Source of the DNA: Leucoraja erinacea
Lineage: Eukaryota
Assembly (NCBI RefSeq): GCF_028641065.1
Contig: NC_073391.1
Span: forward strand, 5,642,001-5,706,000
Direction of reading: 5' to 3'
Length of the DNA stretch: 64,000 bases
Shown here piece by piece: positions 1-64,000 of the stretch. Position numbers and translations under genes: made by a program. The notes beneath the pieces were generated by a model. That model did no database searches. It worked only from the letters and a program-made list of their open reading frames with translations, and had not been told where the DNA came from. Each line of letters starts with the position of its first letter. Position 1 is the first letter of the stretch.

Positions 1-124
1 CCCTGCCCCCTACCCTGATGGGCACACATTTCTCCCACTACCTCCCGTCATCCTAATCATCTTGCTCATCTCCCATCTTCCTTATGCTTATCTCCCATCC
101 CCGAGTCAAATAATGCCTTTTTAT

Positions 125-620
125 GTTGGAATGAACTGCAGATGCTGGTTCGCTCTGAAGATAGACACAAAATGCTGGAGTAAGTCAGCGGGACAGGCCG
201 CATCTCTGGAGAGAAGGAATGGGAGGCGTTTCAGGTCGAGACTCTTCTTCCGAATGTTTAGTCTTTCACTGACTTCTGGTCTCTTCTACCCATATCCCTA
301 CTTCTGGCTTTACATTTCACTCCTTGTCTTATTTTGGTATCTGACATCCCTTTGGCTCCTTTTCATCTCCAGCCAATATCACTTACTGCATCTATCTGCC
401 AGTCACACCGCCCCAACCTTTACCTGCATATCACTTGTCAGGCTTTGCTCCGCCCTTGTTCTCTGTTCCAGCTTTCTCCCCACTTTCCATCAGTCTGAAG
501 AAGGGTCCTGACATAAAATGTTGTCTGTCCATTCCCTCCACAGATGCTGTCTGACCCACTGAGTTCTTCCAGCCATCTATTTTTTGCTTAAGATTCCAGC
601 ATCTGCAGTTTCTTATGTCT
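125..620. mobile_element. Penelope-like element (PLE) terminal-repeat pair in inverted orientation
   Basis: Minus-strand pLTR at ~125-250 (GGAATGAACTGCAGATGCTGG...GACACAAAATGCTGGAG) and plus-strand 3' UTR/pLTR ending CAGTCTGAAGAAGGG...CAGCATCTGCAGTT at ~490-620. Confidence 0.75.
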
Positions 621-696
621 TGAGACATCAGATGGCAAGTTTTAGATGAATAAGTGCCAGCTTCCATATCTTTAGAGTTTAGAGTTATGTTAGTTT

Positions 697-1462
697 GGCG
701 GCGCCTAACGGCAGCGGCTCGACTACAGTCGTCTGTCTTTTAAAACATTTTTAGTCTTGTTAAATGTGGCTTGAATCTAGTTTTTAATATTTTTTAACTG
801 TGTATATGTGGGGGGTGGAGGGGGGGGGATGCTGGGGAAACCGTTAATCTTTTCCCTGCACAGGGACCCGACTTTTTCCCTGTCGGGTCTCCGATGTCGT
901 TGGGCCTAACATCGAGGAGCCGGCGGTGGCCTCCGGCCGGAAATAACCTGAGGGCTCCAGTCGCGGAGCCTGCGGACATGACATCACGGTGCTGGCTGAC
1001 TTCGGTGCGGGAAGAGCTGTGGTGGCGTGCGGCTGCGACATGACTTCGGAGAATTGGAGGCTCCGGCCGCAGGCCCGGTGGACAGGAACATCGGGAGCTC
1101 CAGGTCACTGGTGGGAGACCGCTTTTTGGAGCTCCTCCCGCTGGAATCATGGGGTTTAAAGGACTCGGAGCGGGGCCTAACATCGCCCTGCTTAAACGGC
1201 CACAGGACTTACCATCGCCCGCCGGGGGCTTTAACATCGGAGCCCTAGTTCGCCTTGACGCTGCAGTTGGACTGCTGGACCGCGAGAGAAGAATAAAGGG
1301 AAGAGATAAGACTTTGCTTTCTATCACAGTGAGGAGGTGTTGGAGATTCACTGTGATGGACGTTTATGTAAACTGTGTAAAGTTTGGGTTTTTTTGTAAT
1401 GTAAAAACTGTAGAAAATGCTATTTCGTTCAAACCAAGTTGTTTGAATGACAATAAAAGGCA
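697..1462 (+). mobile_element. GC-rich non-coding retroposon with Rex1-type 3' end (subfamily A); its (ATTCT)n tail lies at 3331-3362 beyond the DIRS insertion
   Basis: Shares GGGGAAAC..CCCTGCAC..GACCCGAC..GTCGGGTCTC and CCATCGCC.GCCGGGGGCTTT modules with the copies at 17503-18395 and 43781-44651; ends in stem-loop TTCAAAC-CAAGTT-GTTTGAA followed by TGACAATAAA. Confidence 0.65.
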
Positions 1463-3330
1463 TTTTACTTCGGAGTCACGTGAGTGACTACGTGAAGAAA
1501 CTCGTTCAGCTGCACGTGCATCATTACGTCAGGCGCATTGGTGCAGGCGGCCGGTTGGAGCAGCAGGAGCTCCTCCAGCCCGGTAAGTTTAAACTTCAGG
1601 TAAGCTTGTTTTTCTTACCTGTTTTATTCCTTGCAGGAACCTCTTGTTCCAGAGGCTTCCTGCCGGAGGATTTGCGAGGCCCGACGAGGGAACCAGCTAT
1701 GGGCTGTGGGGAAACCCCGGTTCTTGCCGCAGGTGCGGATAGCTGGGTTGTCGGGTGTCGCGAAGTCGGTCGCTGACGGGTGGTCAGTGACTTCTAGGCG
1801 CTCCGGGTGCCGGGAGGGTTTCCCTCCAATAGGCACATAAACGCTGGGGTTCCCGGGGAGGGGACCTCCAGTAGTCGGGAGCGTTTTTCCTCCGATATAA
1901 ATATAGTTGCCGGGTGTCGGGAGGGTTTTCCCCAATATACATATAGAGGCTGTGGTTCCCAGGTAGGGGAATCCAGTAGTTATGCGGCTTTCAGACCGCA
2001 GGGGTCCCCAGGAACGGGGTTAAATGGACCGGAACAGTCAGCCCTGGTGCTGGTAGGGTTTTTTCCCTCCGGTAATATATATATATGGGTGCTGGGATTC
2101 CCGGGGGAGGGGAAATCCACCAGCAATGCGGTGCCCAGACCACAGAGGTCCCCAAGATATGGGGTAAACTGACCCAAGCGGTCAGTCCTGGTGCCGGGAG
2201 GGTTCCCTTCCGGTAAAATGGAAAATGTGGAGATTGACCAGGATGGAGCCCTATTGAGAGGAGGCTCAAGCTTGATACACCCTAACATCAGGAGTTGTGT
2301 CAGTGCGGGACTATGGGAAAGTCTGTGCCAGCAGCAGGGCTGCTTAAAGGGGATGCTGAGTCTATGGCAGTGTTGGGCAGATGGGAGAGCCCGTGCCAGC
2401 AGCGCCTTGTAGCAGGGCTGCATAATGGGAATGCCGAGTCTATGGCAGTGCTGGCCTATTGCTCTAGGCCAGGCCAGCAGTGCCTTGTAATAGGGCTGCT
2501 TAAATGTATGGCAGCAGCACCTGTAGAAGGGCTGCATGATGTCTCCCTCATGGAGGAGGTGAGCTTACCAGGGCAATTTCTGACCCTGAAGGGTGGGCCT
2601 GTTGGAGAGGCTGCACCAGCAGCGCCTTGTAGTAGGGCTGCTTAATGTCTCCCTTATGGAAGAGGAGAACATGCCGGGTCAGTGTAAATTGGTGCCAAGG
2701 TTGAGGGTATAGCGTGGAGCATACCTCAAGGGATGAAGGGCACATGTCAGAGGTACGATTCCTGGCAGCAAGGTTGCCATCCCAACACAATGCAGTGAAC
2801 ACCACTATCAGGGGACGTTAGAGCCACCCGCCGAATCTTCTATTCAGGTAAGACCTATTCCACAGGCATAGACTTGTTTCTCACGGCATGAAATCACAGA
2901 GCTTTGACTAATCACAGAGACTAATCAAAAATCCATCTATCTCTGCCTTAAAAATATCCACTGACTTGGTCTCAACAGCCTTCCATGGCAAATAATTCTA
3001 CTTTTTAGAATAGAATTGAATAGAATAGAATAGAATTGTAAGATTAAACGAGAACTTACCAGTTTGAAGTTTGGTCTTTATTTTATGAGGAGTTACGATG
3101 AGGGATTACGTGCCCTCCGCTCCCAGCCCTCATTAAGATCATCTGGTGGTTCAAGTCTTCTTTCATTTTACTATCATACTTCAGTCACTATTATTATCTG
3201 TGATTTCACACCGCTGCTTTGAAGATTGACGCACGTGCGGCTGAACGGGCTTCTTCACGTAATCCCTCACCGTAACTCCTCATAAAATAAAGATCAAACT
3301 TCAAACTGGTAAGTTCTCGTTTAATCTTAC
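1463..3330 (+). mobile_element. DIRS1-like tyrosine-recombinase retrotransposon, internally deleted
   Basis: Left end TTACTTCGGAGTCACGTGAGTGACTACGTGAAG; ~1486-1525 is an inverted match to ~3222-3264; internal complementary region 3039-3112 pairs with the right end 3256-3330; ATT at both junctions; tandem sub-repeats at 1800-2650; no intact ORF. Confidence 0.7.
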
Positions 3331-3448
3331 AATTCTATTCTATTCTATTCAATTCTATTCTAAAAAGTGGAATTCTTTGCCATGGAAGGCTGTTGAGACC
3401 AAGTCAGTGGATATTTTTAAGGCGGGGATAGATAGATTTTTGATTAGT
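2920..3448. repeat. Long inverted repeat, ~193 bp arms (2920-3112 / 3256-3448)
   Basis: Reverse-complement match read directly, including the (ATTCT)n tract and CR1 flank. Confidence 0.9.
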
Positions 3449-3561
3449 ATCATAATTGTCAGTGGTTATGGGGAGAAGGCAGGAGAATGAGGTTTGGAGG
3501 GAGAGATATATCAGCCATGATTGAATGGCGGAATAGACTTGATTGGCCAATTGGCCTAATT
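3365..3561 (+). mobile_element. CR1 LINE 3' fragment
   Basis: GTGGAATTCTTTGCCATGGAAGGCTGTTGAG...GGAGAAGGCAGGAGAATG...CAGCCATGATTGAATGGCGG, matching other CR1 3' ends in the window. Confidence 0.8.
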
Positions 3562-3808
3562 AGAAACATAAAAACATAGAAAATAGGTGCAGGAGTAGGC
3601 CATTCGGCCATTCGGGCCAGCACCGCCATTCAATATGATCATGGCTGATCATCCAAAATCAGTACCCCATTCCAACTTATTCCCCATATCCCTTGATTTC
3701 CTTAGCCCTAAGAGCTAAATCTAACTCTCCCTGAAAACATCCAGAGAATTTACCTCCACTGCCTCTGTGGCAGAGAATTCCACAGATTCACAACTCTCTG
3801 GGTAAAAA
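3562..3808 (-). mobile_element. CR1 LINE 3' fragment with (TTTCTATG)-type tail
   Basis: Reverse complement of the CR1 3' end seen at 11474-11720. Confidence 0.85.
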
Positions 3809-3854
3809 CCATTCTATTTCTATCACTTATCATTTATGACCAAAAGAATGAAAA

Positions 3855-4245
3855 TTGATCTTACTGAAACATAAGATCACAAGGAGGAAAATTCAAGATG
3901 TCAAGATTCCAGATGATTTCATTGATGGAAGAATCTCCAAAGAGGAGTATATTCTCACGATAATGATTCGATCATTAAAATGTGGTACGCAATAAAAAAT
4001 AGTAGTGATATTCTAGTGGTGAATCTCTGGAATTCCCTGCTTGAGGGAGTTGTGGAAGCTGGATCATTTGAAGTATTTAGAGTGGAGGTGCATGCATTTA
4101 TGGATCAGAGGATCGAAGGCCAAGGGGAACTTGTTCAGAAGAAGGAACGAGGCTGAAGTAGATCAGTCATGATGATATTGAATGGTGGGCCAAACGCAGA
4201 GCAGAGAGACCTACTTCTGGTCCTTTTTCTAACGTTCATGTGTTC
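3855..4245 (+). mobile_element. Old diverged CR1 3' fragment
   Basis: GATCTTACTGAAACATAAG and GTGGTGAATCTCTGGAATTC (VVNLWNS) motifs. Confidence 0.55.
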
Positions 4246-4761
4246 TTACCTCTCATTGAGAGTGGATGGTAATAGGTTGGATTGAATTTGTGCACCTGTT
4301 TGTGGATGGGGCATACTTGCAATTCCATGGTATTATGTGGATGCTGGTGCTGTAACAGTATGGATCAGTTAATCAGTACCCCAGGACAATAGTTTGTATG
4401 TTCCAGCATCACTGCTGTATCCAGTGCTCTCAGATATTTATTGATATCAGGAGAAATGAATTCAAATGAAGTGTTTACCTCTTGAAGCCTACTGATTCAT
4501 GTTGTGCAAGGACACTCTGAAGCTTCACCTGGTCAAATGCTGCCTTGATACCAAGAGATATGATGCGATATGGGATAGAATATTCCTGGCAAAACCCAGC
4601 TGGATAGTGTGCAGGTTATCAATGATCATGAGAAAATAAAGAATCAAAAGCAGTGATGGGCCTTTAGACCCCTCGTTCAATGAGATTATGGCTGATCTTG
4701 TATCTTAGCACTTCCTTCATGCATTTATCCCTTAACGTGCAAACATCCATCAACTGTCTGA

Positions 4762-4887
4762 ATAGGAAGTAGGTGCTGGTTTAAACCGAAGATAGACACA
4801 AAATCTGGAGTAACTCAGCGGTACAGGCAGCATCTCTGGAGAGAAGGAATGGGTGATGTTTCGGGTCAAGACCCTTCTTCAGACTGA
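4762..4887 (-). mobile_element. PLE terminal repeat
   Basis: Matches the recurrent pLTR consensus. Confidence 0.8.
4851..4886 (-). ncRNA. Minimal type I hammerhead ribozyme motif (near-consensus copy)
   Basis: Minus strand reads CAGT-CTGAAGA-A-GGGT-CTTG-ACCC-GAAA-CA-TC-ACCC. Confidence 0.6.
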
Positions 4888-4989
4888 TTGCGTGTGTGAA
4901 TGACACATTTCTGTCTTTCTTCCATCAGCGGTCTCATATTTAGGCAGTGACCAGACTTCCAGTTGGATTTCAAACAGTTCAAATACTCA

Positions 4990-5450
4990 GTACCCACAGG
5001 ATGAAGACATTTCTCCTCATCTGAGTTCTCCAAAGCCAACCACTAATTTTGAGCCAGTGATTCCTTTCATTCGGCATTTCAGGCCAGGGAACTATCATCC
5101 CAGCACCTCCCCTGTCAAGCTGATAGAATATCATTTGTTGCAATGCCAACATCTCTCATTATACTGAACTCAGGAGAGTACAGGCCCAATCTTCTTAATC
5201 TCTCTGGATAGGAATCAATCTGGTGAAACTTCATTGCACTATCTCACTCTCCCCAAATATATCTTCCCTTAGGTAGTGAGACGAGACATGTGCACATTCT
5301 GCCAGGCATAGCCTCATCAATGCTGTATATAATATTTGTAAACACCTACATTCCTGTACATAACTCCTCTTGCAATAAAGGCTAACATACCATTTGCATT
5401 TCTAATCACTCCATGTACCAGCAAGGTACTAAATTTACATGATTGATATA
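4990..5450 (-). mobile_element. Old CR1 RT fragment
   Basis: CTCTTGCAATAAAGGCTAACATACCATTTGC (ANGMLAFIAR on minus strand). Confidence 0.55.
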
Positions 5451-5570
5451 CAAAAGGACAAATTTTGAAAACCAATTTTTTGTTTTCTGACCATTTTAAA
5501 TTACTTAACTTTTCTATTTGTTTTCTACATTGGCAACATTGACTTCACTCAGCATTTTATCGACCGTCTG

Positions 5571-5576
5571 CACACA

Positions 5577-5627
<51 letters not shown>
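5571..5627. repeat. (CA)n microsatellite
   Basis: Direct reading. Confidence 0.95.
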
Positions 5628-5629
<2 letters not shown>

Positions 5630-5739
5630 CCACGGAGGGGAGGCTGGCTGGACTATGGTGCCATCCTCACCTTGGTGCCATTTTTGTTATGTTGTGTCGT
5701 GGACTTTCTGTGTTTGTGCTTTTTTTTTTTTTTAAATTC

Positions 5740-5988
5740 NNNNNNNNNNNNNNNNNNNNNNNNNNNNNNNNNNNNNNNNNNNNNNNNNNNNNNNNNNNNN
5801 NNNNNNNNNNNNNNNNNNNNNNNNNNNNNNNNNNNNNNNNNNNNNNNNNNNNNNNNNNNNNNNNNNNNNNNNNNNNNNNNNNNNNNNNNNNNNNNNNNNN
5901 NNNNNNNNNNNNNNNNNNNNNNNNNNNNNNNNNNNNNNNNNNNNNNNNNNNNNNNNNNNNNNNNNNNNNNNNNNNNNNNNNNNNNNNN
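5740..5988. other. Assembly gap (N run)
   Basis: Run of N characters. Confidence 1.
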
Positions 5989-7455
5989 CAAGGAAAGCGG
6001 GGGAGCGCTAATTGAAATTCACACCCACGATGAACAGGAAGGTAAAAGACGGCTGGCACAGTTACGGTAAGTCCTTTAGAGAGAGCGGAGGGGGGTGGCG
6101 GAGAGAAGGGGAGGGAAGGGAAGAGAAGGGGGAACTGTAGGGGTTTTGGTTCCCATTGCTCCACTTCAGGCCCAACTGCCCGAAAAAGGAGTTCCCCTGG
6201 GTTCTAGACCTCGGAATTATGGTGGGATATGATAAAAGGTTGACTTGACCAGAGCGTGCTGATGAGAGAAAACAGAAAACAAGACGGACTCAAAGCAAGT
6301 CTAAAATTTACAGGCTTTATTAAACAATGAGATATCGAATCTCACCAACACTACATAATACGTGGCTAAACTTATGCTTTAAACTAAGACTATGGAGGGA
6401 AAATTATCGAGCACGTCGTAAAACTTACTTTACACAATTTTACTTACAAGTAGACCCCCTTTCCCCTTCTTCTCTCAACCTCTATCCTATTTTGGGAACT
6501 TCACCAGGTCACTGGGGTACTTACAGCTAGATTGATGCATGGTCGGGAGCCGACCAGCAGAGCAGAAAGAGCACGAGTTCTGGCTTGTCTCCTGCTTTTT
6601 ATACCCGAGTTTCTCCCTTGAAACCCCCCAGGTGGTCCTCTGGACAAAAGGGTCTTTTGATGATTCCCACTTTCGATCTGGCATGAACAATAGGCTTCCG
6701 ATGATAATGGGCTTGCTGATGTCATGATACCTCAGCCTGATCGTTATCCCATCGCCTAGATGGGCTCCCATTGTCCCGATGGATGGGTCATCCACGATGG
6801 TGATTGTCTTGCTGTTGGGCTGTTCACCCCCATCTGCTGAGGCTCGGTTCCTTCCTTTGTGTTTCCAAGATAATCTCATTATCTCCGTCTCAGCCTTTTC
6901 TGTTCACACCATTCGCACAGTCGTGTAATGCCCAGGCCCACAGACAGGTTTGAAACTGGTTCATCCTTTGTGGATTGGGGGTTTTTCCTTTGCAGCCAGC
7001 AAGTTTGTTTTAAAAATGTCCATGGTCATCATCCCCGAGTTCTTCTATAATTTTGGAGGATTTGCCCCAACAACAGGGTGAAAGAGTGGAGACACTTTTA
7101 AGAAGCCAGACAACTTTTAATAAAGTTTAGCATGCATTTACCATTACCAGTCCGCTTACTTACTAGCTACGATTGCCTTTGATTACCTACGATAGCATTA
7201 TGACCTACTATGACCTACCTCGACTAAACCCACGAGTAACAAAATATCGATTTTTTCCATGGCGACCTTTTTTTACTCGCGGGCATTTTTCAGCATGTTG
7301 AAAAAAACGCCGCAACCTAGCTGAGGCCTCGAGTACGCGGGGACTACTCTCGAGCAAAGACCTCCTAGGACCTCATGTCGACCATGCCACGAGTATGAGT
7401 CGACGGCAAACTCTTCTAACCTCACAAATTAAGTCGCCGCAGTGGGACAGGCCCT
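5989..7455 (+). mobile_element. Non-autonomous PIF/Harbinger-type element; left end lost in the gap, interrupted by a solo LTR
   Basis: Right TIR AGTGGGACAGGCCCT followed by TAA; body similar to 34050-34614 and 35744-36385; abuts a V-SINE head at 7456-7491. Confidence 0.7.
6136..7072 (-). mobile_element. Solo LTR (ERV or LTR retrotransposon), ~937 bp
   Basis: Termini TGTAGGGG...CCCCAACA; on the minus strand TATAAAAAG (~6595-6603) precedes AATAAA (~6316-6321); interrupts a colinear Harbinger-type element; no clean TSD. Confidence 0.6.
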
Positions 7456-8029
7456 TAAGGCAGCAACTCTACTGCTGCACCACCGTGCCGCTCAAAATGT
7501 TTAGTAACATCCAATGGCAGGTAACCGCGCTGTTCAAAACTACTTTCATCTATCATACCACCATATGAATAAGACTAGATTTAATTCAGGCAGTTTGCAT
7601 AAGGCATATTGTTGACATTTTTAATTAAAGACGGAATAGTTCACTACCTGCAAGTCTGATCTGAGTGATGGTTTGCCAAAGGATATACTGTATTTGTGTG
7701 TTTCCCTATGAAAGGCAAGGTTCCCATAGGTTGTTTCTTGATGATGTGATATTGTACTGAATCAAGCTCAAATCGGCTTCTGGGCTGAAAGTTTGCTCGG
7801 AATAAGCTGTTCATGCTGGAAATAAAGTGCGCTTATAATGAGGTATGTTATTCTAAGACCACTAAATATAAAATATTCCATCAGTATAAAGATATTCTGA
7901 GACCATTAAATCTATGGAACCATTTATGCATATTACCTGACTCTACATAGTAGCATTAAATAACTTACCAAAGTTGATCCTGAACTGAGATTGTCAAGCA
8001 AGATGGAAGAAACGTTTAATCAATATGCT

Positions 8030-8422
8030 CAAAAAGCTTGGGCAGTTTACAACTCAGTATAATATTGATTTCTTTAACTCTAAGTACCCCTTGCATCCCC
8101 TCTCTCTCTGTCCCTCCCCCACCCAAGTCACTGGACTAGCTTCAGTCATCTTGTTAAGTCTCTTTGTCCGGTTCCACCTAGCCCACAGCTAACAATGACC
8201 TGTTTCCTTGATCATTGTTACTTTTTTGCATATCATTCATGCATCTATATCTCTCTATATCACCGTCTATATCTCTCGTTTCTGTTTCCTCTTTCAGTCT
8301 GAAGAAAGGTCTCGACCCAAAACATCACCTATTCCTTTTCTCCAGAGTTGCTGTCTGACCCGCTGAGTTACTCCAGCTTCTTGTGTCTATCTTCAGTTTC
8401 AACCAGCATCTGCTGTTCCTAC
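8030..8422 (+). mobile_element. PLE 3' end (GIY-YIG tail remnant, 3' UTR, hammerhead-bearing pLTR)
   Basis: AATATTGATTTCTTTAAC remnant, then CAGTCTGAAGAAAGGTCTCGACCCAAAACATCACC. Confidence 0.75.
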
Positions 8423-8782
8423 CAACTCAAAAGTTAAAGCAGTTTAGAAAGTTACATTGGCAAGTGTGACATCTGTTAATCAATAGAAACTGTTTAACAG
8501 GGCAAGAGATTAATAACAGAATATTCATAAATCTAAGATTTTGGAAGCTCTTGATTTGGTTATGACTTGCTGTAACCACTGGCTTCTCTTCAACTGCACC
8601 TCCTTACTTGTGTAAGAACAGAGAGCTGCTGGACTCAAGGAATCCGATGGCGGAATCAACCCATCCTCTTGCCAACTTCCTGTGGCCGATGAATTCCATG
8701 ATTGCTGCATGTAACCTGAGCTGACAATATTTCTGAGTGACTGCACTAAACTTGCAACACTGGGCAAGTTGTTGTTGGTGGT

Positions 8783-9088
8783 GCACGGTGGCATAGCGGT
8801 AGAGTTGCTGCCTTACAGCCCTGGAGACCCGGGTTCGATCCCGACCACGGGAGCTCTCTGAACGGAGTTTGTCCATTCTCCCCGTGACTGCGTGACTTTT
8901 CTCCAAGATTTTTGGTTTCTTACCACACTCCAAAAACGTACAGGTTTGTAGGTTAATTGGCTTGATATAAGTGTAAATTATCCTTATGGAGGACAGTGTT
9001 AATGCGCGGGTATCGCTGGTCGCTGCGGACTCAGTGGGCCAAATAGGCCTGTTTCCGTGCTGGATCTTTAAACTGAACTAAGCTAAAA
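8783..9088 (+). mobile_element. tRNA-derived V-SINE (HE1-like)
   Basis: A box TGGCATAGCGG, B box GGTTCGATCCC, V core, CR1/HER1-type tail GGCCTGTTTCCGTGCTG..TAAACT. Confidence 0.9.
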
Positions 9089-9221
9089 TAAATCTAGTGC
9101 TGCCCTTAAAGGACAGGTACACTGTAGATGCAGCAGGCATTTGAAAAGTTAATCTGAACTGGGAGCTATATGTGAATGGAATATATTTGTATGGCGTATT
9201 GTACTTGAGTTTTACTTGATA

Positions 9222-9961
9222 CTAGACCAAGGGCAGACCCGTTGGGTCTGCTCCCCCAACGCAGCCATTCCCTATCCGTAGCCCCCACGGGAGACGTGGT
9301 CCTCCAACTCAAGCGGCTCAGGAATGAGCAGTGCGACTGGTTTTAAATGGCATCTTTGAATGCGAGATGCGGGCGCCAGCGGAGGCAACAGGGGGGGGGG
9401 GTGGGGGGGGGGGGGGGGGGGGGGGTGGGTTGGGGGGGGGGGGGGGGGGGGGGGGGGAGAAGGATTTAATGAAAAATGTGGACATAAACATAACAAAACC
9501 TAATGAGGAGTGGATAGTTGGAATGAAAAATGAAATGTCTACACAAATGGCTGCTTCTATGGGTGAGAAGCCAGTTTATTTTTGAAATATTGGGGGGTGG
9601 GGGGGGGGGGGGGGGAGGGATTTGATTAAAAAAGTGTACTTAAACACGCCAAAATGTAATGAGGAGCAGATACGTAGAAAGAAAAGTGAAATCTCTACCG
9701 AAATGGAAAAGATCTCGGCGATTGTACGTCTGGATTTGGCGTGGCAAGGAATCAAAGGAAGAAATGCAGCCGGCAGCCGTACATGTAAATTGATCCATTC
9801 CGATTGGACATCTGCGAGCATCGGCCATTCCGATTGGACATCTGCGAGCATTGGGCATTGTGACATCACACGATGGAACAAATCAAAAGGCAGAAAGGCA
9901 GCCGGACGGCAGCCGGTCGGATGGCACGAGAGTTTTATATAATAATAGATAGATAGATAGA
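9222..9961 (-). mobile_element. Non-autonomous Helitron
   Basis: Minus strand: A|TCTATC... 5' end; 3' hairpin GCAGACCC-AAC-GGGTCTGC then CCTTGGTCTAG|T; no TSD; internal 30-bp tandem repeat at ~9795-9855. Confidence 0.85.
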
Positions 9962-10461
9962 TGTATATACTGATTTGGATACAAACCAAAGCTTTTCACT
10001 GTACCTCAGTACATGTGACAATAATAAACCTAAGCCTATACAGTCAATGTTAAGTGTAGTCGGGAACTGCAGATGCTGCTTTAAACCAAAGATAGACACA
10101 AAATGCTGGAGTAACTCAGCAGGACAGGCAGCATCTACTTGCAATCTTAAGGGTCACCATGGTTGAAACACCACAAAGAGTACATTTACCTCAAAGGTTT
10201 AGTCAAAGTCAATGAATGCATTATCAAGTGCTATGTACTTCCAAATATACCACTAGATTCAGGCACAGCTAAATGCTCGGCATACTTATCAGACATCTAA
10301 CGACACCTTCTAGACAAGGACATATCTAAGATTCACAGGTTCATCTCGATCTCATGCATTTGCATCTGTTACAAGACTCATAACCACATTAGCTTGCACC
10401 TATTCTCAGTAATTCAACCATAACAGGATGCCCCCCCCACCCAACACAATGTGCAGACATA

Positions 10462-10711
10462 TGGGCCTGTCCCACTTAGGCGATTTTTTTGGGCGACTCC
10501 AGGCGACTGCCACAATATTTTCAACATATTGAAACATTTTCGGCAACAGTGGTGACAATATCTGCTGTCGTAGGTTTTCATAGGTTGACGTAGGCGTTGT
10601 CGTAGGTTGTCGTGTGTGCTGTCGTGAGTTGTCGCCAAGTGCCGAAGCTGAAATCCATTAAAACTAGTCCCTGGCAGTCGCCTAAAGAGTCGCCTAAGTG
10701 GGACAGGCCCA
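10462..10711. mobile_element. PIF/Harbinger MITE
   Basis: TIR TGGGCCTGTCCCACTTAGGCGA / TCGCCTAAGTGGGACAGGCCCA; flanks ATA and TTA. Confidence 0.85.
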
Positions 10712-11275
10712 TTACTGAGACACGTCATCCACTCTAACAGCCGGCACACTAATATAGGTAACGGGTGCCGAGCAGAGGAGGAAAAAACACAGCCAAGTTC
10801 TTCTGCACTTGTAGAGGAAATGACGGCTGCCAAAACTGGAAGGACTACCTCTGGGATCATAGCCAGCAACAGGAGTGAAATGACACGTGAGAGTAATTCA
10901 TAACCTGCGCTCCTTCTGCTGACCCCCCACATCTGCTGATCTCTAATCTGCCGATGGTACAGTCATGATCTTTCCAGGCAGACGGGATGTGCAGCATGGC
11001 CAGAAGAGGAAGAACAACGGGTAAAACGTTAGAAGACAGGATGACACAAACAAAATATCAGTCGCCCAGTTTGAGATTTACAGCGAGCAGCTCAGAAACA
11101 GCATAATTTAAGGTTAGGGTGTTAGTTTGCAGGCAACGGGGATGTTGTTCCGTTTGCCATTGTTTCTCATGTCTTCAAAGGTGATTAGTCTACTGGACAT
11201 CATCCACTTGGATTCGCCCATGTCTCCATTCATTTTGTAATGAGTGGGCTAGGTTGGGAGAGTTAGGTAAATCTG

Positions 11276-13106
11276 AGAAACATAGAAATATAGAAAATAG
11301 GTGCAGGAGTAGGCCATTCAGCCCTTCGAGCCTGCACCGCCATTCAATATGATCATGGCTGATCATCCAACTCAGTATCCCTTACCTACCTTCTCTCCAT
11401 ACCCCCTGATCCCCTTAACCACAAGGGCCACATCTAACTCCCTCTTAAATATAGCCAATGAACTGGCCTCAATTACATAGAAACATAGAAACATAGAAAT
11501 TAGGTGCAGGAGTAGGCCATTCGGCCCTTCAAGCCTGCACTGCCATTCAATATGATCATTGCTGATGATCCAACTCTGTATCCCATAATTGCCTTCTCTC
11601 CATACCCCCTGATCCCCTTAACCACAAGGGCCACATCTAACTCCCTCTTAAATATAGCCAATGAACTGGCCTCAACTACCATATGTGGCAGAGAGTTCCA
11701 GAGATTCACCACACTCTGTGTGAAAAAAGTTTTTCTCATCTCGGTTTTAAAGGATTTGCCCCTTATCCTTAAGCTGTGACCCCTTGTCCTGGACTTCCCC
11801 AACATCAGGAACAATCTTCCTGCATCTAGCCTGTCCAACCCCTTAAGAATTTTGTAAGTTTCTATAAGATCCCCTCTCAATCTCCTAAATTCTAGAGAGT
11901 ATAAATCAAGTCTATCCAGTCTTCCTTCATAAGACAGTCCTGACATCCCAGGAATCAGTCTGGTGAACCTTCTCTGCACTCCCTCTATGGCAATAATGTC
12001 CTTCCTCAGATTTGGAGACCAAAACTGTACGCCATACTCCAGGTGTGGTCTCACCAAGACCCTGTACAACTGCAGTAGAACCTCCCTGCTCCTATACTCA
12101 AATCCTTTTGCTATGAAAGCTAACATACCATTCGCTTTCTTCACTGCCTGCTGCACCTGCATGCCTACTTTCAATGACTGGTGTACCATGACACCCAGGT
12201 CTCGCTGCATCTCCCCTTTTCCTAATCGGCCACCATTTAGATAATAGTCTGCTTTCCTGTTTTTGCAACCAAAATGGATAACCTCACATTTATCCACATT
12301 ATACTGCATCTGCCAAACATTTGCCCACTCACCCAGCCTATCCAAGTCACCTTGCAGTCTCCTAGCATCCTCCGCACAGCTAACACTGCCCCCCAGCTTA
12401 GTGTCATCCGCAAACTTGGAGATATTGCCTTCAATTCCCTCATCCAGATCATTAATATATATTGTAAATAGCTGGGGTCCCAGCACTGAGCCTTGCGGTA
12501 CCCCACTAGTCACTGCCCGCCATTGTGAAAAGGACCCGTTTACTCCTACTCTTTGCTTCCTGTTTGCCAGCCAGTTCTCTATCCACATCAATACTGAACT
12601 CCCAATGCCGTGTACTTTAAATTTGTATACTAATCTCTTATGTGGGACCTTGTCGAAAGCCTTCTGGAAGTCTAGATACACCACATCCACTGGTTCTCCC
12701 CTATCCACGCTACTAGTTACATCCTCGAAAAATGCTATTTTGTGAGTTTCTATAAGATGCCCCCTCAATCTTCTAAATTCTAGCGAGTACAAGCTTTCTT
12801 CATATGAAAGTCCTGATATCCCAGGAATCAGTCTGGTGAACCTTCTCTGTACTCCCTCTATGGCAAGAATGTATTTCCTCAGATTAGGAGACCAAAACTG
12901 TACGCAATACTCCAGGTGTGGTCTCACCAAAACCCTGTACAACTGCAGTAGCACCTCCCTGCTCCTATACTCAAATCCTTTTGCTATGAATGCTAACATA
13001 CCATTTGCTTTCTTCACTGCCTGCTGCACCTGCATGCCTACTTTCAATGACTGGTGTACCATGACACCCAGGTCTCGTTGCATCTCCCCTTTTCCTAATC
13101 GGCCAC
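11276..13106 (-). mobile_element. Young CR1 LINE, composite of tandem 5'-truncated segments
   Basis: RT motifs YLDFQKAFDKVPH, GVPQGSVLGP, FADD; two 3' tails (11276-11473 and 11474 onward); 12740-13106 repeats ~11855-12233. Confidence 0.95.
11500..13083 (-). pseudogene. Chimeric 527-aa CR1 ORF2 reverse-transcriptase reading frame (no endonuclease)
   Basis: ORF track; the MQRDLGV...LIET block occurs twice. Confidence 0.85.
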
Positions 13107-13292
13107 TAGTCTTACTAGTGATATCTATGTGGATGAGTTATTGGCATGAATGGCTTGCAGCCAAGGCAGGATTAGGGCAGTTCATGCCTCCCTACATAAA
13201 TTCCCTTGCAGTGGAAATTGCACAGACTAGAGGTTGGTAAATTTGCATTATGAAGTTCATTAGGCCAGGCTATGAAAATCTGCATGTTTCGT

Positions 13293-13566
13293 TAAGAATC
13301 ATTTAACACTGAGATGAGAAAAAACTTTTTCACCCAGAGAGTTGTCAATTTGTGGAATTCTCTGCCGCAGAAGGCAGTGAAGGCCAAATCACTGGATGAA
13401 TTGAAGAGAGAGATAGAGCTCCAGCGGCTAGTGGAATCAAGGGCTATGGGTAGAAGGCAGGCACGGGTTACTGATTGTGGATGATCAGCCATGATCACAA
13501 TGATTGGCGGTGCGGGCTAGAAGGGCCAAATGGCCTCCTCCTGCATCTATTTTCGATGTTTCTATG
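13293..13566 (+). mobile_element. CR1 3' fragment
   Basis: EMRKNFFTQRVVNLWNSLP and tail ATGTTTCTATGTTT. Confidence 0.85.
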
Positions 13567-13732
13567 TTTGTAAGAAACTATTCGAAGGGCTTTACCCAGA
13601 GGTTGCAAGTGATGGACAATCTGTTCCTTGTATACATTTGGTAGACAATATCTTAACATTTACTACAGCAGATTTCTTAAAGCCTGGTGCTGCAGTGGTA
13701 GTTGATACTGCTCTCATGTTAGCAATATGGGG

Positions 13733-14053
13733 CTGCATGGTGGCACAGTGTTAGTGTTGCTGCCTTACAGCGCCAGAGACCTGGGTGCGATCGTGACAAT
13801 GGGTGGTATGGGTGAACAGTTCGATCCTTCCTATGGGTGTTGTCTGTACGTAGTTTTGTACTTTCTTTCCGTAACTGCGTGGGTGCTCAGGTTTCCTCTC
13901 ACATTCCATAGATGTACAGGTTTCTAGGTCAATTGGCTTCAGTAAAAATTGTCCTGAGTGTGTAGGAATGTGCTAGTGTTTGGGGATGGCAGTTTGCGTG
14001 GACTTGGTGGGCCGAAGGGCCTGTTTCTGTGCTGCATCATAAACCAAACTATA
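13733..14053 (+). mobile_element. V-SINE with duplicated B-box region
   Basis: HE1-like head, V core and tail. Confidence 0.8.
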
Positions 14054-14204
14054 CTAAATGCATATTGGCATGAGTCCTTGGAGCCAGGATCAATTATCAA
14101 ACAGAAGTTGATGTTGATTTATTTAAAACAGATACAGCCAGCCAGCCAAAATCTTGCTCAGATTAGACTAATCTAAACGTGGTAGAGGTGAAGAGAAATG
14201 GGAA

Positions 14205-14560
14205 GATTTAGCTTCGGCCTAGACAGCTAAAGGCATGCCATCAATTGTGGAGCCAGGGAAAAGAAAGAAGGACAGGATTACAGGAACACTGAGATTTCAG
14301 AGAGGGATGAGGCAGAAGGAAGTTACATGAATCATGAAGGAATTTGAATGCAAGAGTACGTATTTTAAAACAAAGGTGTTGCCTGACTAGCGAATCAGTG
14401 GGCACAGGTGCAGAGAGTGACGGAGCTGGTGCAGGTTAGGATACGAACACGCCGCCCATTCCTTCTCTCCATAGATGCTGCGTCACCCACGGAGTTACTC
14501 CAGCATCTTGTATCTACCAACAGGACATTCGATGAGTCCAGGAATACAGAAAGTGCATAA
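14205..14560 (-). mobile_element. Old L2 LINE fragment with a nested pLTR piece (14455-14518)
   Basis: AGGAATTTGAATGCAAGAGTACGTATTTTAAA...GGTGCAGGTTAGGATACG resembles L2 RT C-terminal region. Confidence 0.45.
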
Positions 14561-15494
14561 TACTGAATGAGTCAAATCCAGAAGCAAGAATGATGAAGAT
14601 GTGGGGATATGTACTGCAGGTTAAATTCTTGATGATGGCAAGATAATGGGTTGGTAACTCAGGTCAGAATCACACAGAACAGTTGCAATAACTCTGATGG
14701 TGGCCAGCAAGCGGGAGGGGTTTGGTAGCCGAGAAATGGAATGTGAAGGCAATTGCTTTGGTTTTGCCAGTCGATAATTAGAGGGACGTTTGTGTTCCTT
14801 GTCAGAAAGGTTCTCATTTTGTGAGCGGATAGAGAAGAAAATCAGAGGCAACAATGGAGTCAACAGAGGTGCTGGTGAAGCTGGTACTGCAGCATTCATG
14901 TAGCAGCTAAGGGTTAAATGGACAGTTGCTGGAGGATGGGAAAAAATAAAGGAAATAGATTTTCTTCAATGACTGAATGCTTGAGGAAAGGGAAGACATA
15001 GGGGTGAGTGGATCTGTGGGATTAGCCCGAATTGTTTGTGCCAACTCCACCATTAGGAACCGATCATCTCCTTCTGCAGTACAGTTGGTTCACTCGTAAG
15101 CCAGGAGATTTCTCCCCCTCTGTGAGGAATCCACTTGCTTTGCCTCACAATGCAGCTTATCTCAGTTGTGCTGCTTTTTATTTTAAAAAACTGCTTTTCC
15201 CTGACTCAGTGCTGGCAAATGTTGATGAGGAGGATATTAATGCCGCATGGCTCTACCTTGCTCCGGGTCACTGACGGTGTTAACAAGCTGCCGTTCCAAC
15301 CCTACAATTAAGTAAATAGCACAAATGAAAGACAGTCGGTTCCATAAACCTTCCCAGCAGAGCCTGAAGTGTGTAAAACTGCACGTTCTCCCTCTTATAC
15401 AAAAGCAGGAAACAGGCCCTTCACCACTCCATCACTGCACCACCAAGGCCGTGTTTTATACATTAGAAAGCTACAACATGAGACACAGTGACAA

Positions 15495-15808
15495 GTGAGA
15501 GTCTGGGACTAGAGGTCATAGGCTCAGAATTAAAGGACGTTCTTTTAGGAAGGAGAGGAGGAATTTCTTTAGTCAGAGGGTGGTGAATCTGTGGAATTCT
15601 TTGCCACAGAAGGCTGTGGAGACCAAATCAATGGATATTTTTAAGGCAGAGATTGATAGATTCTTGATTAGTTCGGGTGCCAGGGGTTATGGAGAGAAGG
15701 TAGGAAAATGGGGTTAGGAGGGAGAGATAGATCAGCCATGATTGAACGGCGGAGTAGACTTGATGGGCCAAATGGCCTAATTCTGCTCCTATCACTTATG
15801 ACCTTATG
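15495..15808 (+). mobile_element. CR1 3' fragment
   Basis: TRGHRLRIKGRSFRKE..FFSQRVVNLWNSLPQ; tail CTTATGACCTTATG. Confidence 0.85.
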
Positions 15809-16764
15809 CCAGTCTAAATAATCCATAGAAATTATCTAAGAATGGTGTGTATTCTTAAATATTTCAATGCTTACACTAGTATAATGACATGGGGACAACA
15901 GAGAGCGGAAGGGTGGCAGTAAGCCTGAACATGGGGGAAATAAATTGCCCCATCTCTTTTCCTCTAATCTATGAGATACTATAAGCTGACAGAATGCATA
16001 CGCTGTCACATATCCAGCCTTTACTTTAAGCTGGGTACCAGCGAAACACTGTGCAACGTTCACTTTAATCTCACTGCAATTATTAGATATTTGAAATGCT
16101 AAGAAGAGGCTTTCAACTATGTGTTGCATCTTGAAAAGTATGCCCTGCTGAGATATAAATATACATGAGACACAGTGACAGCTGTAAAGCTGATTATAGG
16201 TCTGATGCAGACAAGTAGTACTTGGAGAGCATATTGACGGGCAGCAGTTAGTGAGCATGGAATGTGGGTTATTTCCCTTGTGCACGGTTGCTTTTGGTGG
16301 ATTCTTTGCAGTGCGGAATTTTCTCCAGATCTTATCACAAGTTGCAGGAGGCGCTGGGCAGCGTCGAATGTGTATCTTCCTCCTCTTACAGTGAAGATGC
16401 ATCGCTGTCTTCGCGGAGTATGTCAAAATCCTAAGCCTATTCTGTCATCACCGAGGAGGCCTCAGTTCAATCTTCCTCCGTGAATGCTGTCAATGTGGAT
16501 TGGTTAAACATTAGGCATTAGTCTCCTGCATTGGAGTGCAGGGACTTTTCCAGCAAGATTCATATCATTAGAGATGGATTACACCTTGGAGATTTCTGCC
16601 CCGGGTCGTATTTTCATCTTACTGGAGAATCAGATGAAATAAGAAGTTTTGATGAAAGTACTGAAAAAAAACCCTGCCTATTCAAGGCAATGACAGCAAT
16701 GGTAGGGAAATGGTGCTAGAATTTTTTGTCAGCCCGTAACCCTTTAGATATTTGAAAATAAGCA

Positions 16765-17335
16765 AAGTTGGCGGCAAGAACAGGGAGGCAGATTATTATC
16801 TCAATGGGGTTAGGTTAGGTAAGGGGGAGGTGCAGTGAGATCTGGTCGTCCTTATACACCGGTCACTGAAAGTTGGCTTACAGGTACAGCAGGCAGTGAA
16901 GAAAGCTAATGGAATGTTGGCCTTCATAACAAGAGGATTTCAGTATAGGAGTAAAGAGGTCCTTCTGCAATAGTACAGGGCCCTGGTGAGACAATATCTG
17001 GAGTATTGTGCGCAGTTTTGGTCTCCTAATTTGAAAAGAAGATTGGAAAGACTGGGCTTGTATTCACTGTAATTTAGAAGGAGGAGAGGAAATAGATAAA
17101 ATAGTATAAGGACTGGACAAACTAGATGCAGGAAAAATGTTCCCAATGTTGAGGGAGTCCACAGGCTAAGAATAAAGGGGAGGCCATTTCAAACTGAGAT
17201 GAGAAAAAAACTTTTCACCCAAAGAGTTGTGAATTTGTGGAATTCTCTGCCTCAGTAGTCAGTGGAGGCCAATTCACTGGATGCATTTAAAGGGCCAAAT
17301 GGTCTCCTCCTGCACATATTTTCTATATTTCTAGG
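16765..17335 (+). mobile_element. CR1 RT C-terminal fragment with internal deletions
   Basis: [30 protein letters not shown]. Confidence 0.85.
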
Positions 17336-17502
17336 TTCCTGCTGTAACAGGAGATTATGGAACGCACTTCATGGTGCAGCTTTGTTAAGATTATCTGTTT
17401 AGATTATTTATATTATGGCAATTTCTTGAGGACGAAACAAAACTCATTGAAATTCCACAAACACAAAACTAAGAGTTATTTGAATGCAGTAATGACTATT
17501 TT

Positions 17503-18395
17503 AGTCAATAGTCAATAGTCAATAGTCTATTTATTTGTCATTTGGACCCCTGGAGGTCCAAATGAAATGCCGTTTCTGCAGCCATACATTACACACAAAT
17601 AGACCCCAGACACAACACAATTACATTTTACATAAACATCCATCACATAGCTGTGATGGAAGGCCAAAAAAAACTTATCTCTCCACTGCACTCTCCCCCC
17701 CCCCGATGTCAGAGTCAAAGTCAAAGCCCCCGGCTGGCGATGGCGATTGTCCCGCGGCCATTAAAGCCACGCCGGGTGGTGCGAGGTCGCACACCGGGTC
17801 TTGGTGTTAGAGCCCCTGGTGTGCGCTCGCAGAGTCCCGCGGCCGTTCCAGCCGCGCGGGGCAGTGATGTCAAGCCCCGCTCCAGGAGCTCTTCAACCCC
17901 GCAACTCGGGCGGGAGAAGTCGCCGTTGCAGGAGCCCCGAAAAGCGGTCTCCCTCCAGGGAGCCGCAGGCTCCTGGTGCCGCCGTCCGCAGACCCACAGC
18001 AGCAGCCTCCCAAATCTCCGGAGGTCGGGCAGCAGCAGCAGCAGCAGCAGCGGCAGCGCTCCTCCACCGCTCCACCCGCTCCGGTCTCGGCCAGCTCCGC
18101 GACGGTGAGGTGAGTCGGCACCTGAGTCCCCGGCTTCTTTCTGTTGGAGGCCGCTCCTCGTTGCGGCCTCAACGACAACCGAGACCCGACGAGAAAGGGT
18201 CGGGTCTCCAGTGCAGGGAGAGATTTAAAAGTTTCCCCCCCCCTCCCACCCCCTCCCCCCGCCCCTCTACACACACACACACACTGCCCAACATAAAATA
18301 ATGGAAAACACTACATTAAAACACAGACAAAAAATAATAAAAACGCAGACAGGCTGCAGAGGCCGCTGCTGACCAGAGTCGCGCCGCCTACCGGT
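17503..18395 (-). mobile_element. GC-rich non-coding retroposon (subfamily B)
   Basis: Near-identical reverse complement of 43781-44651; 3' stem-loop TTTGGACC-TCCAGG-GGTCCAAA, AATAAA and (CTATTGA)n tail. Confidence 0.85.
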
Positions 18396-18739
18396 TTAGC
18401 TACCATAGCTTTAGTAAATAACATAATTCCATCATAATCACAATGCTCCTCATTTTGTTATTAGTTTCCCTGTAATACATTAACTCTGATATTTAAGTCA
18501 TGATATGGGTAACATCGAGTATTTGTTACCCATCTGTGTACAAAGTAGGAACTGGCTGCTTATGCAGTCATTGCTAAATCTAATCCCATTATCAGGATAC
18601 ACACACGGATCGCATGCTCGGGCCAGAAATGATCTCATGTGGTGCAATGCTTTTAAAATGCTATGTAGTGTTCTTTAATCTGAGAACCCATTCATTTTTG
18701 AGAGTGCATTTATCTCAGAATAGTACAGTATAAGGCTGC

Positions 18740-19035
18740 CCAGTGGTGCAGCGGTAGAGTTGCTGCCTTACAGCGTCAGAGACCTGGGTTCTACGGATCC
18801 TGACTATGAGTGCTTGTCTTTACAGAGTTTTTTTTGTTCTCCCCATGACCTGCGTGGGTTTTCTCCGGGAGCTCCGGTATCCTCCCACATCCAAAGACGG
18901 ACAGATTTGTAGGTTAATTGGCTTTGGTATGTTGGAAGTTGTCCCTAGTGTGTGTAGGATCATGCTAGAGTGCAGGGATCGCTGGTCGGCGCGGACCCGG
19001 TGGGCCGAAGTGCCTGTTTCTGCGCTTATCTCTAA
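18740..19035 (+). mobile_element. V-SINE (HE1-like)
   Basis: Full head, core and tail. Confidence 0.9.
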
Positions 19036-19778
19036 ATGAAGTACAGACCACACTGCACATGCCAGCCTAAATATTGAATAAATCTGTGCCTGGTTTTCAT
19101 GAACAAATTACACATAATAGCTGTTTTGCCCATCGTAGGTTGAACCAACCATCTTTTCTGTTGCAAACGGGGAAATTTCACTGCCAAATTGTCCCCAGTG
19201 GAGATCTGAAATGGGCACATCTAAAACACGATTTACTCCAGTGCAGATGTTCTTTGCTCAAATGCCCGCAGGTGTTGCAACTCATGCACAACCTGTTCCC
19301 TGCTCTGTTGGCATAAATTAAAGCTTTTCAGATACGGCCTATGACTTTTGTGGTTAAAAAGCTGCACTAAAGTAACCACAAAGAACCAAGACCTCTTCAT
19401 GCAGTGATAAACAGTGGGATGGCAATAAAATGTTCTGTGCAGTGGCGCCAATATTCTGCACAAGGAATCTGCCAGCATTTGTTTTTTAATCGTTACTATT
19501 CATAGCCTATTTGTTTTTTTTTATCCTCACTGTTCACAGCCTATTTGTTTGTGCAGGCCTGATCAGAGGACCTTTGATCAGCCTACAACTCTGAATGGTT
19601 TGACGCAAATGGAGGAAACCAAACAGTGTAGGAAGGAACTGCAGATGCTGGTCTACAACAAAGGAATTCAAGGTTCACACTTTTGATGCAGTGAAGATGT
19701 CCATTAACGTCAGAGAGTTTCCTCATCTAGGGATCATAGAGTAAAAGTTAAGGGGTCCATCGCTCAAGATGGAGAAGA

Positions 19779-19941
19779 GAAGATAGACACTAAATGCTGG
19801 AGTAACTAACCGGGACAGGCGGGAGAAGGAATGGGTGACGTTTCGGAAGGTGACCCTTCTTCAGACTGAGAGTTCTCACCCATTCCTTCTCTCCAGAGAT
19901 GCTGGCCGTCCCGCTGAGTTACTCCAGCATTTTGTGTCTAT
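19779..19941. mobile_element. PLE-derived hairpin mini-element
   Basis: Two pLTR arms in inverted orientation. Confidence 0.75.
19833..19868 (-). ncRNA. Minimal hammerhead ribozyme motif (core intact, stem II altered)
   Basis: Minus strand reads CAGT-CTGAAGA-AGGGTCACCTTCC-GAAA-CG-TC-ACCC. Confidence 0.5.
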
Positions 19942-20902
19942 TATTACCGAGAAACACTCCCACACACAGGAGATCACCATGCCCTGTCTCTCCCATGTTA
20001 TCCCTCGTGTAAATGGCAGCCTCATCTACAACTATCCTGTGGTCGTTGAGGAACGAACATCGAGCTCTGTGTCACGACTCACTTTTTATAGCCCTGCTGT
20101 TAACCCATTTTCGCCCAGTTTCACGATTTTCTTTCCGGAAATCTGAATGAGGATTAGTGCTACGTGTAACCCACATTTAGTGAAACACAGTTTTAAGGTT
20201 ATTTGACAAATCACTGGTTGTTTGTGCGTGACCAGTGGGCAGCTCACAAACGAGAACTTTGCCGTAATATTCCAGGGTAGTTATGTACCAAGGGAACAGA
20301 GAGGGGTTCAAAACTGAAGTTCTGTCTGCCAGAGGACTGTTCTAACGTAAGTGAAAAACCATTCCAACCTGAAAAGTTGCCTCGAGTCCATCAGTAAAGC
20401 AATATCTGCATCCTACAAAGATGGGCCAGATCTATTTAAAATGAAAGAATGAATAAATTATCTCCTCATCTCACAGTGAAATTCTTTGCTTACATACCCA
20501 AGGTATGCAAATAGTTGCCATATAAATGGCACTGACATTTACAAAGTATCCATGCGAGGTTCCCCTTTGATCTATTGTTCCATATATCTCGGAGACTTAT
20601 CCTTCTATCTTGGTATTGGATCCAACCACATTCCAGTTTGTCCACATATAAGGTCTCGTCAGGCTGATTGTTCTGCACGGTGCTCAGTATATTTACCTAT
20701 CGGGCATTCAACAGTAAATCTGTTAGTAGATGGCTCTTTATGAGCAGTGGTCATGGTGAGAGATAATTGTGCAGAAGGCCCAAGATTTTTGGGACTATCG
20801 TGAAAATCACATTGGTTCAAAATCTGCAGAAGAAATTCAATGTTACGCTCTTTAAAGCAGGGTCAACTGGAAATCACTGATGTAGTGAAAATTCAGACTG
20901 AT

Positions 20903-21470
20903 GTGTAGAAAGGAAATGCAGATACTGGTTTACACCAAAGATAGACACAATATTCTGGAGTAACTCAATGGGTCAGGCAGCATTCCTGGAGAAAAGTAAT
21001 AGGTGCCGTTTTGGGTCAAGACCCTTCTTCAGACTGAGAGTCAGGGGAGAGGGAAACTAGAGATATGTAGAGGTACATAGAACAAATGAATGAAAGGTAT
21101 GCAAAAGGACAAATCAAAGCCATGGGGAAATGCTGGATTTGCAGCATCCTTTTCTCCCCTTCCCCTCCCCTCATCCCCTTCAACCTATTAACATTCACTG
21201 ACTTTGCACCTCTTCGATCACTATCTCCTCATCTCACATTTTTTGTCTTTTCATCTCCGGCCTTTGTCCAACCATGTGCCTATCAATGTCCCCACGCACC
21301 TGTATCCACCTATCACTTGCCAGGCTTTGTCCTGCCCCCACCTCTCATCCAACTTCCAGCTCCACCACAATCAGAGTCCCAACCCAAAACGTCATGTATC
21401 CTGACCCGCTGAGTTACTCCAGCACTTGTCTTTTTTTTTTTGCAAACGGGCTTCTGCAGTTCCTTGTGTC
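20903..21470. mobile_element. PLE 3' ends in inverted arrangement
   Basis: Minus-strand pLTR+UTR at 20903-21120 and plus-strand UTR+pLTR at ~21150-21470. Confidence 0.7.
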
Positions 21471-22068
21471 ACAACAATATGTAGAAGACGGTCAACAGAC
21501 ATTGAAAGGCTGATGTTGAGTAATTGATACATGCACATGATACCCAAGTAAATACAGATTGAGAATCTGATGCTGAGGATAAGCCTGGTTTTGATCACAG
21601 GATTGGCTGTGATGTTGCTGGACAGATCATATAGGATCAGGTTCTCAATCAGTATTTGCTTGGGTACTTATTTGACACCAGAGACCCACAAGCATGTGGA
21701 TAATATCCATGCTAACAAGAGAGAAACCCATCAGGGTTGAAGAGTGGATATAACAGAGGCACCTTTACAGTGGAATGTCAGAGGTCAAACTAACATTCAC
21801 AGGTGAATTTATAATTGATGTCTTCAGAAGGATGTGAATGTTTAACTTGCAAATAGCAAATGATACTATTTATTATTTGTGGATAGGTGATGATTTGCGG
21901 AGGTTCCTTACTTTATGATTATGAATCTATGACCTCATATGCTATACAGATGTATCACACCTGCTCCCCGTAAAATAAAGTAAGGAACATCGCTGTAACC
22001 TCCTGCAAGGTGTCATAACAGTGTAGAAACTGGCCCTTCGACCCAATTTGCCCACACCACCCAATATG

Positions 22069-22162
22069 GTGAAGAAGGGTCTTGACCAGAAACATCGCCT
22101 CTTCATTCTCTCCTTAGATGCTGCCTCACCCGCTGAGTTTCTCCAGCATTTTTTGTCTACAT
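22069..22162 (+). mobile_element. 94-bp pLTR unit beginning at the hammerhead core
   Basis: Flanked by the 8-bp duplication CCAATATG (22061-22068 / 22163-22170). Confidence 0.7.
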
Positions 22163-22194
22163 CCAATATGTCCCATCTACACTAGTCCCACTTG

Positions 22195-22973
22195 CAGTGG
22201 TGGAAATCCGGGGGGGGGGGGGGGGGGGGGAGAGACAAGTCCCCCTTCTGCTTTGAAACCTGGTGAAATTTCCGCTTCCCACGAGACAGTGGGGGGTGGG
22301 ACTGCTGATCGAGGGCACCGATTGGACGAGAGAGACGTCAGTCAGCAGGCGACGGGGGCGGGACATGATGATTCAGCACGATGATTGGAGGAGGGAGACG
22401 TGCCCAGGTCATAGGGTCACAACGGCAGCCCTGGGCACAGACCTGCGCCTCATCCGCAGCCAGGATCGATCCAGGCCGGCTGGCCCTCCGGCACTGCAAT
22501 CGCAGCCGAACCACCACTGGACCATCCCCGTCCCCTCCCTCCCCCACGCCCACGGGTGGCCAGAGACATCAGGAGTCAGATGGGCATGGTGCCCCCAGGC
22601 CCACAGCCAGCGCAGAGAAGCAGCGCTAAACCCAGCTCAACTATGCCTGAACTGCCGGGCTAACCTACCGCCCTGCCTGAACTGAAGGGAAATATGGCGC
22701 AGGTTTACAGCCAGCGCGGAGTAGCAGCGCTAGCTTCACGGCTCCAGAATGGTGTTCTGTCAGTCCAGGCAGGGCTGCAGGTTAATCTGGCGAGACAGGC
22801 AGAGTTGAGCTACATTTAGCGCTGGATTGAGCTGTAATTACCATTCACAGTGCCGACGGCTGAAGCCTCCAAAGCCTCGCGTGTGTGTGCGAGTGTGTGC
22901 ATGCACGTGCGGCCACCAAGAAATTGTGTCCCCCGTGTCCCCCTCCATATTTTAACAGCAATTTCCGTCACTG
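22195..22973. mobile_element. Non-autonomous hAT-type DNA transposon
   Basis: TIRs CAGTGGTGGAAAT / ATTTCCGTCACTG; 8-bp TSD CCCACTTG / CCCACTTA. Confidence 0.8.
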
Positions 22974-23619
22974 CCCACTTACCTGCGTTGGGCAAATATC
23001 CCTCCAAACCTGTCGTTTCCATGTACCTGTCCAACTGTTAAACGTTGGGATGCTCCCTGCCTCACCTACCTCTTCCGACAGCTCGTTCCATGCACCCACC
23101 ACCCTTTGTGTGAAAATGTTACCCCTCAGATTCCTATTCAATCTTTTCCTCTTCACCTTAAACCTATGTCCTCTGGCCCTCGATTCACCTACTCTGGGCA
23201 AGAGACTTTGTGCATCTACCTGACCTATTCCTCTCATGATTTTATACACCTCTATAAGATCATCCCTCATCCCCTTACGCTCAAGAATTGTAGAATTATT
23301 ATTTTTAAGAACAATGCTTACCAGATTATTATGAGCATGATTATTGTTGATTGTGGATGAGCAGTCAAGATCACATTGTATGGCGGAGCTGGCTTGAGGG
23401 GCTGAATGGCCTACTCCTACACCTATTGTCTATTGTCTGTGTCTATCATTATGTGGTATAATCATAGATTTATCATTACATCAGCCAGTCAATGAATAAT
23501 GTTTTGTTGGCAGCTCTATCTCTATGGTCCAATGGTCCTTTATTGTCACGTGAACTAAGATAGAGTGAAATTTGATTTACCATACAGTCATATCACAAAA
23601 GCACCAAGATACAAAACTA

Positions 23620-25254
23620 CAATGTATTAAGTTAGTATTCAGACCCCTTAACTTTTTCCACATTTTGTTATGTTACAGCGATATTCTAAAATGGATTAAA
23701 TTCATTTTTTTAAATCATCAATCTACACACAATACCCCATAATAAAAAAGAGAAAACAGGTGTTTAGAAATGTTTGCAAAGTAATTCAAAAGAAAAAATT
23801 GAAATATCACTTATGAATATTTTCATAAGTATTCAGACCCTTTACTTAGTACTTTGTTGAGGCACCTTTGGCAGCGATTACAGCACCAAGTCTTCTTGGG
23901 TATGACTCTACAAGCTTGGCACACCTGTATTTGGGTAATTTCTCCCATTCTTCTATGCAAATTCTCTCAAGCTCTGTCAGGTTGGATGGGGAGCGTCGAT
24001 GCACAGCTATTTTCAGGTTCCTCCAGCGATGTTCGATCGGGTTCAAGTCCGGGCTCTGGCTGGGCCACTCAAAGACATTCACAGCCTTGTCATGAAGCCA
24101 CTCCTGCATTGTCTTGGCAGTGTGCTTAGGGTCATTGTCCTGTTGGAAGGTGAACCTTCACCCCAGTCTGAGGTCCAGAATGCTCTGGAGCAGGTTTTCA
24201 TCAAGGATCTCTCTGTACATTGCTCCGGTCATCTTTCCCTCGATCCTGACTCTGAAAAACATCCCCTCCAGTTCCTGCCTCTGAAAAACATCCCCACAAC
24301 GTTATGCTGCCACCACCATGCTTCACTGTAGGTATGGTATTGGCCAGGTGATGAGCGGTGCCTGGTTTCCTCCAGACGTGACGCTTGGCATACAGGCCAA
24401 AGAGTTCAATCTTGGTTTCATCTGACCAGAGAATCTAATTTCTCATGCCATTTGGCAAACTGCAAGTGGGCTGTCATGTGCCTCTTACTGAGGAGTGGCT
24501 TCCGTCTGGCCACTCTACCATAAAGGCCGGATTGGTGGAGTGCTGCAGACATAGTTGTCTTTATGGAAGTTTCTCCCATCTCCCCAGAGGAACTCTGGAG
24601 CTGTCAGAGGGACCATTGGGTTCTTGGTCACCTCCCTGACCAAGGCCCTTCTCTCCTGATTGCTCAGTTTGGCCGGGCGGCCAGTTCTATGAAGAGTCCT
24701 GGTGGTTCCAAGTTCTTCCACTTAAGAATGACGGAGGCCACTGTGCTCGTCGGGACCTGCAATGCTGCAGACATTGTTTTATACCTTTCCCCAGATATGT
24801 GTCTTGACACAATCCTGTCTTGGAGGTCTACGGACAATTCCTTCATCTTCATGGCTTGGTTTTTGCTCTGACATGCTCTGTCAACTGTGGGACCTTATAT
24901 AGACAGGTGTTGTGCCTTTCCAAATCATGTCCAATCAATTTAATTTACCACTGGTGGACTCCAATCAACTTGTAGAAACATCTCAAGGATAATCAATGGA
25001 AACAGGATGAACCTAAGCTCAATTTTGAGTGCCATAGCAAAGGGTCTGAATACTTATGTAAATGTGATATTTCAATTATTTATTTTTAATTACTTTGCAA
25101 ACATTTCTAAACACCTGTTTTTGCGTCTTCAATCTGGTGTATTGTATCTAGATTGATGATTAAAAAATAATAATTTTATCCATTTTAAAATAAGGCTGTT
25201 ACATAACAAAATGTGGAACAAGTGAAGGGGTCTGAATACTTTCTGAATGCACTG
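23620..25254 (-). mobile_element. Tc1/mariner DNA transposon, near full length (~1.63 kb)
   Basis: Long TIRs (CAGTGCATTCAGAAAGTATTCAGACCCC) with inner direct repeats; TA on both sides. Confidence 0.95.
23846..24852 (-). pseudogene. Tc1 transposase pseudogene (DD34E type), frameshifted
   Basis: KELSVDLQDRIVSRH, GRPAKLS, WPSQSPDLNPIEH and AAKGASTKY spread over several ORF fragments. Confidence 0.95.
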
Positions 25255-26494
25255 TACATAAAAAAAACCCCATAAACAGCCACCACAGCGGCGTGTGAGA
25301 ATCCGCAGGGCACACAGCATAAGCGGAGATCCACAGTGATCAGTTCAATGTCCGGGCCACACACACACTCCTTCACTGTGATGTGACCAGAGTTGTCCCG
25401 ACCGCTGTCACTCTCTCTGCAGTCCCTGTCCGCCCGAACAGTCGAAAGGACATCCACACTCGCACTAGAATACGGGATGACCTCATGGAACCATGTCCAT
25501 GCAAACACCGAGATCACTGCACTCACGGCAATCCCTCCGAGTCCCCACCAGCGCAGGCAGCACGTCCATCTTGTTTTTCGGCGACCTAACATTCCACACT
25601 CTGATGGAAGGCAAATAACTTTTACTGTGTTCCTCCTTTTTCCATCTATCATCTTTGTCACTTGCGTCAAAAATAGCACCACAAAAGAGCATACATGCAC
25701 TGCTATCAGTCTGTGAGGAACTCGTGTGTGTTGCCTACTCAGCAACCATTTTGGTGCAGCTTTGATTCTGGGCTACTGCTGTAAAACACTGGTTATAATT
25801 CTCCTTTTCAAGTGCCCTTTCATCTGTGGGTCAATAAAACCAAAGAATGAGATGACAGTTTTTCCTTTGATGGTTATTTTTTTTTAAACAATTGCAAGGG
25901 AAGTGAATTGCAGCAGCAACCAGTTCCAAATGTAACAATTAACTTGGCTATTTCTATAATGTTATAAGAAAATTATCTGGGAAATAGAAATTTCAATCGC
26001 TTCCTCTTGGGGAAGGAAAGTCTTTCTTTCAAGATTAAGTCCAATGTGCTCTGTTACTCTGGTAAAATGGAATCAATGAATACTGATAAGGTGCCACAAA
26101 TGATTTTGAAGGCCAAAGCAAAATGTCTGTGGAAAAACAATTTGTAAGATACACTATTGAACTGCATTGAAATCAAAGTGCAGCATTCTTTGCTAATAAT
26201 CGCATGCAAACGCTTTGCCTGGAATTTCTTCTCCGATCAGTGACACCTAACACATAATCTGAGGCAAAGTGCAATGTGCTTTTCCACCCATCACAACCAG
26301 AGATGACTTTGTCAGCAATTACATTCCGATTACTTCACAAGCTAATTAGGGCATTGTAACACCAACAACTTCACTCCACCTGCTAAAACTGCAAAAGGCT
26401 GGAAAAGTTCCAGAGTGGAATCCAATTTCCGATATACAATCAATACGCTTGGAAAGTAAGAGTGTTGAGATGCAACTACATGTGGAGGTTTTGA

Positions 26495-26875
26495 TTAGTT
26501 TAGTTTAGAGAAATAATGTGAAAGCAGGCCCTTCGACCCACCGAGTCCACTTTGACCAGCGATTACCCCATACATTAGCACTCTCCTACATACGAGGGAC
26601 AATTTACAACCTTACCAAAGCTAATTAACCTAGAAGCCTGTTCGCATTTCGAGTGTGGGAGGAAACTGGAGCAACCAGAGAAAACCCACGCAGGTCATGG
26701 CACGGGTTTTCTCCGGGTGCTCCAGTTTCCTCCCACACTCCAAAGGCGTACAGGTGTGTCGGTTAATTGGCTTTGGTAAGATTGTACAAACTCTGTTTAG
26801 ACAGCACCCTTAGTCAGGATCGAGCTCGGGACTCTGGCGCTGTAAGGCAGCAACTCTACCACTGCGCCACCATGC
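26495..26875 (-). mobile_element. V-SINE with internal inverted duplication
   Basis: ~26702-26786 is the reverse complement of ~26602-26690. Confidence 0.8.
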
Positions 26876-27283
26876 CACTGGTAGTGGAAATGACAGGTGA
26901 AGTCAATAGCCATGCAACATCTAATTGTCAGCTCCCGTGTGAAATTGAAACATAGATATGTAATTAACACTTCTTCATCAATAGGGTTAAAGCGTCGAGC
27001 TCATATCTGGGAGTTCCTCCACTGGGAGAACTGCAACTACAGTATTCAGAAAGGCAGATTAACACTGTCTCCTCAAGAGCAATAAGGGCATCGCCAGTGG
27101 CTACCATATCCCATACATATCCCATAAATGACTGTCAAAATCATTCTGTACCACATTTAGTAAAACAGTATCCATGACGCTCTAGATTGGCATTATCTAA
27201 AATAATCATCGATCATTTGAAAGTTTATTAAATAATTAACTGGTATCGTTTTTTTCCATTCGACAAGATTTCGTATAAAATCT

Positions 27284-27550
27284 AAGATAGACACAAAAAG
27301 CTGGAGTAACTCAGCAGATCAGACAGCATCTCTGGAGGAATAGGTGACGTTTTGGGTCGAGACCCTTCTTCAGACATGAGAGTTAAGGGAAAGGGAAACA
27401 AGAGATATAGATGGTGATGTAGGGAGATACAGAAGAAATGAATGAAAGATATGCATGAAAGTAACGATGATCAAGGAAACAGGCCATTGTTAGATGTGGC
27501 CTGGGTGAAAACGAGTTACAGACAACGAGACTCAACAAGACCACATCAAA
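27284..27550 (-). mobile_element. PLE 3' UTR and pLTR
   Basis: Consensus match; hammerhead motif at ~27343-27375. Confidence 0.8.
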
Positions 27551-27685
27551 GTTGCTGGCTGCATCTGGGTGAGTCATGAGCTCAGGCTTGCCCCTTTCAC
27601 AACACGAAGACGTCAAACTTTGGTTAGAATCAAATGGCTTTTCCTCTTTCTTTGTGACATTATATACAGCCAGATGCTTGAAGGA

Positions 27686-28418
27686 GGTATCAAAGGTTTT
27701 TTTTTTTATTGGTCACATTCACATACACCTAGGTGTAGTGAAGTGAAATGCTTCTTGCCATTTTGCAGCACATAAAGAAGGAATACAGACATAACATTAA
27801 TAAGAGTTTTAAACGTAAAGAACATCCCCCACAATGGTTCCCATTATGAGGGAAGGCACAAAGTCCAGTCCCCAACCCCAGTTCACCCATAGTCGGGCCT
27901 ATTGAGGCCTCCACAGTTGCCTCTACGGAGGCCCGATGTTCCAGGCCGTTCTCGGCGGGTGATGCTCCGGCGTCGGGAGAGTCCTCTCAGCGGCTTGGGA
28001 ACCCTGGAACGGCCACTTCCGTACTGGAGGCCGCTGTTTCCGAAGCCAACAAGGCCACGCCGGTTGGAGCTCCACAACTGGCGATCTCATCTAGAGATCC
28101 CAGGCTCCCGGTGTAACGTCAGCGCCGCCGCCCGCAGCTGGTCGCTCCACAGTCCCGCAGCTCCGCGATGTTTTCCTCAGCGATCTTCAGCTCACTCCGT
28201 GGAGCTCCAGTGCGGCGACCCGGGCAAGGCATCGCCCGCTCCGCGATAGCCATCCAGCGCTGTGCCGCCGCCGAAGCCAAGGTTCTGGGCGGTCCCCGAC
28301 AGGAAACGCTGCTCCAGGCCTGCTGGTAGGCCGCGAGGACGGGTCGAAGCTGCAGCCCGGAGAAAAGCTGCCTCAACGACCAGGTAGGGACCCTGAAAGG
28401 TAGTTTCCCCCTTCCCCT
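27686..28418 (-). mobile_element. GC-rich non-coding retroposon (subfamily C)
   Basis: CpG-rich body; minus strand ends TTTCAC-TTCACTACACC-TA-GGTGTATGTGAA-TGTGACCAATAAA. Confidence 0.6.
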
Positions 28419-29040
28419 TATGCAGGATTCCTAAAAATGCATGTGGTTAAATATGTGCTAGTGAAAAAGTGAACGAGATTGACCCCACTCTACATGTATG
28501 CTGTTGCACAGGCTACATATGGTAAAAACAATGCGCCATTGGCAGGAGGACAAACAGATGAGTGTCCTCCACACAACACATTCTAGAGTTTTTCCCATGG
28601 GTGATAACATTTCTGGCACAGTTCTTTCCTTGCCCCGCTGCCACCCCCATTCCCACAGAATCTATATTACAAAAAGTCTGATCTTGACCGTTTTTGGCCC
28701 ACTGTTGTGCAATTTCTGAGAGAACACTGCCACCCATGGCTGTCATTTTTGGCCACCTCGCTCAGAGCCCACGTCCACCTTCGTGGACCAGAGGATTTTT
28801 CCCATCGATGAAAAATCAGAGAGATATTAATGTTTAAAAAAAATTCACCATTCTCTCTGCTGCCCCTGCTGGAGGGAGGGAGAGGGACTATAAAACCAGG
28901 AAGTGGTGTGCCTCACTCAGTCTCTGCAAGATGGTGGAAGCCAGAGGGTCACGTCTCTCTGAGCTCTGAATAACACTTAACACATATCTCCTCAACTGTG
29001 AGTCCCCTTAATGTGGTTTGAAAATGAATATATGGTTGGT

Positions 29041-29262
29041 TTGAAGTTAAAAGACACCACTGCAAATGGTGGTTTGGGTGCTTTGGCTTGAAGTTGAAAG
29101 GCACTACTGCAAATGGTGGTTTGGGTGCTTTGGCTTGAAGTTAAAAGGCACTACTGCAAATGGTGGTTTGGGTGCTTTGGCTTGAAGTTAAAAGGCAGTA
29201 CTGCAAATGGTGGTTTGGGTGCTTTGGCTTGAAGTTAAAAGGCACTACTCCAAATGGTGTTT
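29041..29262 (+). repeat. 47-bp minisatellite, ~4.5 copies
   Basis: CTGCAAATGGTGGTTTGGGTGCTTTGGCTTGAAGTT(G/A)AAAGGCACTA at 29060, 29107, 29154, 29201. Confidence 0.95.
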
Positions 29263-29656
29263 TAGGTGACATCCTGTTTGCACTTTATATTGATTTTAGG
29301 TAAAACGCTACCACTTAGGTGTGATTTTTGGCCATCTTACTCAGTCCCCCTCCGCTCAGCAGGTGCAGAGGATTCTTCCCATCAATGAAAAATAAAAGTG
29401 TTATTAGTGTTTAAAAAATGTTGAGAATCTCTCTCCTGTCAATCACGCCATGAAGGCCACACCTTTTCTAGTGAGAGGGGGAGGGGTTATAAAACCTGGA
29501 AGTGAGGGTGTGGCTCAGTCTCTACATGATGGGGGAGGGAGAGGTCACGACTCTGTCTGAGCTGTGAATCAACTGAACACACTGAATGTCTACTGAACTG
29601 TGTGTTTGGTGTTTTGTGGTGTTTTGTGTGGTTTTATGGTGGTTTTATAATGGTTT

Positions 29657-29962
29657 CACCCTGCTTGAAATGGTATGAAACAGCATTTGAATGTGGTGGC
29701 CTTGCACCCTGCATGAAATGGTATGAAACTGCCTTTGAATGTGGTGGCGTTGCACCCTGCTTGAAATGGAATGAAGCTGTGTTTGAATTTGGTGGCCTTC
29801 ACCCTGCTTGAAGTGGCATTAAACTGCACGTCAATTTGGCGGCCTTGCACCCTGCTTGAAGTGGTATGAAACTGCACTTGAATTTGGTGGCCTTGCTCCC
29901 TGCTTGAAATGGTAGGAAAATGGATTTGAATTTGGTGGCCTTGCACCCTGCTTGAAATGGAA
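29657..29962 (+). repeat. 48-bp minisatellite, ~6.4 copies
   Basis: CACCCTGCTTGAAATGGTATGAAAC.GCATTTGAAT.TGGTGGCCTTG units starting at 29657, 29705, 29753 and onward. Confidence 0.95.
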
Positions 29963-30414
29963 TTTCAAGGAATAGCCATGAGTCAACTGCCAGCCCACCA
30001 GCCGTGAGTGAGCTGCCAGCACATCAGGCTTGTGGGACTGAGCTGCCACCCCAAGAACCCATACCAGTGCTCCAGAAAGCCCCCCCACTGGCCACCAATA
30101 TTGGAATTGGTGGAGAGATGGAATATTGCATCGGGGGACCAGCCATCCTGTGTGAACATGGGACCCAACGGGTCCCACTTGGTCTAGTTGAAGCTAAAAT
30201 TGGTTCTTCAAATGTGGTGAACTCTGGCACTATTTCTACTGTAGCAGGAACATTAGGATGTGCTTCAACTGAGACATTTAGTGTTTTGATAGTGGTGAGA
30301 AACAGGAAAATCCAACGTAAATCCAATGTACACCCTTCCCATCTTCCCCTCCAGTTAAGGCATTTTGGTGCATTGAAAGAAGCTTTTCGGCTCATTGGAT
30401 TTGCTTTGAATTAA

Positions 30415-30600
30415 TTAAGTTCAGAGATACAGCGCAGGACAGGCCTTTTGCTGCTATCTTACACTATCCTACACACTATCCTATTCTACATACACTAGGA
30501 ACATTTTACATTTATACCAAGCAAATTAATCTACAAACCTGTACGTTTTTGGAGTGTGGGAAAATCCCGAATTAAACCCACGCGTTCACAGGGAGAACAT
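30415..30600 (-). mobile_element. V-SINE 3' portion
   Basis: Tail and core match. Confidence 0.7.
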
Positions 30601-30914
30601 ATCAACTATTTATCAATTTTACTACAACATTACTCCATCATTACTCCATCTCCACATTTCTGCCTCAAATGTTTATCCATCTTTCTATTAAAAGGTCAGC
30701 CTGTTCCTCCTTAATAGTGGACCATGACAGAGAATTCTGTGCTGCATTGCAACGTTTCTCCTAACCTACTGTCCTGCTGCCTTAGTACTAATTTTAAATT
30801 GAAGAACGCTCATCTCTAATTTTTCCAATCAGGGGAGACAATTTTCCCCATTTATATTCTCAAGAACATTCACGATTTTTAATCCTTGATGACAACAGCT
30901 CATAAGTAAAAGGA

Positions 30915-31222
30915 TGGCATGGTAGCGTAGCAGTAGAGCTACTGCTTTACAGCACCAGAGACCCGGGTTCGATCGCGACCACGGGTTCCGGCTATATGGA
31001 GTTTGTACGCTCTCCCGGTGAGCTGCGTGGGTTTTCTCTAAGATCTCCGGTTTCCTCCCACACTGCAGAAACATACTAGTTTGTAGGTTAACTGGCTTGA
31101 TATAAATTTAAATCATCCTTAGTGTATGTAGGATAGTGTTAGCGTGCGGGGATCGTTGGTCGGCACGGACTCGGTGGGCCGCATGGCCTGTTTCTGTGCT
31201 GTATCTCTAAATGAAACTAAAC
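30915..31222 (+). mobile_element. V-SINE
   Basis: Head, core and tail. Confidence 0.9.
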
Positions 31223-31371
31223 AAAAAACACAAAGTGCTGGAGTAACTCCTTGCTTATGATTCCAGTGTCTGCTGCAGTTCCTCCACTGAGTTACTTCTG
31301 CACTGTGTGTTTTTGTTCAAGATTTGAACATCTGCAGTTCCTTGTGTCTACATCTGACAACAGTCCATAAC

Positions 31372-31604
31372 CTTCTTTGCGATGGTAGACACAAAATGCT
31401 GGAGTAACTCAGCGAGACAGGCAGCATCTATGGAGAGAATGAATGGATGACGTTTCGGGTCCCTTCTTCAGAGTGGTTCCTTCTAACCCATTCCTTCCTC
31501 CATAGATGCTGCCTCACCCGCTGAGTTACTCCAGCATTTTGTGTCTACCTCCGATTTTATCCGGCATCTGCAGTTCTTTCTCACATCTTCTTTGCGATGG
31601 TAGA
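31372..31604. mobile_element. PLE-derived hairpin mini-element with 18-bp TSD
   Basis: CTTCTTTGCGATGGTAGA at 31372-31389 and 31587-31604 flanks inverted pLTR arms. Confidence 0.85.
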
Positions 31605-31980
31605 AATAATCCTAGCCGTTCAATTTCCCCACCCATGTAATGTTTTATCCCTGACATTGAGGTTGTGCTTATCTATGCTGGATCATCTAACACAAGACAA
31701 ATCTGAAAGGAGCCCAATATAATTTACAGGAGAGAGATCACAATGACAAATGTTATTGCTCCTTGAGGAAAATACAAATCAGTGGGCAGAGTAAATTCAC
31801 AGGATATTGTTAATTTGTATTGGGTACAGTGCCATTAAGAAGATTGATTCACAGTATCAGATGCAAGGCGCAGCTGGATATCCAGTGGATATTTACTCAT
31901 TATTAATCTTTGGTCCAGTTTGCTGATCATTTTGCCCATTAAATAGTTAAATTGGTCCTGATTCTATCCACTCTGACATG

Positions 31981-32448
31981 AGGAATGAGTGGGTTAACCT
32001 ATGATGAACGTTTAACGGCACTAGGCCTGTACGCGCTGGAGTTTAGAAGAATGAGGGAGGACCTCATTGAAAGGTACAGAATAGTGAAAGGCTTGGATAA
32101 AGTGGATGTAGAGAGGATGTTTCCACTAGTGGGAGAGTCTAGGACCAGAGGTCACAGCCTCAGAATTTAAATGCCGTTTCTTTATGAAGGAGATGAGGAA
32201 GAATTTCTTTAGTCAGAGGGTGGTGAATCTGTGGAATTCCTTGCCACAGAAGGACCTGGAGGCGGCCAATTGATATTTTTAAGGCAGAGATAGACAGATT
32301 CTTGATTAGTACGGGTGTCAGAGGTTATGGGGAGAAGGCAGGAGAATGGGGCTAGGAGGGTGAGAGATCAGCCATGATTGAATAGCGGAGTAGACGTGAT
32401 GGTCCGAATGGCCTAATTCTGCTCCTATCACCTATGACCTTATGACCT
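31981..32448 (+). mobile_element. CR1 3' fragment
   Basis: ORF 31985-32170 LTYDERLTALGLYALEFRRMR; (CCTTATGA)n tail. Confidence 0.9.
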
Positions 32449-32999
32449 AGTATTGCCATATTTGTTCCCTTCATTTTCCTTGATTCAGCATTGGGACCAA
32501 AATCCCGTTGCTCTATCATTTTGAGTTACTTAAAAATCTTCATAGCTTTTTTCTAATGATCCATATTCAGTATGGTACCATTTTCCCGACCTTACATAAC
32601 CTCTCTGCATTGGATGCTATCTTGAGAAACATTTTGAACTTCACATTCTAGTGGTTTGTTAAAATGTTCTTTCTCTTTTATCTCCTCAATAAATTAGAAT
32701 TATATATAAATGCATAGTTCTTTCTAAATGTAATCCATTTATATCATGCCATTTCAGATTTGAATACTCCTCACAACTGAATTTTATCCAGAATAATTTG
32801 TGCGTCATATGCTCACCAATTAAACCTAACCCAGTGTGTTGGTAATCTTACATTTTTCTAAATCCTTCTCATGTGTCCTTTAATATTCTTAGATAGTTCT
32901 TATTCTGCCATTACTATGCATGTAATATATTTTTAATTCATTTTGCTCCATATTATTTGTTTCGTTTCACCCCAACAGGATAATATAAATGACAAGCAG

Positions 33000-33313
33000 T
33001 CACGGTGGCGCAGCGGTAGAGTTGCTGCCTTACAACGAATCCAGCGCAGGAGACCCGGGTTCAATCCCGATTACGGGTGCTGTCTGTTCAGAGTTTGTAT
33101 GTTCTCCCCGTGACCTGTGTGGGTTTTCTCTGAGATCTTCAGTTTCCTCACCCACTCCAAAGACATACAGGTTTGTAGGTTAATTGGCTTGGTAAATGTA
33201 AAAATTGTCCCTAGTGTTAATGTGCGGGGATTGCTGGTCGGCGCAGACCCTGTGGGCTGAAGGGCCTGTTTCCGTGCCGTATCTCTAAACTAAACTAAAC
33301 TAAACTAAACTAA
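33000..33313 (+). mobile_element. V-SINE with (AACTA)n tail
   Basis: Head variant with short insert; core and tail. Confidence 0.9.
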
Positions 33314-33482
33314 AATTACCCACCACATGTGTGGCTCTCCCATTGACACTTCAAGGTGACATTCAACTTAAATGATATGTGATCAATTATGATGGTTTTG
33401 CAGAACTGATCCCATCTCTTTTCATCACATTAACATCCACAGGCTTATGAAAATGTGAGTAAGGCTCTGATTGTTCCTTTTG

Positions 33483-33812
33483 TTTGGTCTAGTTTAGTTT
33501 AGTTTAGTTTAGTTTAGAGATACAGTGCAGAGATACACTGGCCCTTTGTCCCATCGAGTCTGCGCTGACCAGCGATTCCCGCACACTAACACTATCCTAT
33601 ATACACTGGGGCCAATTGTACAATTTTTACCAGGCCAATTAACCTACAAACCCGCATGTCTTTGGAGTGTGGGGGAAAACCACAGCTCCCAGAGAAAACC
33701 TAAACAGGTCACGGGGAGAACATACGAACTCCATACAGACAGCACCCATAGTCAGGATCGAACTGAGGTCCCTGGCGCTATATGGCAGCAACTCTACTGT
33801 TGCACCACCATG
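33483..33812 (-). mobile_element. V-SINE
   Basis: Full-length match; tail-to-tail with the preceding copy. Confidence 0.9.
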
Positions 33813-34049
33813 CTGCAGTCCACGACTTTAGGCACTGGTGATGCAAGCACTGTCCTGTTGCTTCTTAGAACAATGGACTGGTTTCTGTTCCTTCCTTAGT
33901 CTCTCTCTATTTTTATACATTACATATTTTGTACGCCATGTTCTCATAATACCATCGACTAATTTTATTGTTTTATCTGAGTTCACACTTTTTGCATTTT
34001 TCTATTGATTATCTAATACTCCACTTTGTTTGTAATTTCATTTCTTACA

Positions 34050-34614
34050 GATAGAGAGGAGAATAGAATAGAGAAGGGGGGGAGAAGGGGGGGGGGAGAG
34101 AAGGGGGGGGGGGGGGGAGAGGGGGGGGGGGGGGGAGAGAAGGGGGGGGGAGGGGGAGTGGAGACACTTTTAAGAAACCAGACAACTTTTAATAAGCCAG
34201 AGATACACAGCTGTGAAGTTTGGCGGGCATTTAACATTACCAGTCGGTTATCCTTGGTTCTGAAAAATCGTGCTTGCGTTTTTTTCCCCCAATGAGCCAA
34301 TGAAAATGACCGGTCCGCAAAGGCGATGAACTAAACTACCTACGACTACCTCGACCACACATAACTACATGGCGACCCCACTACAACTGCACCTACAACT
34401 ACAGGATTATCGATTATCTCCATTGCGACCAATTTTCAACATGTTGAAAAATTTGCAGACCGTACTGAGGCCGCGACTATTTCCCAGAATGCGGGAACTC
34501 CTCGCGACCATGAAGGAGACTCACCAGAGACCACCAGCGAACATGTGACGACCATGTGGCGAGCGCAGAGTCTCTTGCACTTACCTAAAAAGTCGCCTAA
34601 GTGGGACAGGCCCT
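34050..34614 (+). mobile_element. Harbinger-type non-autonomous element, right part
   Basis: Right TIR GTCGCCTAAGTGGGACAGGCCC; body similar to 7080-7455. Confidence 0.7.
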
Positions 34615-35049
34615 ATATAGTTCCAGTGTGTGGCTGAAAAGAGTCTGAAGCAGGGTCTCGACCCAAAATGTCACACATTCCTTCTCTCCAGATATGCTGC
34701 CTGTGCTGTGCTGCTTTTTGTGTCTATCTGCGGCTGAATGAAGTTTGGTTTATTTTGCATCGAACAGTATAGTCATCAACAAATGAAATCAGAAGACTTT
34801 GGCCACGTTTTGTAATGATGCATTGTTCAATATCTTTTCTTTGCATTTGATTCCAAAATGCGATATGAACATTGGGTCTTGTTTCAATATTCAGCATCAT
34901 CATCCCTCACATTTAAAGCACTATTAAATATAGCAAGATAATAGATCCAAAATGTTTGAAAGTATACTGCCATGACAAATGCACTATTAATATTTTAGTG
35001 TTTTGTAATTATGAGCTGCATATTTTAATGACTTGATTTCACACACTGA

Positions 35050-35357
35050 CGGCATGGCGGCATAGCGGTAGAGTTGCTGCCTCACAGCGCTGGAGACCCA
35101 GCTTCGATCCTGACTATGAGTGCTGTCTGTATGAAGTTTGTATGTTCTCCCCGTGACCTGTGTGGGTTTTCTCCGGGAACTTCAGTTTCCCCCCACACTC
35201 CAAAGATGTACAGGTTTGTAGGTTAATTGACTTCGGTAAAGATTGCAAATTATCCCTAACGTGTAGGATAGTGTCAGCGTGTGAAAATCTCTGGTCGGTG
35301 CGGATTCGATGTGCTGAAGGGCTTGTTCTCGCCCTGTATCTCTAAACTAAACAAAAC
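35050..35357 (+). mobile_element. V-SINE
   Basis: Head, core and tail. Confidence 0.9.
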
Positions 35358-35564
35358 TTTTCAATATTGATCCTTTATATAATTCTTGCAATTCATCAGT
35401 TTTACCTAACATCTCGTGTAGTACTCTATAGCAACATAATATCCAAATTAAATTTCCCTGTTCCCAGAGCAGTTAATAGCTTTAGCTTGTTGTCATCTCA
35501 GTTTTTTTTGTTCAATCTTTGTTCTTTGTCAGGAATGTTCTAAGCAGAAGTTCTAGATTTCTGA

Positions 35565-35645
35565 TATTATTATTATTATTATATAATATAATATAATATA
35601 ATATAATATAATATAATATAATATAATATAATATATATATTATTT
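35565..35645. repeat. AT-rich microsatellite, (TAT)n/(ATATA)n
   Basis: Direct reading. Confidence 0.9.
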
Positions 35646-35743
35646 ATTACATTAATTGTCAAAGTGTGTGTTTGTAGATTCAAATATTCTTATCTTAAGG
35701 GTCTTGTCTGACCATCAGCAAGTCTGAGGTGTCTACTTGATAA

Positions 35744-36385
35744 TGGGCCTGCCCCTCTTTGGCGATTTTTCAACGGACTGCCACCGACTGCCAAGTTGCT
35801 GGCAGTCGCTTGAAAAATAGGCAACTGGAACGGCGACTGTCAGAATGGAACACACACACACACACAACGCTCCCTTCACCAGCCCGTTATGCAGGTGGTG
35901 GGCAGGGCAAGTGGGGGGAGCACTGTCTAAAATATTCACACGGTGCAAAACCAAGATGAACCAGACACACACCAGATGAACAGGAAGGTTGGCGCAGTAA
36001 AAAGACAGCATAAGCACAGTGTACGGTAAGTCCTTTAAAAGAGGTGGGGTGGGGGGGGGGGGGGCGGGGGGGGCTACAACCTACGAGAACCTCCGAGAAC
36101 CTTCGACCTCCTGGCAACCGACTAAGACCTCCTGGCGACCCACCTAAGGCACGAGAATTCTCGCTACTCTCCATGGCGGCTTCATTCTAGTTGTCGCTAA
36201 TTTTTCAACATGTTGAATAATTCACGGCGACCATAATGAGGCTGTGGCTCGTTCCCAGAATGAGGGAACTCCTCGCGACCATGAAGGCGACTCCCCGGCA
36301 ACCACCCGCGAACATGTGGTGACCATGTGGTGAATGCATAGTCTCCTGCAGTCGTCTAAAAAGTCGCCTAAGTGGGACAGGCCCA
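35744..36385. mobile_element. Harbinger-type non-autonomous element
   Basis: TAA|TGGGCCTGCCCCTCTTTGGCGATTTTT ... AAAAGTCGCCTAAGTGGGACAGGCCCA. Confidence 0.8.
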
Positions 36386-36569
36386 TGTCTTTTTCTTCCC
36401 AATTTCACTGAGTTGCAGGGGTTATTTAATGCCAACAGGAATAAACATTCACTTCTAAAGCATCAAAACATCCTATTCTTGAAAAAATGAGTGTATGCTT
36501 CCATTGTGTCTCTTCTTGGCCAACCAAGTTTTCACAAGATGTAAAGATGGTTGACTTATAGTAAATTTA

Positions 36570-36863
36570 AGGGCCTGTCCACTGTGCGATGTAATTCAAG
36601 AGTTCTCCCGAGTTTTCCCTTGATTCAAACTCGGAGGATGTCTCGTAGCGGCTCATACGAGTAATGGTGTTGACATTTTTCAACACTGTAAAAAATGCCC
36701 ACGAGTAGAAATACCTACATGGTGGTGATAAAAATGGTTACTTTTTACTCGTACGAGCCGCTACGAGACATCCACGAACTCCTACGGACCCGCTACGGAC
36801 ATTCTCCGCGTTCGAATCAGGGGAAACTCCTCTTGAATTACCTCGTACAGTGGGACAGGCCCT
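36570..36863. mobile_element. PIF/Harbinger MITE with perfect TTA TSD
   Basis: TTA|AGGGCCTGTCCACTGT...ACAGTGGGACAGGCCCT|TTA; long imperfect palindrome. Confidence 0.9.
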
Positions 36864-36997
36864 TTAGGGTACGGAAGGAGGCCATTTGACCCATTGTTAC
36901 CCTGCCAGTTACCAAAATCTACCCAATCTAATGCCATCTTCCTGCATAATATGCATAGACTTGCAGGTCATTGATCCTCATATAAATATCCATGCAC

Positions 36998-37262
36998 TTT
37001 AGTTTAGTTTAGTTTAGTTTAGTTTAGTTTAGTTTAGTTTAGTTTAGTTTAGTTTAGTTTAGTTTAGTTTAGAGATAAAACGCAGAAAAAGGCCCTTTGG
37101 CCCATCCGAGTCTGTGCCGACCAGCAATCCCTGTACACTTACACTATCTTACACACACTAGGGACAATTTACAATTATACCAAATCAATTAACCCACACC
37201 CCTGTACATTGCACTACACTTTGGAGTGTGGGAAGAAACTGGAGATCGCGGAGAAAACCCAC
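36998..37262 (-). mobile_element. V-SINE 3' half with expanded (CTAAA)n tail
   Basis: (TTTAG)n at 36998-37072 followed by SINE tail and core. Confidence 0.85.
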
Positions 37263-39189
37263 TTATTAAATGTGAATCAGTTATTTACCTCCACCAACCA
37301 TTCAGGCTGTGAATTCCGGGCACAAACCATCCTCAAGGTAAAAAATAATTCCCTCAGCTCTTCATTAATCCTTGCATCCATTACTTTGGCTATTGACACC
37401 CTTGCACAAGTCTTTGCCCTCCGATTTTAGGACCTTCTCATTTACTTTATCTGCACCCCTCGTAAATGTATAGAATTCCATTTACCTTCCACTCAGCATC
37501 ATCTGTTCCAAAGAACATAACTTTATTTAATCATTCCTCAAGGTTATAACTATTGTCCTGGGATCATCCTCGTAAATTCATTCTGCATCATCTCCAGTGA
37601 AAAATCGATTGAACATCAATGAATCGTTCGGAGCTAACAAAAGCCATTGCCGCAGTTAGCAGATGAACAGATCTATTTAAACAGCAGTGCCAGCTCAGTA
37701 TAAATCTTGCCTTCTCTGTGTTTGGAATAGAAGTATCTGCAGGTTTTGTGACTGCACAATGTCTTGAAGTATTTCATCAGTGTTATACATAAAATTCTTA
37801 ATCAGCATACACACTTATATTTAGGTTAGAACATTGGGTTCAGTGTCACTGTGATGAGAACACATGCTGTTAAATGGTTATTTTGGTTTTTGCCACATCC
37901 AGCCCCACTAGCATTGAATTCCCCACAGTCCCTCCATGAGACCAGGCATTGTTCTCAAAATGCGTGGTACCATTCTCTCAAATCCAGAAGAAACAAAATG
38001 ACAGTCATGCACAACCTCAATTAATTTTGAGCTGTGGCCAAGATTTTGGGGTCCTTTAATTTCACCATTGAGCCCAGGACTGAAGGGCTCCCCTTTGCTC
38101 CTCCACAAACATTCAGCATGAAGCCACCGAGAATCGTTGAACCTTTTGCATCTCATGGTGGCAATGTTCATTAGAAGTAAATGCCGATGAGGCTTGCCTT
38201 TCACAATAGACTTGGTCTTACGGGAAAGGCAATGGATAAGCAAAGGAAACAATTGCTCTCTGTCCCTTGCCTGAGATAAAAATCCAATCCAGACTGCTGG
38301 GGCCAGTCGTAAAACCGTCTGATCAGTGCTTCTGAACCAATTTGGATGCATTGATTCTTCCTAATAGTAGCACTTATTAGTGATGATTGTTCTCAACACC
38401 AGAAATGTAACCATTTTTTTAAAGTCACTTTTATTTCAATTCCTCTCTCTCCTCTCTCTAACAGGAAAACGTGCTAATTCAAACTCAGCCAGTTCACGTT
38501 GTAAATATAATGTAAAACTTCTCAAAATTAAACATTGCCACTGTGTATAATTCCATGGTTATGTACAATATTCCTGTGGTTTATATGCTCATGGAAGCAA
38601 GTTTTGCTTTGTACATTAGTTGTCAGCAAGGCATAGAAATAACGCATGGACCTCATTAAATTAATGGCTTCATTCTTTTCAGTTGTAGCAGTAAAATATA
38701 TCTGCACAAGAAATAAGGTGAAATAAGTTATGCTAGAATATGATATATTAGCTACATTGTCTATCATGGACTATTTTTGATACTGCTATATTGGAGACAA
38801 TTACAAAAGATGCCACATAACATCTGTGGTAATAAAACATGCCTACTGCTGATTCAGCATGCAAATATATAACTAATTCATGGTTTAAATCCATGTAGGC
38901 GCTATAGTCTGAAGATGTATATCTTATGCATGCACGCTCTAAATAGGAGCACATTTCTGGAGCATTACATGTGCCCCCAGCCAACAGTCCTTCAGAAGCT
39001 GTGGAGTTCGCTGGCTGATGAAACATCTCATACATCAGATTGGCTTAGTAGAAGAAGGGGATCTTTACGAACTTTTCCTGTGGGTTTCTGAAGGTCTTGT
39101 TGAAGATTGCCCATAGGAGGAGGAATGTCTTGCACTCAGATGATGATTTGGGTGATGCAGCATACCTGGGACAAATGCTCCCAGGAGGC

Positions 39190-39597
39190 AGTGGCCTTGA
39201 GAGGCCGGGGGGCTGCTCCCCGTGGCCAGACTCAGGGTCAGCGCCGCCATGCTATCAGGTGGTGGTTAAGGACTGGTGCCAGCGGTTGTTGCAAGGACCG
39301 GTGGTCAAGGACGGGCCGACAGAGGATGCCGGAGGTCAGACGGGTGCCGGACGCATCGCAAGAACAAAGAGGGACCTAGCATGTGGGGAGGGGGGGTAAC
39401 TGCCGAGAGAACAAAGGGCGTCCTGGTGTATGGGGAAGGGGGGGGTGCCGGAAACTAAGGGGGACTTTGTAACTGTGTTGGCGCCCTGTACAGTGTGAGG
39501 CGACTTTTTCTATGCTTGTGTAGGTAAACAAAGAATCTCACCGTGATATGCCACATGTGATAATAAAGTTTCATCCATCCATTTATTCATTCATTCA
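39190..39597 (+). mobile_element. GC-rich retroposon fragment with Rex1-type tail (subfamily D)
   Basis: Ends TCTCAC-CGTG-ATATGC-CACA-TGTGATAATAAA with (CATT/CATC)n; 5' boundary uncertain. Confidence 0.5.
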
Positions 39598-40462
39598 AGA
39601 TCAGTCACTGGATGGAGAGCTTCAAGAAAGTTAATGCTTTTACACAAACTCTAAAGGCCAAACACAATTCTTAGCATTTGCACTGCGACCACTACCACAA
39701 GAACGTGTTAACATTTTTTTCACATTACGCATTATTGCATCCTTCACACTGCCCTTCACTCCTCAGACATATCCGACAACACTTTAGATACCTGAAGCAT
39801 CAGACGTGCACATGCAGAGTTCCCAATGGACTAATTTATGCTCATCTTCCTTTCTCTTCCAGGTCTTGACTAGGTCTGTATAGAGTTACGTAACTTGAGG
39901 AAGCACTTCTGGCTATTCTCATGAGGGCAGTGACCACAATCAGATCAGGCACATCTTGACTCGAGCTCCAGCTTCTTGCTTTTCATTACATCCAGTGTTT
40001 GGTTTGGTGGAACAATCAATCTCCTTTTGGAACTTAATCCCAAGAGATCCACATCTCCACTGCATACATGGCTGTACCTCTGACTTCCCGCCGGAGATGA
40101 ATAACGTTCTATCATATCGTATCGTACTCCCACCTGCCCCACCTGCAGATACTGCCGAGGGCACCAAATGCAACTCGGAGAATGTGCCAAATATACAGCT
40201 ATTCCTGATCGATAATTCACAAACCTTTACTTGAGGGCATGCTCAATGTGATTTGACCATAAAGATCTCCTCTAGTGGGCACAGATACTGCATCAAAATC
40301 TTCTAAGCGTTATGATTCCATGCTCACTGGAGTGAAGATATACCTCACCGTCATTCCCTGTCTGTGTGACATCTTAAGAAAACCAAAGGTCCACCTTGCC
40401 TTTGGTAAAAAAAGGAGGAAGAGAGAAATTGAAATGATGTCCATTATTGCACCAAAAGGGCA

Positions 40463-40668
40463 CCATAGAGTCATAGAGTGGTACAGTGTGAAAACAGGCC
40501 CTTCGGCCCAACTCGCCCACACTGGCCAACAATGTCCCAGCTACACTAGTCCCACTTGCCTGCGCTTGGTCCATAATCCTCCAAACCTGTCCTATCCATG
40601 TACCTGTCCAACTGTTCCTAGCCTCAACTACCTCCTCTGGCAGCTTGTTCCATATACCCACCACCAAC
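40463..40668 (-). mobile_element. CR1 (HER1-like) 3' tail
   Basis: (CTCTATGA)n tail and GGGCCGAAGGGCCTGTTTT. Confidence 0.8.
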
Positions 40669-41789
40669 TCAAAGACTGTAGTCATATGTAACTTGGAGGG
40701 CAGAGTAGGATGCAACTTCAATACCTTTACAAAGATGATGTCTCACAATGAAGGTGGACTCACCTTCTCACCACTTTAGAAGTGATATATCCAGCAAAAC
40801 ATCATCCTCATCATGTCTGATTAGAAAGTCTTAAATAGGTCATAATTACCAGTGTACTGCAGGTATCGTCAAATTTTAATGCTGGATATGTAGCTGCATT
40901 TTCCACAGATATATTATGCATTGAAGAAAAATACAACATGAACTGCAAAATTTTCCTTAGTGTATAACTTTCTTTGATATCAAATGTAAATAGTGTTTGT
41001 AACATCATACCTGATAAAAGGCCAGAACAATAAGAAGATGTGATTTATGATATTTAACTGAATCTGATTTATTTCTGTTTAGAAATATTATCAGGAGTTT
41101 TATTACACAATCTGTAGCTTCATTTGTAATGCTTGTACATTGAGTTTAGCGCCTCGGGACATTGACTTAATGGATAATACTTCTGCTATTACTTGACATT
41201 AAAATTACATGCTGCAATAATGACATTTGAGAGAGACACGTACTCTTGCGAATGTAATCTATGATTTATTACCAAACCATAACTTGGTGCAGAAGAATTT
41301 CTTATATTTTACACTGCTTAGGAAAGTGTGTGAACTGTTCTTCTTTTTATATGAATATCAAATTATGGAATCTTGATACACTTAGTAAAAAATCTTTACC
41401 ATTATTGTAATGCCTCCATTTCCGGCACAAAAGTATATTATTTTCAGCATATTGAAGGATATAGCAAATACATTTTTCTCAAGTGCAGACTTTTATTTTG
41501 CCCAAGGCAGCTCTTAATTAGACTATTTATTGCAAATGGCAATGAGAAATTAAACACAACACATGCAGAGTTTTAGTTTGTTGATTTGGTATGAATTGCA
41601 GAAGAGCTGTAGTCCTTAACAAATCATTAACCCAGAGAAACAACCAATTTACAAATTGCTCACATTATATCATTGTAAACTCTTTTATTTAGGCTCAGCA
41701 TGAGAACAGTGACTAATTGATGACAGTGGTGTGCAAAATTATGTTGATCCTGTCAAATTTAGGAAATCAGACACAGGGAACCATTAAAA

Positions 41790-42121
41790 AAAAAACAAAG
41801 TGCTGGAGTAACTCAACGGGTCAGGCAACATAATTGTAATAAAAAGGATCTGCAGATGCTGGTTTATGCCAACACAGTGACAAAAAGCTGGAGTAACTCA
41901 ACGGGTCAGGCAGCATCTCCAGAGACATGGATAGGTGACGTTTTGGGTCAGCACCATTCTTCAGATTAATTGTAGGAGGGGTGAGAAAGGTGGAAGAGAG
42001 GTAGGGGCATTCAAGGTGTGGAAAGTGATAGCTGGCTACAGGTGAGGGGGACGGGGGTGGGGGAGGTGGGTGGGAGGGCGGGGGGGTGGAGGGATCGGGG
42101 GGGTGGAGGGATCGCGGAGGT

Positions 42122-42159
<38 letters not shown>

Positions 42160-42280
42160 CGGTAGGCTGGGGGGGGGGGGGGGGGGGGGTGTGATACATG
42201 GATAAGCTAAGGCCAGTGATGAAAAGACATAAAGAGTGAGATGAGGAGATAAGGACAGAAGGGGTGTGAAACATGAAAAG
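41790..42280 (-). mobile_element. PLE 3' UTR and tandem pLTR
   Basis: pLTR segment repeated (41795-41828, 41885-41965); G-rich tract. Confidence 0.7.
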
Positions 42281-43043
42281 GGCTGTCCATTGAAGAAAGA
42301 TGTGCAGTTGGACCATTGCTCATTGGGGTTTAGAAAAATGAAAGATAACTTTATTGAAACAGGTAAGATTCTGTTGGGGTTTGTGATGGTCGGTGCTGAG
42401 AGATGTTTCTGCTCATGAACAATTTCAGAACAAAAAGTTACCCATTTAAGATGGAAATGGAAATGGAAATGCAAGTGCCATGAATCATTTGAATCCTCCA
42501 CTCAAGATAGTTGAAGGCTGTATCATTGAATATACTCACGGCCAAGGTGGACAGATTGTTGGTTTATGAGGAAATGAAGAGTTGTGGGGAACTGGCAGGA
42601 GGATGGAGGAGAGGTCTAGGTTAAATCAGGCATCATTGTGTTGTATGATGGAGAAGGCTTGAGAGGCATAAGGTGTAAGGTTGCTTCTCTCAAGTTCCTA
42701 TATCTGATCTCTGGGATCAGCTGAGGGCCAGGAGACAGGAACCAGAGACTCAGGGATCAAACTGGGCCAACGCAGTCTGGGGTCTATGTCCAGATCCAGA
42801 ACCATATCTAGCTGTCGGCATGTTATTGTATTACACTGAGTAACTATATTATTGGAAATAGGGCTGCAATTGTATAATATGGATGCATCACTGGTTTGCC
42901 ATTTAACAGTGTGATACAGTACTGATTTAGTTTATTGTCACGTGTACCGAGGTACATTGAAAAGCTTTTGTTGCGTGCTAACCCATCAGCGGAAAGATAA
43001 TACATAATTACAATCAGGCCATTCACAATGTACAGGTACATGA

Positions 43044-44836
43044 TAGAAACATAGAAACATAGAAATTAGGTGCAGGAGTAGGCCATTCAGCCCTTTGAGC
43101 CTGCACCGCCATTCAATATTATCATGGCTGATCATCCAATCACAGTATCCCGTACCTGCCTTCTCTCCACACCTTCTGATCCCCTTAGCCACAAGGGCCG
43201 CATCTAACTCCCTCTTAAATATAGCCAATGAACTGGCCTCAACTACCCTCTGTGACAGAGAGTTCCAGAGATTCACCACTCTCTGTGTGAAAAAAGTACT
43301 TCTCATCTCGGTTTTAAAGGATTTCCCCCTTATCCTTAAGCTGTGACCCCTTGTCCTGGACTTCCCCAACATTGGGCACAATCTTCCTGCATCTAGCCTG
43401 TCCAACCCCTTAAGATTTTGTAAGTTTCTATAAGATCCCCTCTCAATCTCCTAAATTCTAGAGAGTATAAACCAAGTCTATCCAGTCTTTCTTCATAAGA
43501 CAGTCCTCACATCCCAGGAACCAGTCTGGTGAACCTTCTCTGCACTCCCTCTATGGCAATAATGTCTTTCCTCAGATTTGGAGACCAAAACTGTGCGCAA
43601 TACTCCAGGTGTGGTCTCACCAAGACCCTGTACAACTACAGTAGAACCTCCCTGCTCCTATACTCAAATCTTTTTGCTATGAAAGCCAACATACCATTCG
43701 CTTTCTTTACTGCCTGCTGCACCTGCCTGCCTACCTTCAATGACTGGTGTACCATGACACCCAGGTCTTGCTGCATCTCCGTCTCCGGTAGGCGGCGTGG
43801 CTCTGGCTAGCAGCGGCCTCTGCAGCCTGTCCGCGTTTTATTATTTTTGTCTGTGTTTTTATGTAGTTTTTGTTATTTTATGTTGGGGTGTGTGGGAGGG
43901 GGGGGGAAACTTTTGAATCTTTCCCTGCACTGGAGACCCGACCTTTTTCTCGTCGGGTTTCCGTTGTCGTTGAGGCCGCAACGAGGAGCGGCCTCCAACG
44001 GGAAGAAGCCGGGGACTCTGGTGCCGACTCACCGTTGCCGTCGCGGAGCTGGCCGAGACCGGAGCGGGTGGAGCGGTGGAGGAGCGCTGCTGCTGCTGCT
44101 GCTGCTGCTGCCGCTGCTGCTGCTGCTGCTGCTGCTGCCGATGCCGCTGCTGCTGCTGAGTCGGAGGCTGCTACTGCGGGTCTGCGGACGGCGACACCGG
44201 GAGCCCGCGGATCCCTGGAGGGAGACCGCTTTTCGGGGCTCCTGCAACGGCGAATTCTCCCGCCCGTGTTGCGGGGTTGAAGAGCTCCTGGAGCGGGGCT
44301 AACATCACTGCCCCGCGCGGCTGGAATGGCCGCGGGACTTTGCGAGCGCACACCGGGGTCTCTAACACCAAGACCCAGTGTGCGACCTCGCACCACCCGG
44401 CGTGGCTTCAATGGCCGCGGGACAATTGCCATCGCCAGCCGGGGGCTTTGACTTTGACTCTGACATCGGGGGGGGGGGGGGAGAGATAGTTTTTTTTGGC
44501 CTTCCATCACCATGTGATGGATGTTTATGTAAAATGAATTATGTTGTGTCTGGGGTCTATTTGTGTGTAATGTATGGCTGCAGAAACGGCATTTCGTTTG
44601 GACCTCCAGGGGTCCAAATGACAATTAAATTGACTCTTGACTCTTGACTTGATCTCCCCGTTCCCAATCGGCCACCATTTAGATAATAGTCTGCTTTCCC
44701 GTTTTTGCCACCAAAATGGATAACCTCACATTTATCCACATTATACTGTATCTGACAAACATTTGCCCACTCACCCAACCTATCCAAGTCACCTTGCCGT
44801 CTCCTAGTATCCTCCTCACAGCTAACACTGCCCCCC
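43044..44836 (-). mobile_element. Young CR1 3' fragment interrupted by a GC-rich retroposon
   Basis: Near-identical to 11474-12395; resumes at 44652. Confidence 0.9.
43781..44651 (+). mobile_element. GC-rich non-coding retroposon (subfamily B) with ATCTCC TSD
   Basis: Interrupts CR1 at GCATCTCC|..|ATCTCCCC; internal (CTG)n; (CTCTTGA)n tail. Confidence 0.9.
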
Positions 44837-45339
44837 TATGATAATAGGAATAACGTGAGTACTGTTTACACCAAGATAAATCTAGTAAAGTCTGATCAAA
44901 GATAGTCCGAAGGTCCCAATGAGTTACTATCGGACCATCTTCCAATCAGTCTTTGCTGGCTTTACCTTGCACTAAAGATTATTCCTTTATCATGTATCTA
45001 CACACTGTAAAATGGATCGATTGTAATCATGTATTGTCTTTCTGCTGACGGGATAGCATGCACCAAAAACTCTTTACTGTACCTCGGTACACGTGACAAT
45101 AAACTAAACTGAACTGAACTGAACTGGATAATTGTCAGTGTACAGTACAGAGCCAACGAAATGCATTGCAGAGACAACGAAAGGTTTTATTCATCTGTTT
45201 TGTGGGCACTGCTTGTTTTGATCCTATGTCTTCAACACATGAAGGCCCTGCTGCATATAGGAACATCACTGAGCATCAGGCTGGCTTGGTTCCGATTGAT
45301 AATAGTGTTTGCTGTAGAAGGCAAGATGCTTCCTGGATA

Positions 45340-46800
45340 TTCTGGGACTGATCTCCTCACCATTGAAGGGATCATCAGCAAGTGCTGCCTCCAAAAAGGA
45401 AGGTAATATCATGAAAGACACAAAATGCTGGAGTATCTCAGCGGGAAATTCATCATCTCTGGAGAGAAGGAATGGGTAACGTTTCGGATTGAGACCCTTC
45501 TTCAGACTGAGAGTCAGGGGAGGGGGGGATACAGAGATAAGGAAGTGTAAGGTGTGAGAACAAGACATCAAAGGGGGTGGAAATCAAAGAAAATTTAGAA
45601 TAGATCATTGTTAGTTAAATGTAATCGGGGACAGTCAGACTGGTGGGAGAACTGGGAACGGGGAGGGATGGAGACAGAGGGAAAGCAAGGGTTACTTGAG
45701 GTTAGAGAAGTAAATGTTCATACCGCTGGGGTGTAAGCTGCCCAATGAAATATGAGGTGCTGTTCCTTCAATTTGCGCTGGGTCTCACTCTGACAATGGA
45801 GGAGGCTCAGGACAGAAAGGTCAGATTGGGAATGGGAGGGGAAGTTAAAGTGTTTAGCAACCGGGAGATCAGGTAGGTTTAGGCAGACTGAGCTAAACTA
45901 CTCCTGGTTGGTAGTGTCCATTGTCAGAGTGAGGCCCAGCGCAAACAATGATCTATTCTGCATTTTCCTTGATCTCCATCCACTTTGATGTTTCGTTCTC
46001 ACCCCTTACACATCCTTATCTCTGTATAGTCATATAGAGTCAGAGAGTGATAAAGTGTGGAAACAGGCCCTTCGGCCCAAGTTGCCCACACCTGCCAACA
46101 TGCCCCAGCTACATTGGTCCCATCTGCCTGCACTTGGTCCATATCCCTCCAAACTTGTACTATCCATGTACCTCGTTGCATTTTGTTGTCTCTGTACTGT
46201 ACACTGACAATGACAATTAAAAATTATAAATTGAATCTGTACCTGTCTAACTGTTTCTTAAATGTTGGGCTAGTCCTAGCCTCAGCTACCTCCTCTGGCA
46301 GCTTGTTCCAAACACCCACCGCCCTTTACCTTCCTCCCCCCTGACTCTCAGCACTTTGTGTTGATCTTCGGTTTAAACCGGCATCTGTAGTTCCTTCCTA
46401 CAAATATCATGAAAGACAAACACCACCCTGGCCACGCTCTCATCTCGCTGCTACCAGAATGGGTGACGTTTCGGATTGAGACCCTTCTTCATAACGAAAG
46501 AGGAACTTGTGAACCATTAACATGGCTTGAAGTACAGCCTCGGCCCACCTCTTGAACCACCAGCATATCCATAACCACAACCCGACCTCAGCTACAATCT
46601 ACTATGGACATTGTTTATGTTGCACTACATATTTTGGTTTACACTTTCACCGTCTGGTTATCTACTACAATTGATCATTTATAATATTATTGATTATTGT
46701 ATTTGTTGTGCTGTTGCGTTAATGTGACTGTTGATCTGCAGAAAGTGAGAATACCATTATTCCATACCCAGTGTACACGACTAATAAAAACACACTTGAC
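45340..46800 (+). mobile_element. Old Rex1/Babar 3' fragment interrupted by a PLE
   Basis: GTDLLTIEGI..CLQK..NIMKD joins HHPGHALISLLP across the insertion. Confidence 0.6.
45421..46402. mobile_element. PLE insertion with inverted arms and 16-bp TSD; CR1 tail nested at 46028-46330
   Basis: AATATCATGAAAGACA at 45405-45420 and 46403-46418; GIY-YIG C-terminus on the minus strand at 45690-45890. Confidence 0.8.
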
Positions 46801-46959
46801 TCTTTACTCTTGCAAATCTTAAAAGAAAAGCAGTTACATCAGGTGCATCGACCACAGCAATATTCCTATCATCCATCATAGATGTGTGGTGTACTGCATC
46901 TCCAACCATAATTGTTGATCTCATCTGCCCAGTTTCGCCTCTGTTTTCATCCTATGTCA

Positions 46960-47175
46960 GAGCTTTTTTGTCAGAGCACAATAAATTATATCGTTTATTG
47001 TGTTACTTTTATTCGTATGGCTGTAACAAGTCAATGGCCGTGCCGCTGTGTTTGGCTGCTTGTCGCCACTTCTTGCCGCTCCTGTTTGCCCTGACTCTGT
47101 TTGTGTCCATCTGCTCTGGTCTATACAGCGCTTTGGTCAACGTGAGTTGTTTTTAAATCTGCTTAATAAATAAAT
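46960..47175 (+). mobile_element. L2-type 3' tail
   Basis: TACAGCGCTTTGGTCAACGTGAGTTGTTTTTAAAT..AATAAA. Confidence 0.5.
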
Positions 47176-47524
47176 GTATTATATATATATTTTTTGTCAC
47201 TTCGTCATGGACTACATTACAAGGATCTAAATCATTTACACAAGATGTTTTACATTTTTTATAAATTTAAACAATATTTATTTCATTGTTTCATCTGTGC
47301 TTTGGAGGCTTCCCTCTGTTGATGGTTTCCTTGTTCATATGTTGCGATTTTCATTTTTACTGTCTTGGTGGTAATTTGCCAGAACAAATAACACCTATTC
47401 CTACCCCACCCTACGCCCCAACTCTAAGCTTTAAAACACCCTCCGCTTTTCTTTCCTTTGGCCTCAGTGAAATTCGGTGAGTTTTGTATGTAGTGAACGA
47501 ATTGCCCCATCAGTTGCGCAGTAA

Positions 47525-47753
47525 AGGGCCTGTCCCACTTGGGCGTCATTTGCGCGTGACGCGGATGTCGAGCGAAGATTTTGTACATCACAAAATCCTG
47601 GGGCGCCGCGCGCGTCACTGCCTACTTCACCACACACCATGCGCACCATGCACGCACCACGCGCGCATCACATGCGCATCACGACGCGCGCCATGACATG
47701 TAAATTATGTCGCGTAAATGACGCGCAAATGGCGCCCAAGTGGAACAGGCCCT
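47525..47753. mobile_element. PIF/Harbinger MITE (CpG-rich subfamily)
   Basis: ~33-bp TIR AGGGCCTGTCCCACTTGGGCGTCATTTGCGCGT; flanks TAA and TTA. Confidence 0.85.
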
Positions 47754-48704
47754 TTAGTATGAACAGAAATCTACCTCAGAATTTATGGATCACTGTGTGG
47801 AGAGAAGAAAATGTTAGTGGGAGGTAGAAAGTCCAAAAGGCCAGGAATACAGATGTTTGGTATAATCTCTGGACATGAGAAGTGGAACAAATATGTAATG
47901 ACTGATATGCATGGATATACTGTATTTACTGGTCTTAACCATTAACAGATATATTATCTATAAAGTACCTTCCTTTGACATTTACATTACTATTGATATG
48001 GTTCTTGAAGGACAAACAGCCACTAAAATATTGTTGCAAACTGAAACACAGCTGGGTGTAATGGTAAAACCATTTTCTGTTTCTCATAAAGTATTGAATT
48101 TCTATAATATTCAATCACGAATTTAAAGCTTTTAGTGCTGCAGAAAAATCAGCGTTACCTCTTCGTCTTTTCATGAGAAATGAAAGCTTTGTCGTGAAGC
48201 CAAAACAAGCTGAAGAGAAAGATGCAAATTATTTTAGGAAGTTATTAACTATTGCTCAAGAAAACAATCGTATGCTTGTGCAATTTTGAAATAGACACTC
48301 CTCATAATTCTAGATACCATTAAGTATTAAGTATATACATGATTTATTAAAATGCAGTTTTTATTACCAAATTTAAAATCATTAAAAATGCATGATTATA
48401 TTGTAAGCATGTTACATAACATGCATGTATTATTTATAAAGTGGTTGTTCCATTTATTTTAGCTCTAATTGTTCAGTAAAATAATGTCCCCCGTTTTGGC
48501 ATTGATTACATTGTTATGTGGTTTGTCTGTCATTCGACTCTTTCTGAGCAGCCATTTTCATTAGTGTGCAGTGCAGGCTGAGTTAGAAACCCAACTCAGA
48601 ACGCTTTGGACTTAACTGATTTGGTCTTTTGCATTCAATTCAATAGTACAATATGCAAAGAACAACAAGTAATGTTTGAACTGTTAATTGCCGGATGCCA
48701 TGTA

Positions 48705-48970
48705 GGATGACTAGTTTCATGGTCGTCTTGTTGAGTCTCATTGTCTGTAACCCGTTTTCCCCTAGCCCACACCTAACAATGGCCTGTTTCCTTTATCATC
48801 GTTACATTTTTTGCATATTTTTAATTTATTTGTTCTATACAATCTATATATCCATCTATATCTCTCATTTCCTATTCCGCTGACTCAGTCTGAAGAAGGG
48901 TCTCGACCCGAAATGTTACCTATTCCTTCTCTCCAGAGATGCTGCTAGAGTTACTCCAGCATTTTGTGCC
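48705..48970 (+). mobile_element. PLE 3' UTR and pLTR
   Basis: Consensus match. Confidence 0.8.
48886..48920 (+). ncRNA. Minimal hammerhead ribozyme motif (helix III and cleavage site mutated)
   Basis: CAGT-CTGAAGA-A-GGGT-CTCG-ACCC-GAAA-TG-TT-ACC. Confidence 0.5.
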
Positions 48971-50019
48971 TAATTGTCGGATTCTACTGATTTGCAACTA
49001 AAATATTATCTGTGTTTGATGTAATGGCCCTTCGACCCGCCATTCAGAGTAAATACGTTTTTAAGCCCATGGCTTTAAAAACAATCGTTTATTACTTTTT
49101 TTTAAATCCTCATAATCTTCATTGTTTTGCTGCTGGCTGGAAAATCCAGCCAATCAATTTAATATTCTGATTTGCACATGTAAATATACATTCTGTTGCT
49201 CAGGAATGTTTCCCCAATGGGAGCATTTAAACCACCCTAGAGAAAAGGAGCATATATGATGCTTTATTTACATTAACTTAAACGGAACTGAACTCCAGCG
49301 ATGACATGATCCAAATTGAGCAGAATAAGCAGCAGGACATCTCTCTTCAGCAACTTAAATTCATCCCCAAACATTAGCAAATGTCTAACTCTGTTGACCA
49401 AACTGTAGTTGCTGCTTAGAGAAAGAATGGACTATTGCTCACAACATCAGCCAGATAATCATTACAGCTTATACACAGAAGCTGGAGTCATTCAGCGGGA
49501 CAGCCAGCATCTTTGGTAGAAGAAATGAGTGATGTTTTGGGTCGAGACCCTTCTTCAGACGAAGACTAGTTGTCTGGTGGGATAAGATGCATGGTCTAGA
49601 TGCATCTCCTGACCTTGTCCCTTCAGGTCATTATACTTTCTACAGCTGCTGTATCTAAGTCTTGATGGTTGACTGCTGGGTCTGGCTATTACAATGTTCT
49701 GCTTCCACTGGAACTCCTGCAAATCTGGAAAGACTTGCATCTCCATGGTCAATGTTAGAAGTTACATCAGAGGCTGGTTATCTCAAATTGTTGAATTTAT
49801 TATTGAGTTCCATGTGCTGCAACATGCCTAGGTAGAACATGAGGTGCCATATTTATATCTGACAGTGGCTTCATTTGAACAGAGTAAGGAGCCAAATATA
49901 GACATCATGAGCACCAAATGCAGTACAGTAAATTGGAAGAAGTACAAATGAATTGCTGCTGCACCTGGAAACAGTGTGTCTGGTTGATGTAATTATGTAA
50001 AAGGAAAGGTGTTATACCA

Positions 50020-50605
50020 GGTGCTATACAGGTGCGGGCTCCTATATATCAGTGAGACCAAACACAGACTGGGCGATCTTTCTCTGAATGCCCAGTCCGC
50101 CTTGGCCTAAGTATCTCCCGGTTGTCAGACATTTTAACTCCCCTTCCCATTTCCACACTGACCTTCCTGTCCTGGGCCTCCTCCCCTCCCAGAGTGAGGC
50201 CACGTGCAAATTGGAGGAACAACATCTCATATATTACTTGGGCAGCTTACACCCCAGCGGTAGGAATATTGAATTCTCTAATTTCAAATAACCCTTGCAT
50301 TCCCTCTATCCCTCCCTCCCCATCGTAGTTGTCCTGGTGGTTCCACTGTCACATCCTTGTAACCCTTCATAGTCACCTCTACCACAGCCAACAATGGGCC
50401 ATTGTGGGCTTTACCATTCCTTGATGATCTGTTAACATCGCTGCTTTGTTCCGGCCTTTTCTCACCTCCAGTTCCTGCCCCTCTACTTTTGGTCTGAAGA
50501 AGGACCTAACCCGAAATGTCACCCATTCGTCATCTCCAGAGATGCTGCCTAACCCACTGAGTTATACCCACTTCGGTATAAACTGGCATCTTTCCTTTCC
50601 TTGTG
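50020..50605 (+). mobile_element. PLE 3' end with GIY-YIG endonuclease remnant
   Basis: CGLLYISETKHRLGD...PVVRHFNSPSH..KLEEQHLI..LGSLHPSGRNIEFSNF, then UTR and hammerhead at ~50491-50524. Confidence 0.85.
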
Positions 50606-51265
50606 TGAGTTCATTCATGTGCCCGTTTTGAGGGAAGGGGAGTGGTATTAAATTCAGGCCTTACCTGATTTAGAATAAAGATGAGCTCACTTTTCCTTAT
50701 TCAACAAAGCAACTGTACCTCCCAAGTTGGTCATCTGCAGACAGGATATAAACTTTTCGATTTCTTTATCAAAGTTAATAAGATGGGGATTCAGTGCCAA
50801 CATCTGTGGATCACCGCGTGTCACCTCCTAGTAATCAGAGAAAATTCCTTTTATTTATAATCTCTCCCTCTCTTACTAACAAACTAACTAACTATTGACC
50901 AATGTCACCAATTACCTTCAATACTGTGCACTCTTATTTATTATAATAATACTATTTTCTGAACCTCTGAAATGCCTAATGGTAACCAGTATACAACCAT
51001 AGATATTTACCTGTCTACCATGCTCCCAAAAAATGTCAACACAGTTTGGCAGAGCTATCCTTAATATGTCAATGTTTATGCTTTGTGGTTAGTAAAAACC
51101 TCTTCAAGTGTTCAGTCATTTCATCACCAATGTTAGATGAAAACATGAGTTATATGAGAAAAAAACATACTAGTAAAATGGGAGTTTCTCTACAGCATGG
51201 ACATCAAGTGATGAAAAATTAAGATTCAATCATCTTAGAACTAGGAAGAAATATCTTTAATTGGA

Positions 51266-51538
51266 CTTCATTGGACTTTAGGGAGGAACTGCAGATGCTG
51301 GTTTAAACCAAAGATAGACACCCAATGCCGGAGTAACTCAGTGGGTCGGACAGCATTTCTGCAGAAAATGAATAGGTGACATTTCGGGTCCAGTCCCTTC
51401 TTCAGACTTCAGACATTCTTCAGACTCGAGTCTGAAGACGGCTCTCGACCCAAAACGTCACCTAATCCTTTTCTCCAGAGATGCTATTTGACCCACTGAG
51501 TTACTCCAGCTTTTTGTGTCTATCTTCATTGGACTTTA
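51266..51538. mobile_element. PLE-derived hairpin mini-element with 15-bp TSD
   Basis: CTTCATTGGACTTTA at 51266-51280 and 51524-51538; hammerhead motif on both strands. Confidence 0.85.
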
Positions 51539-51924
51539 TCTTGCACTAAATGTTGTACTCTTTATCCTCTAAGCCAAGCGCATGATAAGCAGAATTGCTA
51601 TGTCACTAGCAGAAAATGCTAGGGATACTCAACAGATCAGGCAGTATCTGAAGAGAGTTGAACAGAGTTAACCATCAAGGTCATTGACTCATTGGCTGAA
51701 CCTTAAAATGTGCCATTTACTGCTTCCCGTTTTGCAGGCACTGAACCATGAATTGACCCAAACTGCCAACCTTTGCTCAGCATGTTGCAATGATGATCCT
51801 AGAGCTCCAAGTAGACGGGTTGCTAGATTTCCAGCCCTCATTGCAGGTCTTCCATAATAGCAGGAATTCACAAGGTGCTGAATGATTCCATCAGCTGCCC
51901 ACAAACTGCATACTATGTCTATCT

Positions 51925-52130
51925 GTGTAGGAAGCAATTGCTGATTTTGTTTTACACCTAAGATGGACACAAATTGCTGTAGTAACTCAGCGGGGCAGGC
52001 AGCATCTCTGAAGAGGAATGCATGACGTTCGGGTCGAGACCTTCAGAGTAAAAGGGTCTCGACCCAAAGCATCACCCATTCCCTCACTCCTGCCTGCCAC
52101 CTGAGTTACTCCAGCATTTTGTGTCTACCT
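51925..52130. mobile_element. PLE-derived hairpin mini-element (diverged)
   Basis: Inverted pLTR arms. Confidence 0.7.
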
Positions 52131-52992
52131 GTTGATTTGCAGATGTCATCAGGCCAACCCTGCTGCAAACCAACCTGAGAGGAATTATTATTCCAACATA
52201 TTGTGTCTTATCTATTAAATGATCATATCCCTTCAAGTCCAACTTAAAACCTTCAAGGACAGATGGTGCATTGAATTTCCTTCATCTCCTTGAGTGAGCT
52301 CCAAATCAGAGCCATTTCAGTCCAGGATCTGACTCTACCTTGGCACGAGGAATGGAAAACTGTGCAGAAAGTTTCACAAAGTTACATAATACTTGAAGAC
52401 TATTAAAAAAAAGTGGACTAACAGTGCAATATTCTGGGGAATTGCACTTTAAATGAGTAACTAAAATATCAAAAAATATTTTGTCAATAACACAAGTATG
52501 AACATGTAGAAGGCAATTTTGCACCACAAAATTAAATGTTAAAATATTGATTTGGAAACTAGATTCCAAATCAATACTTTAAAAATGTTATTTTATTTTT
52601 GGAACAATATCAAATATCTTTTCAAATTTTCTTCCTTGGAAATATATATGATACAAAATAATTCAATTTTAGTATTCTACAACCCAGGAGAAGTATCATG
52701 CAGCGCAAAGCATGGAGTATAAATCATATTTTCTTACAGGTTTTCATGACCTGGGAGTGTGACTTTCACTAGATTCCTGATGTGAATAAGAAAGTCACAG
52801 TAAAAGTAATTCTACGCTAAGTTTCACGGTATATGAAAAAATTATATGTGTATTAAATATGTATGATCATATCTCTGCAGAAACATGTCAATTACAATAG
52901 CTGGACTTTGCTTATGTCTAGTTCTCATGGACAAATCATTGGATGAATTTGATGCACATGAAGAAACAGATTTAAAATATGATTGTTTTAAG

Positions 52993-53378
52993 GTGTAGGA
53001 AGGAACTGCTGATGCTGGTTGACACTGAAGATAGACACCTGAGACAGTTCGGATAGGCAACGTCTCTGGAGAGAAGGAATGGGTAACGTTTTGGGTTGAG
53101 ACCCTTCTTCAGACTGAGAGTCAGGGGAGAGGGAGTTTAGGGATATGGAAGGGTAAGATGTGAAAACTTACCCTTCCATGCCTCTAAATTGTTTAAAGAT
53201 ACCGGACAGAGGCTTTATAGTGACCTTGTAGTAGGAAGGAACTGCAGATGCTGGTTTACACCGAGGATAGACACAAAATGCTGGAATAACTCGACTGGAC
53301 AGGCAGCCTCTCTGGTAAGAAGGAATGGGTGATGTTTTGGGACTCAAACCCAAAATGTCACCCATTCCTTCTATCCAG
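52993..53378 (-). mobile_element. Two PLE terminal repeats
   Basis: pLTR consensus starting at ~52993 and ~53231. Confidence 0.75.
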
Positions 53379-53828
53379 TGTCAATATAGTGTTGTATATC
53401 TAGATTTCATTACATACATTATTTATGTTTAACTTTGCATATCTAGAAAGTGGAATAAGCATCTGATGAGATGTTTATTTTACCAGATAGATCACAAGCA
53501 TGCACTAGAAAAAGGTTAAGGACCCAACATGGCGAGCCCTTTTTTTTTGCTGCATTAATGAGAAGGAACTCATAACTCCATAATTTCCACAGATCCAAAG
53601 CCATAACAGAGATCACCCATGGCAGAGAACTCCTCAGCTTGGAAAAGTAGGTTCTCATTTGATCACGAGTTGGATGGGAAACATAGAAGTATGCACATGG
53701 AACCATTGATTATCAGCACACAGAATTGTCCTCTATGTAAATATATTTTTGGGCCAACAATTGGTCTGGTCTGACATTTATCCATTCCATTCAAGCGGAA
53801 AAGCCCATAAGGAATTCTATGAACTATT

Positions 53829-54443
53829 GCTCAGTTCAGTTTAGTTTATTGTCACGTGTACCGAGGTACAGTGAAAAGTTTTTGTTGTGTGCTATCCAGT
53901 CAGCAGAAAGACAATAGATGTTTGACCCAGTTACAGTGTATAGATACATGATATGGGAATAACATTTAGTGCAAGGTAAAGCCAGCAAAGTCCAATCAAG
54001 GATAGTCTGAGGGTCGTCAATGAGGTAGATAGTAGTTCAGCACTGCTCTCTGGTTGTGATACGATGATTCCGCTGCCTGATAACAGCTGGGAAGAAACTG
54101 TCCCTGAATCTGGAGGGGTGCGTTTTCACACTTCTATACCTTTTGCCTGATGGGAGAGGGGAGAAGAGGGACTAGCCAGGGTGCGACTCATCCTTGATTA
54201 TGCTGTTGGCCTTGCCGAGGCAGCGTGAGGTATAAATTGACTCAATAGAAGGGAGGTTGGTTTGTGTGATGGTCTGTACTGCGTCCACAATTTGCTGCAA
54301 TTTCTTGTGGTTTTGGATGGAGCTGTTCGGAAACCAAGCTGTGATGCATCCTGATAAAATGCTTTCTACGGGGCATCTGTAGAAGTCTGTGAGAGTTGTA
54401 GGGGACATGCCAAACTTCCTAAGCCTTGTAAGGAAGTAGAGGT
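53829..54443 (-). mobile_element. Rex1/Babar LINE 3' fragment
   Basis: LYFLTRLRKFGMSP..FYRCPVESILSGCITAWF..IIKDESHPG; tail TGTACCTCGGTACACGTGACAATAAA. Confidence 0.9.
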
Positions 54444-55309
54444 GGACTAGAGTATAAGTGCTGAGTATCCGTCACTGTGGTGGGCTACAAAGAGGCGAGC
54501 AATACACAGCTGCGTATTTTTCTTGGATCAAGGCTGAATTCCAGACATGTTAATGGATCTGAATGCTGTATATCAGGTGTGATATTTAAGCAAGAATAAA
54601 TAATTAACAAAAGAAGCTAGCCTATGCATTGATCTCCACCCACTGTTGACTCAATATGACAACGATTTCATCAGTATTGTACAGTTACCACAGCACTGTT
54701 GAGCCGTCACTTTTACTGATCTCCTCTCTGTCTTTGTGCCAAGCAACAAACAAAATCAAAAGCCCATTTTGCCCAATCTGCTTCCTGCAGTTGTAAAAGG
54801 TCATTAAAAATTAGCTTTAATACTGCTGTGCTGGAAATACATATTCAGGACGTGATTGTGTGTGCCCCATTGGAATTGTGTCCAATAGCTTCTGTGAGAT
54901 AAATATTTAAAAAAGGGTCAGAGATAATCTCTGAATATTATCTCTGAGGAGGTGGCAACTGAATATTTTAAACTGTTTACTGTTTTGCAAAGCTGAATAT
55001 TAGACAACTTATGCAACATTGAGAACACTTTCTTCACCACTTCTGATATTTTCTCTTGATAATTTCCCACTTTTTCCTTCTTAAAATAGTGAGTACACAT
55101 CAGAAAAGCATTAGCTGCAATGTGGTTTGGGGTTTAGTGAGGTTTTGAAAGACATTCTGACTCCTTAGTTATTCTGTAGACTTTACTCATGCCACTTGGA
55201 ACCTATCTTAACCTGAAAGTCGCCACCATCTCCTGAGCATCACCTCACCCATCAATACCTCTCAAGCAATTGTTAGAAAAGAAGAACATCTTCACCTTTC
55301 TCTCACTTT

Positions 55310-55550
55310 TGCCTTCTGAGGTTACGTCCGCACCAGGGTGGGGACTGCGCACTCTCCACGGGCACCGCGGGGGTGGAATGCATCCTTGACAAGGATTGTA
55401 ATATCGTTGTTTAATTTTCAGTATATTGATATTTAAGTATATTTGTTTGACTTTGTGCTATGGAGGTGGGTATTTTGTATTAGAAATATTGTTATACTTG
55501 TAACTAATTGATTTAAATTGTTTTGGGTTATCAAAATATGATATACAAGC
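55310..55550 (+). mobile_element. Possible L1/Tx1-type LINE 3' remnant
   Basis: APRGVECILDKDCNIVV* followed by T-rich UTR; recognition from memory only. Confidence 0.4.
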
Positions 55551-55884
55551 TGAATATACAGTGATGATGCTTCGTCAGGTTAACACCTTTCATGTTTAAC
55601 ACCTTCAAAATCTCATGCTGGCTCCAGCTTCTCACCGTATACAATTATCCTGCAAGGCAGCCTGGCTTCCTATGTCTTTAACACACAGGAAGAACTTAAA
55701 TTAACTGGAGGAGCCAGTACCTCGAAATTACGTCTGTCTCTGTTGTTCCATTTTAACTTTCTCACAACATGTCAGCCACTAAGTTTTCAAACTTGGAAAC
55801 GATGAGTCTACGTGTGAAGAAATGCAAATATTTTCTGCATCTGTACTTAAAACCTTCCCCAAAGCAATGGCCCCACATCACTTG

Positions 55885-56410
55885 TGGTACGATGGCACAG
55901 CTGGTAAAGTTGCTGCTTCACTATGCCAGAGACCTGGGGTCAATTCTGACCTTGAGTGTTGTCTGTGTGGAGTTTGCACAATCTCCCTGTGACCACGTGG
56001 GTTTCTTCTGGTGTTCAGTTCAGTTCAGTTCTGTTCAGTTTAGTTTATTGTCACATGCACTGAGGTGCAGTGAAAAGCTTTTGTTGCGTGCTATGTAATG
56101 TTGTGTTTATTTTTAATCGGTGTGCTGCAAATGGCAATTTAAATTTCACTGCACTAATTGGTATATGTGACAATAAATGTCCTTTGTCGTTTGTCCTTTC
56201 CAGTCAGCAGAAAGACAATACATGATTATAATTGAGCCATTTAGTTTAGTTTAGTTTCGAGATACAGTGCAGAAACATGCCCTTTGGCCTACCGGGTTAG
56301 CACCGACCAGCGATTCCCGCAAATTAACAATATCTACACACACTTGGGATGATTTTTACATTTACCAAGCCAATTAACCTACATACCTGTACGTCTTTGG
56401 AGTGTAGGAG
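55885..56410. mobile_element. Cluster of V-SINE and Rex1-tail fragments
   Basis: SINE head on plus at 55885-56010, Rex1 tails at 56015-56235, SINE 3' half on minus at 56240-56410. Confidence 0.7.
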
Positions 56411-56581
56411 GTTGTAGATTGATTATGCATGCTAACACATAGTTAGCATCATTAACCAATCTCCATCCTTCCCCCTAAAAACTAAATGTGAAAGGGCACC
56501 CATACCGTGGAGTTAAACATGCTCGCCATATCTATCTGGCGGTCTACTGACACAGGCCGAGCGCGTCCGGACCAGACCCTC

Positions 56582-56798
56582 TGTAGGTGAACTCCAGACA
56601 CGCTATGTGATCCAAAATCATCTTTAATCAGCACTTAAACTTTAACAGCATGAAGGATGGTTAGATATCAGAACATGCCAACTGCTGCTCGAACTGCCAG
56701 AAGCAAGTGTTAATATAACCATTCTAGCGGGGTGGGGTTAATGATGCTAACTATGTGTGATTGGTTAACATGCATAATCAATCTACATCCTTCCCCCT
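56582..56798 (-). mobile_element. Short LTR (206 bp, 56582-56787) preceded by a polypurine tract
   Basis: Minus strand AGGGGGAAGGA|TGTAG...CTACA, with ATTAAA near the 3' end. Confidence 0.7.
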
Positions 56799-57774
56799 AA
56801 AAACTAAATGTGAAAGGGCACCCATGCCACGCTCGGGCCGTGTCAGTAGACCGCCAGATAGATATGGCGAGTATGTTTAACTCCATGGCAACTCTACCGC
56901 TGTGCTATTGTGCTGCCCCTTTGTCCTGGCAACTTATGCCTTGCAAGTATCTGAAACATAAAATCATCGATCATTCAATATAGAAACATATCATTCCTCT
57001 GATGACTATTAAGCACTTATTTTATACTTCTCCCATTTTATTCTCCCACATACCCATCGACCAGCATTAGAGTCTACCACACACCTAGGTGCCGTTTACA
57101 ATAGCCAATTAATCTGCCAACCCCTATGTCTTTAAAATGTGGGAGAAACTGGATCACCTTGAGGAATCCCATGCTATTTTGGGAGAACATGCAAACTCCA
57201 CACAACAGTGCCCAAGGTCAGTATTAAACCAGGATGTTTGCAGCTGGTTGGTGGTTGCTCTTTGAACTGTGTCACTCTGCAATCCCGCATGGAAACCCAA
57301 TGCAAGGCAGGTCAAATGATTACAGAAATTTTACATTTCGGTGATTTTCCAATGAGTTCTACTTGTATCTCAGGGAAACTGTGAACTTCCATGATTTCAA
57401 TGGGAGTTGATGCTTATTAGTAAATATCAGCTGTACTTGTATTCATTGCTTTGGATATACCCAAAGTGAATAAGCTAGACAGACACTCAAAGACACTTCT
57501 TTAATAATCTATTAATAGTTTATGCATTGCAGAACATGAAAGTTTAGTGTGAATAATTAACAAAATGAAAGGAGATGTAAGCCTTTCCACCAGTGACGAA
57601 CACTAGTAGTGAAGAATGAACATGGCTGGTACCATAGAAGACAGTTCTGATTTTGGAGAAGCTGACTGAAGGCTAATTGACTAAGTATGCACTACTGGCA
57701 GGAAATCTCATTGCTGTCAACACACATCACAGATGCACCCAGCACACAATCCATTGTCCTTCCTTAGTTTTTAA

Positions 57775-58055
57775 TTTACTTTAGTTTAGAGATACAGCGT
57801 GGAAACAGGCCCTTCGGCCTACCGAGTCCGCATCGACCAGTGATCCCCGCACACTAACACTATCCTACACAATTTACATTTTATACCAAACCAACTAGTC
57901 TACAAACCTGCACGTCTTTGGAGTGTGGAAGGAAACTGAAGATCTCAGAGAAAACCCACGTGTTCACGGAGAGAACGTACAAAGTCCATACAGACAACAC
58001 CCCTGGTTAGGATCGAACCCGGGTCGCTGGTGCTGATGCTGCGCCACCGTGCTCC
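57775..58055 (-). mobile_element. V-SINE
   Basis: Tail, core and partial head. Confidence 0.85.
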
Positions 58056-58119
58056 CCCTCTAGAAATAATGCATGGGTTGTGGTCATTGTTCATGGTAAT
58101 TTTGGTGGTTTTCTATCTA

Positions 58120-58195
58120 AATTTGGCAACATTTGGTTATATTTGGCTATATTTGGTTATATTTGGCTATATTGGCTATCTAAAAATTGGCTTTA
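58120..58195 (+). repeat. 10-bp tandem repeat (ATTTGG(C/T)TAT)n
   Basis: Direct reading; abuts the 5' junction of a CR1 tail. Confidence 0.85.
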
Positions 58196-58200
58196 TTTAC

Positions 58201-58358
58201 GAGAGTTAGATGTGGCCCTTGTGGCTAAAGGGATCAGGGGGTATGGAGGGAAGGCAGGTACAGAATACTGATCAGCCATGATCATATTGAATGGTAGTGC
58301 AGGCTTGTAGGGCTGAATGGCCTACTCCTGCACCTATTTTCTATGTTTCTATGTTTCT
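58201..58358 (+). mobile_element. CR1 3' tail
   Basis: RELDVALVAKGIRGYG; (TTTCTATG)n. Confidence 0.85.
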
Positions 58359-59859
58359 AAAGTCTTGACTACACAATGATAGCAAGATATTTGTTCCTTT
58401 CCTCAGTTGCTCAGTAGCTGTTCGGAAGCTGATCTCTGGCAAGCCTCAGTTGGCATTGATCCAAGTGACTGGTATTTTAGCGCCAATATATCAGAGACTA
58501 TGTCTGTGAAGTGAATGTGCAACACCTTGGCTGACTTACCAACTTTCTTAACTGTGCCCCAAATCACTTTCAGACATTGGATTTTAATTCTAAGGAATTT
58601 GAGGACAAACGGTTGTTCATTTTTGAAATCAATTATCATCTGAAGATCCTCTGCGGTATGATGTTAGCACTTTGCCTCTTTGCTGAAATTATAAAATCCT
58701 TCTGACAGCTTGTCAGGAAGCTCTGCTTGAAGTTTGCATCTTTGAAGTATCTGGTCGTCAGTGATATGCAGCAGTTTTTATGTCATTGAAACGCTTGAAT
58801 ATGACAAACCCCACCATAGCTTAGAATAGAAGTCAACTTGCATTTCCCCAGTGTAAGACTGAGACTCTAAAATGGTAAAGAATGAATCTCATTTATTGAT
58901 TTAGAATCTGGAAAGAAATGTTACTTATTCAGCGATTGTAGATGATTACCATCATGCATTTTAGAAAACCTAAAACCATGCAAATGGTTTTGCACAATTT
59001 CTGGTGCATGGAATTCATTACAAGAAGTTGAGAATGAAATGTGAGATTAAAGAGCCATTTCTCAGGGATTGTAGTGCGGTAAGCCTCGAATATAGCAGAC
59101 TGGTGACTTCAATGAGCGATTCACTTACCCAATGCAAAGTGTAGAAAAATGCTAATGTGTTTATTGGCAAAGCATCAACTCGCACTTTTAACTCGTTTAT
59201 TGGAGTTATTGATCATGAATGACAATTTGACAAATAGGATGCACATGAAATGCCATGGATCACATTTGCAGCATTTTTTGTTAGCTAAGCAGAGGAAATG
59301 ATAATATTTCATGCCACAAATATAATTATCTCCAGCTCCTTCAAGTCAAGAGATTATGACTTTGAAATGATTGTGTGACTGACGAACTGTTGGAGAGCCC
59401 CCTAGTGCATTCATCAAAATTGATTGAAAGGAAACGTGCTGGATTTTAATGTTTCGGAGAGCATCGGTTTGAGAGACTCTGGGAAGGGATGACTCCCATG
59501 AAGTTGAAGACATGTCGGGAAGCTGAGCCCAGCGTGCAGACTTCCACAGTTAACGGCAGTGGATTAGATTGCCTTCATTTAACCCTCTTGGGAGAGGTGC
59601 GATAACCAATTTCAAAGGGATAATCAGTCAATCACAAAGACATGATCCTGGTGTTTGCAGCTTAGAGATGGGTTCATGGATGTCTGAACTCACCTGGAAA
59701 CTCACCTGGAAAGCGTGTGAAAACGGCATCAATTTAGAAGGCAATACAAGGCAACTCTGGACAGCTGTACTAATTATCTGCACTGTAGAGCTCTGATCAA
59801 TCTAATCCACACCAGCACTCCTAATGTTGCATTCTTTTGGATGGAGCTCTGATCAATCA

Positions 59860-60483
59860 GTGCATCGAATGTATCTGCTGGTCCAGATGTGGACTATACC
59901 TCGCCGAGACCAAGCGCAGGCTGGCTGATCATTTTGCTGAACACCTCCACTCAGTCCGCCTAAACCTACCTGATTTCACGGTTGCTAAACACTTTAACTC
60001 TCCCTTCCATACCTCGACCTTACTGCCTGGGCCTCCCCCATTGTCAGAGTGAGGCCCAACGCAAATTGGAGGAACAGCTCCTCATATTTCGCTTGGGCAT
60101 CTTACACCCCAGCGGTACGAATATTGACTTCTCTAACTTGCTTTCCCTCTCGCTCCATCCCACCCCCTTCCTAATCCTCCGACCAGTCTGACTGTCCCTC
60201 TGATTACATTTTATTTCTGTAACCTTTGTTGTCGCTATCTCCTTACTAACAATGTCGCAATACTACAATTTCCCTGAATGCATCTCCTTTGATGTCTCAT
60301 TTTCACACCATACCCATCCATATCTCTGTGTCTCCCTCTCCCCTGACTCTCCGTCTGAAGAAAGGTCTTGACGCGAAACATCACCCATTCTTTCTATCCA
60401 GAGATGCTGCCTGGCCCGCTGAGCTATTCCAGCACTTTGTGACTATCTTCAGCGTAAACCAGCATCTGCAGTTCCTTCCTACA
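59860..60483 (+). mobile_element. PLE 3' end with GIY-YIG remnant
   Basis: CICWSRCGLYLAETKRRLADHFAEHL..VAKHFNS..KLEEQLLIFRLG; hammerhead at ~60352-60386. Confidence 0.85.
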
Positions 60484-61147
60484 CATCACATTTTCTTTGT
60501 TGCCGCTGCAATTTGTCAACGAGCAAATGTAAAGAAGACAAATTGAAGAGTGCCTGGAGTTCCCTGTAACCTTTGTCCCAGATTCTCTGCTGTTCATCTC
60601 ACCTTCCCTTTTTGCTCTTGCTCACGTGCTGTATGAGATGCCTGGTGTAAACCTACCGATCGTTCTTTCTGACATGAAGATTCTCGACCCGAAACGTCAC
60701 CTATGCCTTCTCTCCAGAGATGCTGCTTGTCCCGCTGAGTTACTCCAGCATTTTGTGTCTATCTTCAGCATCTGCAGTTCTTTCCCACACTACGTATTTG
60801 GAGATATGGTGTAATGTAGGGTAACAGATAGTCTTGTGTGAAATTAAATACATTAATTTAAGGAACACTCAGCCTGTGTGAACCAACCTGATCTCCCGGT
60901 TGCTGGACACTTTAATTCTCCTTCCCATTCCAACACAGACCTTTCTGTCCTCGGTCTTCTCCATTGTCAGAGTGAGGCTGAACGCAAATTGGAGGAACAG
61001 CATCTCATAATTTGCTTGGGCAGCTTAGAGCCCAGTGGTATGAATATTGATTTTTCTCACTTCAGGTAGCCCCGGCATTCCCTCTCTCTCAATTGCTCCC
61101 CCACCCAATTTGCACTAGCTTCTCATTTTCACCCTACAAACAGCTTA

Positions 61148-61416
61148 TGGGCCGGTCCCACTTAGGCTATTTTTAGGCGACTGCCGGCCCCCTTCGACTG
61201 TCAAGCTACGCTCATTGGTGTCAAAGCCACAGTTGCCGACTATCTCCGAAAATGTTTCAACATGTTGAAAATCTAGCAGCGACGAGAAAGATGCTACGAC
61301 TCTTTGGGCGACTGAGGAGACGACTCACGACCATACAGGCGACACCCCGGCAACCACGTGGCAACAGCCTAGTCGCCTGTAGTCGCCTAAAAATTTGCTT
61401 AAGTGGAACAGGCCCA
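61148..61416. mobile_element. PIF/Harbinger MITE with TTA TSD
   Basis: CAGC-TTA|TGGGCC...GGCCCA|TTA-CAATGG; removal restores the PLE UTR seen at 8187-8205. Confidence 0.9.
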
Positions 61417-61524
61417 TTACAATGGCCTGTTTCCTTTATCATTACTTTTTTTGCATATCTTTCATTCATTGTTCCTTATCTCTCCACATCACCGTCTATA
61501 TCTCTCGTTTCCCTTATCTCCAAC

Positions 61525-61560
61525 CAGTCTGAAGAAGGGTCTCGACCCAAAACGTCACCC
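61525..61560 (+). ncRNA. Minimal hammerhead ribozyme motif (G12>A change)
   Basis: CAGT-CTGAAGA-A-GGGT-CTCG-ACCC-AAAA-CG-TC-ACCC. Confidence 0.5.
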
Positions 61561-62375
61561 ATTCCTTCTCTCCAGAAATACTGCCTATCCCACTGAGTTA
61601 CTCCAGCATTTTGTGTCTAAGGTCATAATATTGAGTCGCTGCTAGCGAAACACGTTGAACTGAATTGTGAAATGACTCAATGGCCATTTCTGGTTGTCCA
61701 TCTTTCCCAGGTGTTCTGCGATCTTTGCTCCTGTGACTGAGGGGATGTATCAAATACAGTAGAAAGATGCGCATTTGTTGTGGATAAGTATAAGCCCGAG
61801 GCATAGGCAAAATTAAGCTGAGTGCTATTGTCAATTAGATGGGAATAGATGATGGATAGACAGAAATTATTGGGTGTACCTGCAAGCCAAAATGGAGGGA
61901 TGAGAGAGCTGCCGGGCTGGATTTAAGAGTATCAATTTGTGTGTTGGGATTAGAGGTCAAATTAGAGGTAAAACCCAGTATGAACCTGAGATGACCACAC
62001 CTACCTTAAATCCGATCTCAGGACAAGAATTTTAAATTTATTTTTGCTTCCCAAACTGTTTAAGCGTGTCAGGCTAGAGTTGAATAGCCAAGCTCAAAAT
62101 AAAGTGCTGCATCTGGTGCATTAATTTATAATGAGCCAGCCTGGCACACTTTGACTGGAACTGCCAGTTTAAATGGATCCCATTAAAGTGAGCTTGTGTT
62201 TCACCTCAGGTTTGAGGTCGATTGTGTTGATTGTGCCATTTCTGCTGTGTTGAGTCCATTAAAGTTCTCTCAGTATTGAATCAACAAAGTAGACCGCTGG
62301 GCTCCTATTGCAAATATCGTAGGAAACCTCCTGCCACATCTTAATTATTTTACTGTGGATTGTTTAATGTTTAAA

Positions 62376-64000
62376 GAGCACCAGAAGATAACTAAAAAGA
62401 CAACACAGGGAGAAAAGATGAGGTACAAAGGTAAGCTAGCCTAGAATATAAAGGAGGATAGTAAAAGCTTGTTTAGGTATGTGAAGAGGAAAAAAAGTAG
62501 TTAAGACCAAACTTGGACCCTTGAAGACCGAAAAAGGTGAATTTATTATGGGGAACAAGGAAATGGCAGATGATTTAAACAGGTACTTTGGATCTGTCTT
62601 CACTAAGGAGGACACAAACAATCTCCCTGACATAGTAGTAGTCAGAGGATCTGGGGTGACAGAGGAACTGAAGGAAATCCACATTAGGCAGGAAATGGTG
62701 TTGGATAGACTGATGGGACTCATGGCTGATAAATCCCCAGGGCCTGATGGTCTGCATCCCAGGGTACTTTAGGAAGAAGCTCTAGAAATCGTGGCTGCAT
62801 TGGTGATAATTTTCCAATGTTCTATTGACTCAGGATCAGATCCTGTGGATTGGAGGGTTGCTAATGTTATTCCACTTTTTAAGAAAGGCAGGAGAGAGAA
62901 AACAGGGAATTATAGACCAGTTAGCCTGACATCGGTGGTGGGGAAGATGCTGGAGTCAATTATAAAAGATGAAATAGCCGCACATTTGGATAGCAGTAAC
63001 AGGATCGGTCCGAGTCAGCATGGATTTACGAAGGGGAAATCATGCTTGACTAATCTTCTGGAATTTTTTGAAGATATAACTAGGAAAATGGACAAGGGAG
63101 AGCCAGTGGATGTAGTGTACCTGGACATTCAGAAAGCATTTGATAAGGTCCCACATAGGAGATTAGTGGGCAAAATTAGGGCACATGGTATTGGGGGTAG
63201 AGTACTGACATGGATAGAAAATTGGTTGGAAGACAAGAAACAAAGAGTATGGATTAATGGGTCCATTTCAGAATGGCAGGCAGTGACTAGTGGGGTACCA
63301 CAAGGCTCGGTGCTGGGACCGTAGCTATTTACAATGTACATCAATGATTTGGATGAAGGGATTCAAAGTAACATTAGCAAATTTGCAGATGACACAGAGC
63401 TGGGTGGAAGTGTGAACTGTGAGGAGGATGCTATGAGAATGCAGGGTGACCTGAACAGGTTGGGGGAGTGGGCAGATGCATGGCAGATGAATTTTAATGT
63501 GGGTAAATGTGAGGTTATCCACTTTGGTAGTAAAAACAGGAAGGCAGGTTACTATCTAAATGGCGTCAAGTTGGAAAAGGGGAAGTACAACGGGATCTGG
63601 GGGTCCTTGTTCATCAGTCTATGAAAGTAAGCATACAGGTACAGCAGGCAGTGAAGAAAGCGAACTGCATGTTGGCCTTTATAATAAGAGGAGTCAAATA
63701 TAGGAGCAAAGAGGTCCTTCTGCAGTTGCACAGATCCCTAGTGAGACCACACCTGGAGTACTGTGTGCACTTATGGTCCCTAATTTGAGGAAGGACATTC
63801 TTGCTATTCAGGGAGTGCAGCACAGGTTTACAAGGTTAATTCCCGGGATGGCGGGACTGCTGTCATATGCTGAGAGAATGGAGCAGCTGGGCTTGTACAC
63901 TCTGGAGTTTAGAAGGATGAGAGGCGATCTCATTGAAACATATAAGATTGTTAAAGGCTTGGACATGCTAGAGGCAGGAAACATGTTCCCGATGTTTGGG
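62376..64000 (+). pseudogene. CR1 ORF2 reverse-transcriptase pseudogene, running off the window end
   Basis: KSPGPDGLHPRVL, NYRPVSLTS, QHGF..SCLTNL, GVPQGSVLGP, FADD; in-frame stops. Confidence 0.95.

Follow-up and report, generated by a model that had tools for sequence, protein, structure and literature searches.

The window, by which we mean the whole 64-kb stretch of DNA analyzed, contains 24-25 copies of a hammerhead ribozyme motif on both strands, where chance would produce none, in line with the more than 20 copies claimed by the first-pass annotation of this DNA. These copies are very probably genomic fossils of the hammerhead of the min-HHR type found in the pseudo-LTRs of Penelope-like elements (PLEs) with a C-terminal GIY-YIG endonuclease; self-cleavage by the motif is our inference. 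The family is real but an ordinary, very abundant example of a motif class first described in 2014; the class, the dimer model and massive copy numbers in vertebrate genomes are already published.

Motif copies and their decay

The motif has the consensus CTGAAGA-A-GGGT-CTCG-ACCC-GAAA-CG-TC-ACC. A 28-mer of this consensus found 13 sites with at most 3 mismatches (0.00 expected from 100 shuffles), and a fuzzy search of the window found 23 sites. All 19 places listed in the first-pass annotation were recovered: 18 by the fuzzy search, and the one near 491 on the plus strand by direct inspection of the sequence as well as by nhmmer and a covariance model. Five sites were additional to that list (31446-, 41934-, 52021-, 52044+ and 60666+, the sign giving the strand). 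Two checks proposed at that stage had opposite outcomes. A strict min-HHR descriptor matched two copies in the window (45478-45505 and 48890-48917), compared to 0.0 matches in 200 dinucleotide shuffles, while the Rfam hammerhead covariance models failed to detect the motif even at E-values up to 10.

The motif is embedded in a 3′ module of about 190 nt, of which an nhmmer profile found 37 fragments in the window (4216 bases, 6.6% of the non-N sequence), 24 of them including the hammerhead region. Tandem arrays of the unit were absent from the 64 kb. An assembly gap at 5740-5988, with a (CA)n tract, a poly-T tract and unrelated sequence on its flanks, overlaps no copy, the nearest family member (4741-4904) being over 830 nt away; ORFs listed across it are artefacts of N. 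The copies are:

222..254, minus strand: decayed motif (U4 to G, U16.1 to C); fuzzy search, direct inspection
495..522, plus strand: decayed motif (stem II 3′ strand, G12 to A); direct inspection, covariance model
4855..4882, minus strand: motif with 16.2 G to A, and therefore without the helix III palindrome; 28-mer search, core table, covariance model
8299..8326, plus strand: decayed motif (G12 to A, 16.2 G to A, G10.1 to A); covariance model
19837..19864, minus strand: motif with intact core and disrupted stem II, in the loop of foldback 19779-19954
21005..21032, minus strand: decayed motif (G12 to A, U16.1 to G); covariance model
22069..22159, plus strand: 91-nt mini-copy starting at motif position C3/U4, with an 8-bp direct repeat, CCAATATG, at 22061-22068 and 22163-22170
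27346..27373, minus strand: motif, sole lesion G12 to A; 28-mer search, core table, covariance model
31380..31586, no strand given: hairpin-shaped (head-to-head) copy with one hammerhead motif and an 18-bp target-site duplication at 31372 and 31587
31449-31471, minus strand: motif of that hairpin-shaped copy, stem II deleted
34645..34672, plus strand: decayed motif (A9 to C, G12 to A) within short copy 34641-34738
41937..41964, minus strand: decayed motif (G10.1 to U, G12 to A); fuzzy search, covariance model
45478..45505, minus strand: formally intact motif (C3..H17), stem II GGGU/AUCC, GAAACGUU; strict descriptor, covariance model 55.4 bits
46465..46492, minus strand: motif with C3 to A in a copy truncated on its 3′ side; covariance model
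48890..48917, plus strand: formally intact motif, helix III AUGU, H17 = U; strict descriptor, covariance model 62.5 bits, E 2.7e-14
49531..49558, minus strand: decayed motif (G12 to A, 16.2 G to A); covariance model
50494..50520, plus strand: motif with intact core, stem II 2/4, 206 nt downstream of endonuclease remnant 50088-50288
51378..51405, minus strand: motif with intact core, stem II 3/4, in one arm of foldback 51261-51530, an inverted repeat with 98-nt arms; covariance model
51432..51459, plus strand: motif with G12 to A and the extra nucleotide A to C, in the second arm of the same foldback; covariance model
51918..52134: foldback carrying two motifs, both badly decayed (52021-52048 minus, 52044-52076 plus)
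53085..53112, minus strand: motif with G12 to A, H17 = U; 28-mer search, core table, covariance model
53226..53380, no strand given: foldback with its junction within the 3′ half of the motif
60355..60382, plus strand: decayed motif (stem II 2/4, 16.2 G to A), 215 nt downstream of endonuclease remnant 59825-60188
60669..60698, plus strand: motif with 5′ core box lost and 3′ half (GAAACGUC) intact; covariance model
61529..61556, plus strand: motif, sole lesion G12 to A (CpG decay), 463 nt downstream of endonuclease remnant 60857-61066

The anatomy described from the sequence was upheld: helix III consists only of A-C-G-U, stem I is short, here 2 bp (U2.1-A1.1 and G2.2-C1.2, followed by an A/C mismatch), and a single extra A stands between A9 and G10.1. 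Published PLE min-HHRs (Cervera & De la Pena 2014, PMC4209133) are recognized by the core boxes, one extra nucleotide following A9, pairing of G10.1 with C11.1, a palindrome at 15.2/16.2 and a GUC cleavage triplet. All of these features, including all four hallmarks outside the descriptor, are present in the motif, the family majority carrying CUGANGA and GAAA, the extra A, G10.1-C11.1, CG at 15.2/16.2 and GUC. With CpG positions set aside, no part of the repeat is better conserved than the hammerhead columns, which score 0.926; the parts downstream reach 0.886 and 0.875, and the part upstream 0.705.

Formally, just 2 of the 24 copies are intact, and nearly all copies in the window are dead. 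The copies decay neutrally, chiefly at three CpGs: CpG transitions make up most departures from the consensus. G12 has become A in 12 of the 24 copies, the G at 16.2 has become A in six, and the C at 15.2 has become T in five. The CpG-type decay noted in the first-pass annotation was correct. The motif lies about 115 nt ahead of the 3′ end of the insertions, which are 5′-truncated, sometimes head-to-head and sometimes flanked by target-site duplications (18, 10 and 8 bp). This style matches that of PLE insertions, for which 5′ truncation, adjacent inverted copies and target-site duplications have been described (PMC8557442).

Endonuclease remnants and distant Penelope-like loci

The longer copies carry a decayed GIY-YIG endonuclease C-terminus 206-463 nt upstream of the motif on the same strand:

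45721..45897, minus strand: endonuclease C-terminus remnant, 216 nt upstream of motif 45478-45505
50088..50288, plus strand: endonuclease C-terminus remnant
59825..60188, plus strand: remains of the C-terminal part of a PLE GIY-YIG endonuclease ORF, decayed and with frameshifts, from the YIGETKRRL..EHL block through ..NIDFSN
60857..61066, plus strand: endonuclease C-terminus remnant, 77% identical to the C-terminus of protein P0001, which carries RVT_1 plus GIY-YIG

The remnant at 59825..60188 is 64% identical to residues 409-452 of protein P0024, overlapping that protein's Pfam GIY-YIG match, and positions 59825-60049 align to the YIGETKRRL..EHLRS block. A profile of the remnants matched 558 proteins, the best of which have RVT_1 and GIY-YIG immediately N-terminal to the match, confirming that the GIY-YIG remnants reported upstream of the longer copies are real; the aligned relatives show a PLE endonuclease block with a Cys-rich linker. 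Because RVT_1 and GIY-YIG are combined in them, the intact relatives are PLEs. We found no PLE-type reverse transcriptase in the 64-kb window, where the reverse transcriptase fragments are those of jockey/CR1-like LINEs.

For comparison, we gathered 29 metagenomic loci encoding relatives of the endonuclease, fetched through the endonuclease itself. A covariance model (R1) had a sense-strand match downstream of the endonuclease match in 20 of the 29, and in 16 of these 20 the motif architecture is located 55-290 nt beyond the point where the ORF is projected to end. Helices I and II show compensatory changes in these distant loci. In alignment A6, which was fitted to the model and whose covariation is essentially that of two lineages, 86% of cells are paired, compared to 19-45% with partners slid; pair 2.2-1.2 is GC 19 times, CG 18 times, AU 3 times and UA twice, pair 10.4-11.4 is UA 21 times and CG 19 times, and G10.1-C11.1 is GC in 39 of 49 scored cells. 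Stem I was never a requirement in the locus scan, so its covariation is unbiased. One locus (L001:1074-1121) has a U3..A8 core variant, a type of core covariation also reported in PMC4209133. The endonuclease remnants, the distant PLE loci and the published hallmarks together support the original assignment as a Penelope-type minimal type I hammerhead.

Cleavage and alternative explanations

By analogy with the published class (PMC4209133, PMC6765202, PMC11167929), a single motif in the RNA of an active source element would be unable to close helix III. Two motifs, on neighboring copies of one transcript or on two RNAs, would instead pair mutually through A15.1-C-G-U16.1 into a 4-bp helix III, upon which each core would cleave after GUC. 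The reaction would probably be slow and aided by the element's own protein or by chaperones, and its likely role would be to process PLE transcripts that are multimeric or read-through, while insertion may not need cleavage at all. The window has no tandem arrays that would favor dimers. The modeled dimer with helix III has a free energy of -7.5 to -8.4 kcal/mol, compared to -20.3 for the best dimer. Another check suggested at the outset, a search for RNA ends (starts or stops) after GUC, found none in three raw-read runs over a 4.6-kb stretch with 8 copies. For the window family, we can only infer the self-cleaving system that the first reading proposed.

One alternative is that the conserved block serves the pseudo-LTR as an RNA element without catalysis, perhaps as a binding site for a protein or the RT or as a different hairpin, retains no more than a hammerhead-like sequence and spreads independently of self-cleavage, the ribozyme being vestigial or "parasitic" on the PLE. 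Minimum-energy folds lack the hammerhead and favor a hairpin in which CUGAAGAAGG pairs with the downstream CCUUCUCUCCAGAG, sequestering the 5′ core box. The 2-bp stem I of the window family and the lack of RNA ends at the cut site point the same way, as do the Anolis element PAc, whose hammerhead mutants insert normally in vitro and whose reads neither start nor end at the site (PMC11167929), and the Naiad PLEs, which thrive without hammerheads (PMC8557442). However, the metagenomic PLE lineage keeps helices I and II through compensatory changes and does not keep the competing hairpin, the positions that do not vary coincide exactly with those needed for catalysis, the U3..A8 co-variant included, and PLE hammerheads of the min-HHR type do cleave in vitro, weakly or aided by protein (PMC4209133, PMC11167929). 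We consider this explanation unlikely.

A still more improbable source of the copies is a non-LTR retrozyme, a non-autonomous element that exists as tandem repeats with hammerheads, yields small circular RNAs and is mobilized by PLE enzymes. One report traces such retrozymes to PLE pseudo-LTRs and places them in one chondrichthyan among those sampled (bioRxiv 10.64898/2026.07.22.740005), and the window does contain short ORF-less and hairpin copies with target-site duplications. Against this, the copies are dispersed rather than in tandem, 5′-truncated and often joined to endonuclease remnants; type I hammerheads of retrozymes have a canonical helix III loop and loop 1/loop 2 contacts, both of which the motif lacks; and the RNA reads contain no unit-specific back-splice-like joints, those found being cross-copy mappings. 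Finally, a repeat with CTGANGA and GAAA fortuitously at the right spacing is already effectively refuted: taken by themselves, the core boxes carry little information (10 loose matches in the window, 3.2 expected) and Rfam is silent on the motif, but the full descriptor never matched shuffled sequence, and unrelated PLE loci have this architecture again in the same position, with covariation.

Comparison with known systems

The copies share type I topology and the catalytic core with canonical type I hammerheads and metazoan non-LTR retrozymes (PMC7229834; Rfam Hammerhead_1). Those systems have a stem-loop on helix III, a helix I of 6 bp with tertiary contacts between loops, and a tandem genomic organization. 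The copies have none of these, and Rfam models do not score the motif. PAc (Poseidon, Anolis carolinensis) is likewise a vertebrate PLE hammerhead without a stable helix III and, like the window family, shows no RNA-seq ends at the cut site; its cleavage requires the element's protein and is dispensable for insertion in vitro (PMC11167929). The PAc ORF start overlaps stem II (PMC11167929). The window contains no full-length unit.

With the metazoan PLE min-HHRs (PMC4209133), the family shares the core boxes, the unpaired nucleotide between A9 and G10.1, the G10.1-C11.1 pair, a position in the pseudo-LTR after the RT-EN ORF, and very numerous, heterogeneous and mostly solitary copies, some of them close together on opposite strands. 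Both lack a helix III hairpin and have only the palindromic 15.2/16.2, so two motifs must pair. The host lineage of the window's genome is absent from the lineages named in that study. Helix II is 4 bp with a tetraloop, compared to 7-8 bp in the Schistosoma families, and helix I 2 bp, compared to 4-5 bp (PMC4209133). A 2-bp helix I is shared with the Drosophila virilis Penelope variant, which differs in that its helix II is bulged and its helix III contains a palindromic insertion of 2 nt; there the 3′ end of an intron adjoins helix I (PMC4209133), and in the window family a putative splice-acceptor-like tract (pyrimidine run, CTGAC, CAG) does so.

Unlike the window family, the metagenomic PLE loci (for instance L026:2730-2777, L006:1270-1317 and L009:1106-1152) have N7 = C, stem II GGGC/GCUC, a stem I of 3-4 bp (GCU/AGC) and, in place of the window family's hairpin, a competing pairing of CUGACG with CGUCAG. 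Their layout and spacing are identical to those of the window family (CUGANGA, A, 4-bp stem II, tetraloop, GAAA, CG, UC), and the motif occupies a like position, about 100 nt beyond the endonuclease ORF.

Copies of the motif and their conservation

The recurrent motif that the first-pass annotation had listed at 19 places, and had read as a minimal hammerhead ribozyme of Penelope-like elements (PLEs), belongs to an abundant repeat family. Its consensus is real: the 28-mer CTGAAGAAGGGTCTCGACCCGAAACGTC matches 13 sites in the window with at most three mismatches, against 0.00 expected by chance. A fuzzy search of both strands found 23 motif sites and recovered 18 of the 19 places; the nineteenth, near 491+, is visible directly in the sequence and was also recovered by nhmmer and by a covariance model. 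Five sites are additional to that list (31446-, 41934-, 52021-, 52044+ and 60666+). Overall the motif occurs about once per 2.7 kb.

Alignment of the copies places the motif within a module of about 190 nt that ends about 115 nt past the GTC. An nhmmer profile of this module found 37 fragments, covering 4216 bases (6.6% of the non-N window), and the hammerhead region is present in 24 of them. The repeat may be typical of cartilaginous fishes. To the left of an assembly gap at 5740-5988 lie a (CA)28 microsatellite and poly-T (5571-5739), and to its right purine-rich sequence (5989-6160). The bordering sequence is otherwise unrelated, and the gap affects no copy because over 830 nt separate it from the nearest family member (4741-4904); ORFs spanning the gap were discarded as artefacts.

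We measured conservation among the window copies as identity to the majority, with CpG columns excluded. The hammerhead columns score 0.926, the 70 nt that follow 0.886 and 0.875, the sequence beyond these on the 3' side 0.784 and the upstream sequence 0.705. The hammerhead is thus conserved better than any other block, and the sequence common to subfamilies has its 5' edge there. Loose read ends at 48885/48886 coincide with the same 5' edge of the sequence shared genome-wide. Decay is of the CpG type that had been described from the sequence. Most of the motif's lesions fall at its three CpGs, as changes in loop 2 and as the substitutions G12 to A (12 of 24 copies), 16.2 G to A (6 copies) and 15.2 C to T (5 copies). 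Two G-rich runs were also observed, at 9391-9457 (67 nt) and 42053-42189 (137 nt), the second adjoining a decayed copy (41842-41980).

Probable Penelope-like origin and mode of insertion

The longest copies, of about 500-750 nt, carry stop- and frameshift-broken pieces of one ORF tail upstream of the motif and on the same strand. The long copies are as follows:

59950-60447, long copy
45413-45892, minus strand, long copy
about 50054-50590, long copy
60866-61619, long copy

Four motif copies in the window lie 206-463 nt past these remnants, on the same strand. Pfam recognised nothing in the remnants themselves, and a feature search yielded no more than a weak hint of GIY-YIG. A profile built from the remnants matched 558 proteins among 1.84 billion, mostly at their C-termini, and the longer top matches have these domains:

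P0001: RVT_1 at 4-133 and GIY-YIG at 139-167, profile match at 170-235
P0024: RVT_1 and GIY-YIG at 402-435, profile match at 432-497
P0003, P0012, P0030 and P0106: GIY-YIG adjoining the profile match

The GIY-YIG scores of these relatives are 16.9-21.5 bits, just below the Pfam cutoff of 22.6. The window sequence at 59825-60049 is 64% identical to the YIGETKRRLADR..EHLRS block of P0024, and 60857-61066 is 77% identical to the C-terminus of P0001. Since a reverse transcriptase (RT) fused to a C-terminal GIY-YIG endonuclease (EN) is the signature of endonuclease-positive PLEs (PMC8557442), relatives with both RVT_1 and GIY-YIG bear out the earlier description of GIY-YIG remnants upstream of the motif.

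We found no PLE-type RT inside the 64-kb window. The large RT ORFs at 11500-13083 (-) and 62791-63324 (+) were rejected as candidates, because they match R2 and jockey-like LINE RTs most closely and neither is linked to a motif copy. They belong to a separate multi-copy LINE family, unrelated to the hammerhead repeat, which has further RVT_1 matches at 16768-17150 (+) and 43364-44836 (-) and includes one open frame of 527 aa; two tandem copies of a 203-bp unit, matching at 93%, lie where the LINE ORF region ends on its 3' side (11276-11679).

Two other sources of the repeat were considered. A non-LTR retrozyme would be expected to form head-to-tail tandem arrays of the hammerhead unit and to accumulate as small circular RNA; Tandem Repeats Finder reported no array containing the unit in the 64 kb. 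A tRNA-derived SINE origin can be dismissed, as the repeat holds no tRNA-like sequence. Elsewhere in the window, minisatellites with units of 47-48 bp occupy 29036-29268 and 29655-29964 (5 and 6.4 copies).

The insertion style fits that described for PLEs (PMC8557442): 28 of the 37 fragments are 5'-truncated, five head-to-head inverted pairs are present (19779-19954, 31380-31586, 51261-51530, 51918-52134 and 53226-53380), and target-site duplications flank the pairs at 31380-31586 (18 bp, the hairpin unit with its duplication spanning 31372-31604) and 51261-51530 (10 bp) as well as the 91-nt copy at 22069-22159 (8 bp). The motif is part of a PLE's 3' pseudo-LTR region and was spread through the genome by 5'-truncating, sometimes inverting, target-primed insertion, followed by decay.

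Both the 5' ends of fragments and the junctions of foldbacks are concentrated at the motif. Eleven of the 28 truncated fragments begin at model positions 34-52, the predicted cut falling after position 71. In the hairpin units 19779-19954 and 31380-31586, which carry the hammerhead in their loop, the shorter, inner arm begins no more than 2 nt from the predicted cut; the other three foldbacks have their junction elsewhere, in or before the motif. Two very short copies, at 22061-22170 (91 nt) and 34632-34738 (98 nt), start at or a few bases before the core position C3, end about 65 nt past the cut site and are flanked by direct repeats of 8 bp (CCAATATG) and 7 bp (GGCTGAA), respectively. The hammerheads of these mini-copies could not have produced their own 5' ends. 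Across 37 fragments the clustering is only suggestive as a record of cleavage, and we consider it improbable that the insertions themselves record hammerhead processing in vivo. If cDNA 5' ends or palindrome centres did peak sharply at A1.1 genome-wide, this would provide the first in vivo evidence for RNA cutting by a vertebrate PLE hammerhead ahead of reverse transcription, and would tie cleavage to the origin of hairpin-shaped and approximately 90-nt mini-elements.

A predicted 3' splice-site-like sequence (a pyrimidine run, CTGAC, then CAG) lies directly before helix I, and such a tract is found within about 30 nt upstream of the motif in each long copy, for example at 60325-60354, 45506-45540 (-) and 53113-53150 (-). 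The intron of Drosophila virilis Penelope terminates at the 5' edge of helix I (PMC4209133).

Hammerhead architecture and comparative support

Cervera and De la Peña, who defined the PLE minimal hammerhead (min-HHR), listed features that emerge beyond the search descriptor, with an extra nucleotide after A9, a conserved G10.1-C11.1 pair, a palindromic 15.2-16.2 and consensus families with compensatory changes as hallmarks (PMC4209133). The window family shows the first three of these. The majority sequence of the window family reads stem I (A)GU, CUGAAGA, an extra A, GGGU-CUCG-ACCC, GAAA, CG, U-C and then ACC, with both catalytic boxes, CUGAAGA and GAAA, at the right spacing. Core columns are 87-100% conserved except for G12, a CpG site (14 G, 14 A), and the unpaired nucleotide between A9 and G10.1 is A in 23 of 24 copies, as it is in the metagenomic relatives described below. 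The cleavage triplet is GUC in the majority, with H17 being C in 25 of 29 copies and U in 4. As had been noted from the sequence (a helix III reduced to the palindrome ACGU and a stem I of 2-3 bp), helix III lacks a hairpin and consists only of the self-complementary ACGU (majority A-CG-U), and stem I is 2 bp without a loop 1; a 2-bp stem I has a precedent in a D. virilis variant (PMC4209133).

A descriptor check that the first-pass annotation had suggested gave a positive result. Our strict descriptor asked for the core, zero or one extra nucleotide, a G-C-closed stem II of 4 bp or more, GAAA, complementarity between 15.2 and 16.2, U, H and a stem I of 2 bp or more. Two copies pass, at 45478-45505 (-) and 48890-48917 (+), whereas 200 dinucleotide-shuffled versions of the window, searched on both strands, gave 0.0 matches.

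We then used an alignment of intact EN relatives to fetch loci from metagenome contigs, obtaining 29 that encode an EN relative at 35-61% identity; a scan of viral contigs gave no relative. With a relaxed descriptor, which required stem II and 15.2/16.2 pairing and made stem I optional, sense-strand min-HHRs were found 111-158 nt past the EN match in four loci (L006, L009, L026 and L027) and further min-HHRs in three (L003, L011 and L016). A covariance model seeded with four window copies and four metagenomic min-HHRs recovered 51 matches. A sense-strand match lies downstream of the EN in 20 of the 29 loci, at a distance of 55-290 nt from the projected end of the ORF in 16 of them (206-463 nt in the window). 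The metagenomic family (GCU, CUGACGA, A, GGGC-UAAC-GCUC, GAAA, CG, UC, AGC) has the same layout and spacing as the window family and different helices.

In the eight-sequence seed, five of nine pairs show both-sided changes, and 91.7% of cells pair, compared with 78.6% in shuffled sequences and 12-43% with slid partners. Among the 51 matches, 86% of cells pair, against 19-45% with slid partners, and the composition varies at pairs 2.2-1.2 (GC 19, CG 18, AU 3, UA 2), 10.4-11.4 (UA 21, CG 19) and 2.1-1.1 (UA 36, CG 4, AU 2). The G10.1-C11.1 pair closing helix II is GC in all eight seed sequences and in 39 of 49 scored cells of the larger alignment (4 GU), where 15.2/16.2 also keeps its self-complementarity (CG 31, UG 9, UA 2). 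Helices I and II therefore appear to be kept by covariation between families, as read from essentially two lineages and, for the 51 matches, from an alignment fitted to the model. At L001:1074-1121, UUGAUAA replaces CUGANGA (U3..A8, a co-variant of the C3-G8 pair), a change also reported in PMC4209133; the variation seen at this locus and at L003:2785-2832 comprises the UUGAUAA core and a 4-bp helix I of different sequence. Near-identical architecture and compensatory changes in unrelated metagenomic PLEs lend comparative support to the view that the min-HHR is an RNA structure under selection rather than an artefact of the descriptor. We regard the identification of the motif as a PLE min-HHR as very probable.

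Putative self-cleavage and comparison with known hammerheads

Our indirect tests of self-cleavage, from predicted folds and read ends, were neutral to negative. Minimum-energy folds of four copies did not give the hammerhead and instead paired CUGAAGAAGG with the downstream CCUUCUCUCCAGAG, and the palindrome UCAG-U-CUGA at the 5' edge of the motif makes a competing dimer. A dimer with two stem IIs and a 4-bp helix III has a predicted energy of -7.5 to -8.4 kcal/mol versus -20.3 kcal/mol for the best dimer, placing the hammerhead fold 12-13 kcal/mol above it. The metagenomic family (L026:2730-2777, L006:1270-1317 and relatives) has a competing fold of its own: at minimum energy its 5' core CUGACG pairs with the complementary CGUCAG at the cleavage site in a stable inactive hairpin. 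The hairpin of the window family is absent from that lineage, whereas helices I and II persist, and this argues that the conserved structure is the hammerhead and not the hairpin.

For RNA evidence we used one oligo-dT run and two single-cell runs with the same species label, together with DNA contigs, over 48700-53300 (8 copies). Read depth is 10^2-10^3 in repeat bins and none in unique spacers, so the repeat reads come from other copies embedded in transcripts. RNA ends after GUC, which the first-pass annotation had suggested seeking, did not appear: there was no place in 48700-53300 where many molecules start or end in the oligo-dT and single-cell reads, a weak negative given the library types, a silent locus and reads from other, mostly dead copies. 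In the single-cell runs, reads at 48854-49007, 49470-49623 and 53012-53300 are 2-4 times commoner on the strand opposite to the element, while the strands are even over the repeat in the bulk oligo-dT run; the excess may stem from copies lying preferentially in one orientation within host transcripts. Summed word depth in DNA contigs is about 10^5 times greater in repeat bins than in spacers, a ratio that is not a copy number and that we used only as a sign of very high abundance.

In vitro, cleavage by PLE min-HHRs is poor even when they are dimers (PMC4209133; PMC6765202), and dimer cleavage of small PLE hammerheads was reported by Lunse, Weinberg and Breaker, as cited in PMC6765202. Anolis PAc likewise gave no RNA ends at the site, its hammerhead cleaves when its own protein is added, and the hammerhead is dispensable for insertion in vitro (PMC11167929). 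By analogy with the class, two motifs in the RNA of active source elements would pair ACGU with ACGU to form helix III, and each core would cut after GUC at a low intrinsic rate, probably aided by the RT-EN protein or by chaperones, trimming multimeric or read-through transcripts. Appreciable cleavage in vivo by intact copies is conceivable, though we lean slightly against it.

Everything essential about the window family is already published for other animals, including the motif class, its place in the pseudo-LTR, the dimer model, the massive numbers in which solitary copies populate vertebrate genomes, neighbours in inverted orientation and the lack of a clear function (PMC4209133; PMC6765202; PMC8557442; PMC11167929), and the link to retrozymes (bioRxiv 10.64898/2026.07.22.740005). 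PLE pseudo-LTRs have been stated to be always hammerhead-bearing, to work as dimers and to reach thousands of copies in fish, coelacanth, amphibian and reptile genomes. The motif density and the architecture shared with metagenomic PLEs are of modest specialist interest, with little novelty otherwise. The family is of value to annotation, as the motif marks a repeat filling about 7% of the window that Rfam-based pipelines will miss.

The search with hammerhead covariance models proposed in the first-pass annotation came back empty: an Rfam scan of the window found no hammerhead, either at gathering scores or with E relaxed to 10, and its sole low-scoring matches were miRNA-like and lay on head-to-head copies. 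Such silence is no surprise for a motif that lacks a loop on helix III, and it places the family outside the curated canonical hammerhead families. Whereas the canonical type I hammerhead (Rfam Hammerhead_1 and relatives) has a helix III stem-loop and a helix I of about 6 bp with contacts between loop 1 and loop 2, helix III of the window family has no loop, and stem I is 2 bp here and 3-4 bp in its relatives, with no loop 1.
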